Assembly (NCBI GenBank): GCA_020428565.1
Contig: JAGQMT010000001.1
Coordinates: 1-30,904 of the forward strand
Length of the DNA stretch: 30,904 bases
Reading direction: 5' to 3'
From: Candidatus Saccharimonadota bacterium
GTDB lineage: Bacteria; Patescibacteriota; Saccharimonadia; Saccharimonadales; JACDBH01
In this document: positions 1 to 30,904 of the stretch, piece after piece
Position numbering within the stretch: position 1 is the stretch's first letter
Layout: the number at the start of each line of letters is the position of its first letter
Translations under genes and position numbers: made by a program
Notes under the pieces: model-generated
Databases searched by the model: none
What the model was told of the DNA's origin: nothing
What the model saw: the letters and a program-made list of their open reading frames with translations, nothing else

Positions 1-769
1 TACCAATCCCAAAATATCCAGCGTTACTCAGGAAATCTACCGTTTCAGCTGCATACGAGAGCATGATACCCGCTCTAGCATCGGCTGGCGAAATAGGTAT
101 ATTGCCATAAACAAAATGCATATTACGCTCAGGAATGCTGCCAGAAAGACCAAATCCTGACATTGCTGGATTGACCTCAGAGGCAGTCAGATATATTGGA
201 TTACCCAGCATGTTACCGCTTGCCAACGAATGTAGGTCACCAAACACCTCTCCCCAGTCAACAGATGGCCAACTACCATTATACGATGTCCCTAAAGTGC
301 CTTGTCCATCATGATCCCTATATGACACTCGTAGCGCATTGCCATCATTACCATACTGTCCAGTAAGTCTAGCGCGAACATTGATTGCACAATCCGGTAT
401 GTTATAGCTGGCAACTGTAGCATAAACCCTGACAACACGGCCGCCGGACTCTCGCGGAGCAATTTGATACTTATATTGAGGAGGTATAGGTAAATAGTTT
501 GGATCTAATTCAAAATGTCCGTTGTTGATAGTCTGACCATGTGGCGAGAAAGCTGCTGGATTACCACCAATGTCGCCTGCACGACTCAGCCATTGATAGC
601 GATCCATATTCCAGGAGCTAGGAGCATGGTAAACCATTCGAACGTCCTGGGTCTGAATAGCCGCCTCAACACTCCTTGACGCCATCCAGTTCATCACTAT
701 GATCAGACTCATAGTCAAGGCGACTAAAGCCATAAGTCGAATATTTAGTCTAGTTCTGTGATACTGCAC
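1..769 (-). CDS. Secreted/surface hypothetical protein, truncated by window edge
   Basis: Not in the ORF track. Manual translation gives an open frame from GTG 769 (or ATG 733) to the edge: MQYHRTRLNIRLMALVALTMSLIIVMNWMASRSVEA-AIQTQDVRMVYHAP... with a basic N-region, hydrophobic core and VEA cleavage-like site. Confidence 0.7.
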   Translation of the reverse strand, partial: MQYHRTRLNIRLMALVALTMSLIIVMNWMASRSVEAAIQTQDVRMVYHAPSSWNMDRYQWLSRAGDIGGNPAAFSPHGQTINNGHFELDPNYLPIPPQYKYQIAPRESGGRVVRVYATVASYNIPDCAINVRARLTGQYGNDGNALRVSYRDHDGQGTLGTSYNGSWPSVDWGEVFGDLHSLASGNMLGNPIYLTASEVNPAMSGFGLSGSIPERNMHFVYGNIPISPADARAGIMLSYAAETVDFLSNAGYFGIG

Positions 770-1331
770 TTAATCTATCCTCTGCTTCTTTTTTGACTTC
801 TTGCTGGTATTCAGTTAGCTCACTTAAGCCATCTAGATACGTGATTACATCATTAAGAGCCGTCACGTATCCTTCCCCGCTCGTTCCATACAGTAATCTA
901 GCTCGGACTATCAGAGAATAGTCAGTTCTACCTGCCACTTCCTCGTATTTATCCACCGCTTCTAGCGCACAGCCCACCATCATCTTGGATATACATATTC
1001 TCGACAGATCCATGTACATAGATGCCTGCTGGTCTTTGTCCTCTATCTGAGTGACCAAAGCAGTATACTCAGCCATGCCCGTATCTAGACTGTCTCTATT
1101 AATACTGTAAGCTATATTCTGAAGTTCGCTCTGAAGCTTATCTAATGTCGACTGAGCGCTAGGCGTGTCCTCGACAGGATTATTGGTAGCAGACTGATCG
1201 GTTGACATGAGTGTATACATCCATATTACGCCTAGTGCAATGATGACCAGTAGTGCAGTATACACCAGATGAACCCTAGGTTTAATATTAACTACTTTGC
1301 GAATTGACAACCGACGCATATAGCGCACCAC
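750..1331 (-). CDS. Membrane-anchored hypothetical protein (single N-terminal TM, helical C-terminal part)
   Basis: 193-aa ORF with hydrophobic stretch LVYTALLVIIALGVIWMY. AAGGAG at 1331-1336, so the true start may be ATG 1319. Overlaps the downstream ORF. Confidence 0.7.
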   Translation of the reverse strand: MVRYMRRLSIRKVVNIKPRVHLVYTALLVIIALGVIWMYTLMSTDQSATNNPVEDTPSAQSTLDKLQSELQNIAYSINRDSLDTGMAEYTALVTQIEDKDQQASMYMDLSRICISKMMVGCALEAVDKYEEVAGRTDYSLIVRARLLYGTSGEGYVTALNDVITYLDGLSELTEYQQEVKKEAEDRLSAVSQN

Positions 1332-1414
1332 TCCTTAGTAATAACTTTACTGTTTGATATATTAACATAAGCATACAGCTAGCTACAACTTCCATCCGCG
1401 CTAACCTGAATTCC

Positions 1415-1742
1415 GATACTGTATAAATCCACTGTGTAAGCACCTAGTTGGGTAGTGCCTAGTTAAGAAGTGGTACATTAGAGAAGAAGCCGCCATGAAT
1501 GCTCTAAAGCATAATTTTGAATATTGCCTAACTTATTTTTAGTTTCCAAAAGAAGACTGGACAAAGATTCGAACTACCAATATCTTAGAACGTGAGTTTC
1601 GTGAAATAAGAAGGCGTACAAAAGTACAGGACCATAGTTTTAATGATTTTGAATCAGCAAGGAGGTACTATGAAGGTATATTTCAATACCTAAATCAGTA
1701 CTACCCAGCTAAGTGACTTACACAGTGAAGGTTGACAGTACC
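1415..1742 (+). mobile_element. Internally deleted IS256-family element (328 bp)
   Basis: Imperfect 26-bp TIRs: GATACTGTATAAATCCACTGTGTAAG (1415-1440) and CTTACACAGTGAAGGTTGACAGTACC (1717-1742), enclosing a transposase C-terminal fragment. No target-site duplication visible. Confidence 0.8.
1465..1716 (+). pseudogene. IS256/Mutator transposase C-terminal fragment
   Basis: Translates KKWYIREEAAMNALKHNFEYCLTYF*FPKEDWTKIRTTNILEREFREIRRRTKV..., matching the IS256 pattern FP.E.W..IRTTN.LER..REIRRRTK. In-frame TAG at 1540-1542. Confidence 0.85.
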
Positions 1743-1938
1743 CATCTGGGAGAGAGGCAGTAACGAGAACTTCAATGGACTGCTGAGGCAATTCTTTCCA
1801 AAATCCAGAGATTTCTCGACCATAACCCAAAAGGAGCTTGACCTAGCGGTCAACCTCCTTAATACTAGACCTCGCAAACGACATGGCTACAAAAACCCTG
1901 CCGAGTTAATTAAGCCTTATTTGAGTGTTGCGATTTGA
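1741..1938 (+). pseudogene. IS30 transposase C-terminal fragment
   Basis: WERGSNENFNGLLRQFFPK...LNTRPRKRHGYKNPAE is the typical IS30 end motif. The N-terminal part is absent. Confidence 0.9.
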
Positions 1939-2010
1939 ATGTGAATTCAGGTATAGTTAGTGTTTTGTATTTTTACCTGTAACCCAAATTTAAATTATAA
2001 TAAAATATAG

Positions 2011-2040
2011 TTGACAAATATGACATATTTAGTGTACTAT
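2011..2040 (+). promoter_or_regulatory. Sigma70-type promoter for cassette D
   Basis: TTGACA (2011-2016), 18-bp spacer, TACTAT (2035-2040). Confidence 0.6.
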
Positions 2041-2121
2041 ATTACATAGAGATAGGCAATCGCCTATTTCATCCCCGACCTTCTGAGCATCAGAAGGCTT
2101 CCCCAAGCAAGGGAGAATAAA

Positions 2122-2490
2122 ATGTCGCACCTTATAGAAAAGAAAAAGCTGAAACCACTCCACTGGCGGATTATGATCACGGTTATCACAGCCTGCATTG
2201 GAGTCCTGATGTTCGTCGCTTGCATGCATCGCGATGAGCAAGAGCTCTTCGACCGACAATACATCCTATACAGTGTCGTCATACTGGTAGCAGTTACCGC
2301 CGGAGCAATTACACTTATCGCACTCTATGACAAGCCGTGGTGGTGGCAATACTACATGCTCCTGCTATCTTTCGCATACGCTGCATGTATGGCCACCGCC
2401 CCTATGTGGTCACTCGTTGTCAGCTCGGGACATACTGTAGGCATGATGCTGACAGCAGACATAGTGATATGCCGAGGCTCCTTGGAGTAG
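2122..2490 (+). CDS. Small multi-pass membrane hypothetical protein in a structured RNA cassette (cassette D)
   Basis: 122 aa with 3-4 hydrophobic segments. SD AAGGGAG at 2109-2115. Confidence 0.65.
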   Translation: MSHLIEKKKLKPLHWRIMITVITACIGVLMFVACMHRDEQELFDRQYILYSVVILVAVTAGAITLIALYDKPWWWQYYMLLLSFAYAACMATAPMWSLVVSSGHTVGMMLTADIVICRGSLE

Positions 2491-2957
2491 CAACGATGAA
2501 GCGCTAGCAATGGTCGAGGGTACGTCATCACATCAATGATGTTTTGCTGACCCTCGGCTCATTGCCCTATCTTTCACTTCTTCTCTGATTCTTATTCTCT
2601 CTTGCTTTTTTAACTTATGCGCATAGTTTATTCTATGAATTCATAAAACACATCGCAGATTATTTTTATCACAAAACCAAACCTAGCATTTTGTCCATGA
2701 CATGATATATAAACTCAATACAAGAAACTCCATAGCCTTATATAAATACAAAATAGCCTCTCCGCAATCTAAAAAGAGTCATTTGATAACTTGGTAAAAG
2801 CTATTGAAACGTCATCTGATGGAATTTTATAACTCCGCTAGAACCTTTTTGAGGAGAATTACTAGACAGCACGAGACACAAGGGACTGTCAGACCCCAAC
2901 AGCATTCAAAGTAAGTGGTTCGAGCAGGAGTGGCAACGTCAGGCAAAAAAACACGGC

Positions 2958-3449
2958 GTGGAAAGTAAAGAAGAATTAATAGCCCTACAGTCTAGAGCCT
3001 ATCGGAACTTAACATCAGAAAAGATTGCAGATAATTTTGCAGCTAACGTTTTTAAGATAAATCCACAACTCAAACAAGCAATGATGAATAACAACCTTGG
3101 CAACACAACTTCATCTGCCTCGGCTGAACATTCGGAATCTAGTCTATTGGAAGTAGATGGCCTAACACCCGAACAAAAGCAAAGAAAACGCTGGCAAGAA
3201 AATACTGATATAGCTGTAAAGGCACTTGAACAGAGGGGCGTTACTCCTGAGCAAGCTAGACTAGAGGCTAATGAACTCATACAAAACTTAACGGAGCGTA
3301 TTCGACAAATTCATGAACAAGCTTCACAGGAAGGACGGTCATTAACAAATAGCGAAAAGGGCTTAGCGGCTGGTCTCAAACAAACAATCGACGTACAAAA
3401 TAGAATTTCGGCGGTATTCCAAGCACGCCATGGACATAAAGATACATGA
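2958..3449 (+). CDS. Hypothetical helical protein, possibly the 3' part of a disrupted gene
   Basis: 163-aa ORF from GTG. The frame stays open about 35 codons upstream to a TGA with no ATG. Two TPEQ repeats. Confidence 0.5.
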   Translation: MESKEELIALQSRAYRNLTSEKIADNFAANVFKINPQLKQAMMNNNLGNTTSSASAEHSESSLLEVDGLTPEQKQRKRWQENTDIAVKALEQRGVTPEQARLEANELIQNLTERIRQIHEQASQEGRSLTNSEKGLAAGLKQTIDVQNRISAVFQARHGHKDT

Positions 3450-3481
3450 TCTATAAATAAAAGTATCTAGAGGTCTTACTT

Positions 3482-3506
3482 GTATTTGAACCTCGGGTTC
3501 AAATAC
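3482..3506. terminator. Hairpin between convergent ORF and tRNA
   Basis: GTATTTGAACC-tcg-GGTTCAAATAC, perfect 11-bp stem. Confidence 0.55.
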
Positions 3507-3554
3507 TTCCACTTACCGTCATATACGAAATTTAGCACAAGGCTAGATTCTACG

Positions 3555-3646
3555 TGGCGGAGAGAGAGGGATTCGAACACCCTCGGAACCGTTGCCGGCT
3601 CACTTGTTTTCGAGACAAGCCAGTTCAACCACTCCTGCACCTCTCC
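3555..3646 (-). tRNA. tRNA-Ser(CGA), encoded CCA, 2-nt insertion in T arm
   Basis: GGAGAGG acceptor, anticodon arm CTTGT-CTCGAAA-ACAAG, long variable arm, T arm GAGGG-TGTTCGAAT-CCCTC, ends CCGCCA. 92 nt. Confidence 0.9.
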
Positions 3647-3715
3647 ACTAGCCTAATATTATAACAGAGACAAACTACTCTATATACATTTGCTATTAAC
3701 TGCTAAACTATAGTC

Positions 3716-4120
3716 ATGCAAGATTCGATTTTTACCAAGATTATCAAAGGCGAATTGCCCTGCCACAAAATCTACGAGGATAACAAAACTATCGCTTTTC
3801 TAACAATCCAACCATACATAGAGGGTCACACTTTAGTGGTGCCAAAACTCCAGATAGACGATTTTGAGCAACTACCAACCGAAGATTATCAAGCACTATT
3901 TACCACCGTCCAGAAGGTCGCAAAGCGCATCAAAGACGTATTCAATGTCCCAAAGACCGCCGTTACCGTCTTGGGGATGGAGATACCCCATGCCCATGTT
4001 CATATTATGCCAGTAGATAGCGAAGCATCCTATTTTGAAGCAATCGAAAATCGTGCTACTATCCCTAATGAACCTGACCATCAGCAACTAGCATTAATAG
4101 CAGAAAGATTGAGGTTTTAA
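3716..4120 (+). CDS. HIT family nucleotide-binding protein
   Basis: SIFTKIIKGELPCHKIYED N-terminus, GHTLVVPK, and histidine triad PHAHVHIMP. Confidence 0.95.
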   Translation: MQDSIFTKIIKGELPCHKIYEDNKTIAFLTIQPYIEGHTLVVPKLQIDDFEQLPTEDYQALFTTVQKVAKRIKDVFNVPKTAVTVLGMEIPHAHVHIMPVDSEASYFEAIENRATIPNEPDHQQLALIAERLRF

Positions 4121-4293
4121 TGAGTAATGTAATGGTAGCGTTTTTGTTCTCACTAGGAGCAAGCGCTTGGATTTATACCAAAATGATGAAGTCAAATGGC
4201 GGACAGACCAAAAGCGCCCTGACAGTCGCAGGTGTTGTAGCGTTTATTCTATTCCTCTTCCTCTTGACTGTGCTCGATAAACTCACGAACTAG
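4120..4293 (+). CDS. 57-aa two-TM membrane protein (below the ORF-track cutoff)
   Basis: MSNVMVAFLFSLGASAWIYTKMMKSNGGQTKSALTVAGVVAFILFLFLLTVLDKLTN. TAATG stop/start overlap with the HIT gene. Confidence 0.75.
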   Translation: MSNVMVAFLFSLGASAWIYTKMMKSNGGQTKSALTVAGVVAFILFLFLLTVLDKLTN

Positions 4294-4348
4294 CCTAATA
4301 GTACTTTTTATTAGCAAAAATTCCTGACAACTGGTAATATAGTACTAT

Positions 4349-5185
4349 ATGGATGAGCAGAGTTTGGGTAGGCATCTGCAGACTGCCCGTATGAAAGCGG
4401 GGCTAACGCAGCAGGAATTATGTCAAAAAGCGAGTATTTCTTACTCGACATTGGCCAAAATTGAACGTGGAGCCATCAAGTCTCCATCGGTTTTTACTAT
4501 CCAGCGCCTCGCAGAAGTATTAAACACTAGTCTAGACCAACTCATGGGTAGTTTTGGCCCAGCTCTACCTCAAAAAGGTAGAAGTAAAAGTGGAGTTACC
4601 TTTGTGTATTTTGATATCAATGGCTGTTTGGTTAGATTCTTTCATCATGCCTTTACCGAACTAGCCGAAGAAACAGGTATGCCGGCTGACCAGATAGAAT
4701 CAACATTTTGGCATTACAATGACGCCGTGTGTCGAGGCGAGATGCCTATGGATGAGTTCAACCGAATTATGGCCGAAAACTTCAAACACATGATTGACTG
4801 GAAGCATTACTACATGAGGGCTGTCGAACCTATCCAGCAAATGCACGATTTAGTCATCTGGGCGTCACACTATTATAAGGTGGGTCTTCTTAGTAATATT
4901 ATGCCCGGCTTTATACCTGATATGCTAGGTAATGGCTTGTTACCCAATATTGAGTATGATACCATCATTGATTCATCAGCGGTAAAAACTATCAAGCCAG
5001 AGGCACAAATATTCCAAATTGCCCAGGAACACTCTGGCGCTAACTCTGGCGAAATACTATTCATCGATGACTCGAGGGCTAACATTATGGCGGCCAGTCA
5101 GCTAGGCTGGAAAGTGTTGTGGTTTGACGACTTCCGCCCAGAAGAATCCGTAGCGCGCGTCAAGCAAGCCCTAGAGCTAGCCTAG
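4349..5185 (+). CDS. XRE-family HTH fused to HAD-superfamily hydrolase
   Basis: N-terminal ARMKAGLTQQELCQKASISYSTLAKIERG. HAD motif I FDINGCL, motif II LLSN, KPE and motif IV FIDDS. Confidence 0.9.
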   Translation: MDEQSLGRHLQTARMKAGLTQQELCQKASISYSTLAKIERGAIKSPSVFTIQRLAEVLNTSLDQLMGSFGPALPQKGRSKSGVTFVYFDINGCLVRFFHHAFTELAEETGMPADQIESTFWHYNDAVCRGEMPMDEFNRIMAENFKHMIDWKHYYMRAVEPIQQMHDLVIWASHYYKVGLLSNIMPGFIPDMLGNGLLPNIEYDTIIDSSAVKTIKPEAQIFQIAQEHSGANSGEILFIDDSRANIMAASQLGWKVLWFDDFRPEESVARVKQALELA

Positions 5186-5211
5186 ACTCGGTATTTTAAA
5201 CCAAAGAGAAA

Positions 5212-5268
5212 CCCCAATTATCATTATCCGCTATACGGAACTCATTAGAGTATGAGTGATAATTGGGG
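5212..5268. terminator. Y-shaped (three-way) hairpin at the convergent end of the HAD gene and cassette A
   Basis: 12-bp stem CCCCAATTATCA/TGATAATTGGGG with two inner arms (TCCG/CGGA and ACTCAT/ATGAGT alternatives). Followed by a U-rich tract on the - strand. Confidence 0.55.
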
Positions 5269-5506
5269 GGTAGAGTGCCTTGATTGTCTGTCTATATGAC
5301 AGTATAGGTACAAGGCAGACCAGTGACGGTATTAGTATCTATGAGACACTTTGTGTATAAGCACGTACCGAAGCGCACTTCCCTGCTCGATGGACAGTCC
5401 ACAGAGCTTTGTTTCACCTCCAGGGAGAGGTTAGTTGGTTATCAGTTCCTTACTGCTAGGCGCATAGTTTGCGTAGTAGCGAGTCTATGCGAGACTCTTG
5501 GAGGCT

Positions 5507-6019
5507 TTAGCGACAGGCGAGCTCTCGCTCAACCCAGAAGTCATAGACTTCTGGGTTGTCGAGGCTCACTGCCTCGCGAGAGCGCTCGCCCGCGAGCGCT
5601 CTCGCCCTTACAAAGGCCTTGTAATATAGCCCTTCGTAAGGGCGGCCTCGCCTGTCGCGCGTGACGATAAGCGTCACGCGCCATGTTCCGTCCGCCATCT
5701 TGGTGGCGGCGATGAGGGTTCCCGAGGTGGCCGATGCCACCTCGATGTACCTCACTGGTGATTTCTCACCAATGAGGTACCACCCCCCTCCGACGTCCGC
5801 CTCCTCCACGAAGTGGAGGGTTTTTTTGTCATGGCCAGGGGCCATGACAAAAAAACGGCTCCCGAAGGAGTGGGTCGCCATGGCGACCTCCACTCCTTCA
5901 GGAGTCAAGCCGCTTGGGCAATGGGAAAACCCATGCCCAAGGGCCTTGGCAACCAGGTCCCAATCGTTCGTATAGAACACTTCGTCGAACATCATCTCCC
6001 CTTTTCGGGTCGTGTGCAT
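5507..6019 (-). CDS. Hypothetical protein with hairpin-tiled coding sequence (cassette A)
   Basis: 170-aa ORF. AAAGGGGAG lies just before the ATGs at 5995/5992, the likely start. GC-rich (35/60 G+C in 5521-5580 and in 5581-5640). No family recognised. Confidence 0.6.
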   Translation of the reverse strand: MHTTRKGEMMFDEVFYTNDWDLVAKALGHGFSHCPSGLTPEGVEVAMATHSFGSRFFVMAPGHDKKTLHFVEEADVGGGWYLIGEKSPVRYIEVASATSGTLIAATKMADGTWRVTLIVTRDRRGRPYEGLYYKAFVRARALAGERSREAVSLDNPEVYDFWVERELACR

Positions 6020-6287
6020 TTAGCATTGTTGCTAGGCTGCACGCCTCAAAGTCTCTAGTTTTAGAGCCCTTGAGCCGAAACTCAACTACATTGGCCATAG
6101 ACCAGCAATCGAGTTCCGAGCCCAAAAGCTCTAGTTACACAAAGTCAGAAAATGTTTGTATATCATAGGAACTAGCTCGAATGAGAGGCTCTTGTATTTG
6201 TACAAAGAATAGACTCCTTCCTACCAACAAACACCTTTACCGAACTAAGATAACCCAGCTTTTAATGTACGGAATCTTTGATTACTC

Positions 6288-6333
6288 AAAAATTCCCGGA
6301 GAGGCTGATGACATATCAGCCCAACCGGCAATT
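6288..6333 (-). terminator. Probable terminator of the helicase gene
   Basis: Long hairpin AATT.CCGG...GGCTGAT/ATCAGCC...CCGG.AATT followed by a T run, directly after the stop at 6338. Confidence 0.55.
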
Positions 6334-6337
6334 TTCG

Positions 6338-9300
6338 CTAACGATTACCATGATTTTTGGTAAATCTACTCTCTAGTGCAGATAGTGCCAGATCCAGATC
6401 ATCTACCGCCATAGGTATTTCGCCAAGACCATCATCAGGCGTAGGCTTATCAACAAGCTTAAGGGCATAATTGGTGTTACCATATTTTTCATACGACAAC
6501 AATACAATCACCCTTTCGCTATCTAGACGAATCTCATCTAGCAAATAAGCCTCCCGGCCATCGGCCGTATATTCTTGTGGACCCGACTCTGCCGCTACAT
6601 AGCTGTGACTGCCCAATCTGTCACGATAACCAGAATTCATTATCTGATCATACGACATCAACAAGCCAGTCGTGCTACGCAACTTCAGGTAAGGTCTCTC
6701 AACACTATCTACAGCAGCTTCGATTAGCTCATTGTCTAAATTATAGACGTCCTCTAGTAACTCATCTTCTTGACGTTCTGTTTCTTCGTCTCCGATTTGC
6801 CACGCACCCTCAATAAATTGATGGCTCTGTTCAATGTGACGAATTGCATATACTTGCTCCGATGTCAGTTGATCTGGCCAAGAAGCCACCTCGAAACTAC
6901 CAACATTTGGATCCCGTACAGATGAAGCAAAAGTTAAAGCGATTTCATCAGGATAAATCACATCCCAGATTTTATCAGAACCATCTCTATCAGCTTGCCT
7001 TAATTCTCCTGCAGAATTAACTACCCAAAAATATTGGTTGCCTGAGCCAGTTCCAATCCTTGTCCTACCTCCAAAATTTGTTAAGTAATCACCAGATTCT
7101 ATTAATTGCTGTTCGTACTCCCTCTTTAAACGCTCAGCCTGTCGTTCATGCAGTTCGGCTTCTATTGTCTCTACACCACTGTATACGTCTTCGATACGAC
7201 TATAGCTACGCTGGGCACCATCAGGCATATCAACCAAAAGTCTCAAGGCTACATTCGTAGGCAAAACAGACACATCACCATTAACAACTTGTTCCCAAGA
7301 TAAGGATATCTGAGCCTCTAAAGTTGAATCATAGGACCGAACATAATTAATCGGTACTTGCTCATCCATAACCATCATGACATCTGGATACTCACGCATC
7401 AATGCTTCGGTCCTTGTAATGTCATCTTCGTTGAATATATCATCCCAATTTAATCTGGGTGCATTGGCAAGTAGTGTGTGTAAATTAGTAATGTTATTTT
7501 CAGTCAATTGAGAAATTATCACGCTGTCAAGTCGACTCTGCAGATCTGTAGCAAACTGTGGATCAAACGTACGTGCCCAAGCTTGCAACTGATTTATCTC
7601 TTGTCTCCAATGTAGGTATTGTTGACGCAAAGGATGATTAGCACTTAGCAAAATATTCGCGAAATGTTCTTGAAGTTTATCAAAATCTGGAACAAGCATC
7701 TCTTCTCCAACAACCAAATTACCAAACAGCAAACTATGCTTATCACCAGCATGACCGTGTTCACTAAATACGATATCACCCACATCAGACAGACTAATAA
7801 GTTGTGGGGCAATCTCTGGCAACCAAGCTGGATCAACTTTACTAGCGCCCTGTAATAAGTTGAGAGTCTTAGGCCCTCGCTTGGTATTAATTTGAAGATC
7901 AAACGGAGTCGCCACCAATATATCACTACTACAAACACTACTACTTGATAGTTCACGATTTGAATCTTCTAAGGCAGAGTCATAGCTACCAGCATAGTGA
8001 TGAACCCACACCTGATCAATTAGTCCAGCGGCTATACACTTCAGTACAGCCTCTCTGTCTTCTGGCGTTAGTTCTTGAGTGCCGTCAGCACGCAACCCCA
8101 ACCGACTACGTATTTCCCTAATGCTCTGTTTTGCCGATGATACGTTCTTGCCCAAAATGTCATATTCTGACCATTTTTTATCAACACTACTCAATGCACG
8201 CAGTACATCACGCTGAGCCAAAAAGTCTGAATCTACTTCCTTTGTAAGTCGTTGCCAAGCAACATTATATTTACCGTTTTTGACAATTCCACCAGCCTGC
8301 TGAATACCAATACACTCCACCAAAGCTGATTGTACGTGCTTTGGATATTTGTGAGACTCAACAACCATACGTGCTAGATGAGTTTCTAGAGGCAACCGAT
8401 CCATCTTACGGCCTATATCAGTCAGTTCCTGATTTTCGGTCAAGGCACCCAATGTCCTAAGACGTAATTTAGCCTGTGCAATATCACCCCTATCAGGCTG
8501 ATGAAAGAAATCCATTGATTCCATGTCAAAATTACTAGCCGCCAATCGCAACATAGTTCGATCCAGTCGAGTGCGTAATATCTCGGGTGTTGGATGTGCT
8601 TCGCGCTCCTCAAACGCCACCGCAGTGCCAATGTTTTTCAAACTTGCCAACACATACTCTCCAGGCTTGGTCCTTCCAGCCCTACCAGCTCGTTGCAAAC
8701 AATCCGCTTGACTGATAGGTGCCATAAATAACCCCTCAACACCTTTGCGCTCTTCGGTACGCCTCTCTAATCCACTGTCTACCACAGCATCTATATCCTC
8801 TATAGTAATGCTAGTCTGAGCTACATTAGTAGCTAGTACAATCTTACCGCCACCGTGCTTCATGAACGCCTTGCGCTGTTCCTCTGCCGACAACTGACCG
8901 TGCAAAGGTATAATTGGTACACTAACACCACGGCTCCGGAGATCTCTCTCGACATCATCAATTTCTTTTTTGCCCGGCAAGAAGACAAGCGTATTTTTGC
9001 CTTGCTGTGCCATAGCAACGGTCTCGTCAACCAAATCCCCACCCTCCCGTCTAGCAACATCAAAGGTTCTACCCGGTACTTCTATAACAGGGGTTTGATT
9101 ACCAAAATACTGACTCAGAGCCTCGCTCTCTAGCGTTGCACTCATGGTCACTATTTTAATCTGCTCTTTTTTGGCCCATGCTAGTAGCACTTCAATATTC
9201 GTATTCCATTCATGTACTTCGTCTACTACTAGAACTTTCTCTCGCTCGACCCGATCTTCCCGACCTGCCAAAGACCGCACGACCTGTAATCCATCAGTAC

Positions 9301-9649
9301 AAAAAGTGATATCCGCATCCGCTGGACCAGATTTTTCTTTGGCCGTTCTATAGGCAACCGATATTGAATCGTCCGCTTCTTCTGCAACACGTTCGGCCAC
9401 CGTTCGAGCAGCCATAACTCGTGGCTGAGTCACTATCACTTCATAGCCAGCCTCAGCTAACATCTGTGGCACCTGCGTACTTTTGCCAGCGCCTGTTTCA
9501 GCAGTAATAACTGTTGCCTGATTAGATTCTACCGCATCAATAATTCGTTCTCGATAGGCCATAATTGGCAATTCTAGACCATCTAATATAACGTCCAGAT
9601 TATCTATCGGCTTATTATAATTATCCTGTTGCGTATTCCCTGTTGTCAT
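6338..9649 (-). CDS. HrpA/HrpB-like DExH-box (DEVH) ATP-dependent RNA helicase with a long unrecognised C-terminal region
   Basis: Motifs AETGAGKSTQVPQ, TQPR, FCTDG, DEVH, SAT, LVFLPG, PLHG, ATNVAQTSITI, QRAGRAGR, then an HA2-like LT.IGRKMDRLPL segment. 1103 aa. Confidence 0.9.
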   Translation of the reverse strand: MTTGNTQQDNYNKPIDNLDVILDGLELPIMAYRERIIDAVESNQATVITAETGAGKSTQVPQMLAEAGYEVIVTQPRVMAARTVAERVAEEADDSISVAYRTAKEKSGPADADITFCTDGLQVVRSLAGREDRVEREKVLVVDEVHEWNTNIEVLLAWAKKEQIKIVTMSATLESEALSQYFGNQTPVIEVPGRTFDVARREGGDLVDETVAMAQQGKNTLVFLPGKKEIDDVERDLRSRGVSVPIIPLHGQLSAEEQRKAFMKHGGGKIVLATNVAQTSITIEDIDAVVDSGLERRTEERKGVEGLFMAPISQADCLQRAGRAGRTKPGEYVLASLKNIGTAVAFEEREAHPTPEILRTRLDRTMLRLAASNFDMESMDFFHQPDRGDIAQAKLRLRTLGALTENQELTDIGRKMDRLPLETHLARMVVESHKYPKHVQSALVECIGIQQAGGIVKNGKYNVAWQRLTKEVDSDFLAQRDVLRALSSVDKKWSEYDILGKNVSSAKQSIREIRSRLGLRADGTQELTPEDREAVLKCIAAGLIDQVWVHHYAGSYDSALEDSNRELSSSSVCSSDILVATPFDLQINTKRGPKTLNLLQGASKVDPAWLPEIAPQLISLSDVGDIVFSEHGHAGDKHSLLFGNLVVGEEMLVPDFDKLQEHFANILLSANHPLRQQYLHWRQEINQLQAWARTFDPQFATDLQSRLDSVIISQLTENNITNLHTLLANAPRLNWDDIFNEDDITRTEALMREYPDVMMVMDEQVPINYVRSYDSTLEAQISLSWEQVVNGDVSVLPTNVALRLLVDMPDGAQRSYSRIEDVYSGVETIEAELHERQAERLKREYEQQLIESGDYLTNFGGRTRIGTGSGNQYFWVVNSAGELRQADRDGSDKIWDVIYPDEIALTFASSVRDPNVGSFEVASWPDQLTSEQVYAIRHIEQSHQFIEGAWQIGDEETERQEDELLEDVYNLDNELIEAAVDSVERPYLKLRSTTGLLMSYDQIMNSGYRDRLGSHSYVAAESGPQEYTADGREAYLLDEIRLDSERVIVLLSYEKYGNTNYALKLVDKPTPDDGLGEIPMAVDDLDLALSALESRFTKNHGNR

Positions 9650-9680
9650 AAATTTCTACTTATAATACCTGTTATTGATT

Positions 9681-9731
9681 ACTGTTTCGTCGTTTTCGAC
9701 TCATCAGAGGTGATACACATCACCTGACAGT
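9681..9731 (-). ncRNA. Type III hammerhead ribozyme
   Basis: Minus strand reads ACUGU-C / AGGUGAU-gugu-AUCACCU / CUGAUGA / GUCG-aaaa-CGAC / GAA-ACAGU: all conserved core bases, a G10.1-C11.1 pair, stems I-III and a GUC cleavage triplet. Predicted cut between 9726 and 9725. Confidence 0.93.
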
Positions 9732-10010
9732 TTGGGGTGTTGAATTTTGAGCAAAGCCCAAACACACCCCGTAGAGCACGGACATATATTAAAGAGGGGT
9801 CCGATTACCTCTAGTTCCTAACAAATTATTCAGTCCCTTATCCTTGGCTGATAGAATTATCAGTTCTTTCCTGAACCTAAAATTCATTTCACCAAGGCCG
9901 TAGACCTTACACCATAGTGTTAGCTATGGGCTTCCTCCTGCCTGTTAGCCAGACATGTCATATCACTATGACCTTTACCTCCGAGGGAGAGATAAGTTCA
10001 ACCGAGCTCA

Positions 10011-10355
10011 CTAGTTGCGTGCCAAAGCACAGCACCCAATGATTCGCCCGTCGGCATCCCTCACGGGTCCGCTCGTTGTGAGCAGATCGTGGGTGGGACG
10101 CCCCTGGGCGCGAGCCGCCGACACCGTGATGAAACTCACGATATAGGCAATTCCCTCGGTTGGCACGGGCAAGTCTTCGACTTCGCCAAACACCGTCTTG
10201 ACGACGGGTACGGCAAAACCATCGACCATCACCGCTCCGACCTGATGGTCAGATTGACGTGCCCTTGCCACTCCACCACTCGGAGCGATCGTCGCCACGA
10301 CATCATCGTCAGCAACAATCATCACCGCATGGGGAGTGAGGTTCACCAATTCCAT
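10011..10355 (-). CDS. Small NLTPH-motif protein (cassette B)
   Basis: SD GGAGG 5 nt upstream of ATG 10355. Sequence MELVNLTPH...PSG.VAR...V..LP.P....YIVS...VRDADGRIIGC..L matches a small conserved family often seen in phages and accessory regions. 38/60 G+C in 10021-10080. Confidence 0.8.
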   Translation of the reverse strand: MELVNLTPHAVMIVADDDVVATIAPSGGVARARQSDHQVGAVMVDGFAVPVVKTVFGEVEDLPVPTEGIAYIVSFITVSAARAQGRPTHDLLTTSGPVRDADGRIIGCCALARN

Positions 10356-10902
10356 TTTCACCTCCTTTTTAGTTGGCGAGCGTCTGTGGTTCCGGGACTT
10401 CCGGCAGACAGGAAAAGGTTGGAGTAAGTTACTCCACTAGGTGAATCAAGGGCGCATTGAACAAGACTACTAAGGCAGTCTACATATCATGGACACTAAT
10501 ATCAGCTAGTGGAATAACCCACTCTTTTACAGATATAAATTTAATGTACAGACCATCACATCCTAGCGATAGCCTTAGGTCCCGGTCAGTCGGTTCAGGA
10601 CTTAAGGCTGGTCAATTCGGTCAGCAAAGCCTCTCTATAAGCCTTACTAATTAACCACGCCTGTCTTTCTAAAATCATCGATACTCTGCCTATCCATCAC
10701 CAATAATCTACAATTATCAAGCTGGGAGGAGCAAGCTTTTAGCTTATGGCTCAACTGCCTAGATGTACGAGTGCTCTAGTTCTCGTATCAACAGCTCTAT
10801 CTAGAATCTATGTCTAGATCAATCTATTTAGATTCTTGGTAAGTAGGTCAAGTTGTCAATGTAATCGTTCTCAAAATGCCTCTCATTCATCGAACTGTAT
10901 AC

Positions 10903-10931
10903 ATCATACCGTAAATGTTTAAAAATGTCAA
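10903..10931 (-). promoter_or_regulatory. Sigma70-type promoter, divergent from the TrmB-like gene
   Basis: TTGACA (10931-10926), 17 bp, TATGAT (10908-10903). Confidence 0.6.
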
Positions 10932-10994
10932 TAATGTTATACGATATTCTCACTCAACAGGGGTAATTACATACTACTTTTTGTCAAAAGCTCG

Positions 10995-11023
10995 TTGACA
11001 AAATAATATTTTTTTGCTAATAT
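10995..11023 (+). promoter_or_regulatory. Promoter of a leaderless TrmB-like gene
   Basis: TTGACA, 17 bp, TGc-TAATAT, 7 nt, then ATG 11031. Confidence 0.75.
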
Positions 11024-11030
11024 AGTCAAT

Positions 11031-11768
11031 ATGACCCCCGAATTACTAGAAAACATCGGTCTCAACCATTCTCAAGCAAAGGCATATTTGGTATTAATCG
11101 AATCTGGTGCACTCACCCCTACCGAACTAGCCAACAAGATATTACAAAAACGCACTACTACCTATATGATAATGAATCAACTAGAAACACTAGGCTTGGT
11201 AGAAAAAACAACTAAGGGCACCAAAACCGCCTATGAAGCCACCAATCCCATCGCCCTAGAAAAACTATCTGAGTCACGACGCAAACAACTGCATCAAGCC
11301 GAAACCAGGGTTAAGCAAGCCATGCCCGCCCTACTCAGTTATTACTACTCCATTACAGAAAAACCAGGTATCAGGCTAGTTCAAGGCGTAGAAGGACTAA
11401 AGGACATTTATGCCGATACTTTGCGCGCTAAACAAGATATCTACTTCTTACGAACACCAGCGGATGTAGCAAAAATAGATCAAGAATATTTTGATAAATA
11501 CCGTCAAAAACGTGCTACGCTAGGCATAAAGACCTATGCCTTTACACCAGACACGGCACACAGCAGAGCTAGTTCCAATGACGACGAAAAGTTTCACATA
11601 CAGCGACAATGGATTAGCTCAGATATATATAGCGCGCCTGTAGAAATCGATGTCTACGGAGACAAGACCGCTCTACTTAGCTTTGGTGAAGATATAATTG
11701 GCGTTATCATACAAAGCCCAACTATCGCCGAGGCGATGAAACAACTCATCAGTAACCTCCCTAAGTAG
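11031..11768 (+). CDS. TrmB-family HTH transcriptional regulator
   Basis: LENIGLNHSQAKAYLVLIESGALTPTELANKILQKRTTTYMIMNQLETLGLV winged HTH, plus a C-terminal EIDVYGDKTALLSF effector/PLD-like domain. Confidence 0.85.
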   Translation: MTPELLENIGLNHSQAKAYLVLIESGALTPTELANKILQKRTTTYMIMNQLETLGLVEKTTKGTKTAYEATNPIALEKLSESRRKQLHQAETRVKQAMPALLSYYYSITEKPGIRLVQGVEGLKDIYADTLRAKQDIYFLRTPADVAKIDQEYFDKYRQKRATLGIKTYAFTPDTAHSRASSNDDEKFHIQRQWISSDIYSAPVEIDVYGDKTALLSFGEDIIGVIIQSPTIAEAMKQLISNLPK

Positions 11769-11780
11769 CTATCCCTGAGA

Positions 11781-12830
11781 TCATTCAAAATTAGACAAAT
11801 ACCGATGAATCTCTGCATCAGATTGTACAAACGAACCAACATAAGCTATAAATCTATCTATCTGGTCTTCAGATATGCCAGCAAATCTTTCTGTAAAATG
11901 GCTTCCCTCCGACCTGTGCCGAGCCAATATCTTACCAATCAAATCTCCTGGACGTGCAAAATCATCACCAACCCTAGGATCACGACCAATATCCAAGCTA
12001 AATCCCGTCGGAGACTTCGGGTCTTTATCTAGACGAATAGACAAATCTGCGGCATCAATAAATCTAGTATCGACCTGAACAGATTGATTATAACGATGAG
12101 CAGATTGTTCATTGCTGTGTGTAAATGCAAACTCAACTCTCTTTGCTGGTTCAACATCTACCCTCAATGTACCGCCATAATGATACTCATCAGGATAGAG
12201 GCCATCCTCAAGATCTGGCTCACTTTCAAATTCTGTCTCGTCGCCAGCGTACCTCCAAGTTTCATAACAACCAGCGTAAACTGCTTTTGTTCTACCATTA
12301 GTACGCATGGTGTAATCTGTCATACCAAACAAATAAGTACTCTGCTCGACAATACTTTCCTCTCCACTTACAAACCCCATAGATACAACTAATATGTTCA
12401 TAAGCGCGGTCAAATCACGCATAGCCACCACTGATTCACTCGTTGAATCGACATGCACATCAACATTCAACTCACTCCGTGCCGCCGATTCTATGATGTC
12501 ATAGGCTTCTCTCAGTGACCCACCTATCGCCATACCAATCTGAGGCTCAATACCAGCAAAACAATGCTCCAATATCGACACCGCTCGTCTCCCAGTCAAG
12601 CCTAGCTCATCTACTATACTGGACTCATGGTCAAGTCGTGCCCCTTCTCGATCAATAGCAGGATAAACAACCCTCGCCTTCTCCCGAGAAGTAAACATGT
12701 ACGGATATTTTTGCATCACACATGCAACCTCTACATCTGCGATTGCTGCCGAATCTTGCCCTAAATCCCGACTATCTGTGTCTGTGTTTTCTATAAGTGG
12801 AGCGATTTGCTCAATTACATTGCTACGCAT
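11781..12830 (-). CDS. Acidic hypothetical protein
   Basis: 349-aa ORF with its own consensus promoter. No family recognised. Confidence 0.7.
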   Translation of the reverse strand: MRSNVIEQIAPLIENTDTDSRDLGQDSAAIADVEVACVMQKYPYMFTSREKARVVYPAIDREGARLDHESSIVDELGLTGRRAVSILEHCFAGIEPQIGMAIGGSLREAYDIIESAARSELNVDVHVDSTSESVVAMRDLTALMNILVVSMGFVSGEESIVEQSTYLFGMTDYTMRTNGRTKAVYAGCYETWRYAGDETEFESEPDLEDGLYPDEYHYGGTLRVDVEPAKRVEFAFTHSNEQSAHRYNQSVQVDTRFIDAADLSIRLDKDPKSPTGFSLDIGRDPRVGDDFARPGDLIGKILARHRSEGSHFTERFAGISEDQIDRFIAYVGSFVQSDAEIHRYLSNFE

Positions 12831-12878
12831 TTTTGCATTCTTGAGTTATGGTTTTTTGTTTTAATTGCTTACATCTTT

Positions 12879-12907
12879 AATATAGCACAAAATTTGTTTA
12901 AAGTCAA
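12879..12907 (-). promoter_or_regulatory. Sigma70-type promoter
   Basis: TTGACT, 17 bp, TGc-TATATT. Confidence 0.65.
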
Positions 12908-12967
12908 TTCCGTGTGTTCCGTTGCACGTTTGCATCGACTAGCGATTGTACCCCAATGATTAGCGTC

Positions 12968-15541
12968 TCAGGCTGTAAAACTGTCTATTTCGGTGGTTAT
13001 CTGCTCTAGGCGTCGCTCGGCGTCAGTTAATTGTTGTTTAGTTTCGGCCACCAGAGCCTGCGGGGCATTATCAACGTATGATTTATTGCCTAATCGTGCA
13101 CGCAATCTCTCTACAGACAAGACTTCTTCTGTCTGCCTCTGCTCTAATTTGCCCAAATAGCCCTTAGCTACTTCTTCGGTTACAAAAACAGAGGCTACTT
13201 GATTGGTCTTGCTGAGTCTAATGCCAGAAATTTCACCAACAACTGTGGCTGACTCCAAATTAGCTAGTTTCTTGATCTGCTCTAGGTTAGACTCGATCAA
13301 ATCAGATGCCTGATATTGCAGAATCGGCTTACTGATACCTAGGTTCTTAGCTACTGCCCTCACCTCAGATACAATGCACTTAATATCCTCGAACGAGTCA
13401 GCCCTGTCGGCATCACACTTTAACACCTTAGGCCAATGTGCAACCGCCAACATTGAGTCATTCTCCCACTTGAGCGTCTGCCAAATAGTTTCAGTCGTAA
13501 AGGGCATAAACGGATGCGCTAGCTTGAGTATCACCTCTAACCCATATGCAAGTACCGAATAGTTTGGTTCTACCTTATTTGCCTCTAGGTACCAGCCAGC
13601 GAAATCATCCCAAATTGTGTGATAAACAGTTTCATAAGCCTCAGCAAACATGTATCCCTCGATATCGTTAGATACACTCTCGATAGCATGATTTAATCTA
13701 GTAACAATCCAATGATCGGCCAAAGACACGAACTTAGATGACTTACGAGCATGATAGTCGTCACCGATGACACCCTCGATATATCGAGCGATATTCCAGA
13801 CCTTGTTACAAAAATTACGACCAGCGTCCACTTTGCTTGGAGCAAAAGCTGCACTATAACCAGCACTTCGACCAGCTAACATACCCATCCGCAGAGCGTC
13901 TGAACCGTGTGTGGCCAAAATCTCGTTAGGATCAATGACATTACCAAGACTCTTACTCATCTTCTTGCCATCCTCAGCCCGAACCATACCATGCAAATAC
14001 ACATCTCGAAACGGAATCTCACCCGTTACATAGATACCGAGTACAATCATACGAGCCACCCATTGATAAAGAATATCTACACCTGTTTCCATGACAGAAT
14101 TTGGATAATACTTTGAAAAATCATCTCCTTTTGGATAACCAGTCGTGACAAAAGGCCATTGACCACTGGTGAACCAAGTGTCAAACACGTCTGGATCACG
14201 TCGATAAGTCTTGCCATCAACCTGTATAGTTTCTTGATCTACCCTATCGTCAAAAATCCAATCATCAATATCTTCGGTATTCTGAAAAGCTGGTATAGAA
14301 ACGCCCCATACAATTTGACGACTAATATTCCAATCCTTGACATTCTCTAGATAGGTAATCACCTGATCACGCTTGGCCGTGGGATAAAAACGAACCTTGT
14401 CAGCCCTCAGAGCTTCGATTGCCGGCTTTGCCAATGTCTTCATGTCGATAAACCACTGATCGCGCACCAACGGCTGAATAATCGTGCCACATTTATAACA
14501 ATGCCCTACCCTATGACTATGTTCCTCAATCTTCTCTAATAAACCTAGCTCTTCTAGCTCATCCACGATCCGTTTGCGACCTTCGTCTATTGTCAAATCA
14601 TGATACCTAGCGGGTGCTTCTAATCCAAGCAAACCATATTCGGTAATAACCTGTACCAGAGGTAAATCATGACGTCTAGCTACCTCAAAATCATTTGGAT
14701 CATGGGCAGGAGTAATCTTGACGGCGCCAGTCCCAAAACTCGTATCTACCATTTCGTCAGCCACTATAGAAATATGACGTTCGGTGAGTGGCAGAGCTAC
14801 TTGCCTGCCAATCAAATGTTTGAGTGATTCATCATCAGGATGGACAGCCACAGCCACATCACCCAGCATCGTCTCTGGTCTAGTTGTAGCAATAAGCACA
14901 AAATCTTCCGACAAATCATCACCCTCTGATACAAGCGGAAACTTGATAAAGTACATTTTACCCGGCTCATCTTTGTACTCTACCTCTATATCAGCAAAGG
15001 CCGTACCATGAAATGTACAAAAATTAACCAATCTCTCACCCCTGTAAACCAAACCATCGTTCCATAAACGCTTGAATGTTTCATAAGCTGTATTAACCAC
15101 CTTATCATCAAGAGTGAAAGCAAATTTGCTCCAGTCACAACTACTGCCCAGGGTGCGAAAAATATCATAAAACCCTTGTTTGTTATCCTGTACAAAGCTG
15201 TAGATGCCATCGTATAGCTCTTGTCTAGAGTAATCAAATCGACTCTTGCCTTCTTTGGCCAAGTGCTTTTCGTAAACAACCTGCGTCTCGAAACCAGCAT
15301 GATCAGCACCTGGTATCCAAGCCACGTCCCTGTCCTGCAGTCTGTAGTACCTAGCCAGAACGTCCTGTATGCTAAACATCAACGCATGGCCAATATGCAA
15401 GTTCGCATTAGCATTCGGCGGTGGCATAACCATCGAAAATGGCTCACCCTTACCCTTTGCTTCAAACGCCCCGCTCTGCTCCCATAATTGATAAATATCC
15501 TTCTCGTACTGACTTGGTTCATAGTTTTTTGGCAAATTCAT
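12968..15541 (-). CDS. valS: Valine--tRNA ligase
   Basis: PPPNANANLHIGH, TTRPETMLGD, FGTGAVKITPAHD, DWNISRQ, KMSKS and the C-terminal coiled-coil arm. Confidence 0.97.
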   Translation of the reverse strand: MNLPKNYEPSQYEKDIYQLWEQSGAFEAKGKGEPFSMVMPPPNANANLHIGHALMFSIQDVLARYYRLQDRDVAWIPGADHAGFETQVVYEKHLAKEGKSRFDYSRQELYDGIYSFVQDNKQGFYDIFRTLGSSCDWSKFAFTLDDKVVNTAYETFKRLWNDGLVYRGERLVNFCTFHGTAFADIEVEYKDEPGKMYFIKFPLVSEGDDLSEDFVLIATTRPETMLGDVAVAVHPDDESLKHLIGRQVALPLTERHISIVADEMVDTSFGTGAVKITPAHDPNDFEVARRHDLPLVQVITEYGLLGLEAPARYHDLTIDEGRKRIVDELEELGLLEKIEEHSHRVGHCYKCGTIIQPLVRDQWFIDMKTLAKPAIEALRADKVRFYPTAKRDQVITYLENVKDWNISRQIVWGVSIPAFQNTEDIDDWIFDDRVDQETIQVDGKTYRRDPDVFDTWFTSGQWPFVTTGYPKGDDFSKYYPNSVMETGVDILYQWVARMIVLGIYVTGEIPFRDVYLHGMVRAEDGKKMSKSLGNVIDPNEILATHGSDALRMGMLAGRSAGYSAAFAPSKVDAGRNFCNKVWNIARYIEGVIGDDYHARKSSKFVSLADHWIVTRLNHAIESVSNDIEGYMFAEAYETVYHTIWDDFAGWYLEANKVEPNYSVLAYGLEVILKLAHPFMPFTTETIWQTLKWENDSMLAVAHWPKVLKCDADRADSFEDIKCIVSEVRAVAKNLGISKPILQYQASDLIESNLEQIKKLANLESATVVGEISGIRLSKTNQVASVFVTEEVAKGYLGKLEQRQTEEVLSVERLRARLGNKSYVDNAPQALVAETKQQLTDAERRLEQITTEIDSFTA

Positions 15542-15615
15542 ATGTCCATAATTATACCACCTCTGTTATAACTACCAAAGTAAAATCTAGCACACATCAG
15601 TTGCAAATTAATTGA

Positions 15616-15861
15616 TTAACTATCACTTCTCTTTTGACGCAGTACTTCTACCCATATTTCTAGTCTAACACCCGGACAATTGCCGTTCATACAAGCATCA
15701 AATAACGACCCCAACATTAAACGAGTTGATACAGTACTGAGATTATCAGGGTCACTGACCTGCTCGACAAAACAATCCTCTATCACTAAATTCAGTGGCA
15801 TGACGCAACTTTCAGCGTCACTTGTACAGTTTCGATTAACTTCAAAGATATCGTATTCCAT
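15616..15861 (-). CDS. Small Cys-containing hypothetical protein
   Basis: 81-aa ORF with 5 Cys filling the tsaD-valS gap on the same strand. Confidence 0.4.
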   Translation of the reverse strand: MEYDIFEVNRNCTSDAESCVMPLNLVIEDCFVEQVSDPDNLSTVSTRLMLGSLFDACMNGNCPGVRLEIWVEVLRQKRSDS

Positions 15862-15924
15862 ACCAATACCCTAAATCAATAGCTTAAAATCCGCAATCTT
15901 TCATATGAAAGTAATAGCTAATAA

Positions 15925-17001
15925 TTACATGGAGAGGTTTGGCTGGATGGCTAGTTTATAGGGGTCATCAGCTGGACGACCTCTAGTAGCCGTAAAAGCG
16001 GCCAAAGTAGCAATCATCGCACCATTGTCGGTCATAAGCTTGGCGTCCTGATAATGCACCTCTATTGGCAACCTGTCAGCTAACTGACGTCTAAGTTCTG
16101 GACTAGAAGCCACACCGCCGCCAATCACCACCGAAGCAGGTGAGTACTCATCAAAGGCCATTACCGTCTTATCTACGACAGTTTCTATCGCCACACGCTG
16201 AAATACGGCAGATATATCGGCCTTCTGAGCTTCGGAGAGGCTGTCTGGGAGCATTTTGGAGGGAAAGGTGAAGTCTTTACCGCACATCTCCTGAGCATGC
16301 CGTAGAACGGCTGTCTTGAGCCCAGAGAACGAAAAGTCATATTTACCTTCCATACGAGCCTTTGGCAAATTAAATGCAAAAGCATCACCATCTAGGGCTT
16401 TTTTACTAACCGATGGACCACCAGGGTAGGGCAAGCCTGTAATTTTGGCCACTTTGTCAAAAGCTTCACCGACAGCATCATCCTGAGTACGACCTAGCAA
16501 GGTATAATCAAAATGGTCACGCCATAGCACCAGCTGACTATGTCCACCACTGACAATCAACCCAAGCATAGGAAATACCGGCTGAGAATTAGGCAATGTG
16601 TAATCTGCAAGCAGTGGAGTAGACAGGGAATTGATAAAATTCGCATAAATATGACCTTCGACGTGATTGACTCCGTACAGAGGCTTATTTTTATTGATAG
16701 CCAGTGTCCTAGCCGTCATAACACCAACCAACAACGAGCCGCCCAAGCCAGCGCCTTTTGTCACAGCAATAGCCCCTATATCATCCCAATCAACTGACTG
16801 CACAGCTTCGTCGATCACCGGCATAATAGACTCTATGTGGCTCCGAGCAGCAATCTCTGGCACCACTCCCCCAAACTGCGCATGCAAATCCATGCTGCTG
16901 GCCACAACATTAGTAATCAGCCGGCAATTATCCGCACCATCAATCTCCACGACAGAAGCGGCCGTTTCATCGCAACTTGACTCTATCCCAAGTACTTTCA
17001 T
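15925..17001 (-). CDS. tsaD: tRNA N6-adenosine threonylcarbamoyltransferase TsaD
   Basis: VLGIESSCDET, GGVVPEIAARSH, HVEGH, VSGGHS, DDAVGEAFDK, FSFSGLKT, TDNGAMIA. Likely start ATG 17001 (TATAAT 7 nt upstream), not GTG 17022. Confidence 0.97.
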   Translation of the reverse strand: MKVLGIESSCDETAASVVEIDGADNCRLITNVVASSMDLHAQFGGVVPEIAARSHIESIMPVIDEAVQSVDWDDIGAIAVTKGAGLGGSLLVGVMTARTLAINKNKPLYGVNHVEGHIYANFINSLSTPLLADYTLPNSQPVFPMLGLIVSGGHSQLVLWRDHFDYTLLGRTQDDAVGEAFDKVAKITGLPYPGGPSVSKKALDGDAFAFNLPKARMEGKYDFSFSGLKTAVLRHAQEMCGKDFTFPSKMLPDSLSEAQKADISAVFQRVAIETVVDKTVMAFDEYSPASVVIGGGVASSPELRRQLADRLPIEVHYQDAKLMTDNGAMIATLAAFTATRGRPADDPYKLAIQPNLSM

Positions 17002-17071
17002 CGCTACAATTATACCAGACACTTTAGATGACAGATAGGCAAGGGCAGTGGTCTAGCGTATAGTATGTAGT

Positions 17072-18382
17072 ATGAATCCACGAAAAATCGTCAAAAAACT
17101 CTTTCCCAAGCAAGTGTTCCAAAAGATAGAGCCCTATGGTCACATGGCAGAGGCTATGATCGCCCAAGCAAAGTATCATTTTCCAGCCAAAAACATCAAC
17201 GTAGTAGGTATAACTGGTACAGATGGTAAAACCACCACCTGCAGTCTTGTTGCATCGGTTCTGAGGGCTGGCGGTTATAGAGTTGGTGTGCTTACGACCG
17301 CCTACATTGATTATGGCGATGGGCGAGGAGAGCAAACCAACATCACCAACCTAACCACTGGCAACGCTTTTGCTCTCAACAGAATCATCTCTCAGATGAG
17401 AGCCAACCAAGTCGACTGGATAGTACTAGAAACCTCCAGCCATGCTCTCAATCAACACCGTATATGGGGTATACCTATCACCATTGCTATCATGACTAAT
17501 ATGAGCCAAGAACACTTAGATTATCACGGCACATTTACCAACTACCAACGTGCCAAAGAGATACTATTCAAGATGTGCAATCGCAACAAACACGGCTTAC
17601 AAACAGGTGTTGTCAATGCCGATGATGCCACTGCTGACAGCTTTGCCAAAAGAATCAAAAACTCAATCTCATATGGCATCAACAAGGGTGAGCTACGTGC
17701 CCAGGATCTCATAACCGACCTAAACGGCAACAGATTTAACGTGAAGACCGATAAACTCGACCATGCTTTTAGCACTCATCTTTTGGGTAGATTCAACACC
17801 TACAACGCACTATCCGCCATCGCCACAGGCAAAGTCTTAGGCCTTAGTCCAGAAGTTATACAGAGAGGACTTGATACCGTACAGAGCGTAGAAGGGCGCA
17901 TGATGCCACTAGATGTTGGTCAACCCTACAAAGTACTCATAGACTACGCCGTAACACCGGGGGCTTTAGAAAGCGTTCTTGGCACAATACGCGACATAGC
18001 AGGCAAGGGAAAGGTTCATATAGTCTTTGGGGCTACAGGTGATAGAGACAAGACCAAACGCCCCGCCATGGGAGAGGTTACCTCAAGACTAGCCGATAAA
18101 GTCTACCTTACAGATGACGAAACATACACAGAAGATGCCAGTAGTATCCAAAGCCAAGTATTATCTGGTGCATCAACCAAGAATAAACACAAAATTATCC
18201 AATTTGATGACCGCCAAGATGCCATTGCCAGTGCTATATCCAGCGCCAGAGCAGGGGATATAATCGTAATTTCTGGCATAGGTCATCAAACAACTCGAAA
18301 TATGGGTGGCAAGAAGATCAAATGGAGCGACTTAGAAATCACCAAACAACTCCTTCAAAAATCCCTTGAATCCAAAGCATAA
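17072..18382 (+). CDS. murE: UDP-N-acetylmuramoyl-tripeptide synthetase (MurE-type ligase)
   Basis: ITGTDGKTTT, LETSSHAL, TNMSQEHLDYHG, EGRM, DYA.TP.AL, FGATGDRD.TKRP.MG. Confidence 0.9.
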   Translation: MNPRKIVKKLFPKQVFQKIEPYGHMAEAMIAQAKYHFPAKNINVVGITGTDGKTTTCSLVASVLRAGGYRVGVLTTAYIDYGDGRGEQTNITNLTTGNAFALNRIISQMRANQVDWIVLETSSHALNQHRIWGIPITIAIMTNMSQEHLDYHGTFTNYQRAKEILFKMCNRNKHGLQTGVVNADDATADSFAKRIKNSISYGINKGELRAQDLITDLNGNRFNVKTDKLDHAFSTHLLGRFNTYNALSAIATGKVLGLSPEVIQRGLDTVQSVEGRMMPLDVGQPYKVLIDYAVTPGALESVLGTIRDIAGKGKVHIVFGATGDRDKTKRPAMGEVTSRLADKVYLTDDETYTEDASSIQSQVLSGASTKNKHKIIQFDDRQDAIASAISSARAGDIIVISGIGHQTTRNMGGKKIKWSDLEITKQLLQKSLESKA

Positions 18383-18439
18383 GGTATAAAGTATAATCAA
18401 TAACCTAATTATAAAATATAAATAAGTTAAATAGTTGCA

Positions 18440-18494
18440 AAAAGAAAATATGCGTTGTTTTATCTACTAGGAAATCTAGGATTAAACAACGCAT
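18440..18494 (-). terminator. Probable intrinsic terminator of cassette C
   Basis: 11-bp stem ATGCGTTGTTT (18450-18460)/AAACAACGCAT (18484-18494), followed on the - strand by ATTTTCTTTT. Confidence 0.6.
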
Positions 18495-18640
18495 CTTACG
18501 TCAATATTGGCTGAGACAGATCCAATCAAACATAGATATCTTCGCTGAAGGGGCACCTTTGTGTGCAATACATTGCGGTCGACGCCGTTGGCGACACACA
18601 AAAAAATACACAAAGGTAGCCCTCCCCCCAGCGATCTTGA

Positions 18641-19018
18641 CTACTTACGTCGTGATTGAGCGACGTTCTTGTAACGAGGCTTTTGCTTCGCTACGCCCAC
18701 ACCAGCAGGGTGCGCCTGACGCGAACGCTGACTCTCGCGATACAGAGTGGTCGCGAAATCGCATGCAGCCGCAATAACGTTGTAGCATTTCTCACTATCA
18801 CTCCCGACAGGAAAGCTGAAGTACACCTCCCCACAAACCATGACCTCCACGGTCACGCCAGTGCGTCGCTGACAACGAACAACTGCATCAGGAATGAATT
18901 CCTTCACCCCCAGGACACCTTTGTCCTCGATGGATACGTGCACACGATTGTGAAGGACATAGCCCACAATCGGGATCAGTCGCCCTTGAGCAACGATGTT
19001 TTTGTTAATATCTTGCAT
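18641..19018 (-). CDS. Hypothetical protein with hairpin-rich coding sequence (cassette C)
   Basis: SD AAGGAG (19028-19023) before ATG 19018 gives 125 aa, MQDINKNIVAQGRLIPIVGY... The longer track ORF runs through the promoter region. Confidence 0.6.
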   Translation of the reverse strand: MQDINKNIVAQGRLIPIVGYVLHNRVHVSIEDKGVLGVKEFIPDAVVRCQRRTGVTVEVMVCGEVYFSFPVGSDSEKCYNVIAAACDFATTLYRESQRSRQAHPAGVGVAKQKPRYKNVAQSRRK

Positions 19019-19132
19019 CACTCTCCTTAAGAGTGTTTGTCTGCCAATATGACCATAACATTCAATCATATTTATACTAAAAAAGCAACCTTTATCATCA
19101 AAATATAAATTATATGGTATAATACACATACA

Positions 19133-19738
19133 ATGTCAAGCTACGAACGATCGAATCCAGAAAATCCAACCGATGCAGAAATTTTCCATGAACTAATGCA
19201 AGAAGCCAAATTTTTAGTCGACGGCGCAGTACATGAATCCGCTAGGCACAAATACGACCAACGAATCCCCGAAGATAACATAAAAGAGACCGTCGTGGAA
19301 TACCTAGGTATTGATAATATGCTAATCTCTGACTTACTGCTACTAGAGACTCTCGTAACTCAACACGGTCGCAAAACAGAAGGCAACGAAGCCATACACG
19401 TCTATGCCGTCCCTCTTCTACACTCTGATGCTGTCAAATCAGAGGTCGTAGATAGATATCACCAAAACAGAGAAGAAGAATTATACAACCAACAAACTTT
19501 CTATATTGAACACATCCTACCTAATAAGATGGGTTCGATATATAGCAGAATAGATTACAATGGGCTTTATCCGTTACAGCCAGTTGGCAATGAAGAATCT
19601 CAACCAGCAAAGGATCCAGACAGCTTCACGGTTGATACGATAATCAACACCCGTCAACAAGCCCCACCAATAGACACCAACTACGCCAGAGAGCTACTAG
19701 ACAAGCTCCGTGATTGGCCAATGACACCCCTCAACTAG
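19133..19738 (+). CDS. Hypothetical protein
   Basis: 201-aa ORF. TGg-TATAAT 9 nt upstream. Confidence 0.7.
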   Translation: MSSYERSNPENPTDAEIFHELMQEAKFLVDGAVHESARHKYDQRIPEDNIKETVVEYLGIDNMLISDLLLLETLVTQHGRKTEGNEAIHVYAVPLLHSDAVKSEVVDRYHQNREEELYNQQTFYIEHILPNKMGSIYSRIDYNGLYPLQPVGNEESQPAKDPDSFTVDTIINTRQQAPPIDTNYARELLDKLRDWPMTPLN

Positions 19739-19754
19739 ATAAATCAAAAAACTC

Positions 19755-19792
19755 TTGACCAAAAATTAGCACTCACGTATCATGAGTGCTGA
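19755..19792 (+). promoter_or_regulatory. groESL promoter overlapped by a CIRCE (HrcA operator)
   Basis: TTGACC-17-TATCAT. TTAGCACTC-N9-GAGTGCTGA at 19766-19792, one mismatch to the CIRCE consensus. Confidence 0.9.
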
Positions 19793-19852
19793 AACATTGA
19801 TGTTATTTGCGAGAAATATCAATGTCCAGACATTAAAAGGAGGATTTATTTT

Positions 19853-20128
19853 ATGAGCGTTCCCATCAACCCACTGCGCGACTATGTAGTATGTGTCCGT
19901 GAAGAGAAGAAAGAGCTAAAAACCAAGAGTGGATTACTAATAGCTCCGACCGTATCTGATGAAGACACCACCCTCAAGGTCGTAGCCGTCGGTAAAGACG
20001 TCAAACAAGTCAAAGAAGGTGATCGAATTATTGCCAAAAGCTACTCACAAACAGATGCCAAACTAGAGTTTGGCGGTGAGCAATATCAGCTTCTCAAAGA
20101 AGAAGACATTTTAGCAACCGTCAAATAG
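19853..20128 (+). CDS. groES: Co-chaperonin GroES
   Basis: PLRDYV...TKSGLLI...VVAVG...VKEGD...KEEDILA. SD AAGGAGG. Confidence 0.93.
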   Translation: MSVPINPLRDYVVCVREEKKELKTKSGLLIAPTVSDEDTTLKVVAVGKDVKQVKEGDRIIAKSYSQTDAKLEFGGEQYQLLKEEDILATVK

Positions 20129-20167
20129 CAGACCAATAACCATAATAACCCTACAGAAAGGAATCAA

Positions 20168-21817
20168 ATGAGTAAGAAAGTTTTTTATGATGAAGATGCC
20201 CGTAGAAGAGTACTAGAGGGTGCACGTATACTCTATGAAGCAGTCAAGACAACCATGGGACCAAAAGGTCGCAATGTCGTCATTAGCAAGGCCTACGGCG
20301 CTCCAACCGTTACCCACGATGGAGTTACGGTGGCTAAGGGTGTAGATATAGCTGATGTGGACGACGAAACACTAGGCTACAAAGTCGGTGCCGAGCTAAT
20401 CAAGCAAGCCGCCAACAAAATGAATGATGTTGCCGGAGACGGTACTACAACAGTGACCGTATTGACCTATCACATCCTCAGTGAAGCCAACAAGCTTATT
20501 GCCGCCGGTCACAACCCAATGTTATTACGCAAAGGACTAGAGGCAGCTGCCCAAGACATAATCAAGAAGCTTGACAGCGTCAAAGAAGATATTGCAGGCG
20601 ATTCAAAGCGTGTAGCCGAAGTTGCCACCATATCTGCTGGCGATGCCGAAATTGGCAAGTTAATCGCCGATGTAATAGAAAAAGTCGGCAAAGACGGTGT
20701 AGTAACAGTCGAAGAAGGTCAAGGATTAGCCCTAGAAAGCGAAGTTGTAGAAGGCTTCACGTTCGACCGTGGCTTCCTCAGTCCATACATGGTGTCAGAT
20801 ACTGCTCGTATGGAGGCCGTTATCGACAAGCCCCATATTATCGTCACCGAAAAGAAAATCAGTTCACTCCAGGAATTTTTGCCTGTACTCGAAAAAATTG
20901 CACAAACTGGCAAAAAAGAAATCCTCATCATTGCCGAAGACATAGAAGGCGAAGCTCTAGCCACGCTCGTTCTTAACAAACTTAAGGGCGTTCTAAATGT
21001 TGTCGCCGTCAAAGCACCATCATTTGGTGATCGACGCAAAGATATCCTACAAGACATTGCTATCCTAACTGGTGGTACTTATATCGATGCCGATCAACCA
21101 TTTGAAAACGTCGACCTATCCGACATCGGATCAGCTCGCAAAGTAATCGTTACCAAAGACGAGACCACCATTATCGAAGGAGCTGGTTCAGTTGCCGAAG
21201 TAACAAATCGTATCGCCCAAATCACTACACAGATAGCCAACACCACTTCTGAATACGACAAAGAAAACTACGAGAAGCGCAGAGCCGCCCTTAACGGTAA
21301 GGTTGCTGTTATCAAAGTAGGCGGTGCAACAGAAACCGAAATCGAAGAAGAGAAGTTCCGTGTCGACGATGCTGTCGCAGCCGTCAAGGCAGCCCTAGAT
21401 GAAGGTATCGTACCTGGTGGTGGTGTCACACTCATTAACGTATCAAGCGCAATTAAGTCCGACGATAAAAACGACCCAACTATCGAAGCTGGCAAAAAAC
21501 TACTCGTCAACGCCTTGGAGCAACCGTTTAGAGTGCTCATGACCAACGCCGGTCTCAATGCCGATGAATGGTTACCACAGGTCAAAAAGGCCAAGGTAGG
21601 GCAGGGCGTCAACGTTAATGACCCAACCAAACTAGTCGACCTAAAGGCCACGGGTGTAGTTGACCCAGCCAGAGTAACCAAAGAAGCTGTCCAAAACGCC
21701 TCCAGCATCGCAGGAACGGCCATAACTATGGGCGCACTAGTAGTCGATGTCCCAGAGGCCGAGCCAGTTGCTGCCGGCGGCATGGGTGGCGGTATGCCCG
21801 GCATGGGTATGATGTAA
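20168..21817 (+). CDS. groEL: Chaperonin GroEL
   Basis: TMGPKGRNV, DGTTT, KAPSFGDRRK, EGIVPGGG and a GGM tail. Confidence 0.98.
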   Translation: MSKKVFYDEDARRRVLEGARILYEAVKTTMGPKGRNVVISKAYGAPTVTHDGVTVAKGVDIADVDDETLGYKVGAELIKQAANKMNDVAGDGTTTVTVLTYHILSEANKLIAAGHNPMLLRKGLEAAAQDIIKKLDSVKEDIAGDSKRVAEVATISAGDAEIGKLIADVIEKVGKDGVVTVEEGQGLALESEVVEGFTFDRGFLSPYMVSDTARMEAVIDKPHIIVTEKKISSLQEFLPVLEKIAQTGKKEILIIAEDIEGEALATLVLNKLKGVLNVVAVKAPSFGDRRKDILQDIAILTGGTYIDADQPFENVDLSDIGSARKVIVTKDETTIIEGAGSVAEVTNRIAQITTQIANTTSEYDKENYEKRRAALNGKVAVIKVGGATETEIEEEKFRVDDAVAAVKAALDEGIVPGGGVTLINVSSAIKSDDKNDPTIEAGKKLLVNALEQPFRVLMTNAGLNADEWLPQVKKAKVGQGVNVNDPTKLVDLKATGVVDPARVTKEAVQNASSIAGTAITMGALVVDVPEAEPVAAGGMGGGMPGMGMM

Positions 21818-21875
21818 GCCGTAGTCAGCTAACAATCACCCACCAAAGACATACCAAAATCATCACGCAACAATA

Positions 21876-21906
21876 AAAACACCGCCTCATTCCGGGGCGG
21901 TGTTTT
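21876..21906. terminator. Bidirectional intrinsic terminator
   Basis: AAAACACCGCC...GGCGGTGTTTT between convergent genes. Confidence 0.85.
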
Positions 21907-21940
21907 AGGATGTGCGGACCTCTCAATTTATAAAAACGAT

Positions 21941-22228
21941 TTAGGAACGCGCGCCGTTACCACCACCGCCATACTCATTACTATTGCCGTCAGTTACTTC
22001 ATTACCAACCTTCAAGACACCATTAGCATCGGTGAAAGGAGATTGTCTCACTATAGCCTCTACAGCTTCGGACCTTGCCCTTAAGTCTTCTTGCTTCATT
22101 TCTTCCAAAGTATCCAAATCCGCCTGTGAAGCATCTTCACTCAACTCTTCATATACCTCCTGTGTCTCAGGAGGTAGGTCAGGTCCGAATTCCTCGTGAG
22201 ATGGTAGTTGTAATAATTCTTTTTGCAT
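21941..22228 (-). CDS. Small acidic hypothetical protein
   Basis: 95 aa, AAGGA SD and a consensus promoter upstream. Confidence 0.7.
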   Translation of the reverse strand: MQKELLQLPSHEEFGPDLPPETQEVYEELSEDASQADLDTLEEMKQEDLRARSEAVEAIVRQSPFTDANGVLKVGNEVTDGNSNEYGGGGNGARS

Positions 22229-22282
22229 TGTTTATATTCCTTTTTATTTGTTGATTGTTTAATTTTTATAATTAACATCTGT

Positions 22283-22311
22283 ATTATAGCAAAATATATA
22301 CATTTTGTCAA
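22283..22311 (-). promoter_or_regulatory. Consensus sigma70 promoter
   Basis: TTGACA, 17 bp, TGc-TATAAT. Confidence 0.8.
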
Positions 22312-22325
22312 TAATAACGTAATAA

Positions 22326-22589
22326 TTAATAGTCGCTAGTTCTGTTCTTTATCTCTGCATCGCCCAAGGTCAAAATAAGAGACCCGAGGAGATTGTTCAT
22401 GGTCATAATCCTCTCAGCATCTTGCGCTACACTCGGCTGATTTAGGAGCTCAAGACTAACCAATACGCCATTCTCGAAGTAATCTCTATCGAACTTGCGC
22501 TTGAGCTCTTCTAGTTCATCGCTCCGCTCGACCAACCAAGTACGAATCTTGTGGCCATCATAGTCATTTGGTTGTAAGTACTCACTCAT
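22326..22589 (-). CDS. Small hypothetical protein
   Basis: 87 aa. TGa-TATAAT 8 nt upstream of the ATG. Confidence 0.65.
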   Translation of the reverse strand: MSEYLQPNDYDGHKIRTWLVERSDELEELKRKFDRDYFENGVLVSLELLNQPSVAQDAERIMTMNNLLGSLILTLGDAEIKNRTSDY

Positions 22590-22653
22590 TATTAAGTATT
22601 ATATCATAGTAGTTGTGAAAAAGCAAAGGCTTTATTGGTTTTTGTCAATTTTG

Positions 22654-22682
22654 TTGCCAATAGTGCCAAAATGTAGTAGAAT
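22654..22682 (+). promoter_or_regulatory. Sigma70-type promoter
   Basis: TTGCCA, 17 bp, TAGAAT. Confidence 0.6.
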
Positions 22683-22716
22683 GTACATAAGTAGAGTTTT
22701 AGGAGTTATCATATCA

Positions 22717-23316
22717 ATGGGATTATTTAATCGCAAACGTACTAATTCATCAGTATTACCAGAGCTAGATCAGTATTATGACGGTCAAAAACGTGACAAA
22801 ACGGGCCTAGCATGGTTACTAGCGGCTATTTCTGTAGCTATAGTTGTATTGTTTTTTATAATTCTATTCCTTGCAGGCAAATGGGCTTATCGAGAACTCA
22901 CAGGTGCCAACGACAATACGGGGGAGTCAAGTCAAGTAGCAGACTCGAACTCTGACGAGTCGCTTAGCTTCGATGGCCTATCTACAAACAACACCACAGA
23001 CAGTGATAATGGTGATAATGCGGACGATACAGCAGATGCAGATGACACCAACTCGTCACAGGATGGCGATACCACCTCAGAAGACACCAGCGATCAATCA
23101 ACTACGGATGAAGAGTTAGAACCAGAGGGCCGAGTAGATGCACCAGCTAGCACTACTACACCCAGTGGTCCAAACACCCCTTATGTCCCGATCACAGGCG
23201 ATAACGAAGCATTGCCAAATACGGGTGCAGAGGGCATTCTAGCTTTGTTTATAGTAGCCTCGACTATAGCAGGTTGCACACATTACGTTTTGAGCACAAA
23301 AAACAATCGTCTCTAG
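22717..23316 (+). CDS. Surface protein with N-terminal TM, acidic low-complexity linker and C-terminal LPxTG sorting signal
   Basis: Likely start MGLFNRK (AGGAG upstream). TM LAWLLAAISVAIVVLFFIILFLAG, D/T/S-rich linker, then LPNTG, a hydrophobic segment and a KNNR tail. Confidence 0.8.
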   Translation: MGLFNRKRTNSSVLPELDQYYDGQKRDKTGLAWLLAAISVAIVVLFFIILFLAGKWAYRELTGANDNTGESSQVADSNSDESLSFDGLSTNNTTDSDNGDNADDTADADDTNSSQDGDTTSEDTSDQSTTDEELEPEGRVDAPASTTTPSGPNTPYVPITGDNEALPNTGAEGILALFIVASTIAGCTHYVLSTKNNRL

Positions 23317-23418
23317 CACTACAGAAACCATCAATCTATCTGTTTACCGACCAAAACCTCAAAATAACACCTTTTGAAGGCAATATTAACTGCAGTTTGC
23401 CAATGAATAATAGTATGG

Positions 23419-24318
23419 CTAACCGTGTTGAGTCAGATAGTTAATCTCGTTGATGATATCGAGTAAAGCCTGAGCCTTGGCTTTTTCGTCGGCGATATTC
23501 TGAGCAGCTTCATAAGCTTCTTTGATAAGTGACTTATCTTCTGTAGACTGCAGAAGCATCATAGTAGTATGAAACTTTTCTTCTGGAGTTTGTTCCAACA
23601 GGCTAATTAACGGTGATAGCTGTTGTAAGGCTTGATCCTTGATGCTGGTAATATCGTCCGTGGAGCTATCGATACCTAAGCTAGAGCTAGGCGTTGCTAA
23701 AACTGGACTGGAACTAAAATCAGAAGACGCAGAGGTCTCAGAACCAAAATTAGCTAGCGCGCTAGTAGCAAGCTCGATACTTTCCGAATCGGCAGTATCC
23801 TCGCTGTCCGTAGAGGAAACTTGTGCAATATCTTCAACAGCATCGCCACTATCTGAGGCTAGCACCGGAACATCAGATGTAACTACATCGTTGTTTGTCG
23901 TAGTTTTTTTAGCGTAATCATATGAGGCATCAATAGTGGTATCCTGAACAACATCTGCCTGCTCATCAACAATTGTAGTCGTAACAGTATCTGGGGCATC
24001 TGTTGACTTCACAGGGCCTTGAGTCGACTCAACGTCGATAATATCGGATTCAGGCAGATCTGGAGCCGATGTAGGCACAGAACTAGGGATATTTATAACA
24101 GGTGACACAGATTCGTTGGTAGTACTGGGCGTAACATCTACTACAGGCAGATCTGGTTGAGGAGTTGCTGTTGATGCGCCTAAATCAGTTGCGACCAACT
24201 GCTGGTCGGTGCTGTCATCGCTACCAAAAATAGAAGGAGACGCACCCGCTACACCGGCATCGGGATGAATCGTACTCGTACTATTGTCATCATGTTGCTT
24301 GTTATTGAATATTCCCAC
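23419..24318 (-). CDS. Hypothetical protein: long disordered acidic S/T/D/P region plus a C-terminal helical domain
   Basis: 299 aa. GGAGG SD before the GTG. Low-complexity for about 220 aa, then amphipathic helices. Confidence 0.75.
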   Translation of the reverse strand: MGIFNNKQHDDNSTSTIHPDAGVAGASPSIFGSDDSTDQQLVATDLGASTATPQPDLPVVDVTPSTTNESVSPVINIPSSVPTSAPDLPESDIIDVESTQGPVKSTDAPDTVTTTIVDEQADVVQDTTIDASYDYAKKTTTNNDVVTSDVPVLASDSGDAVEDIAQVSSTDSEDTADSESIELATSALANFGSETSASSDFSSSPVLATPSSSLGIDSSTDDITSIKDQALQQLSPLISLLEQTPEEKFHTTMMLLQSTEDKSLIKEAYEAAQNIADEKAKAQALLDIINEINYLTQHG

Positions 24319-24408
24319 CTCTGTCCACCTCCAAGGATGTTTTATGTAATTAACGATTTACTTTATAATAACATAAGCTTTTAAAATAGTAGAGGAATTT
24401 ATCAAAAA

Positions 24409-25443
24409 ATGCTTGACGACCTAAAATATATTCACGAAAAAGATGGCCAAGACGCACTGGGGATTGCCAAAAAACAATGGGAGCAACTAGCCTACGGCTT
24501 TGACATTGGTGATTGGCAAATCAACCATGTGACTAATGTTGTCTTCGCTGGAATGGGCGGTTCAGCACTAGCGGCGCTCTTAGCTCAATCATGGCCAGGT
24601 TTTGAAATACCGTTTGAAATATCCAGAGACTATTCAATCCCAAGTTACGTATCTGACACAACGCTTTTTATAGCCTCTAGCTATTCTGGTAATACCGAAG
24701 AAACTATCGAAGCAATTGGCCTCGCACAAGCAAAAGGCGCTCAAATAGCCGTCATCACTGCCGGTGGACAGCTCCAAACAATCGCACAAGACAACAATTT
24801 GCCGTTAGCACTACTACCAAGTGGTATACAACCAAGATTTGCCACCCTCTATAGCTTTAAGGCGTTAATAACAATTCTAGAACACGCCAATTTGCTAGAC
24901 AAAACCGAGGCCAGCAAAGAACTCGCTAGAGCAGGGGAGTTTTTGCACAATGTCATCGCCAAATGGAGGCCTGATGTCAGAACTGATCAAAATCTAGCCA
25001 AACAATTAGCCCTAGAGCTGTCTGGAAGCACCCCGGTTGTTTATGCTGGACCCAAGCTATTCCCAACAGCCTACAAGTGGAAAATTAGCTTCAACGAAAA
25101 CGCCAAAAACGTTGCTTGGTGTAATCAGTTTCCAGAATTCAATCATAACGAATTTCTAGGTTGGAGTTCGCATCCTATTGATAAACCATACAAAATAATC
25201 CAACTCGTCAGCCACCTGGAACATGAACGTGTACAAAAACGGTTCGAGGTGAGTAACAAATTACTCAGTGGGCGCTGGCCGCATCCGTTGACTGTAGAAA
25301 TTCAGGGCAGTGACATATTTGAGCAATTACTTTATGCTGTGGCACTGGGTGATTTTGTGTCATTATATTTGGCCCTGTTGAACGGTCTCAATCCAACCCC
25401 TGTCGACCTAATAGAAAAGTTCAAAACCGACCTGAACAACTAG
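24409..25443 (+). CDS. Bifunctional phosphoglucose/phosphomannose isomerase (SIS domains)
   Basis: AGMGGSAL, SSYSGNTEET, QPR, WKISFNENAK, PEFNHNE, NPTPVDLIEKFK. Confidence 0.92.
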   Translation: MLDDLKYIHEKDGQDALGIAKKQWEQLAYGFDIGDWQINHVTNVVFAGMGGSALAALLAQSWPGFEIPFEISRDYSIPSYVSDTTLFIASSYSGNTEETIEAIGLAQAKGAQIAVITAGGQLQTIAQDNNLPLALLPSGIQPRFATLYSFKALITILEHANLLDKTEASKELARAGEFLHNVIAKWRPDVRTDQNLAKQLALELSGSTPVVYAGPKLFPTAYKWKISFNENAKNVAWCNQFPEFNHNEFLGWSSHPIDKPYKIIQLVSHLEHERVQKRFEVSNKLLSGRWPHPLTVEIQGSDIFEQLLYAVALGDFVSLYLALLNGLNPTPVDLIEKFKTDLNN

Positions 25444-25622
25444 ACATCCATCTAGCATATACCCTCAGGCTTCAGAACCACTGATACAATTCATATAGCG
25501 ACCACTCTATTCATGATGCACTATTTTGTGTAACGACAAAGATAGAAGATAATTATTCATTTATAGATACCTCGCATTACCATAATCAACCTACCTCAAG
25601 ACACCTCCCCTTGGGAGTATGC

Positions 25623-26417
25623 TTAATCACGAATCGCAGCCATCTGCCAGTAATCTTCAAATATAGCTCGTTGCATATCGGCAAAATATTTGCTAACTAT
25701 CTCGGCGCCAACCTTCTTGCCCGCCTGCCAATTATATATGCTAACTGTGTCATTATAAATGCAAAGCTGTTGTGATATTGGTATAACCTCTTTATCTAAA
25801 AAACGACGATTGTATGATTGCTCTACAAAGGCAATGTTTTTTGTAAATTGGTTTGGTTTTCCTTTGGGGTTAACTATCTCCCTAATAATATAGCCAGCGT
25901 CTAAGGTTTTTTGTCGGTGCTTTTCGGCCCAGCGCTGACTGCCTACTAGATCCTGCAAAGTACCATTGGCAAATATCAATATTTCATCTTTTGTCCTCAG
26001 CTCATTCCAAAGCATCTGCTTCATGCCATCCACCCCTTCATAAGTATTAACCTCAAAATCACTACTCCCTAATATGGACTTTTGACCATAGATGGTTTGC
26101 AACACCGGTATCGTCTCATGTAAGGCACTCTTTTTGACGTCTAGCTTTACCTCCTCAGTTTTGATAGCAATCTCTAAGTTCATAGGATTGTTCGCCACGA
26201 GCCTTCTACCAGTGTCATTTTGATTTTCGGCAATCAAACCCCGCTTTTCTAGCTCATCTGCAATCCTATACACCTTAGTGCGATTCACACCAGTTTTGCG
26301 GGCAACCTCTAGATGACTCATTGATTCTTTAAGTAACGCAAGGTACACCTTGCCCTCATCGGCCGAAAGTCCTAGTCTGTAAAGTTGTGATAAAAGATTG
26401 TTTGTGTTGTTCAACAT
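25623..26417 (-). CDS. TrmB-family HTH transcriptional regulator
   Basis: LYRLGLSADEGKVYLALLK...VNRTKVYRIADELEKRGLI, then YEGVDGMKQMLW and IYNDTVSIY. Likely start ATG 26417. Confidence 0.85.
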   Translation of the reverse strand: MLNNTNNLLSQLYRLGLSADEGKVYLALLKESMSHLEVARKTGVNRTKVYRIADELEKRGLIAENQNDTGRRLVANNPMNLEIAIKTEEVKLDVKKSALHETIPVLQTIYGQKSILGSSDFEVNTYEGVDGMKQMLWNELRTKDEILIFANGTLQDLVGSQRWAEKHRQKTLDAGYIIREIVNPKGKPNQFTKNIAFVEQSYNRRFLDKEVIPISQQLCIYNDTVSIYNWQAGKKVGAEIVSKYFADMQRAIFEDYWQMAAIRD

Positions 26418-26424
26418 AGTGAAC

Positions 26425-26453
26425 AGTTTAGCATTTTTACAATAATATGTCAA
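26425..26453 (-). promoter_or_regulatory. Promoter of the leaderless TrmB-like gene
   Basis: TTGACA, 17 bp, TGc-TAAACT, 7 nt, then ATG 26417. Confidence 0.75.
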
Positions 26454-26465
26454 TATATACAAGTT

Positions 26466-27272
26466 ATGAAAGAATTACAGAATACAATATTAGATCAACA
26501 CGCTAGGGTGCAATCGGCTGGTGAAAACGGTCATACAGTCTTAAGTGAAGCAAAAGGTGAGATTATGCAGGTTGCGACGCCCGACGCTACACAAGATACT
26601 CTTGATAGAACATCTCGTCTTACTAGCCTGAATTATGATACGGTACTATCACGTGCACCAGGCGTGAGAGAGACTGGTTCATTGCCAAGAAGATTAGCAA
26701 AGATTACCAAGGGACTACTTGAGTTCTCTCAGAGAAGTGGCCTAATCGTACCCAACCAAGGTTATGTCGGCCTTATCACACTTGACGAAACCGAAAAAGC
26801 CAGTGATGTTTTCGGCTTTTCAGCAGTATCAGACCAGCAAATTCAAAAAGAAGACCCGATACAAACTGCCTGTGGCGAAGATTTCTTTTATCCACCAATG
26901 ATGTGGGCTAAGGCACTATACTCCGAAGCATATAAAAATCGTGGCGAATCACAAAGAGAGTTGGCAGTACATGAATGGATAGCCAAGCTTGTTGGAGAAA
27001 ATTTATTTCAGGGATCCAAGCCAATCAACGGTGGTCTACTTGGTGCATCTGGATTCATGCCTTCAGGCGGACAAAATGGCATGATGGCAACATTAAAAAG
27101 ATCACCAAAAAGAAAGGAGCATCTACTAGCAGAGGAAGTTCAAGAATTCCGTGGGTCTGGGCTCATGGATCAAGCTTGTCTAGAAGACATCACACCTCAC
27201 GGCAACGTTGATAAAACAAGCGTAGCGTTACTTGCTGGTCATATCCTTATGTCTAAAGGTTCATTAAATTAA
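26466..27272 (+). CDS. Hypothetical protein
   Basis: 268-aa ORF divergent from the TrmB-like gene. No family recognised. Confidence 0.7.
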   Translation: MKELQNTILDQHARVQSAGENGHTVLSEAKGEIMQVATPDATQDTLDRTSRLTSLNYDTVLSRAPGVRETGSLPRRLAKITKGLLEFSQRSGLIVPNQGYVGLITLDETEKASDVFGFSAVSDQQIQKEDPIQTACGEDFFYPPMMWAKALYSEAYKNRGESQRELAVHEWIAKLVGENLFQGSKPINGGLLGASGFMPSGGQNGMMATLKRSPKRKEHLLAEEVQEFRGSGLMDQACLEDITPHGNVDKTSVALLAGHILMSKGSLN

Positions 27273-27296
27273 CTTATTTATAGTAAACTATATAGT

Positions 27297-28277
27297 ATGA
27301 AAGTTGGTATACAAGAATTAACTGATACTGTACGGCGGGGAGTAGAGAAACTTGGCTATAGTGGTGGTGACGCACAGATTATTACAGACGTACTAATGTA
27401 TGCACAACTTCGTGGCAACAATCAAGGCATCACAAAAATTGCTACTGGTGGCGTACCAAAGCCCGAAGAACTAGAGACGCTTCAGTTATCGACAGAGAAC
27501 AAATGCGCAAAACTTATTTCTGGTGGACATGCCATGGTAGCATTAGTCAAAGCTGCCGATATGGCAGTAAAGTTAGCAGAGGAACACGGTGTAGGGATAG
27601 TTGCCACAAACCGTTCATTTACTTCATCTGGAGCGCTTGGCTTTTTCTCTAGAAGAATTGCCAAAAGGGGATATATAGGGTTTATCTGTGTGGGTAATGG
27701 GTCATTTGCATTTGTTGCGCCAGAAGGCTCCGCCGAGCCAAAGTTTGGTACAAATCCTCTTTCTTACGCCTTTCCTTATAACGGTGGTGAGGTTGTATTT
27801 GATAATGCTACAGCAGCAATGGCGTATTTTGGTATTGTAGAGGCCAAGCTCAACGGAGAAAGTCTGTCTGAAGGTATAGGATTTGACAAAGACGGCAACC
27901 CAAGCACCGATCCAGGTGCTGTACTAGAGGGCTCTATCTCGACTTTTGCTGGACATAAGGGCTATGGACTATCTTTACTAGTGCAGTTACTTGGTGGTCC
28001 GTTTGCAAAGGCTGGTACACCCGGAGTAAACGAAGAGGATGGCTCAGGTAACTTTGTATTAGCTATAGATCCAGGCCTACTTGCTGGTAGAGAGGAATAT
28101 ATGAACCGTGCCACAAAGCTAGTAGAGCAGATAAAATCAGCCAAGCCCCTGCCTGGCAGACAAGTGTACTTACCTGGCGAAAAAGGTGATACCTTAGCAA
28201 CAAAATGTGAAGAAACTGGTGAAGTTGAAATAGCAGATGCCATTTGGAATGAATTGATTGCGTTTATCGAAAATTAG
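27297..28277 (+). CDS. Ldh_2 family (type 2 malate/L-lactate dehydrogenase-like) oxidoreductase
   Basis: YAQLRG..G, GTNPLSYAFP, V.D.AT, GHKGYGLSLLVQLL, FVLAIDP, LPGE. Confidence 0.88.
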   Translation: MKVGIQELTDTVRRGVEKLGYSGGDAQIITDVLMYAQLRGNNQGITKIATGGVPKPEELETLQLSTENKCAKLISGGHAMVALVKAADMAVKLAEEHGVGIVATNRSFTSSGALGFFSRRIAKRGYIGFICVGNGSFAFVAPEGSAEPKFGTNPLSYAFPYNGGEVVFDNATAAMAYFGIVEAKLNGESLSEGIGFDKDGNPSTDPGAVLEGSISTFAGHKGYGLSLLVQLLGGPFAKAGTPGVNEEDGSGNFVLAIDPGLLAGREEYMNRATKLVEQIKSAKPLPGRQVYLPGEKGDTLATKCEETGEVEIADAIWNELIAFIEN

Positions 28278-28313
28278 CTTGAAATAATCGTAAGCATAGA
28301 TTAAAGAGTTGTA

Positions 28314-29552
28314 TTATTCGTATCTGAGGGATTCTATAGGGTCTTTGCGGGCAGCTTTGATTGCTGGCACTGTACCAAATACTATACCGATACCAGCCGA
28401 CACACCAACCGTCACGCCCACCGCTCGCCATGTAATAACTGGTACTAAATCGGTCAGTATCGATATCACCACATTACCGCTCATTGCCACCACAACCCCA
28501 AAGATGCCACCCAAGACACTTAGTAGTGTCGCCTCTACCATAAACTGACTATATATTTCATGATTGGTTGCACCCAAAGACTTACGCACTCCAATCTCCC
28601 TAGTACGCTCAGTGACAGATACGAACATTATATTCATTATCCCTATACCACCGACCAACAGGGCAATACCGGCCACAACTACTACAAAAGAGGTAGCCAC
28701 CCCAATCGTACTCCTAGCCACCAAATCTACTTCGCTAGATTTCAGGATAGTAAAATCCTCTTGGTTACCATGATTGGCCAATAGCGAAATCTGGATATCA
28801 TCTATCAGACCGTCTACCTGAGCCGGGTCATTGGATAAAAATAATATCTGATAAATAAACGGTTCGATATCTGTAATACTTCTGGCTGTATCATAGGATA
28901 TAAAGACCGCTTTATTGAGATCTGTCACGGAACTAAGAGGATTGGTCTTGAACTCATCAAACACGCCCCCAACCACAAAATCATTGTTGCGGATATTAAT
29001 CAACTTACCCAAGGGAACGTTCTCACCGTACAACTCCTCGGCTACCCGTTTGCCAATGACGACCGAATTTTTACCAGAACCATTACTAAAAAACGATCCA
29101 TAGGCTACAGCCTGTCCTAATAACTCTGGCAAATCTTCACTGACGGCAATCACCTGAGCCTCTTCGTAGGTACTACCATCGTAATCATAGGGCAGACCAG
29201 ACAATGTAGATAGTGGTGACACAGCCTTAACCTGTTCACTATTCTTGATAGATTGGTAATCTTTTTCCGACAAACTACCCACACCGAGCGATGCCAAATA
29301 ATTAATATCTGTGATATTGCCATCGTCATCTCTACGTGCGAGAGAACCAGGCCGAACACTGACAAGATCTGGGTTATTGGCTTGATTAGCCTCAACAATA
29401 TGACGTCGCAAGCCTTCACTAACAGATACTGTCATAATTACGGATGAAACACCTATGATGATACCAACCATGGTCAGTAAACTGCGAGTTTTGTTATTTC
29501 TGATAGACGATACCGCCATTCGGGTATTATCATTGAATAAAATTGAACGCAT
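28314..29552 (-). CDS. ABC transporter permease, MacB/FtsX-like
   Basis: RSLLTMVGIIIGVSSVI, VGGIGIMNIMFVSVTERTREIGVRKSLGA, PAIKAARKDPIESLRYE. Confidence 0.93.
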   Translation of the reverse strand: MRSILFNDNTRMAVSSIRNNKTRSLLTMVGIIIGVSSVIMTVSVSEGLRRHIVEANQANNPDLVSVRPGSLARRDDDGNITDINYLASLGVGSLSEKDYQSIKNSEQVKAVSPLSTLSGLPYDYDGSTYEEAQVIAVSEDLPELLGQAVAYGSFFSNGSGKNSVVIGKRVAEELYGENVPLGKLINIRNNDFVVGGVFDEFKTNPLSSVTDLNKAVFISYDTARSITDIEPFIYQILFLSNDPAQVDGLIDDIQISLLANHGNQEDFTILKSSEVDLVARSTIGVATSFVVVVAGIALLVGGIGIMNIMFVSVTERTREIGVRKSLGATNHEIYSQFMVEATLLSVLGGIFGVVVAMSGNVVISILTDLVPVITWRAVGVTVGVSAGIGIVFGTVPAIKAARKDPIESLRYE

Positions 29553-30457
29553 TATGACTTATCTCCTTGAGATTTAGCCTTATAACCCCGAGAGGCACGC
29601 TTAATTTTTTTGGGCTTCTTGGACTTTTTGTCTGAGCGAGTGATATTGGCACGCTCAGGCGCAGGCTTAGCTGGAACTTCTTGCATAAAAGCCGATATAC
29701 TCTGCAAACGTTCATTGTCATAATCTTTGGCAAGCGCTATGTCTGACTTGGCAAGACTAGGTACTTCGCCTAATTTGGTTTGCTGATCGTGAGTGATAGA
29801 CCCGTCGACCATATACAGTACTCTGGTAGCGTACCTTGTTAGTTCTGGGTTGTGCGTTACCATCAACACCGTACTACCCGTAGTATGCAATTCAGCCAAT
29901 ATCTCCATGACCACACGACTACTATGACTATCTAGGTTACCAGTAGGTTCATCTGCGATGATGAGGCTAGGATTGTTGACTAACGCCCTAGCGATAGCTA
30001 CACGCTGTGCTTGACCACCACTAAGAGTCTTGGGATAGTAAAATTCTTTTTCTTTGAGACCAACCCTATCCAGCGCCGCCGATGCTTGTTCTAAGCGTTT
30101 GGTAAGCGATACCCCCTTATAGGCAAGGGGTAGGGCGACATTATCTATGGTCGTTAGTTTGGGCAATAAATTAAATGACTGGAAAATAAAGCCAATATGA
30201 TCACGCCTAGTCTTTGCTAGTCTACCCGGTCTTAGCTTGGATACCAACCGACCGCTAAGGTGATAGGTGCCATGAGTCGGTCTGTCTAGCAGACCGATGA
30301 TATTTAACAGACTAGATTTACCAGAACCCGACGGACCCATGATGGCCACAAATTCGCCTTTTTCTATCTCTAGGCTGACTTCATCAAGGGCTACGGTGGT
30401 AGCATTACCAAAGCCGTATATCCTCGAAACTTCTTCTAGTTTTATAACATTAGACAT
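29552..30457 (-). CDS. ABC transporter ATP-binding protein, MacB/LolD-like, with basic C-terminal tail
   Basis: GPSGSGKS, LSGGQAQRVAIARAL, ADEPTGNLD, VTH. Likely start ATG 30457, because the longer track ORF overlaps the tRNA. TAATG overlap with the permease. Confidence 0.93.
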   Translation of the reverse strand: MSNVIKLEEVSRIYGFGNATTVALDEVSLEIEKGEFVAIMGPSGSGKSSLLNIIGLLDRPTHGTYHLSGRLVSKLRPGRLAKTRRDHIGFIFQSFNLLPKLTTIDNVALPLAYKGVSLTKRLEQASAALDRVGLKEKEFYYPKTLSGGQAQRVAIARALVNNPSLIIADEPTGNLDSHSSRVVMEILAELHTTGSTVLMVTHNPELTRYATRVLYMVDGSITHDQQTKLGEVPSLAKSDIALAKDYDNERLQSISAFMQEVPAKPAPERANITRSDKKSKKPKKIKRASRGYKAKSQGDKS

Positions 30458-30536
30458 TACTTTATAGTTTACGAAAAATTTACCCCTATTCATAGGTGTA
30501 AAATATACAAAACTTACGATATAATAATATTTGTCT

Positions 30537-30626
30537 GGAGAGGTGCAGGAGTGGTTGAACTGGCAGTCCTGGAAAGACTGTGAGCCGGCAACGGTTCCGA
30601 GGGTTCGAATCCCTCTCTCTCCGCCA
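30537..30626 (+). tRNA. tRNA-Ser(GGA), encoded CCA
   Basis: Anticodon arm CAGTC-CTGGAAA-GACTG, long variable arm, GAGGG-TTCGAAT-CCCTC. 90 nt. Confidence 0.96.
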
Positions 30627-30638
30627 TAACAAAAATAA

Positions 30639-30662
30639 TCTGTCATCAAGACAGACTTTTTT
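30639..30662 (+). terminator. Terminator after the tRNA
   Basis: TCTGTC-atcaa-GACAGA followed by a T run. Confidence 0.6.
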
Positions 30663-30685
30663 GTTTTATAGAGCAGGAAAGAAGG

Positions 30686-30904
30686 CTACTTGGCACGGAC
30701 AAACACTACAGCGCTGACAGCTTTTGTGCCAGCCCACTTCAGGGCGGTTGACGCAACTTCGATAGTTGCGCCGGTTGTCAGAACATCATCAATAATCATA
30801 ATATGTCTGTTGGCCACCAAATCTTTATTGATGACCCCAAAACTACCTTTTGGCTGAACAAGTCTCTTGGTCTTAGTAGCACCGACCTATCGTGCCTGAC
30901 CACT
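30686..30904 (-). pseudogene. comF: ComF-family (PRTase-like) 3' part with a premature TAG
   Basis: SGQAR*VGATKTKRLVQ...HIMIIDDVLTTGATIEVA...AVSAVVFVRAK*. In-frame TAG at 30889-30887 where the family has Q in RQVG. Confidence 0.8.

What the first reader, a model, noticed from the sequence alone, without database searches (positions are those of the whole stretch)
2048..19053. Candidate new system: dispersed self-closing, hyper-structured mini-gene RNA cassettes
Seen: four unrelated small ORFs (2122+, 5507-, 10011-, 18641-) share an architecture of clear SD, hairpin-dense CDS, 5' leader complementary to 3' trailer, and a defined 3' end (terminator-like hairpin or hammerhead). A and B have raised GC (35-38/60 versus 20/60 in the helicase at 7441-7500 and 29/60 in valS at 13021-13080). 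Flanking housekeeping genes show no such tiling, and many look leaderless. Inference, three alternatives: (a) chromosomal DNA copies of viroid-/Obelisk-like or satellite RNA replicons; (b) nuclease-resistant packaged mRNAs made by an episymbiont for long-term storage or delivery to a higher-GC host that translates SD-led mRNA; (c) elements with a single-stranded DNA phase. No reverse transcriptase, RdRP or TSD is visible here.
Basis: partly seen in the sequence, partly recalled or inferred. Interest (0 to 1): 0.9.

Follow-up and report, generated by a model that had tools for sequence, protein, structure and literature searches.

The report
Four unrelated accessory genes, two hyper-structured
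The four "cassettes" are not one system but four unrelated strain-variable genes in a wastewater Saccharibacteria-like genome: one is tiled by perfect hairpins for no known reason, and one is a Crn4b ring-nuclease gene with a conserved folded coding region and a hammerhead ribozyme at its 3' end.

Summary
Partly confirmed. I label the ORFs A (2122+), B (5507-), C (10011-) and D (18641-).

All four lie in gaps between conserved housekeeping genes that differ among close relatives. All have Shine-Dalgarno sites and raised GC. They do not share one architecture.

- **B** is real and extreme. Fourteen perfect hairpins cover 58% of its CDS (synonymous-permutation z -16), and it is the top structural outlier of the 665-kb assembly. 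It still encodes a confidently folded member of a protein family. The cause is unexplained.
- **C** is a Crn4b-type cyclic-oligoadenylate ring nuclease. Its CDS carries an RNA structure conserved across Saccharibacterial homologues (alignment z -6.8 to -8.5; controls -1.8 to +0.4). A type III hammerhead lies 280 nt downstream.
- **The hammerhead** has the same fold, with covarying stems, in 18 of 60 related genomes. It usually follows unrelated small GC-rich ORFs. This arrangement is known from prophages.
- **A and D** are orphans without excess CDS structure.
- **5'-3' closure** is significant for A (at other coordinates than given), marginal for B and D, and absent for C.

In one metatranscriptome, RNA contigs cover only C and D. 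I found no support for viroid- or Obelisk-like replicons.

The scan's other notes on this window cover the same features; none came from other DNA.

The parts
2011..2040 (+). Promoter-like site upstream of ORF A (TTGACA-18-TACTAT)
   Evidence: Consensus scan, 10 of 12 matches. A pattern match only.
2105..2120 (+). 5' arm of a 16-nt inverted repeat covering the SD of ORF A. Its partner is 2592-2607.
   Evidence: 15 of 16 positions complementary. 0 of 300 shuffles reach 16 nt, and the cofold gain has z -4.25.
2122..2490 (+). ORF A: a 122-aa small membrane protein and an orphan
   Evidence: Only weak transmembrane-type Pfam hits. No homologue in 20 relatives. CDS structure z +0.27. No RNA contig in X14.
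2592..2607 (+). 3' arm of the ORF A inverted repeat (anti-SD), followed by a T run
   Evidence: and the sequence.
5205..5270 (-). Terminator-like long-loop hairpin followed by a T-rich tail, at the end of the B unit. It abuts the stop of the convergent HTH-HAD gene.
   Evidence: Read from the sequence. Present in the MFE fold.
5413..5429 (-). 17-nt motif in the B 3' UTR, shared only with the C 3' UTR
   Evidence: The pattern occurs exactly twice in the genome. One one-mismatch hit in 200 genomes of the order.
5507..5992 (-). ORF B (161 aa from the SD-proximal ATG; the longest ORF reaches 6019). A real protein gene whose CDS is tiled by 14 perfect hairpins.
   Evidence: Hairpins and structure. 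Family of 56 clusters. AF2 pLDDT 88.7. Syntenic 28%-identical homologue without hairpins in G012. A 98%-identical allele in an independent assembly keeps all hairpins.
5993..6280 (-). Structured 5' leader of B, structured on the sense strand only
   Evidence: Window z -6.3 to -6.9 on the - strand, against about -3 or not significant on +. Sense -130.8 against antisense -87.7 kcal/mol over 5993-6337, a stretch that also takes in the helicase terminator.
6289..6335 (-). Terminator-like hairpin directly after the helicase stop codon. It is not part of the B leader.
   Evidence: Inverted repeat of 21 nt, followed by a T run in the sequence.
6338..9649 (-). HrpA/HrpB-like DEAH-box helicase (1103 aa) lying between B and C, with no SD
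   Evidence: Not next to the B or C homologues in the other loci examined.
9679..9733 (-). Type III hammerhead ribozyme. The predicted cut lies between 9726 and 9725.
   Evidence: Rfam 44.1 bits, E 1e-6. 68 bits with the lineage model R1. The family alignment is 95% paired, with 13 of 16 pairs compensatory.
9768..9782 (-). Small GC hairpin 35 nt upstream of the hammerhead. An RNA contig ends at 9767.
   Evidence: Contig ends are not transcript ends, so this is suggestive only.
9974..9991 (-). 18-nt motif in the C 3' UTR, shared with the B 3' UTR
10011..10355 (-). ORF C: a Crn4b-type ring nuclease (114 aa) with a conserved RNA structure in its CDS
   Evidence: PDB 9r7b Crn4b at E 2e-23. PADLOC Unk_01. 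Invariant NLTPH motif and RD/GR residues. CDS z -5.9, and -5 to -8 in homologues. Alignment-level z -6.8 and -8.5. 13 helices, with 17 of 65 pairs compensatory. RNA contigs in X14.
10903..10931 (-). Best promoter-like site of the region (TTGACA-17-TATGAT), about 550 nt upstream of C. It is the likely start of the C transcript.
   Evidence: The X14 RNA contig at 10631-10866 lies just downstream.
11031..11768 (+). TrmB-family regulator, divergent from C. The pairing recurs in close relatives.
   Evidence: loci L030 and L048; 58% identity to the L030 copy. A more distant TrmB-family gene also stands near the C homologue in L031.
18447..18497 (-). Terminator-like hairpin with a T-rich tail downstream of D
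   Evidence: Inverted repeat of 18 nt at 89%, and the sequence.
18549..18623 (-). Long hairpin in the D 3' UTR
   Evidence: 16-nt arms, 88% complementary. Window z -3.9.
18641..19018 (-). ORF D (125 aa from the SD-proximal ATG): an orphan that is transcribed and looks protein-coding
   Evidence: No homologue among 5.8 billion proteins or in 20 relatives. CDS z -1.7. X14 RNA contig 18507-18947 with an in-frame 3-nt insertion. A strain variant has 12 nt changes giving 4 aa changes in this frame, against 4-9 in the other five frames; four of those have 4-9 stops and the only other nearly open one gives 8.
19040..19061 (-). 5' arm of the marginal closing duplex of D. Its partner is 18493-18514.
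   Evidence: 22 nt at 73% complementarity. Cofold gain z -2.65, reached by 1 of 100 shuffles.

Best explanation
The window comes from a small-genome bacterium of wastewater. I infer Saccharibacteria (TM7) from the names on homologues and from genome size. The four ORFs are unrelated accessory genes that sit in the fast-turnover gaps between conserved housekeeping genes. Each is an autonomous unit with its own promoter-like site, SD and 3'-end element, like a phage moron or a genomic islet. They are not copies of one element.

C is a Crn4b-type ring nuclease that degrades cyclic oligoadenylate signals, paired with a TrmB-family regulator. I infer that it is transcribed from about 10900. Its CDS folds into a multi-helix structure conserved among Saccharibacterial homologues. 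Its transcript is cut or ended by a type III hammerhead just before the next gene. Hammerheads with this fold mark the ends of unrelated small GC-rich accessory genes in about a third of related genomes. I read them as transcript-end or processing signals. That role is inferred, not shown.

B is a genuine protein gene whose coding sequence, in this species only, has been rewritten into back-to-back perfect hairpins while keeping the residues conserved in its family. My best guess has two inferred steps. Template-switch mutations create perfect inverted repeats, and selection retains them because an extremely folded, long-lived or RNase-resistant mRNA is useful. The same pressure, in milder form, would explain the conserved fold of the crn4b CDS.

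A and D are orphan genes. A has a 3'-UTR anti-SD pairing that probably gates translation.
For: - Variable slots. In G001 the HTH-HAD and valS stop codons overlap, with none of B, the helicase, C, TrmB or ORF349 between them. G012 has only a B homologue there. G002 has a different hammerhead cassette between tsaD and valS.
- The proteins are unrelated. C matches Crn4b (paper PMC12830947). B belongs to its own family. A and D are orphans.
- B: z -16 against synonymous permutations, unique genome-wide, hairpins not repeated elsewhere, and no tiling in the G012 homologue.
- C: the excess structure is conserved, with z -5 to -8 in four homologues and alignment z -6.8 and -8.5 against controls of -1.8 to +0.4.
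- Hammerhead family: 19 of 61 genomes against 0 of 14 controls, 95% paired, 13 of 16 pairs compensatory. It lies 45-280 nt after unrelated small ORFs, 16 of 18 with GC above their locus, and often abuts the stop of a convergent gene.
- Those upstream ORFs average z -2.0, against -0.17 for controls (Mann-Whitney p 0.001).
- Precedent: hammerheads flank single genes in prophages, including the anti-restriction gene ardA (PMC3088659).
- RNA: the only metatranscriptome contigs on 17.5 kb lie inside the C unit and on D.
- Template switching can create and maintain perfect hairpins (PMC8794818, PMC8604942).
Against: - No direct evidence exists for ribozyme cleavage or for transcript ends. The Logan contigs are unstranded, and their ends are not RNA ends.
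- B was not seen in the one clear metatranscriptome.
- The perfect Watson-Crick, strand-symmetric palindromes of B fit a DNA-level cause as well as an RNA-level one.
- The selection pressure is conjecture. No type III CRISPR, SAVED or RtcB gene was found, but the genome is only 68% complete.
- B and C share a private 17-18-nt 3'-UTR motif, and three of the four units show some 5'-3' complementarity. The 'unrelated units' view does not explain either.
- In one C homologue locus the hammerhead lies upstream of C, not downstream.
Confidence: 0.62

Rival explanations
1. B and C, and perhaps other hammerhead-linked small genes, are a functional class of RNase-proof mRNAs. GC enrichment and dense folding let them persist when single-strand RNases are active, for example collateral RNases switched on by cyclic oligoadenylates, or host RNases. 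They might also allow storage or transfer to the host.
For: - Excess structure is specific to these genes and is conserved for crn4b.
- The product of C switches off cOA-activated effectors (PMC12830947), so its mRNA would have to survive them.
- GC is raised in 16 of 18 hammerhead-linked ORFs, whose mean z is -2.0.
- RNA of C and D was detected where the neighbouring genes were not.
Against: - No cOA-producing system or RNase effector was found in this assembly, which is 68% complete.
- The Crn4 homologue inside a type III CRISPR locus is not structured, z -1.4.
- A and D lack the structure.
- Nothing bears on delivery to a host.
Confidence: 0.18
2. The hairpin tiling of B is a DNA-level feature. 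It could be a neutral run of template-switch (quasi-palindrome) mutations in a tolerant gene. It could also be palindromes that act in DNA, as protein-binding sites, cruciforms or single-stranded DNA hairpins. The latter is the first reader's alternative (c).
For: - The stems are perfect Watson-Crick pairs. They are nearly as stable on the antisense strand: -292 against -308 kcal/mol, with 4 against 9 G-U pairs.
- z-scores are similar on both strands.
- The two alleles differ by clustered multi-nucleotide changes, the signature described for template switching (PMC8604942).
Against: - No other gene in the 665-kb assembly shows this, so a genome-wide mutational bias alone does not explain it.
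- The reading frame and the family-conserved residues are kept.
- The adjacent 5' leader is structured on the sense strand only, which points to RNA.
Confidence: 0.15
3. The cassettes are chromosomal DNA copies of viroid-, Obelisk- or satellite-like RNA replicons, or of ribozyme-bounded circular RNAs.
For: - A genuine type III hammerhead is present.
- In a related genome, two hammerheads in the same orientation bracket a 1,068-nt single-ORF unit. That could yield a ligatable RNA.
- The hammerhead lies on different sides of crn4b in two lineages.
Against: - This genome has a single hammerhead and none beside A, B or D.
- No RtcB was found.
- No end-to-end closure for C, and its flanks are not conserved.
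- The proteins are cellular families in syntenic or variable chromosomal slots.
- No replicase or reverse transcriptase was seen among the window's ORFs searched.
- Perreault et al. did not detect circular products for bacterial tandem hammerheads.
Confidence: 0.03

Closest known systems
Hammerhead ribozymes flanking single genes or short gene blocks in prophages (Perreault et al. 2011, PMC3088659)
   Same: A type III hammerhead with the canonical core lies in an intergenic position after a small accessory gene. The gene identities vary. An anti-defence gene is among them: ardA there, crn4b here. In relatives, pairs of ribozymes bracket one gene or a few genes.
   Different: Here the host is a Saccharibacteria-like chromosome among housekeeping genes, with no integrase or phage genes in view. 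This genome has only one ribozyme. The ribozymes often abut the stop codon of a convergent gene. My searches of the held library for hammerhead together with Patescibacteria or Saccharibacteria found nothing relevant.
Crn4b CRISPR ring nuclease (PDB 9r7b; Nat Commun 2025, PMC12830947)
   Same: Profile match at E 2e-23 over the full length. The conserved His (in NLTPH) and Arg are kept. It has the short Crn4b length. It is stand-alone or MGE-type, as described for phage and plasmid copies.
   Different: No type III CRISPR or cOA effector was found nearby or in the 68%-complete assembly. It is paired with a TrmB-family regulator. The CDS carries a conserved RNA structure and raised GC, which I did not find described.
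Phage morons / genomic islets
   Same: These are autonomous small genes with their own promoter-like and terminator-like signals. Their base composition differs from the surroundings, and they sit between conserved genes at sites that are empty in relatives.
   Different: They are not inside a recognisable prophage. No target-site duplications or recombinase were seen. Some end in a ribozyme rather than a terminator.
3'-UTR to SD pairing as in the S. aureus icaR mRNA (recalled from memory, not checked here)
   Same: In ORF A, a pyrimidine-rich 3'-UTR segment is complementary to the SD region over 16 nt.
   Different: There is no experimental evidence, no homologues to test covariation, and the organism is unrelated.
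Template-switch-generated perfect hairpins (PMC8794818, PMC8604942)
   Same: The inverted repeats are perfect with short loops, and the alleles differ by clustered multi-nucleotide changes.
   Different: Known cases are single hairpins in rRNA, miRNA precursors or isolated coding sites. I know of no precedent for fourteen hairpins tiling one 486-nt ORF.
In-frame palindromic repeat insertions (Rickettsia palindromic elements, PARCELs; recalled from memory)
   Same: Palindromic DNA lies inside an intact reading frame.
   Different: Those are multi-copy repeat families inserted as blocks. The hairpins of B are all unique, are not found elsewhere in the genome, and align without large insertions to a hairpin-free homologue.

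Membership tests
Hammerhead ribozyme, type III | Conserved catalytic core (CUGAUGA, GAAA) and a GUH cleavage site | tested here: met
   CUGAUGA, GAAA and GUC are all present in the Rfam alignment. The core is invariant or nearly so in 19 lineage copies.
Hammerhead ribozyme, type III | Three helices around the core, with stem III open and stems I and II closed, supported by covariation | tested here: met
   95% of cells paired against 35-42% for slid controls, and 13 of 16 pairs show compensatory change. The copies were found with a structure model, which favours pairing.
Hammerhead ribozyme, type III | Score at or above Rfam's gathering threshold | tested here: not met
   44.1 bits against 48.5. 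E is 1e-6 for the window, and none of 61 related genomes exceeds the cut-off. This is a compact lineage variant.
Hammerhead ribozyme, type III | Self-cleavage activity | not testable with these tools
   Needs in-vitro transcription or end-mapped RNA-seq.
Crn4 ring nuclease (Crn4b subfamily) | Full-length sequence homology to solved Crn4 proteins | tested here: met
   Profile of 35 homologues: 9r7b Crn4b E 2e-23, 9sma Crn4a E 4e-16, 9qs9 E 2e-14. PADLOC Unk_01 E 4e-20.
Crn4 ring nuclease (Crn4b subfamily) | Conserved catalytic His and the conserved Arg of the RD motif | tested here: met
   H9 in NLTPH and R99 are invariant in 35 sequences. The paper names H17 and R103 of Crn4b.
Crn4 ring nuclease (Crn4b subfamily) | Short form lacking the roughly 10-residue hairpin extension of Crn4a | tested here: met
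   The protein is 114 aa, and the best match is Crn4b, aligned with few gaps.
Crn4 ring nuclease (Crn4b subfamily) | Association with type III CRISPR or cOA-activated effectors | tested here: not met
   No RAMP or SAVED match in the 68%-complete assembly. Distant homologues do sit in a type III locus (L041) or next to a Csx3-like gene (L051). Stand-alone MGE copies are described in the paper.
Crn4 ring nuclease (Crn4b subfamily) | Cleavage of cA3 and cA4 | not testable with these tools
   Needs a biochemical assay.
Viroid- or Obelisk-like RNA replicon (DNA copy) | Genome-length rod-like or end-to-end self-complementarity | tested here: not met
   Leader-trailer gain z +0.8 and +0.7 for C, -2.3 for B, and A not at the stated ends. 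The structure in B is local hairpins.
Viroid- or Obelisk-like RNA replicon (DNA copy) | Ribozymes able to process unit-length RNA (two sites or both polarities), and a ligase | tested here: not met
   One hammerhead in the genome. No other Rfam ribozyme at E up to 5. No RtcB (incomplete genome).
Viroid- or Obelisk-like RNA replicon (DNA copy) | Element-specific protein (Oblin) or no cellular homologues | tested here: not met
   B and C belong to cellular families. Oblin itself was not searched for.
Phage moron / autonomous accessory gene unit | Lies between conserved genes at a site that is empty in relatives | tested here: met
   Synteny with G001, G002 and G012.
Phage moron / autonomous accessory gene unit | Own promoter and terminator, and deviant composition | tested here: inconclusive
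   Promoter-like and terminator-like matches and raised GC are present, but pattern matches are not evidence of function.
Phage moron / autonomous accessory gene unit | Located in a prophage | tested here: not met
   The neighbours are housekeeping genes. Only C gave PHROG hits.

The most novel reading that the evidence does not exclude
Saccharibacteria carry a class of accessory, largely anti-defence or host-interaction genes whose mRNAs are built to be RNase-proof. They are GC-enriched, have coding regions under selection for dense folding, and are released as defined units by hammerhead ribozymes. Folding is conserved in crn4b and taken to an extreme in ORF B, where perfect hairpins tile the CDS. 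These messages would then survive, or be translated during, RNA-degrading immune responses of the bacterium or its host.
Probability: 0.15. Interest if true: 0.85.

Novelty: new variant of a known kind. Interest (0 to 1): 0.58.

Why it matters
- **Bacterial hammerheads.** Their function has been open since 2011. Here a compact type III variant recurs at the ends of variable small genes in a lineage of tiny episymbiont genomes, one of them a ring nuclease. That gives a concrete test bed for the idea that these ribozymes act as transcript-end or insulator signals.
- **The crn4b coding region.** A multi-helix RNA fold is conserved in the CDS across homologues with 52-84% protein identity. This suggests selection on the message itself in an anti-defence gene.
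- **ORF B.** It is the most structured 0.5 kb of the genome yet still encodes a well-folded protein. I know of no precedent. It offers a natural experiment on how far a coding sequence can be overwritten by secondary structure, and on whether template switching or selection for RNA stability does the overwriting.

Tried and rejected
- **Repeat-family origin of the B hairpins** (RPE, PARCEL or MITE-like). Rejected: short-word blastn finds the arms only against themselves.
- **B as non-coding RNA.** Rejected. It has a syntenic homologue and a family of 56 clusters. Conserved residues are kept and the AF2 model has pLDDT 88.7. By my own codon-by-codon reading of the two alleles aligned, they differ by about 6 synonymous and 4 amino-acid changes.
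- **Function of B.** No Pfam hit. No significant PDB or Atlas fold match, TM at most 0.44. A profile match to TALE repeats rests on many sub-threshold repeats against one short segment, so I treat it as a lead only.
- **The shared B/C 3'-UTR motif as a lineage-wide signal.** Not recurrent in 200 genomes of the order.
- **Circular permutation of a C+hammerhead element.** Only the CDS and the ribozyme align between the window and L031; the flanks do not.
- **Helicase as a conserved partner of B or C.** It is not adjacent in the other loci examined.
- **The search for related loci for the C family.** It gave nothing usable.
- **Homologues of A and D.** None found.
- **Other GC islands and structured regions of the genome.** These are rRNA, a GC-rich ABC-ATPase fragment, or unexplained intergenic stretches. 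None is a further cassette.
- **Expression of B.** Only ambiguous 'metagenomic RNA-Seq' runs hold parts of it.

Full report
**Setting**

The window is contig C61 of a 665-kb, 149-contig assembly. The assembly has 42.8% GC and is 68% complete. The backbone genes are HIT, an HTH-HAD fusion, valS, tsaD, a Mur ligase, groES/groEL and PGI. Homologues of the small proteins carry names such as Candidatus Saccharibacteria and Nanogingivalaceae. Relatives have genomes of 0.6-1.3 Mb. The DNA occurs in at least 11 wastewater or activated-sludge metagenomes from separate studies. I therefore treat the organism as a Saccharibacteria-like episymbiont; this is inferred. The sequence is not an assembly artefact.

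I label the ORFs A (2122+), B (5507-), C (10011-) and D (18641-).

**Shared features that hold**

- All four ORFs have strong SD sites 4-8 nt before an ATG. These starts shorten B to 5507-5992, C to 10011-10355 and D to 18641-19018.
- GC is 0.59 for B, 0.59 for C, 0.52 for D and 0.50 for A, against 0.428 for the genome.
- Many neighbouring genes have a TATAAT-like box 6-10 nt before the ATG and no SD. groES, groEL and a few others also use SD sites.
- All four ORFs lie in gaps between conserved genes that differ among relatives:
  - In G001 (same genus) the stop codons of HTH-HAD and valS overlap. The 7.8 kb holding B, the helicase, C, TrmB and ORF349 is absent.
  - G012 (another genus) has only a B homologue at that site.
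  - G002 (same genus) has a different hammerhead cassette between tsaD and valS, where this genome has an 81-codon ORF.
  - Each relative has its own orphan, GC-raised small ORF in the slot that D occupies here.

**Hairpin density**

| Test | A | B | C | D | Controls |
|---|---|---|---|---|---|
| Synonymous-codon permutation, z | +0.27 | -16.0 | -5.9 | -1.7 | -3.4 to +1.6 (11 genes) |

The permutation keeps protein sequence and codon usage fixed.

- Sliding 120-nt windows against dinucleotide shuffles give z of -5 to -13 across the whole B CDS on both strands. A, C and D show only scattered peaks of -3 to -5.
- B holds 14 perfect hairpins with stems of 5-17 bp and loops of 3-6 nt. They cover 283 of 486 nt.
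- B is the top region of the assembly in a perfect-hairpin scan, with coverage 0.40 against a mean of 0.011 and a next-best of 0.22. It is also top in a GC-corrected folding scan.
- The other outliers in that scan are the rRNA operon and a few unexplained intergenic stretches. None is a further cassette.

'Hairpin-dense CDS' is therefore true for B, true in a milder form for C, and not true for A or D.

**Self-closure**

I measured the cofold energy gain of leader with trailer against 100 shuffled trailers.

|---|---|---|
| A | +0.2 | 53 of 100 |
| B | -2.3 | 2 of 100 |
| C | +0.8 | 74 of 100 |
| D | -2.65 | 1 of 100 |

- C stays at +0.7 when the leader is extended to the likely promoter.
A 16-nt inverted repeat at 2105-2120 / 2592-2607 is complementary at 15 of 16 positions and covers the SD. 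It gives z -4.25, and 0 of 300 shuffles reach that length.

Closure is therefore significant for A, marginal for B and D, and absent for C.

**ORF C is a ring-nuclease gene**

- A profile of 35 homologues matches solved Crn4b (9r7b, E 2e-23), Crn4a and Crn4 H15A.
- PADLOC calls it Unk_01, the name from which Crn4 was defined.
- The His of NLTPH and the Arg of the RD motif are invariant.
- The published enzyme degrades cA3 and cA4. Copies also occur on phages and plasmids, where they are read as anti-CRISPRs (PMC12830947).
- Distant homologues sit inside a type III CRISPR locus (L041) or next to a Csx3-like gene (L051).
- In close relatives, and here, the gene is paired with a divergent TrmB-family regulator.
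- I found no RAMP or SAVED gene in this incomplete assembly.

**The C coding region carries a conserved RNA fold**

- Saccharibacterial homologues with 52-79% protein identity all show raised GC (0.54-0.65 against 0.40-0.51 for their loci). They also show strong excess structure, z -5.1 to -8.0. Homologues in GC-rich contexts show less: -3.2, and -1.4 for the copy in the CRISPR locus.
- On a codon alignment of eight sequences, the consensus energy is -52.2 kcal/mol against -24.6 +/- 4.0 for codon-column shuffles, z -6.8.
- With four divergent sequences, z is -8.5. Eight slices of four housekeeping families give -1.8 to +0.4.
- The consensus has 13 helices of at least 4 bp, 81-93% paired. Seventeen of 65 pairs show compensatory change.
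- The fold is much more stable on the sense strand: -169 against -128 kcal/mol.
- The flanks of C are not conserved in homologous loci.

**The hammerhead**

- The motif at 9679-9733(-) scores 44.1 bits with Rfam Hammerhead_3. That is below the gathering score of 48.5, with E 1e-6, and the core is complete.
- The same search hits 19 of 61 genomes (this one and 18 of 60 relatives) and 0 of 14 control genomes.
- Nineteen copies align with 95% pairing against 35-42% for slid controls. Thirteen of 16 pairs are compensatory, and the stem-I loop is conserved.
- In the 20 loci examined, the ribozyme typically lies 45-280 nt after a same-strand ORF of 96-165 aa.
  - These ORFs are mostly unrelated: small membrane proteins, an RpoA-CTD-like protein and others.
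  - In 16 of 18 the GC is above that of the locus.
  - The ribozyme often abuts the stop codon of a convergent gene.
- Their CDS structure is mildly raised, mean z -2.0 against -0.17 for controls (p 0.001).
- In G032, pairs of ribozymes in one orientation bracket a 1,068-nt single-ORF unit and a 3.9-kb three-ORF unit.
- In three contigs carrying one 65%-identical crn4b allele, the ribozyme lies 330 nt upstream of the gene, at the end of the preceding unit.

This matches what Perreault et al. described for prophages: hammerheads flank single genes or blocks of varying identity, including the anti-restriction gene ardA, and their function is unknown (PMC3088659). My searches of the held library for hammerhead together with Patescibacteria or Saccharibacteria found nothing relevant.

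**RNA evidence**

One true metatranscriptome (X14) yields only four contigs on 17.5 kb. Three lie at 10631-10866, 10037-10242 and 9767-10006. The fourth lies at 18507-18947.

- The first three fall between the best promoter-like site of the region (10931-10903, TTGACA-17-TATGAT) and the ribozyme.
- The last of those three ends at the foot of a small hairpin at 9768-9782.
- No housekeeping gene is covered, nor is A or B.
- The D contig carries an in-frame 3-nt insertion.
- In a DNA strain variant, 12 substitutions in D cause 4 amino-acid changes in D's frame. The only other nearly open frame gives 8, and the remaining frames carry 4-9 stops.

C and D are therefore transcribed, at levels or stabilities above their neighbours. 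D looks protein-coding. The contigs are unstranded and their ends are not transcript ends, so cleavage is not shown.

**ORF B**

B encodes a real protein:
- It has a syntenic 156-aa homologue in G012, 28% identical with pairwise E 6e-8.
- A profile finds 56 cluster representatives, some named Saccharibacteria.
- The family-conserved residues are kept.
- AlphaFold2 with that alignment gives pLDDT 88.7 and pTM 0.83.
- No known fold or family matches.

The hairpins are specific to this species:
- The G012 homologue is equally GC-rich (0.59) but has no excess structure, z -1.1.
- A 98%-identical allele from another assembly keeps every hairpin. All its CDS differences fall in two clusters outside the hairpins. 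With only two clusters, that placement is not statistically strong.
- The stems are perfect Watson-Crick pairs and are nearly strand-symmetric: -308 kcal/mol sense against -292 antisense.
- The 5' leader is structured on the sense strand only.
- The hairpin arms occur nowhere else in the genome.

What is shown is a derived, gene-specific overwriting of a CDS by palindromes under a maintained reading frame. I did not establish the cause. Template switching is a documented source of perfect hairpins and of clustered coding changes (PMC8794818, PMC8604942), but it does not explain why only this gene is affected. I therefore favour that mutational source plus selection on the RNA.

**Loose ends**

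- B and C share a 17-18-nt 3'-UTR motif found nowhere else in the genome and essentially nowhere in 200 genomes of the order.
- B and C flank an HrpA/HrpB-like DEAH helicase. It is not conserved next to either gene in the other loci examined.

**Verdict**

Three real things remain:
1. A hairpin-tiled protein gene, which is novel and unexplained.
2. A crn4b gene with a conserved structured message.
3. A lineage-wide use of compact hammerheads at the ends of variable accessory genes, which is a new setting for a known arrangement.

One of the related genomes used in the hammerhead alignment and count (G017, locus L023) is flagged as unpublished.

Noticed in passing
window 3680-30700 (starts of HIT, HTH-HAD, helicase, TrmB, valS, the Mur ligase, ORF201, ORF87, ORF326): Many genes have a TATAAT-like box 6-10 nt upstream of the ATG and no SD. 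This suggests widespread leaderless mRNAs in this genome. SD-led genes are a minority: A-D, groES/EL, ORF299 and ORF412.
   Followed up: partly
window 5413-5429(-) and 9974-9991(-): A 17-18-nt motif (CTCTCCCT, an optional base, GGAGGTRAA) forms an anti-SD/SD-like hairpin. It occurs only in the 3' UTRs of B and C in the whole assembly. It gave one one-mismatch hit in 200 genomes of the order. Unexplained.
   Followed up: partly
L061 (G032:C15) 1423-2549; L062 (G032:C1) 2337-6254: Pairs of same-orientation hammerheads bracket a 1,068-nt unit with one 221-aa ORF and a 3.9-kb unit with three ORFs. Cleavage would release RNAs with 5'-OH and cyclic-phosphate ends.
   Followed up: partly
L041 3001-3363 (NCBI GCA_031551755.1): A 39%-identical Crn4 homologue lies inside a type III CRISPR locus with RAMP genes, Cas6 and an RT-Cas1 fusion. 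Its CDS lacks the excess structure, z -1.4.
   Followed up: partly
L051 529-2364 (Saccharibacteria MAG GCA_017514045.1): A Crn4b homologue is followed by a large protein with a weak Csx3 (ring-nuclease) domain hit. This hints at cOA signalling in Saccharibacteria.
   Followed up: no
window 10011-11768; L030, L048: crn4b is repeatedly paired with a divergently transcribed TrmB-family regulator. The intergenic region is 0.5-0.7 kb and is transcribed in X14. In L030 an IS3-family transposase follows the gene and its C-terminus is altered.
   Followed up: partly
P0002 residues ~36-55 (window ~5860-5915): The segment GLTPEGVEVAMATHS of the B family resembles a single TALE repeat. The profile hit to TAL effectors comes from many sub-threshold repeat matches. 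It may be chance.
   Followed up: no
G000 contigs C35:1-540, C22:181-600, C113:241-600: These intergenic stretches are among the most structured in the genome after B and the rRNA. None has an Rfam match at E up to 0.01.
   Followed up: partly
G000 contig C124:1-700: A 0.65-0.69 GC stretch at a contig end lies inside a 383-aa partial ORF that reads like an ABC-type ATPase (my reading of its translation, not a family search). It may be foreign DNA or contamination.
   Followed up: no
L027 14315-14770, L028 8788-9282, L029 18286-18774: Each of three relatives has its own orphan 151-164-aa ORF with GC 0.54-0.56 between the Mur ligase and groES. D occupies that slot here. None matches D or the others at blastp E 1e-5.
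   Followed up: partly
window 3555-3646(-) and 30537-30626(+): Two tRNA-Ser genes (anticodons CGA and GGA) were found. The second lies inside the longest-ORF call 29552-30649(-), so that ORF's start is probably overcalled.
   Followed up: no

Follow-up and report, generated by a model that had tools for sequence, protein, structure and literature searches.

To our knowledge, the job of genomic hammerhead ribozymes in bacteria has not yet been established. Perreault et al. (2011, PMC3088659) described bacterial prophage regions with clustered hammerheads that flank single genes or short gene blocks. In the haloviruses HF1 and HF2, a gap of 13 nt separates the HHphage hammerhead from the start codon of the helicase gene downstream, and the mapped transcript 5' end is no more than 3 nt from the cleavage site (PMC3088659). 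The protein family Unk01 corresponds to Crn4, for which conserved residues have been defined, and Crn4b has been found on phages and plasmids and is likely to be an anti-CRISPR (PMC12830947).

The window analyzed here is a 30,904-nt stretch of DNA from Candidatus Saccharimonadota bacterium (contig JAGQMT010000001.1). A host of the Saccharibacteria type is a tiny, symbiotic bacterium, and genetics is difficult in this group. The minus-strand order that a sequence-only reading had described, namely, cassette B, hammerhead, 76 nt, DEVH helicase, terminator-like hairpin, and cassette A, was confirmed, and domain calls agreed with the placement of this unit between the HIT/HAD and TrmB genes. The locus probably represents a conserved accessory operon in which the ribozyme would cut the transcript in two, an mRNA for the cassette and one for the helicase that begins with a 5'-OH, a reading to which we give a probability of roughly 0.55.

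Locus organization and transcription signals

The unit is flanked on one side by genes for a HIT protein (3716-4120) and an HTH-HAD protein (4349-5185) and on the other by a divergent gene for a TrmB-family regulator (11031..11768, plus strand). HAD and ValRS genes are direct neighbors in three related genomes; thus, the cassette-helicase unit appears to be accessory. The best promoter-like site of the region, TTGACA-17-TATGAT, is located at 10903..10931 on the minus strand and is predicted from its match to the consensus alone (11 of 12 positions). Within the divergent promoter region, a perfect 9-bp inverted repeat without assigned strand (10979..11003) is a candidate operator for the TrmB-type regulator. 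Directly after the helicase stop codon there is a terminator-like hairpin followed by UUUUU (6289..6335, minus strand; -29.6 kcal/mol). Two features support a single transcript: cassette B is preceded by the sole strong promoter-like site, and a hairpin with a U run follows the helicase.

The two cassettes

Cassette B consists of a leader that extends from the predicted promoter (10356..10896, minus strand; structured at 10400-10700), the small gene orf114 (10011..10355, minus strand), a folded trailer, and a type III hammerhead at the end. The GC content of orf114 is 0.59, compared with 0.43 for the genome, and the region 9726-10560 gave a fold z score of -11.5. The specific long-range pairs that had been proposed to close this cassette were not recovered; base-pair probabilities preferred other leader-trailer pairs, including 10577-10585 with 9898-9907 (p of approximately 0.7). 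The 114-aa product of orf114 is a Crn4b-like protein that matched PADLOC Unk_01 (E value of 3.8e-20), PHROG 30542, and, over its full length, Crn4b in PDB 9r7b (E value of 5.7e-11). Its T-x-H motif is present as NLTPH at residues 5 to 9, and its sequence places it in Crn4 (Unk01).

Cassette A comprises a structured leader (6020..6288, minus strand; z scores of -4 to -7) and orf170 (5507..5995, minus strand; GC content of 0.59), a 170-aa frame whose likely start, ATGATG at 5995/5992, would give 161 to 162 aa. In 200-nt windows across 5401-6200, z scores ranged from -4.2 to -13.8 and were below -11 across 5501-6000, and five of the nine perfect hairpins in the window with stems of at least 9 bp fall within this coding sequence. 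The features of the GC-rich structured cassettes are present with the exception of the hammerhead: the 3' end is a terminator-like hairpin with a 12-bp perfect stem and a U-rich run (5212..5268, minus strand; -26.1 kcal/mol for an 86-nt segment), which faces the end of the HAD gene. The orf170 protein has 54 homologs with conserved motifs and no Pfam match. A hammerhead suggested by a regular expression after an orf170 homolog in locus L106 was rejected, as Rfam and our lineage-specific model were negative and that cassette is terminator ended. As both cassettes carry ordinary protein genes, one Crn4b-like and one from a family with 54 homologs, the suggestion that they are RNAs that require an enzyme dedicated to them was not upheld. 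The picture of a helicase sandwiched by two cassettes holds in the window and is only half conserved, since the orthologous loci L109 and L113 lack cassette A and have 276 to 280 nt between helicase and HAD. On this comparison of loci, cassette A is a lineage-specific addition outside the conserved unit.

The hammerhead ribozyme and the element beside its cleavage site

The type III hammerhead (9679..9733, minus strand), with predicted cleavage after C9726, was the sole one found in the 665-kb assembly. It scored 44.1 bits against Rfam RF00008 (E value of 2.3e-7), below the gathering score of 48.5, and 66 bits against the lineage-specific model R1, which was built from 29 relatives and has the window sequence in its seed; independent copies score 59 to 71 bits in this model. 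The minimum free energy fold is a three-way junction in which stems I and II are loop closed and stem III is open. Core sequences CUGAUGAG, CGAAAC, and GUC can be read directly, so that the catalytic core (CUGANGA ... GAAA), the A15.1-U16.1 pair, and the NUH triplet are all present. Across the 29 relatives the core and the U-A pair were invariant, with compensatory changes at 14 of 16 pairs, and between the helicase-linked loci stems I and II covary around a fixed core. The coordinates bear out the distance of 76 nt from the predicted cut to the helicase ATG at 9649. Since the consensus scan found no promoter between orf114 and the helicase comparable to that at 10903..10931, the proposal that the ribozyme frees a helicase mRNA with a 5'-OH from read-through transcripts is plausible, and the arrangement is conserved.

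Adjoining the ribozyme, an 86-nt element of three hairpins (9726..9811, minus strand) ends at the cleavage site and is preceded by a covarying hairpin that reaches to approximately 9905. No long hairpin with the 3' arm motif TGTCTGCTTGTCAT lies against the cleavage site here; the 86-nt element takes its place. No other sequence of the locus is as well conserved as this element, which shares 85 to 92% nucleotide identity with its copies at loci L109, L113, and L121, whereas the helicase coding sequence is only 50 to 57% identical and that of HAD 55 to 76%. A pattern scan yielded one true copy, that in L121; six further matches, in GC-rich genomes, were discarded as chance.

The long-form helicase

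The gene at 6338..9649 on the minus strand encodes a long-form DEAH/RHA helicase (HrpB/HrpA/Prp43-like) of 1,103 aa with DEVH as motif II. DEAD, Helicase_C, and HA2_N domains were called, the last at 22.8 bits (cutoff of 21) and spanning just 26 residues, while no separate OB domain was called. Both RecA domains, with the DExH motif II, are present (PDB matches at an E value of 1e-59), and residues ~18 to 695 match HrpA and HrpB models and structures of Prp43, DHX8, HrpA, and HrpB; alignment with Prp43/DHX15 extends to residue 626 and that with the HrpB model to residue 695. Against the HrpB equivalog TIGR01970 the protein scored 252.8 bits, under the cutoff of 546, the HrpB_C domain PF08482 gave no match, and the likeness to HrpB_C is weak (feature score of 0.90).

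The C terminus had been described as approximately 400 unrecognized residues. Single-sequence AlphaFold modeling of this part was unusable (pLDDT of 36.5), and a further model reached a pLDDT of 77. A Foldseek search of this model against the PDB returned nothing at an E value of ≤0.001, and VIA-align gave middling Z scores for residues ~640 to 840, the highest being 6.5 for HrpA and 5.1 for HrpB (residues 597 to 784 of HrpB), and assigned nothing to residues ~840 to 1103. Thus, approximately 200 residues resemble the C-terminal part of HrpB/HrpA, and the description stands for the last ~260 residues, which have no match and are common only to three metagenomic relatives. The C-terminal 404 aa were not found in 400 other genomes of the class. 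The gene is host-like in composition (GC content of 0.44, versus 0.43 for the genome) and its coding sequence is unstructured, with z scores near 0 in most windows and of about -3 to -4 in two near the 3' end (6401-6700). In a phage collection, no phage link was found for the helicase or orf170.

Distribution of the helicase-hammerhead arrangement

Full-length relatives that share the C-terminal part were found only on metagenome contigs, at 41 to 54% identity, and most helicase relatives lie on short contigs of this kind. A whole-protein search identified three, P0058 to P0060. The first two have a hammerhead 10 to 15 nt ahead of the helicase start, and for P0060 there are two upstream hammerheads, the last of which is separated from the helicase by one open reading frame (ORF). 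By locus, 10 nt separate the end of the ribozyme from the ATG in L109 to L112 (helicase 54% identical) and 15 nt separate it from the start in L113 (45%), and two upstream hammerheads are present in L114 (41%). All long-form loci that were checked have GC-rich, hyper-structured upstream regions with small genes (z scores of -3 to -13). L109 shows synteny with the window, carrying TrmB (58% identity), crn4b (73%), the helicase, HAD (83%), and HIT (73%). The TrmB gene keeps its position at long-form helicase loci, adjoining the helicase locus in L109/L110, L114, L115/L116, and L129/L130. Four other long-form helicases (P0063, P0143, P0064, and P0061) have no hammerhead upstream, and for P0119 the hammerhead is downstream. 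As the few close relatives of this helicase keep the arrangement, the link to the hammerhead is real, although the conservation may partly reflect common descent because few hammerhead-helicase lineages exist and three are orthologous loci with shared HAD/HIT flanks.

Shorter homologs (770 to 1,030 aa, plus one of 1,126 aa at L011) occupy 21 loci, none of which has a hammerhead. The proposed co-occurrence of the helicase with hammerheads and structured cassettes therefore stands for full-length relatives sharing the C-terminal part and fails for the shorter homologs, to which alone a conclusion of no association would apply. At the genome level, co-occurrence of any helicase homolog with hammerheads was not significant (odds ratio of 2.0, P = 0.31), and of the 34 genomes of the order that carry hammerheads, 29 are without a homolog of this helicase, which therefore cannot be the general remodeler of the cassettes. 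At 27 of 30 loci across the order, the type III hammerhead follows a GC-richer, structured gene, and the genes 3' of it vary, including topA, a sigma-like gene, an ABC ATPase, kinases, and NYN, some of them housekeeping. This pattern fits a role for hammerheads in 3'-end making and insulation.

Proposed mechanism and alternative explanations

Whereas the anatomy, the conservation, and the covariation in the ribozyme were observed, co-transcription (from consensus scans), cleavage in vivo, and the fates of the two RNAs are inferred. From the promoter divergent to TrmB, the minus strand would be transcribed through one or more GC-rich folded cassettes and then the long-form helicase. In the window, the single cassette of the operon would supply a Crn4b-like ring-nuclease homolog and be separated from the helicase by a strongly conserved RNA element of ~170 nt and the type III hammerhead. 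Cutting of the nascent polycistronic RNA after C9726 would yield an upstream cassette mRNA, folded and with a 3' end made up of the conserved element and an 8-nt tail that bears a 2',3'-cyclic phosphate, and a downstream helicase mRNA with a 5'-OH and the ribozyme body as a 76-nt leader. Cassette and helicase would thereby have a common promoter and regulator as separate RNAs that could differ in stability and translation. Cassette A would be a later, terminator-ended insertion at the convergent helicase/HAD junction.

Alternatively, the hammerhead and element may simply cap the 3' end of the crn4b cassette, with the helicase an unrelated accessory gene that by chance lies next to it in a variable region, under its own unrecognized promoter. 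The order-wide position of hammerheads after GC-rich genes and before varying ones would fit this, as would L121, where crn4b, element, and hammerhead precede a nonhelicase gene (an ORF for which no longer homologs were found), the hammerheads that follow the helicase in L129 to L131, and the GC3 of the helicase (0.35, versus 0.64 to 0.71 in the cassettes). We nevertheless consider it unlikely, as L113 keeps element, hammerhead, and helicase next to an upstream ORF fragment that is not crn4b-like, an additional ORF lies between crn4b and the element in L109, three lineages keep the ribozyme at a distance of 10 to 29 nt from the helicase start, and a promoter-like site between the two was not found. 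A module for defense or counterdefense, in which a TrmB-type regulator with a Csa3-like wHTH, a Crn4b-like nuclease, and the helicase act in or against cyclic-oligonucleotide signaling and the RNA features are secondary, appears very improbable. The reported occurrence of Crn4b on mobile elements (PMC12830947) and the patchy, accessory nature of the unit agree with such a module, and the wHTH of the TrmB protein weakly matches Csa3/CasR; however, this likeness is limited to the DNA-binding fold, PADLOC gave no convincing system match for the helicase (best E value of 4e-6, to the generic ATPase part), and the cargo from TrmB to the helicase differs by lineage (MJ1673-like, radical SAM, and orphans).

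The helicase might instead act on the neighboring RNAs, either by loading on the 8-nt 3' tail of the 86-nt element or by unwinding cassette mRNAs for translation or turnover, with its lineage-specific C-terminal 260 aa conferring specificity. All four lineages with the shared C-terminal part have upstream structured cassettes and hammerheads, the primary sequence of the element is conserved beyond the needs of its stems, as a protein-binding site would be, and each of its four known copies precedes a helicase or a homolog of the pre-helicase ORF of L114. DEAH/RHA helicases load on 3' single-stranded tails. Such coupling is nonetheless doubtful given the hammerhead-bearing genomes without a helicase homolog and the nonsignificant co-occurrence, the lack of conservation of cassette A beside the helicase, a C-terminal fold for which Foldseek found no match and VIA-align gave only middling Z scores, and shared descent of one locus, which can explain the association. 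More speculative still is a single working unit of element, hammerhead, and helicase, in which the helicase C-terminal domains would load on the ribozyme-made end (8-nt 3' tail and cyclic phosphate) and control the fate of the cassette mRNA; if true, this would be the first bacterial example of a self-cleaving ribozyme naturally paired with a helicase dedicated to it.

The operon reading would give a genomic hammerhead a concrete, testable job, the splitting of a regulated operon transcript, for which a small set of natural variants is at hand. What is new is the link of a long-form helicase to a hammerhead-ended cassette. Ribozyme and 86-nt element have stayed together at one gene junction despite divergence of the neighboring proteins to 41 to 54% identity. 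Through this locus, a rare DEAH/RHA subfamily, a TrmB-type regulator, and a Crn4b-like anti-signaling gene also become connected with the Saccharibacteria system of GC-rich cassettes.

Comparison with known systems

Like the hammerhead-ended GC-rich cassettes of Saccharibacteria, cassette B has a promoter, structured leader, GC-rich small gene, folded trailer, and type III hammerhead; it differs in the element at the ribozyme and in the conservation of a specific downstream gene, the long-form helicase. The window helicase aligns with HrpB, HrpA, and Prp43 across RecA1 and RecA2 and probably also the winged helix/HA2 and OB regions, and the start of its C-terminal part resembles the C-terminal region of HrpB/HrpA, but it scores far under both the HrpA and HrpB equivalog cutoffs and has ~260 C-terminal residues that it shares only with the three metagenomic relatives. 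orf114 aligns with Crn4b (Chi et al. 2025, PMC12830947; PDB 9r7b) over its full length, including NLTPH and a C-terminal GRIIGC block, although the window is without a type III CRISPR locus and the orf114 mRNA is predicted to be hyper-structured and ribozyme ended.

As in HHphage, the ribozyme lies a few nucleotides ahead of a helicase start, and HHphage thus sets a precedent for ribozyme cleavage that generates the 5' end of such an mRNA; there, the enzyme belongs to an archaeal virus and is described as an ATP-dependent DNA helicase, the ribozyme is a structural variant, and the likeness noted here is one of arrangement. The prophage hammerheads also lie between same-strand genes of varying identity, with cutting into gene-length mRNAs proposed, and the anti-defense gene ardA adjoins them as crn4b adjoins the hammerhead here (PMC3088659). 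In contrast to those, the setting here is a Saccharibacteria chromosome, and phage genes are not in view. The ribozyme is joined directly to the 86-nt element (85 to 92% identity) and preceded by GC-rich, hyper-structured genes, and the ribozyme-gene junction is kept across lineages with proteins 41 to 54% identical.

Layout, structure and composition of the locus

On the minus strand, a promoter-like site (TTGACA-17-TATGAT, 11 of 12 consensus positions matched; 10931-10903) is followed by the leader of cassette B, the 114-aa gene orf114 (10355-10011), the cassette B trailer, a type III hammerhead matching Rfam (9733-9679), the gene for an 1,103-aa helicase (9649-6338), a hairpin with a U run 3' of that gene (6335-6289), the leader of cassette A, the orf170 gene (161-170 aa; 6019-5507) and the cassette A trailer, which ends in a second hairpin with a U-rich run (5268-5212). 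Folding z-scores, computed in 200-nt windows, were near zero in the helicase CDS and housekeeping genes. Two islands of exceptional structure were found on the minus strand, at 5401-6200 (z of -4.2 to -13.8, below -11 across 5501-6000) and at 10001-10700 (-3 to -4.4 per 200-nt window), with the whole 835-nt cassette B reaching -11.5. The hammerhead scored 44.1 bits, slightly below the Rfam gathering score of 48.5 (E = 2.3e-7), and its minimum-energy fold is the expected three-way junction; the cut, read from the sequence, falls after C9726, 76 nt before the helicase ATG. The score and fold of the hammerhead, the gene order and the structure islands therefore confirm the arrangement of two structured cassettes, ribozyme and helicase described by the sequence-only reading.

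Both cassette genes have a GC content of 0.59 (GC3 of 0.64-0.71) against 0.43 for the genome, and the helicase, TrmB and orf349 genes are host-like in composition. The whole block at 5186-12967 is accessory: in one same-genus and two same-family genomes, HIT, HAD and ValRS are immediate neighbors. A 349-aa ORF within the block, between TrmB and ValRS (11781-12830, minus strand), had no match in Pfam, NCBIfam, PHROG or PADLOC, and a different unknown gene takes its position at the related loci L109 and L110. A perfect inverted repeat at 10979-11003 (TTTTGTCAA, 7 nt, TTGACAAAA) overlaps the -35 region of the promoter-like site of the TrmB gene and is a candidate operator. Only two copies of the motif TCTCCCT(C)GGAGGT are present in the 665-kb assembly, at 9977-9990 and 5416-5428 on the minus strand, one in the 3' untranslated region of each cassette gene, and TATGAT followed by TATACA is found near the predicted starts of both cassettes. 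Minus-strand folds revealed further strongly structured stretches at 18301-18700 (z to -7) and 1801-2100 (z to -4.9), which are probably the cassettes C and D of the sequence-only reading.

Proteins encoded by the cassettes

Judged from sequence, orf114 and orf170 are both real proteins. The former matches PADLOC Unk_01 (E = 3.8e-20) and PHROG 30542, can be aligned along its entire length with the Crn4b structure 9r7b (E = 5.7e-11) and contains the NLTPH motif; Unk01 has been given the name Crn4 and is a ring nuclease that phages and plasmids carry as well (PMC12830947). For orf170, 54 homologues with conserved motifs were identified, and no Pfam family was found. Elsewhere too, the genes for these homologues are GC-rich and flanked by hyper-structured sequence.

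The window contains nine perfect hairpins whose stems reach at least 9 bp, and five of them, with 9-17-bp stems and 2-5-nt loops, are in the orf170 CDS (5530-5856). None of the five is altered in L061, a contig from another sample that is 98.8% identical and diverges too little for covariation to be assessed. The window and L061 show 17 differences, of which six are clustered in 10 nt (5786-5795) and change ADVGG to ADIEG in orf170; this looks like a single templated or multi-base event and not independent substitutions. The orf170 family profile (alignment A1) gave a summed E of 1e-23 against TAL-effector repeat proteins in the PDB, with no single stretch passing; the likeness sits around the MATHSxGGR block. 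Three relatives of 1,168-1,845 aa (P0007, P0041 and P0042) carry seven to eight copies of the orf170 domain each. As a lead only, the domain may be a nucleic-acid-binding repeat.

Hammerheads in the order

The assembly (665 kb, 68% complete) contains no hammerhead besides that of the window. One coherent family of type III hammerheads was found in 35 of 151 genomes of the order, with up to nine copies per genome. A 29-copy alignment, which leaves out the copy at L024 (from unpublished genome G033), as does the lineage-specific model R1, showed compensatory changes in 14 of 16 pairs and an invariant core. DNA 5' of the hammerhead was GC-richer at 27 of 30 loci (26 of 29 without L024), with a mean GC of 0.54 upstream against 0.45 downstream. 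This upstream DNA is strongly structured, and the downstream genes differ (topA, a core sigma-like gene, an ABC ATPase, kinases and NYN).

A long hairpin with a shared motif abuts many of these hammerheads. At L029, L030, L034, L041, L042, L045, L047, L049 and other loci it is an imperfect hairpin of 30-45 bp ending exactly at the cleavage site; the motif, TGTCTGCTTGTCAT, is on its 3' arm, which takes in the 5' strand of stem III as an alternative pairing, and at L042 its G-U pairs work on the ribozyme strand only. Between topA and a core sigma-r4/HARE-HTH gene, which 149 of 151 genomes possess, there is either a gap of approximately 210-270 nt or a single ORF that is small, variable and GC-rich (L075-L104) and that a hammerhead accompanies in a few genomes. 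This junction looks like a recurrent cassette insertion site.

The helicase and its relatives

The helicase is a DEAH/RHA enzyme (motif II DEVH) with DEAD, Helicase_C and HA2_N domains. The best models were HrpA/HrpB, with scores far under equivalog cutoffs, and the best structures Prp43/DHX8/HrpA/HrpB, all matches spanning residues ~18-695. A model of residues 640-1103, built with a nine-sequence alignment (pLDDT of 77), had no Foldseek match in the PDB. Exhaustive structural alignment to 48,161 chains placed HrpA first (Z of 6.5, model residues 17-199) and HrpB second (Z of 5.1, model residues 2-196 against HrpB 597-784), and a feature-based search gave HrpB_C clusters (0.90). The structural-alignment and feature-based hits are weak yet consistent with each other, and the first ~200 residues of the C-terminal part are probably the usual HrpB/HrpA-type region; the last ~260 are beta-rich and had no assignment, so that the C terminus previously called unrecognized keeps that description only there. 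A search for the C-terminal 404 residues in 400 other species genomes of the class gave no hit; thus, the long-form subfamily is rare and known mostly from short metagenome contigs.

Among 200 other genomes of the order, 17 carried homologues of the helicase, most of which are shorter (770-950 aa) and all of which lack this C-terminal part. No hammerhead was found at these 17 loci or at four more from Saccharibacteria/Patescibacteria records; flanks were unstructured at 15 of the 17, and the 17 neighborhoods are of several unrelated types. Of 34 other hammerhead-bearing genomes, 29 had no homologue, and genome-level co-occurrence was not significant (odds ratio of 2.0, P = 0.31). These results had suggested a ribozyme that caps cassette B at its 3' end beside a bystander helicase, and a region-restricted search had suggested an orphan C terminus. 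The former reading was overturned by full-length relatives, and a whole-protein search, which recovered them, disposed of the latter: P0058 (1,077 aa, 54% identity over 95% of the query), P0059 (1,100 aa, 45%) and P0060 (1,116 aa, 41%), with C-terminal parts sharing 31-38% identity with that of the window.

At the loci of P0058 (L109-L112), the order is syntenic with the window: TrmB, a crn4b-like gene (73% to orf114), an extra GC-rich ORF, hammerhead, helicase, HAD (83%) and HIT (73%), the hammerhead ending 10 nt before the ATG. At the P0059 locus (L113), an upstream ORF fragment that does not resemble crn4b is followed by a hammerhead, which stops 15 nt short of the ATG, and then by helicase, HAD (54%) and HIT; the P0060 locus (L114) has TrmB, small genes separated by two hammerheads, a 222-aa ORF and helicase. 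Model R1, whose seed did not include them, gave the hammerheads at L109-L114 scores of 59-71 bits, and their stems I and II covary between the loci. Co-occurrence of helicase and hammerhead, proposed as a check on the sequence-only reading, therefore holds for P0058-P0060, with hammerheads upstream, but not for the 21 shorter-homologue loci. All contigs that extend far enough carry a divergent TrmB gene. No hammerhead was detected within the available sequence around long-form P0063, P0143, P0064 and P0061; that of P0119 is downstream, 195 nt after the helicase stop and before an RNase T-like gene (L129-L131). These last loci read TrmB, a structured and very GC-rich ORF of 134 aa (GC up to 0.76, z down to -13), radical SAM and a helicase of 1,065 aa.

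GC-rich, hyper-structured DNA lies upstream of all checked long-form helicases, including P0063 and P0119, whose C-terminal parts are far more diverged (15-19% identity). The placement of the helicase between two structured cassettes is thus conserved upstream but not downstream: neither L109 nor L113 has an equivalent of cassette A, and helicase and HAD are 276-280 nt apart there. Cassette A is a lineage-specific insertion, present too in a strain contig with 98.8% identity.

Approximately 170 nt upstream of the cleavage site can be aligned between lineages. The last 86 nt before the cut are 85-92% identical, against 50-57% for the helicase genes and 55-76% for the HAD genes at the nucleotide level. 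A pattern scan yielded one further true copy of this element, at L121, where the gene after crn4b, element and hammerhead is homologous (E = 5e-15) to the ORF between hammerhead and helicase at L114; the contig stops short of any possible helicase position.

A proposed conserved accessory operon

The best-supported reading is that the locus is a conserved accessory operon of regulator, promoter, cassettes, element plus hammerhead, and helicase. A TrmB-type regulator and a shared promoter would control the variable GC-rich structured cassettes and the long-form helicase. Between them, the ribozyme would split the transcript into a cassette mRNA, its 3' end formed by the conserved element with a cyclic phosphate, and a helicase mRNA with a 5'-OH and the ribozyme body as its leader. 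The stronger idea of the sequence-only reading, that the helicase remodels the cassette RNAs, may also be correct, as the conserved hammerhead-helicase linkage and the sequence-level conservation of the 86-nt element allow it. However, the helicase is missing from most cassette-bearing genomes, conservation does not extend to cassette A and the lineages have a common descent, all of which argue against a general or obligatory role.

The novelty lies in the 86-nt element and in a ribozyme junction kept with a single helicase subfamily. There are two precedents: hammerheads flank variable genes in prophages, and in haloviruses HF1 and HF2 a helicase start codon is preceded at 13 nt by the HHphage ribozyme, with the transcript 5' end mapping at the cut (PMC3088659).

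What the first reader, a model, noticed from the sequence alone, without database searches (positions are those of the whole stretch)
5507..6019. Open reading frame almost completely tiled by perfect hairpins
Seen: back-to-back stems inside the CDS at 5530-5558 (13 bp), 5576-5605 (14-nt inverted repeat), 5657-5681 (10 bp), 5723-5744 (9 bp), 5747-5780 (8+6 bp), 5803-5819 (7 bp), 5821-5855 (16 bp), 5864-5899 (10 bp plus an inner palindrome) and 5913-5941 (7+5 bp), while a 160-170 codon frame stays open. Ordinary genes do not do this. It implies strong selection on single-stranded nucleic-acid structure, or a template-switching process that perfects palindromes.
Basis: seen in the sequence. Interest (0 to 1): 0.85.

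Follow-up and report, generated by a model that had tools for sequence, protein, structure and literature searches.

The report
Real gene overwritten with perfect hairpins
A genuine protein-coding gene in a tiny wastewater bacterium has been packed almost end to end with perfect DNA/RNA hairpins, and related genes and their neighbours in other genomes show the same odd trait at different positions, pointing to an unrecognised pressure for nucleic-acid structure on a mobile gene module.

Summary
Window 5507-6019 carries 11-13 back-to-back, mostly perfect stem-loops. It is the most structured stretch of the 665-kb genome, with z = -12 against synonymous-codon permutations.

The ORF is not a shadow. 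An exhaustive HMMER search found 54 homologues sharing strong motifs (MATHSxGGRxW, GGW, SATSGS, WxVTLEVP, PYxGxYW). AlphaFold2 with that alignment gives pLDDT 86. The family has no Pfam entry and no fold match.

The hairpins are not a conserved RNA structure: the window shares 0 of 191 base pairs with its closest homologues in codon-aligned columns. Yet many homologues carry hairpins of their own (z -5 to -9). So do neighbouring genes of the same accessory module: a DEAH/HA2 helicase, a type III hammerhead and ring nucleases (Crn4b here, Csx3 elsewhere). Housekeeping genes of the same genomes do not (z about 0).

In the window the gene lies at one end of a 7.8-kb insertion. One arm of each stem usually codes conserved residues. 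The partner arm codes non-conserved or inserted ones.

Best reading: "coding palindromes" under a module-specific pressure for single-strand structure, most likely in the mRNA. How they arise (template switching) and what they are for (RNA armour in a conflict with RNA-targeting defence) are inferences. The scan's only earlier notes on this are first-reader notes on this same window; no other DNA.

The parts
5507..6019 (-). Protein-coding gene (170 codons as listed). The likely true start is M10 at 5992-5990, behind the Shine-Dalgarno-like AAAAGGGGAG at 6005-5996. It is a member of an unnamed conserved family.
   Evidence: ORF. 54 homologues. Conserved motifs in alignment A1. AF2 pLDDT 85.9, pTM 0.80. 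GC1/2/3 = 0.60/0.47/0.71. Six synonymous versus five non-synonymous codon changes against L006. The L006 gene call starts at M10.
5530..5558 (-). Perfect 13-bp hairpin with a 3-nt loop. It codes DNPEV-Y-DFWVE in the non-conserved C-terminal tail.
5576..5605 (-). Perfect 13-14-bp hairpin coding ARALA/GERSR.
5603..5644 (-). 17-nt-arm hairpin, 88% complementary; one mismatch is a G-U on the minus strand. It codes PYEGL (conserved) against KAFVR (not conserved).
5657..5681 (-). Perfect 10-bp hairpin. The 5' arm codes the conserved WRVT. The 3' arm codes IVTR, which replaces the family's near-invariant EVP.
5689..5711 (-). 8-bp hairpin (IAAT/MADG).
5722..5745 (-). 9-10-bp hairpin. The IEVA arm is not conserved; the ATSG arm belongs to the SATSGS motif.
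5747..5780 (-). 15-bp hairpin with one C-A mismatch on + (G-U on minus). It codes WYLIGE against SPVRY.
5803..5819 (-). Perfect 7-bp hairpin.
5820..5856 (-). Perfect 17-bp hairpin with a 3-nt loop. It codes RFFVMA-P-GHDKKT. The DKKT residues of its 3' arm lie in an insertion relative to homologues (alignment occupancy about 0.1).
5859..5904 (-). 15-bp stem with one G-U on minus. It encloses the inner palindrome 5873-5888. It codes TPEGVE (not conserved) against THSFGS (the MATHSxGGR motif).
5906..5948 (-). 15-17-bp imperfect hairpin (KALGHG/SHCPSGL).
6020..6337 (-). 5' leader downstream of the helicase stop. It holds a long imperfect hairpin at about 6062-6140 and one strand (6043-6055) of a predicted closing helix with 5491-5505.
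   Evidence: MFE predictions only.
5186..5506 (-). 3' trailer, moderately structured (z -4.6). Region 5277-5428 appears as a 156-nt contig at depth 36 in an RNA-seq library in which the flanks read 0-2.7.
6338..9649 (-). DEAH/HA2 (HrpA/Prp43-type) helicase, 1103 aa. This copy is not hyper-structured (z -0.4 to -2.4). It is 51% identical to the helicase next to a family member in L040.
9679..9733 (-). Type III hammerhead ribozyme, the only one found in the genome.
   Evidence: 44.1 bits, E 6e-8, below the gathering score of 48.5. Homologous copy in L040 with compensatory stem changes.
10011..10361 (-). Crn4b-like ring-nuclease gene, GC 0.59, structured (z -5.6).
   Evidence: PADLOC PDLC01138, 4e-20. 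PDB 9r7b Crn4b, E 3.9e-11. z.
5186..12967 (.). About 7.8 kb that is absent between the HTH-HAD gene and the 857-aa tRNA-synthetase-like gene in related genomes. This is the accessory island that holds all of the above.
   Evidence: tblastx synteny with G012, G008 and G006. Helicase not found in 19 family genomes.

Best explanation
Window 5507-6019 (minus strand) is a translated gene for a roughly 150-160-aa protein of a conserved but unnamed accessory family. Its coding sequence has been overlaid with short, mostly perfect local inverted repeats ('coding palindromes'). In most stems one arm is pinned by conserved residues. The partner arm is made complementary through synonymous choices, non-conserved residues, small insertions (the DKKT residues) and even loss of a near-invariant motif (EVP to VTR). 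The hairpins are lineage-specific and turn over. The tendency, however, recurs in homologues and in other genes of the same co-directional, GC-rich accessory module: DEAH/HA2 helicase, type III hammerhead and cOA ring nucleases. So the pressure belongs to the module, not to the host genome and not to a particular RNA fold.

Inferred mechanism: the stems arise by inverted copying or template switching, plus selection at synonymous sites. They are kept because the module's transcripts work as compact, hairpin-dense RNAs. These RNAs would be processed by the hammerhead and unwound for translation by the module's own RNA helicase, and would resist single-strand-specific RNases or guide-RNA pairing during conflict with RNA-targeting (type III CRISPR/cOA) defence.

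Shown: the gene is real; the hairpin excess; its non-conservation in position; its recurrence across the module; the island context. Inferred: RNA rather than ssDNA as the structured molecule; the way the stems are generated; the protective function.

The confidence of 0.5 is for the whole statement, including selection on RNA structure. The shown part alone I hold at about 0.9.
For: Real gene:
- 54 homologues by exhaustive HMMER, with invariant G53, R55, W80, S96, S99 and G130.
- AF2 with the alignment gives pLDDT 85.9.
- GC3 > GC1 > GC2.
- Six synonymous against five non-synonymous codon changes versus a strain variant.

Hairpin excess:
- z -12 against synonymous permutation.
- Top of the genome for hairpin cover and GC-corrected MFE.

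Not a conserved fold:
- 0 of 191 pairs shared with L038, L039 or L044.

Recurrence:
- Family genes reach z -7.7, -9.1, -8.3, -8.6, -9.9, -6.0, -5.0 and -4.7.
- Module neighbours in L040 reach -6.4 to -10.9 and in L044 -5.7 to -7.1.
- The helicase is hyper-structured in 6 of 9 other genomes, z -5.7 to -16.2.
- G370 has a 13-kb hyper-structured island with sharp borders.
- Neighbour controls average z -1.0, sd 1.9. Housekeeping genes of four helicase-bearing genomes give -1.0 to +1.6.

Coding constraint shapes the stems:
- Across 12 hyper-structured genes there are 54 perfect hairpins against 7.4 expected. Phase 3 is depleted and phase 1 enriched (chi-square p = 0.004), as reported for nematomorph coding palindromes (PMC6649704).
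- The arms differ in conservation.

Module:
- Helicase 51% identical.
- Homologous hammerheads with compensatory changes.
- Csx3 in L040 and Crn4b here.
- Family gene and helicase lie 10 kb apart in G370.

Island.

Strain variants avoid the strong stems: 0 of 14 variable sites fall in them.
Against: - The strand and the molecule are not proven. The long stems are pure Watson-Crick. The sense/antisense energy gap of this ORF is explained by base composition (z -0.28). Only three interior mismatches speak for the minus strand (G-U there), p about 0.125.
- The only RNA-seq signal is a 156-nt contig in the 3' trailer, not the ORF.
- The window's own helicase is not structured. Some family members are not either: L040 (z -1.6), L043 (z -1.3) and the G008 copy (z -1.4).
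- No template-switch signature was found in the strain-level mutation clusters.
- No Cas10 was found in this 68%-complete genome, so the defence-conflict link rests only on ring-nuclease genes in two loci.
- No hammerhead was found next to nine other helicase loci.
- The function of the protein is unknown.
Confidence: 0.5

Rival explanations
1. Non-adaptive by-product. The palindromes are made and kept perfect by a mutational or conversion process: template switching at quasi-palindromes, or hairpin-directed repair. This would happen during a replicative phase of the mobile element (for example single-stranded or rolling-circle replication). They persist only because deleting them would break the gene. 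They would then act as selfish or neutral passengers, as proposed for nematomorph mitochondria.
For: The long stems are perfect, with almost no G-U pairs (about 3-6% of pairs), which is expected for copied arms rather than RNA-selected helices. Partner arms lie in insertions or overwrite conserved residues. Positions turn over between homologues. The discussion in PMC6649704 argues the same for perfect coding repeats. Both strands fold equally well once composition is allowed for.
Against: The trait is confined to one module inside genomes whose other genes are unstructured. It extends to genes whose excess structure comes from imperfect helices with no long perfect stems: helicase z -16.2 with no 8-bp perfect hairpin. 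A copying process alone does not explain that. No template-switch signature was seen in the two strain-level mutation clusters. Raised GC3 (up to 0.94 in 38-46% GC contigs) also needs explaining.
Confidence: 0.3
2. DNA-level function. The palindromes act as hairpins or cruciforms in DNA. Examples would be a single-strand origin, recombination or attachment sites at the island's left end, or protein-binding sites. The gene merely tolerates them.
For: The gene sits at the left edge of the 7.8-kb insertion. The stems are Watson-Crick perfect and strand-symmetric.
Against: The stems are all different sequences, with no repeated site or consensus, and there are no copies elsewhere in the genome. 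Homologues and helicase genes in the interior of other islands are equally structured. No integrase or Rep gene turned up among the island's ORFs scanned. No direct or inverted repeats of 9 nt or more were found at the island borders.
Confidence: 0.08
3. A structured non-coding RNA whose 170-codon frame is an accidental shadow ORF.
For: No Pfam, PHROG or PADLOC hit. The word-indexed protein search found only a near-identical copy. AF2 without an alignment gave pLDDT 38. Long mirror ORFs on the + strand show that palindromes deplete stop codons.
Against: 54 homologues at 27-44% identity share invariant motifs. AF2 with the alignment is confident. No Rfam match. No base pair is conserved with the homologues.
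Confidence: 0.02
4. Recent horizontal transfer from a high-GC donor, so that GC richness and stable folding are inherited composition and nothing more.
For: Gene GC is 0.59 against 0.44 for the window, with GC3 0.71. The island is absent from relatives.
Against: Synonymous permutation keeps composition and still gives z -12. GC-matched neighbours in L043 (GC 0.54-0.59) give z -1.9 to +1.2. Thirteen perfect or near-perfect stems are not a composition effect.
Confidence: 0.03

Closest known systems
[quoted passage not shown] 2019, PMC6649704)
   Same: Perfect inverted repeats lie inside translated genes. Positions are gained and lost between relatives. Hydrophilic insertions accommodate the complement of hydrophobic arms (here FFV against DKK). 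Phase 3 (3-3) repeats are depleted. Template switching or conversion is suspected, and the function is unknown.
   Different: There the repeats are long (up to 284 bp) and genome-wide in an organelle, which points to a peculiarity of genome maintenance. Here the stems are short (7-17 bp) and tiled back to back. They are confined to one gene in the genome and to one accessory module across genomes. They come with raised GC, an RNA helicase, a hammerhead and ring nucleases. Phase 2 (2-2) is the commonest phase here, not phase 1.
Template-switch mutations that create or perfect hairpins (Abraham and Hazkani-Covo 2021, PMC8604942; de novo miRNA hairpins, PMC10710096)
   Same: A known replication mechanism that homogenises inverted-repeat arms inside coding DNA. 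It causes clustered multi-nucleotide changes and amino-acid replacements.
   Different: Those are isolated events scattered over genomes. Nothing in those papers' abstracts describes a gene tiled by a dozen such stems or a recurrent trait of a gene module. No template-switch signature could be shown here.
Palindromic mobile repeats inside genes (Rickettsia palindromic elements, REP/MITE-like insertions)
   Same: Palindromic sequence that is read through in frame within proteins.
   Different: Those are multi-copy families of one sequence that decay with time. The stems here are all unique and have no other copy in the genome.
Highly structured genomes and mRNAs of single-stranded RNA replicons (ssRNA phages, viroid-like and Obelisk RNAs)
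   Same: Coding sequence with extreme secondary structure. Association with a hammerhead ribozyme. All genes on one strand.
   Different: Here the sequence is chromosomal DNA, flanked by host genes in independent assemblies. The structure is local hairpins, not a genome-wide rod. No replicase was found.

Membership tests
Unnamed protein family (MATHSxGGRxW / SATSGS / PYxGxYW) | Significant sequence similarity to the other members | tested here: met
   phmmer over 1.84 billion representatives gave 54 hits at E<=1e-3 and 6 at E<=1e-10. The HMM of A1 scores the window ORF at 5e-39.
Unnamed protein family (MATHSxGGRxW / SATSGS / PYxGxYW) | The conserved motifs and invariant residues are present | tested here: met
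   G53, R55, W80, S96, S99 and G130 are all present. Near-invariant P120 is replaced (T120), and the Trp/Phe-His of the last motif reads YK..FV.
Unnamed protein family (MATHSxGGRxW / SATSGS / PYxGxYW) | Folds as a compact domain | tested here: met
   AF2 with A1 gives pLDDT 85.9 and pTM 0.80. No significant match in PDB, AFDB clusters, the ESM Atlas or VIA wide.
Coding palindromes (Nematomorpha type) | Perfect inverted repeats embedded in a translated gene | tested here: met
   Eight perfect stems of 7-17 bp lie inside a gene with homologues. Translation itself is not shown.
Coding palindromes (Nematomorpha type) | Both arms encode conserved protein regions | tested here: not met
   Usually one arm is conserved and the partner is not, or is inserted.
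Coding palindromes (Nematomorpha type) | A genome-wide property of the replicon | tested here: not met
   Only this locus stands out in 665 kb. Housekeeping genes of other module-bearing genomes are unstructured.
Coding palindromes (Nematomorpha type) | Phase bias against 3-3 pairing | tested here: met
   Pooled over 12 genes, observed 14/27/13 (phases 1/2/3) against expected 7.3/23.7/23.0, p = 0.004. In this gene alone the counts are 1/9/4.
Conserved structured ncRNA | Base pairs kept among homologues by compensatory change | tested here: not met
   0 of 191 pairs are shared with L038, L039 or L044 in the codon alignment.
Conserved structured ncRNA | Match to a described RNA family | tested here: not met
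   Rfam 15 at gathering and at E-value thresholds gave only chance-level hits.
Multi-copy palindromic repeat (REP/RPE/MITE) | Other copies of the same palindrome in the genome | tested here: not met
   The whole-genome DNA search finds only the locus itself and its own arms.
Hammerhead ribozyme type III (island component, 9679-9733) | Conserved core with three stems | tested here: inconclusive
   RF00008 full-length match at 44.1 bits, E 6e-8, just under the gathering score of 48.5. A homologous copy in L040 has compensatory changes in stems I and II. Cleavage was not tested.
Crn4 ring nuclease (island component, 10011-10361) | Sequence similarity to solved Crn4 | tested here: met
   PDB 9r7b Crn4b at E 3.9e-11 and 9sma Crn4a at E 0.005. 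PADLOC Unk_01 at 4e-20.
Crn4 ring nuclease (island component, 10011-10361) | cOA-degrading activity and association with type III CRISPR | not testable with these tools
   No Cas10 palm domain was found in the 68%-complete genome.

The most novel reading that the evidence does not exclude
Candidate-phyla-radiation-like bacteria and their phages carry a class of co-directional, GC-rich accessory islands whose whole transcript set is 'armoured' in secondary structure. Coding sequences are overwritten with hairpins, even at a cost to protein conservation. A hammerhead processes the RNA. A dedicated DEAH/HA2 helicase makes it translatable. Ring nucleases disarm cOA signalling. Together this would be a counter-defence strategy against RNA-guided and RNA-degrading immunity. 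The gene in this window is the most extreme example seen here.
Probability: 0.25. Interest if true: 0.9.

Novelty: new variant of a known kind. Interest (0 to 1): 0.8.

Why it matters
Ordinary genes tolerate only mild mRNA structure. Here a conserved protein gene carries about a dozen perfect stems. The same excess appears independently in its homologues and in neighbouring genes of one accessory module, across genomes whose other genes are unstructured.

That gives a natural system in which to ask two questions. How far can coding sequence be bent to serve nucleic-acid structure? What drives it: a hairpin-making mutational process, or selection for nuclease- or guide-resistant RNA?

It also defines three further things:
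- a new protein family with a confident but unmatched predicted fold;
- a previously undescribed gene neighbourhood of DEAH/HA2 helicase, hammerhead and ring nucleases;
- a simple computable signature (z against synonymous permutation, plus a GC island) that finds such islands.

Tried and rejected
1. Shared motifs between 'cassette A' (5186-6337) and 'cassette B' (9650-11030) from earlier notes. Only three exact 10-mers are shared, each at E about 1.2, which I take to be about what chance gives for two stretches of about 1.2-1.4 kb. Rejected as homology.
2. Sense versus antisense energy as proof of an RNA-level structure. The sense strand is more stable in 16 of 16 family genes, with 326 G-U pairs against 174. 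For this ORF, however, the gap equals that of composition-preserving shuffles. Not usable as evidence here.
3. A count of mismatch types in extended stems. My script missed stems with long loops, and the numbers were too small.
4. A template-switch signature in the two mutation clusters between the window and L006 (5785-5795 and 5947-5994). The best inverted-repeat arms were 4-8 nt in either allele. Inconclusive.
5. AF2 without an alignment gave pLDDT 38 and was uninformative.
6. Fold searches in PDB, AFDB clusters, the ESM Atlas and VIA wide found nothing above background.
7. The word-indexed protein search found only the near-identical copy. The exhaustive search was needed to find the family.
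8. The search for related loci with A1, and with A2 on genome contigs, failed for lack of a conserved stretch.
9. Direct or inverted repeats at the island borders: none of 9 nt or more.
10. Hammerheads near nine other helicase loci: none.
11. A literature search for this module or trait in CPR bacteria found nothing relevant.
Full report
OBSERVATION

The window is contig C61 of a 665-kb, 149-contig, 68%-complete genome. Its small size and gene content look like a candidate-phyla-radiation bacterium. Sequencing runs that hold the stretch are wastewater and activated-sludge metagenomes from at least ten studies.

There are perfect arms of 13, 14, 10, 9, 7 and 17 nt. There are arms of 15, 15 and 15 nt with one or two mismatches. 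Two further stems lie at 5603-5644 and 5689-5711.

The 621 nt around the ORF fold with z = -21 (+) and -20 (-) against dinucleotide shuffles. Permuting synonymous codons keeps the protein and the codon usage, and the ORF still stands at z = -11.7 to -12.0. In scans of the whole genome the stretch ranks first both for cover by perfect hairpins and for GC-corrected folding energy. It sits alongside stretches next to rRNA and tRNA genes.

A separate ENA contig is 98.9% identical over 1.46 kb. Logan contigs of two DNA runs laid on the stretch (X1, X3) agree. So this is not an assembly artefact.

THE ORF IS A REAL GENE

Pfam, PHROGs and PADLOC give nothing. The word-indexed search found only the near-identical copy. 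The exhaustive HMMER search of 1.84 billion representatives, however, found 54 homologues at 27-44% identity.

The alignment shows strong motifs: MATHSxGGRxW, GGW, SATSGS, WxVTLEVP and PYxGxYWxxFH. Six columns are invariant. AlphaFold2 gives pLDDT 38 for the single sequence and 85.9 (pTM 0.80) with the alignment. The predicted fold is a curved antiparallel sheet packed by helices. It has no significant match in PDB, AFDB clusters, the ESM Atlas or an exhaustive VIA-align pass.

GC1/2/3 of 0.60/0.47/0.71 is the coding pattern. Against the strain variant, six codon changes are synonymous and five are not. The likely start is M10, behind an AAAAGGGGAG box; the variant's gene call starts there. 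The 'ncRNA with shadow ORF' reading is therefore refuted. The long + strand ORFs are mirror images produced by the palindromes.

THE HAIRPINS ARE NOT A CONSERVED RNA FOLD, BUT THE TENDENCY RECURS

I fetched the DNA of 17 homologues. In a codon alignment the window shares 0 of 191 predicted pairs with its three closest hairpin-rich relatives.

Yet those relatives are themselves tiled. L038 has z -7.7 and 14 perfect stems of 7 bp or more. L039 has -9.1 and 12. L044 has -8.3 and 11. Other members reach -8.6, -6.0, -5.0, -4.7 and -9.9. Some are ordinary: L040 at -1.6, L043 at -1.3 and the G008 copy at -1.4.

Forty-eight neighbouring ORFs average z -1.0 (sd 1.9). The exceptions among them are informative. 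In L044 both neighbours are hyper-structured. In L040 a Csx3-AAA gene, two small genes and a helicase are too (z -5.7 to -10.9).

A CONSERVED ACCESSORY MODULE

L040 carries these parts, all on one strand:
- a family member;
- a type III hammerhead 140 nt behind it;
- Csx3 ring-nuclease genes;
- a DEAH/HA2 helicase 51% identical to the window's.

The window carries these on the minus strand:
- a Crn4b-like ring nuclease (PDB 9r7b, E 3.9e-11);
- a hammerhead;
- the helicase;
- the hairpin gene.

The two hammerheads are 80% identical over 49 nt, with compensatory changes in stems I and II.

The family gene was found in only 2 of 401 sampled genomes of the phylum and the helicase in 18. Both family-positive genomes have the helicase within 10 kb.

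The helicase coding sequence is hyper-structured in 6 of 9 other genomes (z -5.7 to -16.2). Housekeeping genes from four of those genomes give z -1.0 to +1.6 at GC 0.25-0.48.

In G370 a roughly 13-kb co-directional island with sharp borders is GC-rich (0.55-0.72) and structured throughout. It holds the family member (z -9.9), four of the five other small ORFs tested (z -5.8 to -11.0) and the helicase (z -9 to -12). A family member also sits in a 133-kb viral contig beside a tRNA array.

THE LOCUS IN THE WINDOW

In three related genomes the HTH-HAD gene (4349-5185) is followed directly by the homologue of the 857-aa synthetase-like gene at 12968-15541; the gap is 12 bp in the same-genus genome. 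So about 5186-12967 is an insertion. The helicase was not found in any of 19 genomes of the family.

The counts of HAD homologues across the family include the unpublished genomes G013 and G014.

In this island only the hairpin gene (GC 0.59) and the Crn4b gene (GC 0.59, z -5.6) are GC-rich and structured. The helicase, the TrmB-like regulator and a 349-aa gene have host-like GC and z of -0.4 to -2.7.

One related genome (G008) has a divergent, hairpin-free family member at the same HAD/synthetase spot (HHalign 96%). Another holds an unrelated 167-aa gene there. The site is therefore variable.

HOW THE STEMS SIT ON THE PROTEIN

Relative to the reading frame, 9 of 14 helices pair codon position 2 with 2, four pair 3 with 3, and one pairs 1 with 1.

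Pooled over twelve hyper-structured genes there are 54 perfect stems where synonymous permutation gives 7.4. Phase 3 is depleted and phase 1 enriched (p = 0.004). That is the direction expected if amino-acid constraint filters the stems, and it is the direction reported for nematomorph coding palindromes (PMC6649704).

In most stems one arm codes conserved residues and the partner codes residues rarely seen in the family:
- THSFGS against TPEGVE;
- ATSG against IEVA;
- WRVT against IVTR;
- PYEGL against KAFVR;
- WYLIGE against SPVRY.

The DKKT end of the second arm (GHDKKT) of the 17-bp stem lies in an insertion. The IVTR arm replaces the near-invariant EVP. The whole non-conserved C-terminal tail is two perfect palindromes. 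So structure has been bought at some cost to the protein.

WHICH MOLECULE, WHICH MECHANISM

The long stems are almost pure Watson-Crick; G-U pairs make up about 3-6% of pairs. Three interior mismatches are C-A on + and so G-U on the minus, coding strand. That is weak evidence (p about 0.125).

The sense strand folds better in all 16 family genes. For this ORF that equals what composition alone gives. The strand is therefore not proven by the ORF.

Over 5200-6300 the minus strand is favoured by 56 kcal/mol, with 35 G-U pairs against 20. This comparison was not composition-controlled.

The RNA reading rests on context: co-directional genes, a hammerhead and an RNA-type DEAH/HA2 helicase.

An RNA-seq library holds a 156-nt contig at 5277-5428, in the 3' trailer, at depth 36. 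It has almost nothing on the flanks and nothing on the ORF. This suggests a stable RNA from the locus but does not show the ORF transcript.

Strain variants cluster at 5785-5795 and 5947-5994, plus 5858 in another run. None touches a strong stem. The variants form only two or three clusters, so the statistics are weak. I found no template-switch signature in them.

VERDICT

The stretch is a translated-looking gene of a new family that carries lineage-specific coding palindromes. The pressure that makes them belongs to a sporadic, probably mobile module, not to the host genome and not to a particular RNA fold.

I put about 0.5 on selection for hairpin-dense sense RNA, with copying events supplying the perfect stems. 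I put 0.3 on a non-adaptive palindrome-perfecting process tied to the element's replication. I put under 0.1 on a DNA-level function.

The armour-against-RNA-targeting-defence idea fits the ring nucleases and the helicase, but it is inference. The closest described phenomenon is the coding palindromes of hairworm mitochondria. The differences are short tiled stems, module specificity, raised GC and the RNA-processing gene context. Those make this a new variant rather than another member.

Noticed in passing
window 5277-5428: A 156-nt contig identical to this part of the 3' trailer stands at word depth 36 in a wastewater RNA-seq library (X11). That library has 0-2.7 on the neighbouring genes and nothing on the hairpin ORF. 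It may be a stable small RNA or a processed 3' fragment. There is no Rfam match.
   Followed up: partly
window 5880-5940 (residues about 27-55 of the protein) and profile A1 positions 13-67: The family's N-terminal part weakly resembles TAL-effector repeats: GLTPEGVEVAMATHSFGSR against GLTPDQVVAIASHDGGKQ. The summed score against PDB 3ugm is E 9.5e-23, but no single repeat is significant (i-Evalue 5 or worse). This is only a lead towards nucleic-acid binding.
   Followed up: partly
L075 (G370:C3:74000-90500), about 2000-15200: A 13-kb co-directional island with GC 0.55-0.72 and MFE -0.45 to -0.65 kcal/nt, with sharp borders. It holds a family member, several small unknown genes and a 1411-aa DEAH helicase. 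Nearly all genes score z -6 to -12 against synonymous permutation.
   Followed up: partly
L036 6017-6487 (G008): A divergent member of the same protein family (HHalign 96%) lacks the ATHS/SATSGS motifs and has no hairpins. It sits at the same HAD/tRNA-synthetase junction as the window's island. In G006 the same junction holds an unrelated 167-aa gene, and in G012 the gap is 12 bp.
   Followed up: partly
window 10011-10361: The small protein is a Crn4b-type ring nuclease (PDB 9r7b, E 3.9e-11). No Cas10 was found in the 68%-complete genome. Its gene is GC-rich (0.59) and structured (z -5.6).
   Followed up: yes
window 9679-9733 and L040 961-1015: Two homologous type III hammerheads, both just under Rfam's gathering score, differ by compensatory changes in stems I and II. 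In the window the ribozyme follows the Crn4b gene and precedes the helicase. In L040 it follows the family gene.
   Followed up: yes
L057 (IMG/VR contig of 133 kb), 4599-5321 and 5647-10224: A family member (z -4.7, five perfect stems of 8 bp or more) lies beside an array of about 15 tRNA genes in a large viral contig.
   Followed up: no
proteins P0004, P0038, P0039: Proteins of 1168-1845 aa carry 7-8 tandem matches to the family domain, so the domain also exists as a repeat array.
   Followed up: no
L040 823-2232: A 1.4-kb stretch without a called gene lies downstream of the family gene. It holds the hammerhead and moderately structured RNA on the + strand.
   Followed up: no
window 6303-6951: In DNA run X1 the 3' end of the helicase gene differs at 19 of 649 positions. 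The HAD gene region (4000-4864) differs at 4 of 865 and the hairpin-gene region (5738-6320) at 7 of 583. Divergence along the island is uneven, which suggests recombination.
   Followed up: no

What the first reader, a model, noticed from the sequence alone, without database searches (positions are those of the whole stretch)
9681..9731. Canonical type III hammerhead ribozyme in an intergenic region of a CPR-like chromosome
Seen: CUGAUGA and GAAA cores, a 7-bp stem I with GUGU loop, a 4-bp stem II with AAAA loop, a 5-bp stem III and a GUC site. The U-containing loop I and A-rich loop II fit the known loop-loop tertiary contact. Established: cleavage gives a 2',3'-cyclic phosphate upstream and a 5'-OH downstream, which are RtcB-type ligation substrates. 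Bacterial hammerheads are known mainly from phage and mobile contexts. Here it would define the 3' end of cassette B at 9726.
Basis: partly seen in the sequence, partly recalled or inferred. Interest (0 to 1): 0.9.

Follow-up and report, generated by a model that had tools for sequence, protein, structure and literature searches.

The report
Hammerhead ribozyme ending a small-gene mRNA
A genuine self-cutting hammerhead RNA sits at the end of a small, phage-type, unusually tightly folded gene transcript in an ultra-small (CPR) bacterium. It most likely trims that message where a terminator would normally be, a known kind of arrangement seen here in a little-described lineage-wide variant.

Summary
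Minus strand 9731-9681 is a complete type III hammerhead with every core nucleotide, a GUC cut site (9726|9725) and stems of 7, 4 and 5 bp. Rfam scores it 44.1 bits, E 1e-6 for the window, below the 48.5-bit gathering score.

Thirty-three relatives in 19 of 61 genomes of the same order show strong covariation. An orthologous locus keeps the ribozyme with 5 of 7 stem I pairs and 2 of 4 stem II pairs compensated.

The ribozyme goes with the upstream gene, not the helicase. It follows a promoter, a roughly 540-nt leader, a 114-aa CARF/SAVED-associated phage-type gene, a 3' UTR and a stable hairpin.

Across about 100 related sites:
- The upstream gene is co-oriented in 74 of 99 sites.
- Its stop lies a median 90 nt away.
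- It is GC-enriched, and a stable hairpin precedes the ribozyme.
- The upstream 500 nt is abnormally structured (median z -4.2). The 824 nt before the cut here give z -9.9.

Metatranscriptome contigs cover only the promoter-to-ribozyme interval. RtcB was not found in 61 genomes, so the ligation idea has no support.

Gene-flanking bacterial hammerheads are known (Perreault 2011). This scan has noted the same Saccharibacteria family on other DNA before. Verdict: new variant of a known kind, moderate interest.

The parts
9681..9731 (-). Type III hammerhead ribozyme. Stem III 9731-9727 with 9685-9681; C17 at 9726; stem I 9725-9708 with loop GUGU; core CUGAUGA 9707-9701; stem II 9700-9689 with loop AAAA; GAAA 9688-9685.
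   Evidence: Covariation in relatives; compensatory changes in an ortholog.
9725..9726 (-). Predicted self-cleavage site, GUC|A. The upstream product would end at 9726 with a 2',3'-cyclic phosphate and the downstream product would start at 9725 with a 5'-OH.
   Evidence: Position follows from the Rfam alignment and established hammerhead chemistry. Cleavage itself was not tested.
9734..9770 (-). Stable hairpin (GGGGUGU...ACACCCC with an inner UUUGGG/CUCAAA stem) ending 2 nt before stem III.
   Evidence: MFE. The 80 nt upstream give z -2.95 here, and a median of -2.84 at 108 related sites against -0.9 and -0.7 in controls. The hairpin is conserved in ortholog L214.
9732..10010 (-). 3' UTR of the small gene. 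It includes 9933-9944, which pairs with 10405-10416 in the MFE fold and so encloses the coding region.
   Evidence: Nucleotide similarity to ortholog L214 runs through this stretch and stops at 9679.
10011..10355 (-). Small gene of 114 aa starting MELVNLTPH, with Shine-Dalgarno AGGAGG at 10366-10361 and 59% GC against 44% for the window. It belongs to a phage-type family that is sometimes fused to CARF or SAVED domains.
   Evidence: PHROG 30542, E 5e-21. PADLOC Unk_01, E 3.8e-20. Atlas neighbours are viral or SAVED fusions. Orthologs of 59-84% identity.
10356..10895 (-). Long 5' leader of about 540 nt. Its middle part is not conserved in orthologs.
   Evidence: RNA contigs cover 10631-10880. 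blastn against orthologs finds no similarity for 10878-10415. The start of the leader is inferred from the promoter match.
10903..10931 (-). Best sigma-70-like promoter match in the region: TTGACA, 17 nt, TATGAT (11 of 12).
   Evidence: RNA contigs end at 10866 and 10880, just downstream of it.
6338..9649 (-). HrpA/HrpB-like DEAH helicase gene of 1103 aa. Its ATG lies 31 nt after the ribozyme and 76 nt after the cut, with no clear Shine-Dalgarno sequence.
   Evidence: An ortholog follows the hammerhead in L214 (56% identity), but other genes follow it in L216-L219.
11031..11768 (+). Divergent TrmB-like regulator gene. It is conserved next to the small gene in orthologous loci.
5186..12967 (.). 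Accessory island of 7.8 kb. In same-genus genome G001 the flanking HAD-HTH and ValRS genes are separated by only about 11 bases.
   Evidence: tblastx synteny with L053. The helicase was not found in G001 or G002.

Best explanation
It is a functional self-cleaving type III hammerhead that forms the last module of a self-contained transcription unit on the minus strand. The unit runs: promoter (about 10931-10903), long leader, small phage-type gene (10355-10011), 3' UTR, stable hairpin (9770-9734), ribozyme (9731-9681).

Proposed mechanism, all inferred: as RNA polymerase passes, the ribozyme folds and cuts after C9726. The upstream message is released with a 2',3'-cyclic-phosphate end only 8 nt beyond a strong hairpin. 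It is an unusually tightly folded RNA that 3' exonucleases should attack poorly, so the ribozyme plus hairpin does the job of a terminator. The same cut uncouples the message from whatever lies downstream, here an HrpA/B-like helicase mRNA that would start with a 5'-OH and the ribozyme body.

Shown here: the motif, its conservation and covariation, its fixed position after small GC-rich genes, the hairpin, the excess RNA structure, and RNA-library contigs confined to the unit.

Inferred, not shown: cleavage in vivo, stabilisation of the message, and the fate of the downstream RNA.
For: 1. Motif. The core is complete and the Rfam E-value is 1e-6 for the window.
2. Selection on the fold. In 28 relatives 94% of cells are paired and 14 of 17 pairs carry compensatory changes. 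The covariation score is 0.79 against 0.23 in shuffles (0 of 500 reach it) and at most 0.13 in slid controls. A15.1-U16.1 and G10.1-C11.1 never vary.
3. Orthologous locus. L214/L215 (small protein 79% identical) keeps the ribozyme with 5 of 7 stem I pairs and 2 of 4 stem II pairs changed on both sides. W-L214 nucleotide similarity runs from 10414 to 9679, so it stops at the ribozyme's 3' edge.
4. The link is to the upstream gene. Orthologs L216-L219 (66%) keep a hammerhead after the small gene but carry a different downstream gene. Across about 100 sites the upstream neighbour is co-oriented in 74 of 99, with its stop a median 90 nt away (IQR 64-123). The downstream neighbour is co-oriented in only 62 of 104.
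5. A terminator in the same place. A distant homolog of the small gene in a GC-rich contig (L223) has a classical hairpin plus U-tract there and no hammerhead.
6. Hairpin. The 80 nt before the ribozyme give a median z of -2.84 against -0.9 and -0.7 in controls.
7. Structured cargo. z is -9.87 for 10549-9726 against -0.44 for an equal length of helicase coding sequence. The orthologs give -10.9 and -13.1. The 500 nt upstream of 82 sites give a median of -4.2 against -0.8, and the sense strand is more structured than the antisense.
8. RNA. All 7 contigs from 4 wastewater metatranscriptomes fall within 9767-10396 and 10631-10880. None lies on the helicase, the ribozyme body or the TrmB gene.
9. 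Precedent. Prophage hammerheads flank single, non-constant genes and were proposed to cut long transcripts into gene-length mRNAs (PMC3088659).
Against: - No cleavage assay was done and no read ends map to 9726/9725.
- The RNA evidence consists of unstranded assembled contigs at depth 2-8. The nearest one stops at 9767, 41 nt short of the cut, so termination at or before the hairpin cannot be excluded. The tool itself warns that DNA can be present in RNA libraries.
- The Rfam score is below the gathering threshold.
- Stabilisation by a cyclic-phosphate end plus hairpin is an inference from general RNA-decay knowledge and is untested in these organisms.
- The helicase ortholog also follows the ribozyme in L214, so a role for the downstream gene is not excluded.
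- About a quarter of related sites have no co-oriented upstream ORF in my crude ORF calling.
Confidence: 0.62

Rival explanations
1. The ribozyme serves the downstream gene. It creates the 5' end of the helicase mRNA (5'-OH plus a compact ribozyme fold, 76 nt before the ATG), which insulates, stabilises or enables translation of a gene that has no evident Shine-Dalgarno sequence.
For: - The ATG lies 31 nt after the motif.
- The helicase ortholog follows the hammerhead in L214 at a similar distance.
- The HHphage ribozyme of haloviruses HF1/HF2 lies 13 nt before a helicase start codon, and a transcript 5' end was mapped at its cut (PMC3088659).
- A quarter of co-oriented downstream genes at related sites start within 45 nt of the ribozyme.
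- Self-cleavage can drive translation initiation in some RNA viruses of eukaryotes (PMC13725137).
Against: - None of the other 32 hammerhead loci in relatives has this helicase nearby.
- L216-L219 keep the small gene plus hammerhead but with another downstream gene.
- The downstream neighbour is on the opposite strand at 42 of 104 sites.
- Nucleotide conservation stops at the ribozyme's 3' edge.
- No RNA contig lies on the helicase.
- This reading is compatible with the main explanation as a secondary effect.
Confidence: 0.2
2. The cut RNA is joined into a circle or spliced. The ends would be sealed by an RtcB-type ligase or by the ribozyme's own reverse reaction, giving a viroid-, retrozyme- or Obelisk-like circular, rod-shaped coding RNA.
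For: - Cleavage products have the right chemistry (established knowledge).
- The RNA is extremely structured.
- In ortholog L216 the MFE fold pairs the 5' leader with the 15 nt just before the ribozyme.
- Pairs of same-strand hammerheads 0.4-1.1 kb apart exist at other loci: L041, L124, L125 and L131.
Against: - There is only one hammerhead in this unit and in this genome, so the 5' end would be a primary triphosphate.
- RtcB was not found in this genome, and no match reached the family cut-off in the 60 relatives searched, while it was found in 10 of 14 control genomes.
- No junction was seen in the RNA contigs, though depth is low.
- Perreault et al. looked for circular or spliced products of bacterial hammerheads and found none.
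Confidence: 0.05
3. It is a relic or chance match with no present function.
For: - The score is below the Rfam gathering threshold.
- The island is accessory.
- One related copy (L222) has a weakened stem I.
Against: - The E-value is 1e-6 for the window.
- All core positions are intact.
- There are compensatory changes relative to an ortholog and across 28 relatives.
- The MFE fold is the hammerhead fold.
Confidence: 0.04

Closest known systems
Type III hammerhead ribozyme (Rfam RF00008, clan CL00010)
   Same: Same topology, all conserved core nucleotides, a GUC cleavage triplet, and the A15.1-U16.1 and G10.1-C11.1 pairs. Loop I and loop II are available for the usual tertiary contact.
   Different: It scores 44.1 bits, under the 48.5-bit gathering score, as do all 33 relatives found (0 of 61 genomes over the cut-off). 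Loop I is short (GUGU, UGUGUA in relatives) and loop II is AAAA.
Gene-flanking hammerheads of prophages and bacterial chromosomes (Perreault et al. 2011, PMC3088659)
   Same: It lies in a phage-like accessory region. It flanks a single small gene whose identity varies from locus to locus, here an anti-defence-like one, as with ardA in A. tumefaciens. Tandem arrays occur in relatives, for example L131. The proposed role is the same: cutting transcripts into gene-length mRNAs.
   Different: No integrase lies nearby. The host lineage is Patescibacteria (CPR), where the family is common: 18 of 60 genomes of the order and 12 of 150 across the phylum. The ribozyme holds a fixed place about 90 nt after the stop codon and directly behind a stable hairpin. 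The cargo RNA is GC-enriched and abnormally structured. I found none of these last points in the papers I could search.
HHphage of haloviruses HF1/HF2 (Perreault et al. 2011)
   Same: A hammerhead lies a few tens of nucleotides before the start codon of a helicase gene.
   Different: In HF1/HF2 it heads an early operon, and the mapped 5' end supports a 5' role. Here comparative data tie the ribozyme to the upstream gene.
Intrinsic (Rho-independent) terminator
   Same: It occupies the same place, after the stop codon. A stable hairpin would end up near the RNA's 3' end. A distant homolog of the cargo gene carries a classical terminator there (L223).
   Different: There is no U-tract. The 3' end would be made by RNA self-cleavage rather than by polymerase release, so polymerase may read on into the next gene.
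Retrozymes, viroid-like RNAs and Obelisks
   Same: A type III hammerhead next to a highly base-paired RNA of about 1 kb that, like Obelisks, encodes a small protein.
   Different: This one is DNA-encoded in a bacterial chromosome. It has a single ribozyme, no repeats, no RtcB and no circular junction. The cargo proteins are diverse, ordinary proteins.

Membership tests
Hammerhead ribozyme, type III | Three helices around the core, with the open end at stem III | tested here: met
   The Rfam alignment covers model positions 1-54. The MFE fold gives the same junction.
Hammerhead ribozyme, type III | Core C3 U4 G5 A6 N7 G8 A9, G12 A13 A14, the A15.1-U16.1 pair, and H17 at the cut | tested here: met
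   CUGAUGA at 9707-9701, GAAA at 9688-9685, U9727 pairing A9685, and C9726.
Hammerhead ribozyme, type III | Helices supported by covariation | tested here: met
   14 of 17 pairs carry compensatory changes in 28 relatives. Against an orthologous locus, 7 pairs are compensated.
Hammerhead ribozyme, type III | Loop I-loop II tertiary contact needed for fast cleavage | tested here: inconclusive
   The first U of loop I and the A residues of loop II are at least 90% conserved in relatives. No 3D test or activity test was possible.
Hammerhead ribozyme, type III | Score at or above Rfam's gathering threshold (48.5 bits) | tested here: not met
   44.1 bits. This is a curation cut-off, not a biochemical feature. 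The E-value is 1e-6 for the window.
Hammerhead ribozyme, type III | Site-specific self-cleavage giving a 2',3'-cyclic phosphate and a 5'-OH | not testable with these tools
   It needs in vitro transcription or end-specific RNA-seq. The RNA contigs stop 41 nt before the cut.
Prophage-type gene-flanking hammerheads (Perreault 2011) | Lies in a phage-like or accessory region | tested here: met
   The 7.8-kb island is absent from G001. The cargo gene matches PHROG 30542.
Prophage-type gene-flanking hammerheads (Perreault 2011) | [quoted passage not shown] | tested here: met
   The 76 upstream ORFs hit only 13 Pfam families, none shared by more than 2 ORFs. Tandem single-gene arrays occur, as in L131.
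Prophage-type gene-flanking hammerheads (Perreault 2011) | Close to an integrase | tested here: not met
   No integrase domain appears among the ORFs of the island and its flanks scanned with Pfam. An IS3 transposase sits beside one ortholog (L213).
Ribozyme-processed circular RNA (retrozyme, viroid-like, Obelisk) | Two cleavage sites or a repeat that delimits a unit-length RNA | tested here: not met
   There is a single hammerhead in the window and in the genome. No other ribozyme family was found at E up to 1.
Ribozyme-processed circular RNA (retrozyme, viroid-like, Obelisk) | An RNA ligase for 2',3'-cP and 5'-OH ends (RtcB) | tested here: not met
   PF01139 was not found in this genome. No match reached the family cut-off in any of the 61 genomes of the order; there was one weak sub-cut-off hit with an internal stop. 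Controls were positive in 10 of 14 genomes.
Ribozyme-processed circular RNA (retrozyme, viroid-like, Obelisk) | Circular junction in RNA data | tested here: inconclusive
   No joints appear in 4 metatranscriptomes, but depth is only 2-8 and the data are assembled contigs.

The most novel reading that the evidence does not exclude
The hairpin plus hammerhead is the 3' cap of a portable, self-contained expression cassette peculiar to CPR bacteria. The cassette would consist of its own promoter, a foreign GC-rich small gene, an RNA folded far beyond normal (z -10 to -13) whose leader and trailer pair around the coding region, and a ribozyme that trims the 3' end flush with that fold. The result would be nuclease-proof messages for accessory or anti-defence genes. 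This would give bacterial hammerheads a concrete, testable job and point to an unrecognised way of packaging horizontally acquired genes.
Probability: 0.3. Interest if true: 0.75.

Novelty: new variant of a known kind. Interest (0 to 1): 0.5.

Why it matters
What the hundreds of bacterial and phage hammerheads do has been open since 2011. This locus and its roughly 100 relatives offer a consistent, checkable answer: a ribozyme placed about 90 nt after the stop codon, directly behind a hairpin, ending an unusually structured small-gene message in place of a terminator.

The family is common in Patescibacteria, especially Saccharibacteria, yet falls under Rfam's threshold, so it goes unannotated in these genomes. 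Cultivated Saccharibacteria exist, and a Nanosynbacter MAG carries the variant (L140). The idea can therefore be tested with end-specific RNA-seq and reporter assays.

For this window, the result also corrects the reading that the ribozyme belongs to the helicase or feeds an RtcB ligation pathway.

Tried and rejected
- Rfam at gathering threshold found only a tRNA. The permissive mode was needed to see the hammerhead.
- No second ribozyme of any Rfam class turned up in the window at E up to 1. A CTGATGA...GAAA pattern hit at 6418-6438 lies inside the helicase gene and has no stems.
- RtcB: not found.
- A RAGATH-10 hit just under threshold lies upstream of one relative's hammerhead (L013). It did not recur in the 17 other loci searched, so I did not use it.
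- Viral homologs of the small gene (L209, L210) are followed by a terminator-like hairpin and tRNA-like sequence, with no hammerhead. So the gene and the ribozyme are not linked outside the CPR lineage.
- The cassette's DNA has no homolog in 60 relatives apart from the 24-nt ribozyme core.
- A duplex search for pairing between the last 60 nt before the cut and the upstream RNA did no better than shuffled tails for W, L214 or L216. I do not claim a terminal 5'-3' panhandle for this locus; only the internal 12-bp helix 10416-10405 with 9944-9933 appears in the MFE fold.
- G017 is an unpublished genome. It enters only the tally of 19 of 61 genomes and no alignment or other analysis.

Full report
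**Observation.** On the minus strand, 9731-9681 reads ACUGUC|AGGUGAU-GUGU-AUCACCU-CUGAUGA-GUCG-AAAA-CGAC-GAAA-CAGU. This is a textbook type III hammerhead:
- a 5-bp stem III that includes A15.1-U16.1;
- C17 at 9726;
- a 7-bp stem I with a GUGU loop;
- a 4-bp stem II, closed by G10.1-C11.1, with an AAAA loop;
- all invariant core nucleotides.

Rfam's Hammerhead_3 model aligns over its full length at 44.1 bits. E is 3e-8 in a local search, 1.1e-6 for the window and 5.9e-9 in the genome search. That is under the curated 48.5-bit threshold, which is why the default scan listed only a tRNA. It is the only such motif in the 665-kb, 68%-complete assembly. The free MFE fold of the surrounding 100 nt gives exactly this junction plus an adjacent hairpin, with z -3.2.

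**Is it under selection?** The same Rfam model finds 33 sites in 19 of 61 genomes of the same order (one of them, G017, is unpublished and enters this tally only). There are up to five sites per genome and none in 14 control genomes. A phylum-wide sample gives 12 of 150 genomes. An alignment of 28 of these sites (A1) was scored against the hammerhead structure:
- 94% of cells are paired;
- 14 of 17 pairs carry changes on both sides;
- the covariation score is 0.79, against 0.23 in shuffles (0 of 500 reach it) and at most 0.13 when partners are slid;
- the A15.1-U16.1 and G10.1-C11.1 pairs never vary.

The four copies with long stem II insertions were left out of that alignment.

The exact core variant occurs in 36 IMG/VR viral contigs with the same architecture. 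The window's GroEL is 74% identical to that of a Ca. Saccharimonadia genome and 48% to that of a Nomurabacteria genome.

**Surroundings in the window.** The ribozyme lies 31 nt before the ATG (9649) of an 1103-aa HrpA/HrpB-like DEAH helicase. It lies 279 nt after the stop of a 114-aa gene (10355-10011) that has a strong Shine-Dalgarno sequence and 59% GC against 44% for the window.

That small protein is real. It matches PHROG 30542 (E 5e-21) and PADLOC 'Unk_01, small protein sometimes fused to CARF' (E 3.8e-20). Its predicted fold recurs as a domain fused to SAVED. Upstream of it come a roughly 540-nt leader and the best sigma-70-like promoter match of the region (TTGACA-17-TATGAT, 10931-10903), then a divergent TrmB-like gene.

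Synteny with a same-genus genome shows that 5186-12967 (7.8 kb) is an accessory island. In G001 the flanking HAD-HTH and ValRS genes are separated by only about 11 bases, and the helicase was not found in G001 or G002.

**Which gene does the ribozyme belong to?** Three lines of evidence tie it to the upstream gene.

1. Context statistics over about 100 related sites (relatives plus named genomes):
   - the upstream neighbour is on the ribozyme's strand in 74 of 99 sites;
   - its stop is a median 90 nt away (IQR 64-123);
   - its median length is 154 aa;
   - its GC is 7.4 points above its locus, and higher in 92% of cases;
   - the downstream neighbour is co-oriented in only 62 of 104 sites.

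   These upstream ORFs are unrelated to one another: 76 ORFs hit 13 Pfam families, none shared by more than two.
2. Orthologous cassettes. Homologs of the small protein at 63-84% identity all sit next to a divergent TrmB gene.
   - In L214/L215 (79%) the 3' UTR, hairpin and hammerhead are conserved and a helicase ortholog (56%) follows. Against W, 5 of 7 stem I pairs and 2 of 4 stem II pairs are changed on both sides while the core is untouched. blastn similarity runs from 10414 to 9679 and stops at the ribozyme's 3' edge.
   - In L216-L219 (66%) a hammerhead with a long stem II follows the small gene, but the next gene is a different, 225-aa one.
   - In L213 an IS3 transposase sits right after the stop codon.
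   - In a distant homolog on a 57%-GC contig, a classical hairpin plus U-tract terminator occupies the same place and there is no hammerhead (L223). Viral homologs also lack it.
3. None of the other 32 hammerhead loci in relatives has this helicase nearby.

**A constant architecture.** Directly 5' of nearly every related ribozyme lies a stable hairpin. For the 80 nt upstream, median z is -2.84 and 66% of sites fall below -2. The figures are 22% and 16% for windows 380-460 nt upstream and 20-100 nt downstream (n = 108). In W the hairpin is 9770-9734, 2 nt from stem III, with z -2.95.

A sub-family shares a conserved basal stem (ACAGGCAGA ... UCUGCUUGUCAU) whose G-U pairs work only on the ribozyme strand.

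The RNA further upstream is also abnormally structured:
- W 10549-9726 has z -9.87, against -0.44 for an equal length of helicase coding sequence.
- The orthologs give -10.9 and -13.1.
- Over 82 sites the 500 nt before the ribozyme give a median z of -4.2 (38% below -5), against -0.8 for windows 1.6-2.1 kb upstream (only 8 shuffles each, so single values are rough).
- In 300-nt windows the sense strand is more structured than its reverse complement, -2.4 against -1.4.

In W's MFE fold a 12-bp helix (10416-10405 with 9944-9933) encloses the coding region. In L216 the leader pairs with the 15 nt just before the ribozyme. A direct duplex test did not beat shuffled controls, so I leave terminal end-pairing open for this locus.

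**RNA evidence.** Four wastewater metatranscriptomes hold pieces of the region. All seven contigs laid on 8000-11200 fall within 9767-10396 and 10631-10880, between the predicted promoter and the ribozyme. None lies on the helicase, the ribozyme body or the TrmB gene, and no joints were seen. This fits a discrete, relatively abundant RNA that ends near the ribozyme. The caveats are that the contigs are unstranded, depth is 2-8, and the nearest contig stops 41 nt short of the cut.

**Mechanism proposed.** The ribozyme cuts after C9726 as it is transcribed. The upstream message then ends in a 2',3'-cyclic phosphate 8 nt past a strong hairpin, on an RNA that is tightly folded throughout. The hairpin plus ribozyme therefore acts in place of a terminator and as a 3' protector, and it uncouples the cassette from downstream genes. 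Cleavage chemistry is established knowledge. Cleavage here, stabilisation and the fate of the 5'-OH helicase RNA are inferences.

**Rivals.**
- A 5' role for the helicase mRNA. It is supported by the HF1/HF2 precedent and by L214, and weakened by L216-L219, the orientation statistics and the conservation boundary.
- Circularisation. It is weakened by the single ribozyme and by the failure to find RtcB in 61 genomes, while 10 of 14 controls have it.
- A relic. It is weakened by the covariation.

**Comparison with what is known.** Perreault et al. 2011 (PMC3088659) described hundreds of bacterial hammerheads. Many were in prophages and flanked single genes of varying identity, among them the anti-restriction gene ardA. 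The authors proposed processing into gene-length mRNAs, found no circular or spliced products, and noted a hammerhead 13 nt before a halovirus helicase gene. This locus is therefore a known kind.

I did not find the following points in the searchable literature:
- the prevalence in Patescibacteria and Saccharibacteria;
- the fixed placement after the stop codon, behind a hairpin;
- the GC-rich, hyper-structured cargo.

Earlier notes of this same scan describe the same Saccharibacteria family at other loci: hammerheads ending small GC-rich genes, hairpin-flanked, as portable cassettes. I read them after my own analyses. They agree with my results but are not independent evidence.

**Verdict.** It is a new variant of a known kind, of moderate interest.

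Noticed in passing
window 9726-10549 (-); L214:2300-3100; L216:4100-4900: The small-gene RNA is extraordinarily structured: z -9.9, -10.9 and -13.1 against dinucleotide shuffles, compared with -0.4 for an equal length of helicase coding sequence. The property is conserved among orthologs with 66-79% protein identity. A milder form is general upstream of related hammerheads (median z -4.2 over 500 nt).
   Followed up: partly
window 5300-6050: A second GC-rich island (up to 60% GC) lies just downstream of the helicase gene. It has overlapping ORFs on both strands (5323-5664 +, 5507-6019 -, 5661-5975 +), no Pfam, PHROG, PADLOC or NCBIfam match, and no ribozyme hit. It was not analysed further.
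   Followed up: no
window 10011-10355 (-) and 11031-11768 (+); L213, L214, L216-L222: The small CARF/SAVED-associated protein and a divergent TrmB-like regulator form a conserved pair separated by 570-760 nt. The middle of that spacer is not conserved, yet it carries the deepest RNA contigs (10631-10880).
   Followed up: partly
window 5186-12967: This 7.8-kb accessory island is absent from same-genus genome G001. Other gaps between conserved housekeeping genes (15541-15925, 17022-17072, 18193-19838) also differ in content among G000, G001 and G002. G002 carries a different hammerhead in the gap between ValRS and the 365-aa gene.
   Followed up: partly
L035, L039, L045, L021 (second site), L038, L163, L096, L122, L165 and others, just 5' of the ribozyme: A sub-family of the pre-ribozyme hairpins shares a conserved basal stem, ACAGGCAGA ... 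UCUGCUUGUCAU. Its G-U pairs make it specific to the ribozyme strand. The sequence conservation suggests a protein-binding or other sequence-specific role.
   Followed up: partly
L131:4100-5700; L124:2800-4130; L125; L041: Tandem arrays occur in Paceibacteria and other MAGs: two or three single small genes (67-221 aa), each followed by its own hammerhead, 440-1070 nt apart.
   Followed up: partly
L013:2018-2097 (-) = G044:C64: A RAGATH-10 match just under threshold (40.2 against 41.2 bits) lies about 460 nt upstream of a hammerhead, in the leader of its small gene. It did not recur in the 17 other loci searched.
   Followed up: no
L213:4466-5565: An IS3-family transposase (HTH_Tnp_1 plus rve) is inserted 45 nt after the stop codon of a 79%-identical ortholog of the small gene, where the 3' UTR and hammerhead lie in W and L214.
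   Followed up: no
window 3558-3646 (-) and 30537-30623 (+): Two tRNA genes. The first has a long variable arm. The second is seen only in the permissive Rfam scan and lies within the span of an ORF listed at 29552-30649 on the other strand.
   Followed up: no

What the first reader, a model, noticed from the sequence alone, without database searches (positions are those of the whole stretch)
10011..10355. NLTPH protein may be a ring-nuclease-like or anti-defence factor
Seen: 114-aa protein with NLTPH, PSG.VAR, LP.P, YIVS and RDxxGRIIGC motifs. From memory, this resembles the small family recently described as CRISPR ring nuclease Crn4 (cyclic oligoadenylate degradation), which is also found in mobile elements; I cannot confirm the match here. 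No CRISPR locus is in the window, so if correct it would suggest counter-defence against host or community cyclic-nucleotide signalling, carried on a ribozyme-terminated RNA.
Basis: inference. Interest (0 to 1): 0.6.

Follow-up and report, generated by a model that had tools for sequence, protein, structure and literature searches.

The report
Orphan Crn4 ring nuclease gene
The small gene encodes a genuine member of the recently described Crn4 enzyme family, which destroys the cyclic-oligoadenylate alarm molecules of bacterial immunity. It sits on a foreign island in an ultra-small (Saccharibacteria-type) bacterium where no system that makes those signals was found.

Summary
The 114-aa ORF (10355..10011, minus strand) is a Crn4b-type ring nuclease.

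- **Sequence evidence:** PADLOC Unk_01 E 3.8e-20; solved Crn4b structure 9r7b E 5.7e-11.
- **Fold evidence:** an AlphaFold model (pLDDT 95) matches only Crn4 structures in the PDB (TM 0.72).
- **Catalytic residues:** the Thr/His/Arg triad is kept (T7, H9, R99).

**Context**
- The gene lies in a ~7.8-kb insert (5186-12967) that is missing between the same two housekeeping genes in four relatives.
- A TrmB-like regulator is transcribed divergently from it, and this pairing recurs in a Nomurabacteria genome.
- A type III hammerhead ribozyme follows 278 nt downstream.
- The coding sequence is GC-rich and unusually hairpin-dense (z about -7).
- No Cas10, Cas1 or CD-NTase was found in this genome (68% complete). 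No Cas10 was found in 60 relatives.

So this is an orphan copy, like the published phage and plasmid copies. It most likely quenches cA3/cA4 signalling. Why it is here is unproven.

This scan has already met Crn4 genes in at least 61 other genomes, including GC-rich, hairpin-packed ones in CPR bacteria. Verdict: a new member of a known kind, in an unusual setting.

The parts
10011..10355 (-). crn4 coding sequence (114 aa, Crn4b type), stop codon included
   Evidence: GC 59% and GC3 0.635 against 0.32-0.47 in neighbouring genes. The CDS folds at -169 kcal/mol against -135+-5 for synonymous-codon shuffles, z -6.8; dinucleotide-shuffle z is -7.9.
10359..10367 (-). Shine-Dalgarno AAGGAGGTG, 3 nt before the ATG
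   Evidence: Read from the sequence. The same upstream letters are conserved in homologues whose annotated start is too far upstream (P0003, P0004).
10903..10931 (-). Promoter-like site pointing at crn4 (TTGACA, 17 nt, TATGAT); implies a leader of about 540 nt
   Evidence: 11 of 12 consensus positions. Both hexamers are conserved in the equivalent intergenic region of Nomurabacteria locus L109. Inferred, not shown.
10979..11003 (.). Inverted repeat TTTTGTCAA-N7-TTGACAAAA between the two divergent genes, overlapping the -35 of the trmB-like promoter; candidate operator
   Evidence: The core TGTCAA...TTGACA is conserved in L109. Binding by the regulator is inferred.
11031..11768 (+). TrmB/TrmBL2-like regulator (245 aa), divergent from crn4
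   Evidence: Pfam TrmB HTH E 4.7e-12. The AF2 model (pLDDT 91) matches TrmBL2 and TrmB over the full length: wHTH, long helix and a PLD-like C-terminal domain. A 45%-identical homologue is divergent from crn4 in L109. The closest Crn4 (P0002) and closest regulator (P0017) both come from a Logan contig of 2,053 nt.
9679..9733 (-). Type III hammerhead ribozyme, 278 nt after the crn4 stop and 30 nt before the helicase start; predicted cut after C9726
   Evidence: Rfam RF00008, 44.1 bits, E 7e-8. The core is intact: GUC, CUGAUGA, GAAA; stems III/I/II have 5/7/4 bp. It is the only match to a strict descriptor in the 665-kb genome and in the ~1.3 Mb of loci fetched up to then. No convincing terminator lies between the crn4 stop and the ribozyme.
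6338..9649 (-). HrpA/HrpB-like DEAH helicase (1103 aa) downstream of the ribozyme on the same strand
   Evidence: Not found in 5 relatives and no close relative in IMG/VR. No link to crn4 in any other locus.
5186..12967 (.). About 7.8-kb inserted island holding all of the above, plus a hairpin-tiled ORF (5507-6019) and an orphan 349-aa ORF (11781-12830)
   Evidence: In four relatives the HTH-HAD gene (ends 5185 here) and the ValRS gene (ends 12968 here) are convergent neighbours 14-185 bp apart. No flanking direct repeats and no integrase were found.

Best explanation
The ORF encodes an intact, probably active Crn4b-type ring nuclease. This is a small homodimeric, metal-independent phosphodiesterase. 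It uses His9 and Thr7 from one subunit and Arg99 from the other to open cyclic oligoadenylates into short linear products ending in a 2',3'-cyclic phosphate. By analogy with the characterised Crn4b, the substrates would be cA4 and cA3. The gene arrived as part of a ~7.8-kb island in a Saccharibacteria-type (CPR) chromosome and is an orphan: no Cas10 or other cyclase was found with it. It is probably transcribed from a promoter next to a divergent TrmB-like regulator gene whose product likely binds the inverted repeat between them, an arrangement like acr-aca. The transcript is likely cut by the downstream hammerhead, separating the crn4 message from the helicase message. Its effect in the cell would be to quench cA3/cA4 signalling. 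The most likely origin is an anti-defence gene of mobile DNA. The family, fold, catalytic residues, insertion, regulator pairing and ribozyme motif are shown. Activity, substrate, regulation, RNA cleavage and biological role are inferred.
For: Identity: PADLOC Unk_01, the old name of Crn4, E 3.8e-20 over the full length. phmmer to Crn4b 9r7b gives E 5.7e-11 over residues 2-112, and to Crn4a 9sma 0.007. The AF2 model has pLDDT 95. Foldseek hits only Crn4 entries (9r7b E 4e-11, TM 0.72, 36% identity, all 114 columns); the next hit has E 0.76. T7/H9/R99 align with the catalytic T13/H15/R112 of Crn4a and H17/R103 of Crn4b and are invariant in homologues. Orphan and foreign status: the insert is absent at the same site in 4 relatives. 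No Crn4 was found in 60 relatives, and 8 of 400 phylum genomes carry one, none of which is among the 7 with a Cas10 palm domain. No Cas10 or Cas1 in the own genome, no SMODS, and no Cas10 in 61 genomes of the order. Mobile-DNA affinity: 183 IMG/VR contigs, 17 phage records and 6 plasmids encode relatives, and PHROG families match. Regulation: the divergent pairing is conserved in L109, with shared promoter and inverted repeat. A published precedent is the csx20-aca14 operon, a ring nuclease under Aca control (PMC13551039). Ribozyme.
Against: The island has no integrase, phage structural genes or flanking repeats, so its mobility is unproven. An anti-defence gene has no obvious target in a cell, or an order, where no Cas10 was found. 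The assembly is only 68% complete, so a cyclase could be unassembled. The hammerhead scores below Rfam's gathering threshold, and its thermodynamic fold is unremarkable (z -1.1). No expression data could be obtained. High GC3 need not mean recent transfer: GC-rich crn4 copies recur in many AT-rich genomes, and about 30% of copies are hairpin-dense.
Confidence: 0.7

Rival explanations
1. It is the cell's own off-switch for an endogenous cyclic-oligoadenylate pathway. The cyclase is either unassembled (32% of the genome is missing) or of an unrecognised kind. Crn4 resets the signal after infection, as cellular ring nucleases do.
For: In 10 other Saccharibacteria genomes crn4 sits about 240 bp upstream of an AAA-Csx3 gene, with HD and MYG1/DHH genes in conserved order. 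That looks like a chromosomal module rather than a phage gene. CD-NTase (SMODS) genes exist in 4 of 60 relatives, 3 of them from published genomes. The assembly is 68% complete.
Against: No Cas10 palm domain in the own genome, in 60 relatives, or in 5 Saccharibacteria genomes that carry crn4 plus AAA-Csx3. No SMODS in the own genome. The window's genome has no AAA-Csx3, MYG1 or c3 homologue. The gene is in an insert absent from close relatives.
Confidence: 0.15
2. It serves nucleotide scavenging or detoxification. An epibiont that cannot make nucleotides opens cyclic or short oligoadenylates taken up from its host or surroundings, and other enzymes finish the breakdown.
For: In relatives the ring-nuclease genes are clustered with an HD phosphohydrolase, a MYG1/DHH exonuclease and, in G045, a polynucleotide-kinase-like P-loop protein. 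Together these could process products with 5'-OH and 2',3'-cyclic phosphate ends. Crn4a slowly cleaves poly(A) in vitro (PMC12830947).
Against: Purely inferential. None of those partner genes is in this island or was found in this assembly, except a distant HD_4 homologue. The distribution is sporadic (8 of 400), which does not fit a core metabolic role. No uptake route for cOA is known.
Confidence: 0.07
3. It is a hitch-hiking relic with no present function in this cell. It was left by a past mobile element and is not yet decayed.
For: It has no cognate system, a sporadic distribution, foreign composition, and orphan ORFs of unknown function beside it in the island.
Against: The frame is intact with a strong SD, and every family-invariant residue is kept. 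Nine homologues at 59-84% identity keep the full length. The regulator pairing is conserved across CPR lineages.
Confidence: 0.08

Closest known systems
Crn4b ring nuclease (Hyphomicrobiales bacterium MBK8772583; PDB 9r7b; Chi et al. 2025, PMC12830947)
   Same: Same family and subfamily. Alignment covers the full length at 36% identity with the same predicted fold (TM 0.72). The NLTPH and RDxxGRIIG motifs and the catalytic His and Arg are kept. It is short and lacks the ~10-residue hairpin extension of Crn4a. Like the published phage and plasmid Crn4b copies, it stands outside any CRISPR locus.
   Different: It is found in a CPR (Saccharibacteria-type) chromosome island in an order where no Cas10 was found in the 61 genomes sampled. 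It is paired with a TrmB-like regulator and followed by a hammerhead ribozyme. The coding sequence is GC-rich and hairpin-dense. Activity is untested.
Crn4a (Actinomyces procaprae WP_136192672; PDB 9sma, 9qs9)
   Same: Same fold and catalytic residues (Foldseek E 1e-7 to 2e-6). It is a metal-independent cOA phosphodiesterase.
   Different: [quoted passage not shown] Sequence similarity to the window protein is weak (E 0.007).
AcrIII-1 / Crn2 (DUF1874) viral ring nuclease
   Same: It works like this in the anti-defence reading: a small dimeric His-dependent enzyme on mobile DNA that degrades cA4 to switch off type III CRISPR effectors (established knowledge; discussed in PMC12830947).
   Different: Unrelated fold and sequence, so it is not a family member.
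csx20-aca14 and other acr-aca operons (PMC13551039)
   Same: A ring-nuclease gene placed under a small DNA-binding regulator that recognises an inverted repeat in the promoter.
   Different: Here the regulator is a 245-aa TrmB/TrmBL2-type protein with a PLD-like C-terminal domain, transcribed divergently rather than in the same operon. Binding is untested.
Type III hammerhead ribozymes between genes of bacterial accessory or prophage regions (Rfam RF00008)
   Same: Complete catalytic core, three stems, and an intergenic position on the coding strand.
   Different: It scores 4 bits under the gathering threshold. It follows a ring-nuclease gene, and in relative G045 another hammerhead follows a Csx20-like gene.

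Membership tests
Crn4 (Unk01) ring nucleases | Significant sequence or profile similarity to the family over the whole length | tested here: met
   PADLOC PDLC01138 Unk_01: E 3.8e-20, residues 1-113 against profile positions 1-100 of 103. phmmer against Crn4b 9r7b: E 5.7e-11, residues 2-112.
Crn4 (Unk01) ring nucleases | The Crn4 fold, unique in the PDB | tested here: met
   The AF2 model (pLDDT 95) matches only Crn4 chains. The best is 9r7b at E 4.3e-11 and TM 0.72; the next non-Crn4 hit has E 0.76. Only the monomer was modelled.
Crn4 (Unk01) ring nucleases | Conserved catalytic Thr, His and Arg (T13, H15, R112 in Crn4a) | tested here: met
   T7, H9 and R99 align with them. They are invariant in 15 homologues, and TPH is present in all 192 extracted homologues.
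Crn4 (Unk01) ring nucleases | Homodimer with the active site built from both subunits | not tested
   No multimer prediction was run.
Crn4 (Unk01) ring nucleases | Cleavage of cyclic oligoadenylates | not testable with these tools
   Needs an enzyme assay.
Crn4b subfamily | Short form lacking the ~10-residue insertion of Crn4a | tested here: met
   At 114 aa it aligns to Crn4b in 114 columns, whereas the Crn4a alignments need 126-128 columns. It is far closer to Crn4b than to Crn4a in sequence.
CRISPR-associated (cellular) ring nuclease | Location in or beside a type III CRISPR-Cas locus with a cOA-activated effector | tested here: not met
   No cas gene in the 30.9-kb contig. No Cas10 (TIGR02578, TIGR02577, PF22335) or Cas1 in the 68%-complete assembly. 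No Cas10 in 60 relatives.
Anti-CRISPR (Acr) with Aca regulator | Carried on a phage, plasmid or other mobile element; adjacent HTH regulator binding a promoter inverted repeat | tested here: inconclusive
   The island is an insertion but has no mobility or phage genes and no flanking repeats. A regulator and an inverted repeat are present and conserved in L109, but binding is untested.
Hammerhead ribozyme type III (RF00008) | Conserved core (CUGAUGA, GAAA, cleavage triplet NUH) with stems I-III, open at stem III | tested here: met
   All core nucleotides are present, and stems III/I/II have 5/7/4 bp. The score is 44.1 bits against a gathering score of 48.5. Self-cleavage is not testable here.

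The most novel reading that the evidence does not exclude
Saccharibacteria-order bacteria, in which no Cas10 was found in 61 sampled genomes, repeatedly keep stand-alone enzymes that destroy type III CRISPR messengers. These are Crn4 here and in at least 10 other species, and a Csx20-like protein in another, often beside AAA-Csx3, HD, DHH and kinase-like genes. The messages may be 'armoured': GC-rich, hairpin-dense, and ended by a hammerhead that leaves a 2',3'-cyclic phosphate. This could be an unrecognised biology of cyclic-oligoadenylate interception in obligate epibionts or their mobile elements. For example, it could neutralise or salvage signals made by others, with mRNAs built to survive the single-strand RNases that those signals switch on.
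Probability: 0.12. Interest if true: 0.75.

Novelty: new member of a known kind. Interest (0 to 1): 0.4.

Why it matters
Crn4 was described only in 2025, from 22 CRISPR-linked genes and about 20 phage or plasmid copies.

- **Family size:** the profile search here finds over 10,000 clusters (50% identity) and 183 viral contigs, so the family is far larger than first reported.
- **Reach:** it extends into ultra-small CPR bacteria in which no type III CRISPR was found.
- **Open question:** if the enzyme is active, what cyclic-oligoadenylate signal does a Saccharibacterium or its mobile DNA ever meet?
- **Testable constructs:** the locus offers a ready-made set of experiments: a ring nuclease, its candidate regulator and operator, a hammerhead at its 3' end, and a strongly folded coding sequence.
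- **As a bare annotation it is ordinary:** a correct call of a known family, already met many times by this scan.

Tried and rejected
- **Pfam:** no model matches the protein. The only NCBIfam hit was noise.
- **Own-genome and lineage searches:** Cas10, Cas1, SMODS and AAA-Csx3 gave nothing in the own genome. Cas10 was also not found in 60 relatives.
- **Close relatives' DNA context (P0002-P0010):** The metagenome scan returned nothing above 53% identity. The listing of cluster members gave no accessions.
- **Regulator as cOA sensor:** rejected. The model is a TrmB/TrmBL2 architecture with a PLD-like domain, not CARF or SAVED.
- **349-aa island ORF as cyclase or effector:** no family, atlas or fold lead.
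- **Helicase link to crn4 or phages:** none in any other locus or in IMG/VR.
- **Island ends:** no att-like direct repeats.
- **Leader-trailer pairing closing the crn4 RNA:** not beyond chance (z -1.5).
- **Hammerhead as a general companion of crn4:** rejected. No type III hammerhead by my strict descriptor in the 111 loci fetched by then, and no ribozyme at Rfam's gathering score in the nine loci scanned.
- **High GC as proof of recent transfer from a high-GC donor:** weakened. GC-rich crn4 recurs in many AT-rich genomes, some in conserved synteny.
- **Hairpin density as a trait specific to crn4:** only partly upheld. 10 of 34 crn4 copies reach z<-4, but so do 3 of 21 neighbouring genes.
- **Protein atlas query for the c3 protein:** could not be answered.

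Full report
**1. The observation**

The minus strand carries an ORF from ATG 10355 to the stop at 10013..10011, 114 aa. A strong ribosome-binding site, AAGGAGGTG, lies three bases upstream. In an alignment of 15 homologues the invariant positions include N5-H9, R31, G57-E58, L62-P63, S74, D90, R99 and G103.

**2. What the protein is**

Pfam has no model for it. Three other lines identify it.

- **Profile match.** PADLOC's 'Unk_01, unknown small protein, sometimes fused to CARF' matches over the full length at E 3.8e-20. Two PHROG families match at 5e-21 and 3e-16.
- **Link to Crn4.** Chi et al. 2025 (PMC12830947) state that Unk01 is what they renamed Crn4. They define two subfamilies, a and b; b is shorter and is also found on phages and plasmids. 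They give T13, H15 and R112 (Crn4a numbering; H17 and R103 in Crn4b) as the conserved catalytic residues.
- **Direct sequence match to solved chains.** The protein hits Crn4b (9r7b) at E 5.7e-11 over residues 2-112 and Crn4a (9sma) at 0.007. In these alignments T7, H9 and R99 fall on the catalytic residues.
- **Fold.** An AlphaFold2 model built on the 15-sequence alignment has mean pLDDT 95. In the PDB it matches Crn4 entries and nothing else. 9r7b gives E 4.3e-11, TM 0.72 and 36% identity over all 114 columns. Crn4a chains give 1e-7 to 2e-6. The next hit has E 0.76.

Membership of the Crn4 family, b subfamily, is therefore met on sequence, fold and catalytic residues. Dimerisation was not tested, and activity cannot be tested here.

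The characterised Crn4b cleaves cA4 and cA3 but not cA6, without metal, giving products that end in a 2',3'-cyclic phosphate. That is the activity I infer.

**3. Where it sits**

*The genome.* The window is a whole contig of a 665-kb, 149-contig assembly that is 68% complete with 1.6% contamination. It carries housekeeping genes: ValRS, TsaD, a Mur ligase, GroEL and PGI. Relatives have genomes of 0.5-1.3 Mb. One genome of the same order is a record titled Candidatus Saccharibacteria (G261 is identical to L093). The host is therefore a Saccharibacteria-type CPR bacterium.

*The island.* In four relatives the HIT gene, the HTH-HAD gene, ValRS and TsaD are contiguous, with 14-185 bp between the convergent HTH-HAD and ValRS genes. 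Here 7.8 kb (5186-12967) lies between them. Its contents are:

- a GC-rich, hairpin-tiled ORF
- an HrpA/HrpB-like DEAH helicase, not found in five relatives
- the hammerhead
- crn4
- 675 nt without an ORF
- a TrmB-like gene
- an orphan 349-aa ORF

I found no integrase, no phage genes and no flanking repeats. It is an island of unknown mobility.

**4. An orphan copy**

| Search | Result |
|---|---|
| Cas10 (TIGR02578, TIGR02577, PF22335) in own genome | none |
| Cas1 in own genome | none |
| CD-NTase SMODS domain in own genome | none |
| AAA-Csx3 in own genome | none |
| Cas10 palm domain in the order sample | 0 of 61 genomes (49 at least 90% complete) |
| Crn4 in relatives | 0 of 60 |
| Crn4 in phylum sample | 8 of 400, in eight families |
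| Cas10 palm domain in phylum sample | 7 of 400, none overlapping the Crn4 carriers |

The assembly is incomplete, so absence from the own genome alone would be weak evidence. The order-wide result makes a cognate type III system unlikely.

SMODS occurs in 4 of 60 relatives. One of these is the unpublished genome G051, so 3 come from published genomes.

**5. The family at large**

- The profile finds 10,270 cluster representatives at E<=1e-3 and 6,573 at E<=1e-10 among 1.84 billion proteins. These include tandem and C-terminally fused forms.
- 183 IMG/VR contigs encode relatives.
- Seventeen phage records do too: Paenibacillus phages Scottie and Unity, Bacillus phage Shbh1, Microcystis phages, an Altiarchaeum virus and a Methanofastidiosa virus.
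- Six plasmids also carry one.
- Among species-representative genomes, the best 12 hits are 11 Saccharibacteria MAGs and one Lachnospiraceae genome.
- In a FastTree of 192 homologues, the window's protein groups with nine database proteins at 59-84% identity. That group is sister to a set holding all 11 Saccharibacteria genome copies and seven viral contigs (SH-like support 91). The tree has only 112 columns and is poorly resolved.

**6. Regulation (inferred)**

The 245-aa neighbour is transcribed divergently. Its model (pLDDT 91) matches TrmBL2 and TrmB over the full length: a winged helix, a long helix and a PLD-like domain. It is not a CARF or SAVED sensor.

A 45%-identical homologue stands in the same divergent position next to crn4 in a Nomurabacteria genome. 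The two intergenic regions share a TTGACA/TATGAT promoter pointing at crn4 (10931..10903, 11 of 12 consensus positions). They also share an inverted repeat, TGTCAA-N-TTGACA (10979-11003), that overlaps the regulator's own promoter.

The closest Crn4 and the closest regulator homologue both come from a Logan contig of 2,053 nt, which suggests a third instance.

The design resembles acr-aca units. A ring nuclease (Csx20) under an Aca repressor has been shown experimentally (PMC13551039).

**7. The RNA**

*The hammerhead.* A type III hammerhead lies at 9733..9679 on the coding strand, 278 nt after the crn4 stop and 30 nt before the helicase start. All core nucleotides are present, with stems of 5, 7 and 4 bp. 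Rfam gives 44.1 bits (gathering score 48.5), E 7e-8.

A strict descriptor finds it and nothing else in the whole genome and in the ~1.3 Mb of loci fetched up to then. No convincing terminator precedes it. Cleavage is predicted after C9726, which would leave the crn4 RNA with a 2',3'-cyclic phosphate end.

*Hammerheads in relatives.* Hammerhead-like hits with E<1e-3 occur in 18 of 60 relatives and in none of 14 control genomes. Two of the 18 are the unpublished genomes G051 and G017.

*The coding sequence.* It has GC3 of 0.635, against 0.32-0.47 in other genes of the window. It folds far better than synonymous-codon shuffles (z -6.8) or dinucleotide shuffles (z -7.9). Three control genes of the window give z between -0.4 and +1.5.

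I tested this after reading earlier notes of this scan. It changed how I read the GC anomaly, which need not be a mark of recent transfer.

In a random sample, 10 of 34 crn4 copies reach z<-4, but so do 3 of 21 neighbouring genes. The trait belongs at least partly to the accessory regions and not to crn4 alone.

A proposed leader-trailer closure of the RNA is not beyond chance.

**8. Related modules**

In ten Saccharibacteria genomes crn4 is followed by AAA-Csx3 (PADLOC E 1e-37 to 1e-46), an HD_4 protein, a MYG1/DHH protein and an unknown ~500-aa protein. The five of these genomes that I tested have no Cas10 palm domain.

In relative G045 the same AAA-Csx3 and HD genes are followed by a sequence of features:

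- a GC-rich 120-aa ORF with weak but threefold Csx20-profile similarity (best E 1.8e-5)
- a type III hammerhead 167 nt later
- a polynucleotide-kinase-like gene
- a relative of the unknown protein

Two unrelated ring-nuclease-type genes, each followed by a hammerhead, form a pattern worth following. It rests on two cases, and one of them has a weak assignment.

**9. Verdict**

- **Identity:** very likely Crn4b (about 0.95).
- **Role:** quenching of cA3/cA4 signalling.
  - Most likely origin is an anti-defence gene of mobile DNA (about 0.45).
  - Rivals are an endogenous off-switch for an unseen pathway, nucleotide salvage, or a relic.
- **Novelty:** the family is published and this scan has reported it in at least 61 other genomes, including CPR islands and GC-rich hairpin-packed copies. 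This is a new member of a known kind in an unusual setting.

- The second protein-atlas query could not be answered.

Noticed in passing
window 5495-5960 (ORF 5507..6019, minus strand): A GC-rich stretch made of about 12 different near-perfect hairpins in tandem. The RNA fold is -304 kcal/mol against -185+-8 for shuffles (z -15). The overlapping 170-aa ORF also beats synonymous shuffles (z -13.6). No Rfam, Pfam, NCBIfam, PADLOC or PHROG match.
   Followed up: partly
L092-L101 (ten Saccharibacteria genomes), e.g. L095:8001-13728: A conserved gene order: crn4, AAA-Csx3, HD_4, MYG1/DHH, then an unknown ~500-aa protein with a coiled coil. The five of these genomes tested had no Cas10 palm domain. 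It looks like an orphan set of type III CRISPR accessory genes.
   Followed up: partly
L229 (G045:C9:3000-18000), minus strand 10826..4994: AAA-Csx3, then HD_4, then a GC-rich 120-aa Csx20-like ORF (7941..7579). A type III hammerhead (7412..7358) follows, then a polynucleotide-kinase-like P-loop gene starting 6 nt later, then a GC-rich relative of the unknown ~500-aa protein. This is a second ring-nuclease-type gene followed by a hammerhead.
   Followed up: partly
relatives G002-G051; loci L219-L228: Sub-threshold type III hammerhead matches in 18 of 60 genomes of the order (two of them unpublished: G051, G017), up to five per genome, and in none of 14 control genomes. Several follow small GC-rich ORFs. 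In L220 these are two 131-aa proteins with an RNA polymerase alpha C-terminal domain.
   Followed up: partly
L094, L095, L096, L101 against L093, L099: Within one conserved gene order, crn4 keeps GC3 of 0.69-0.74 beside an AAA-Csx3 gene with GC3 of 0.32-0.41 in four species. In two others crn4 has GC3 of 0.38-0.43. These high-GC3 copies are not hairpin-dense (z near 0), so the high GC3 is unexplained.
   Followed up: no
P0072-P0075, P0079: Proteins of 238-521 aa with two Crn4-like stretches, or a C-terminal Crn4 domain on a longer protein. These are tandem and fused forms beyond the three fusions described in the 2025 paper.
   Followed up: no
window 10410-10530, minus strand: A long, nearly perfect hairpin of about 110 nt in the crn4 leader, just upstream of the Shine-Dalgarno sequence. 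It was picked up only as a chance-level miRNA-like Rfam match.
   Followed up: no
window 25623-26462, minus strand: A second TrmB-family regulator (279 aa) elsewhere on the contig, outside the island.
   Followed up: no
L102:2644-2982: A group I intron (Rfam 50.9 bits) 5 kb from the crn4 copy of a Lachnospiraceae genome. That crn4 CDS is also hairpin-dense (z -6.2).
   Followed up: no
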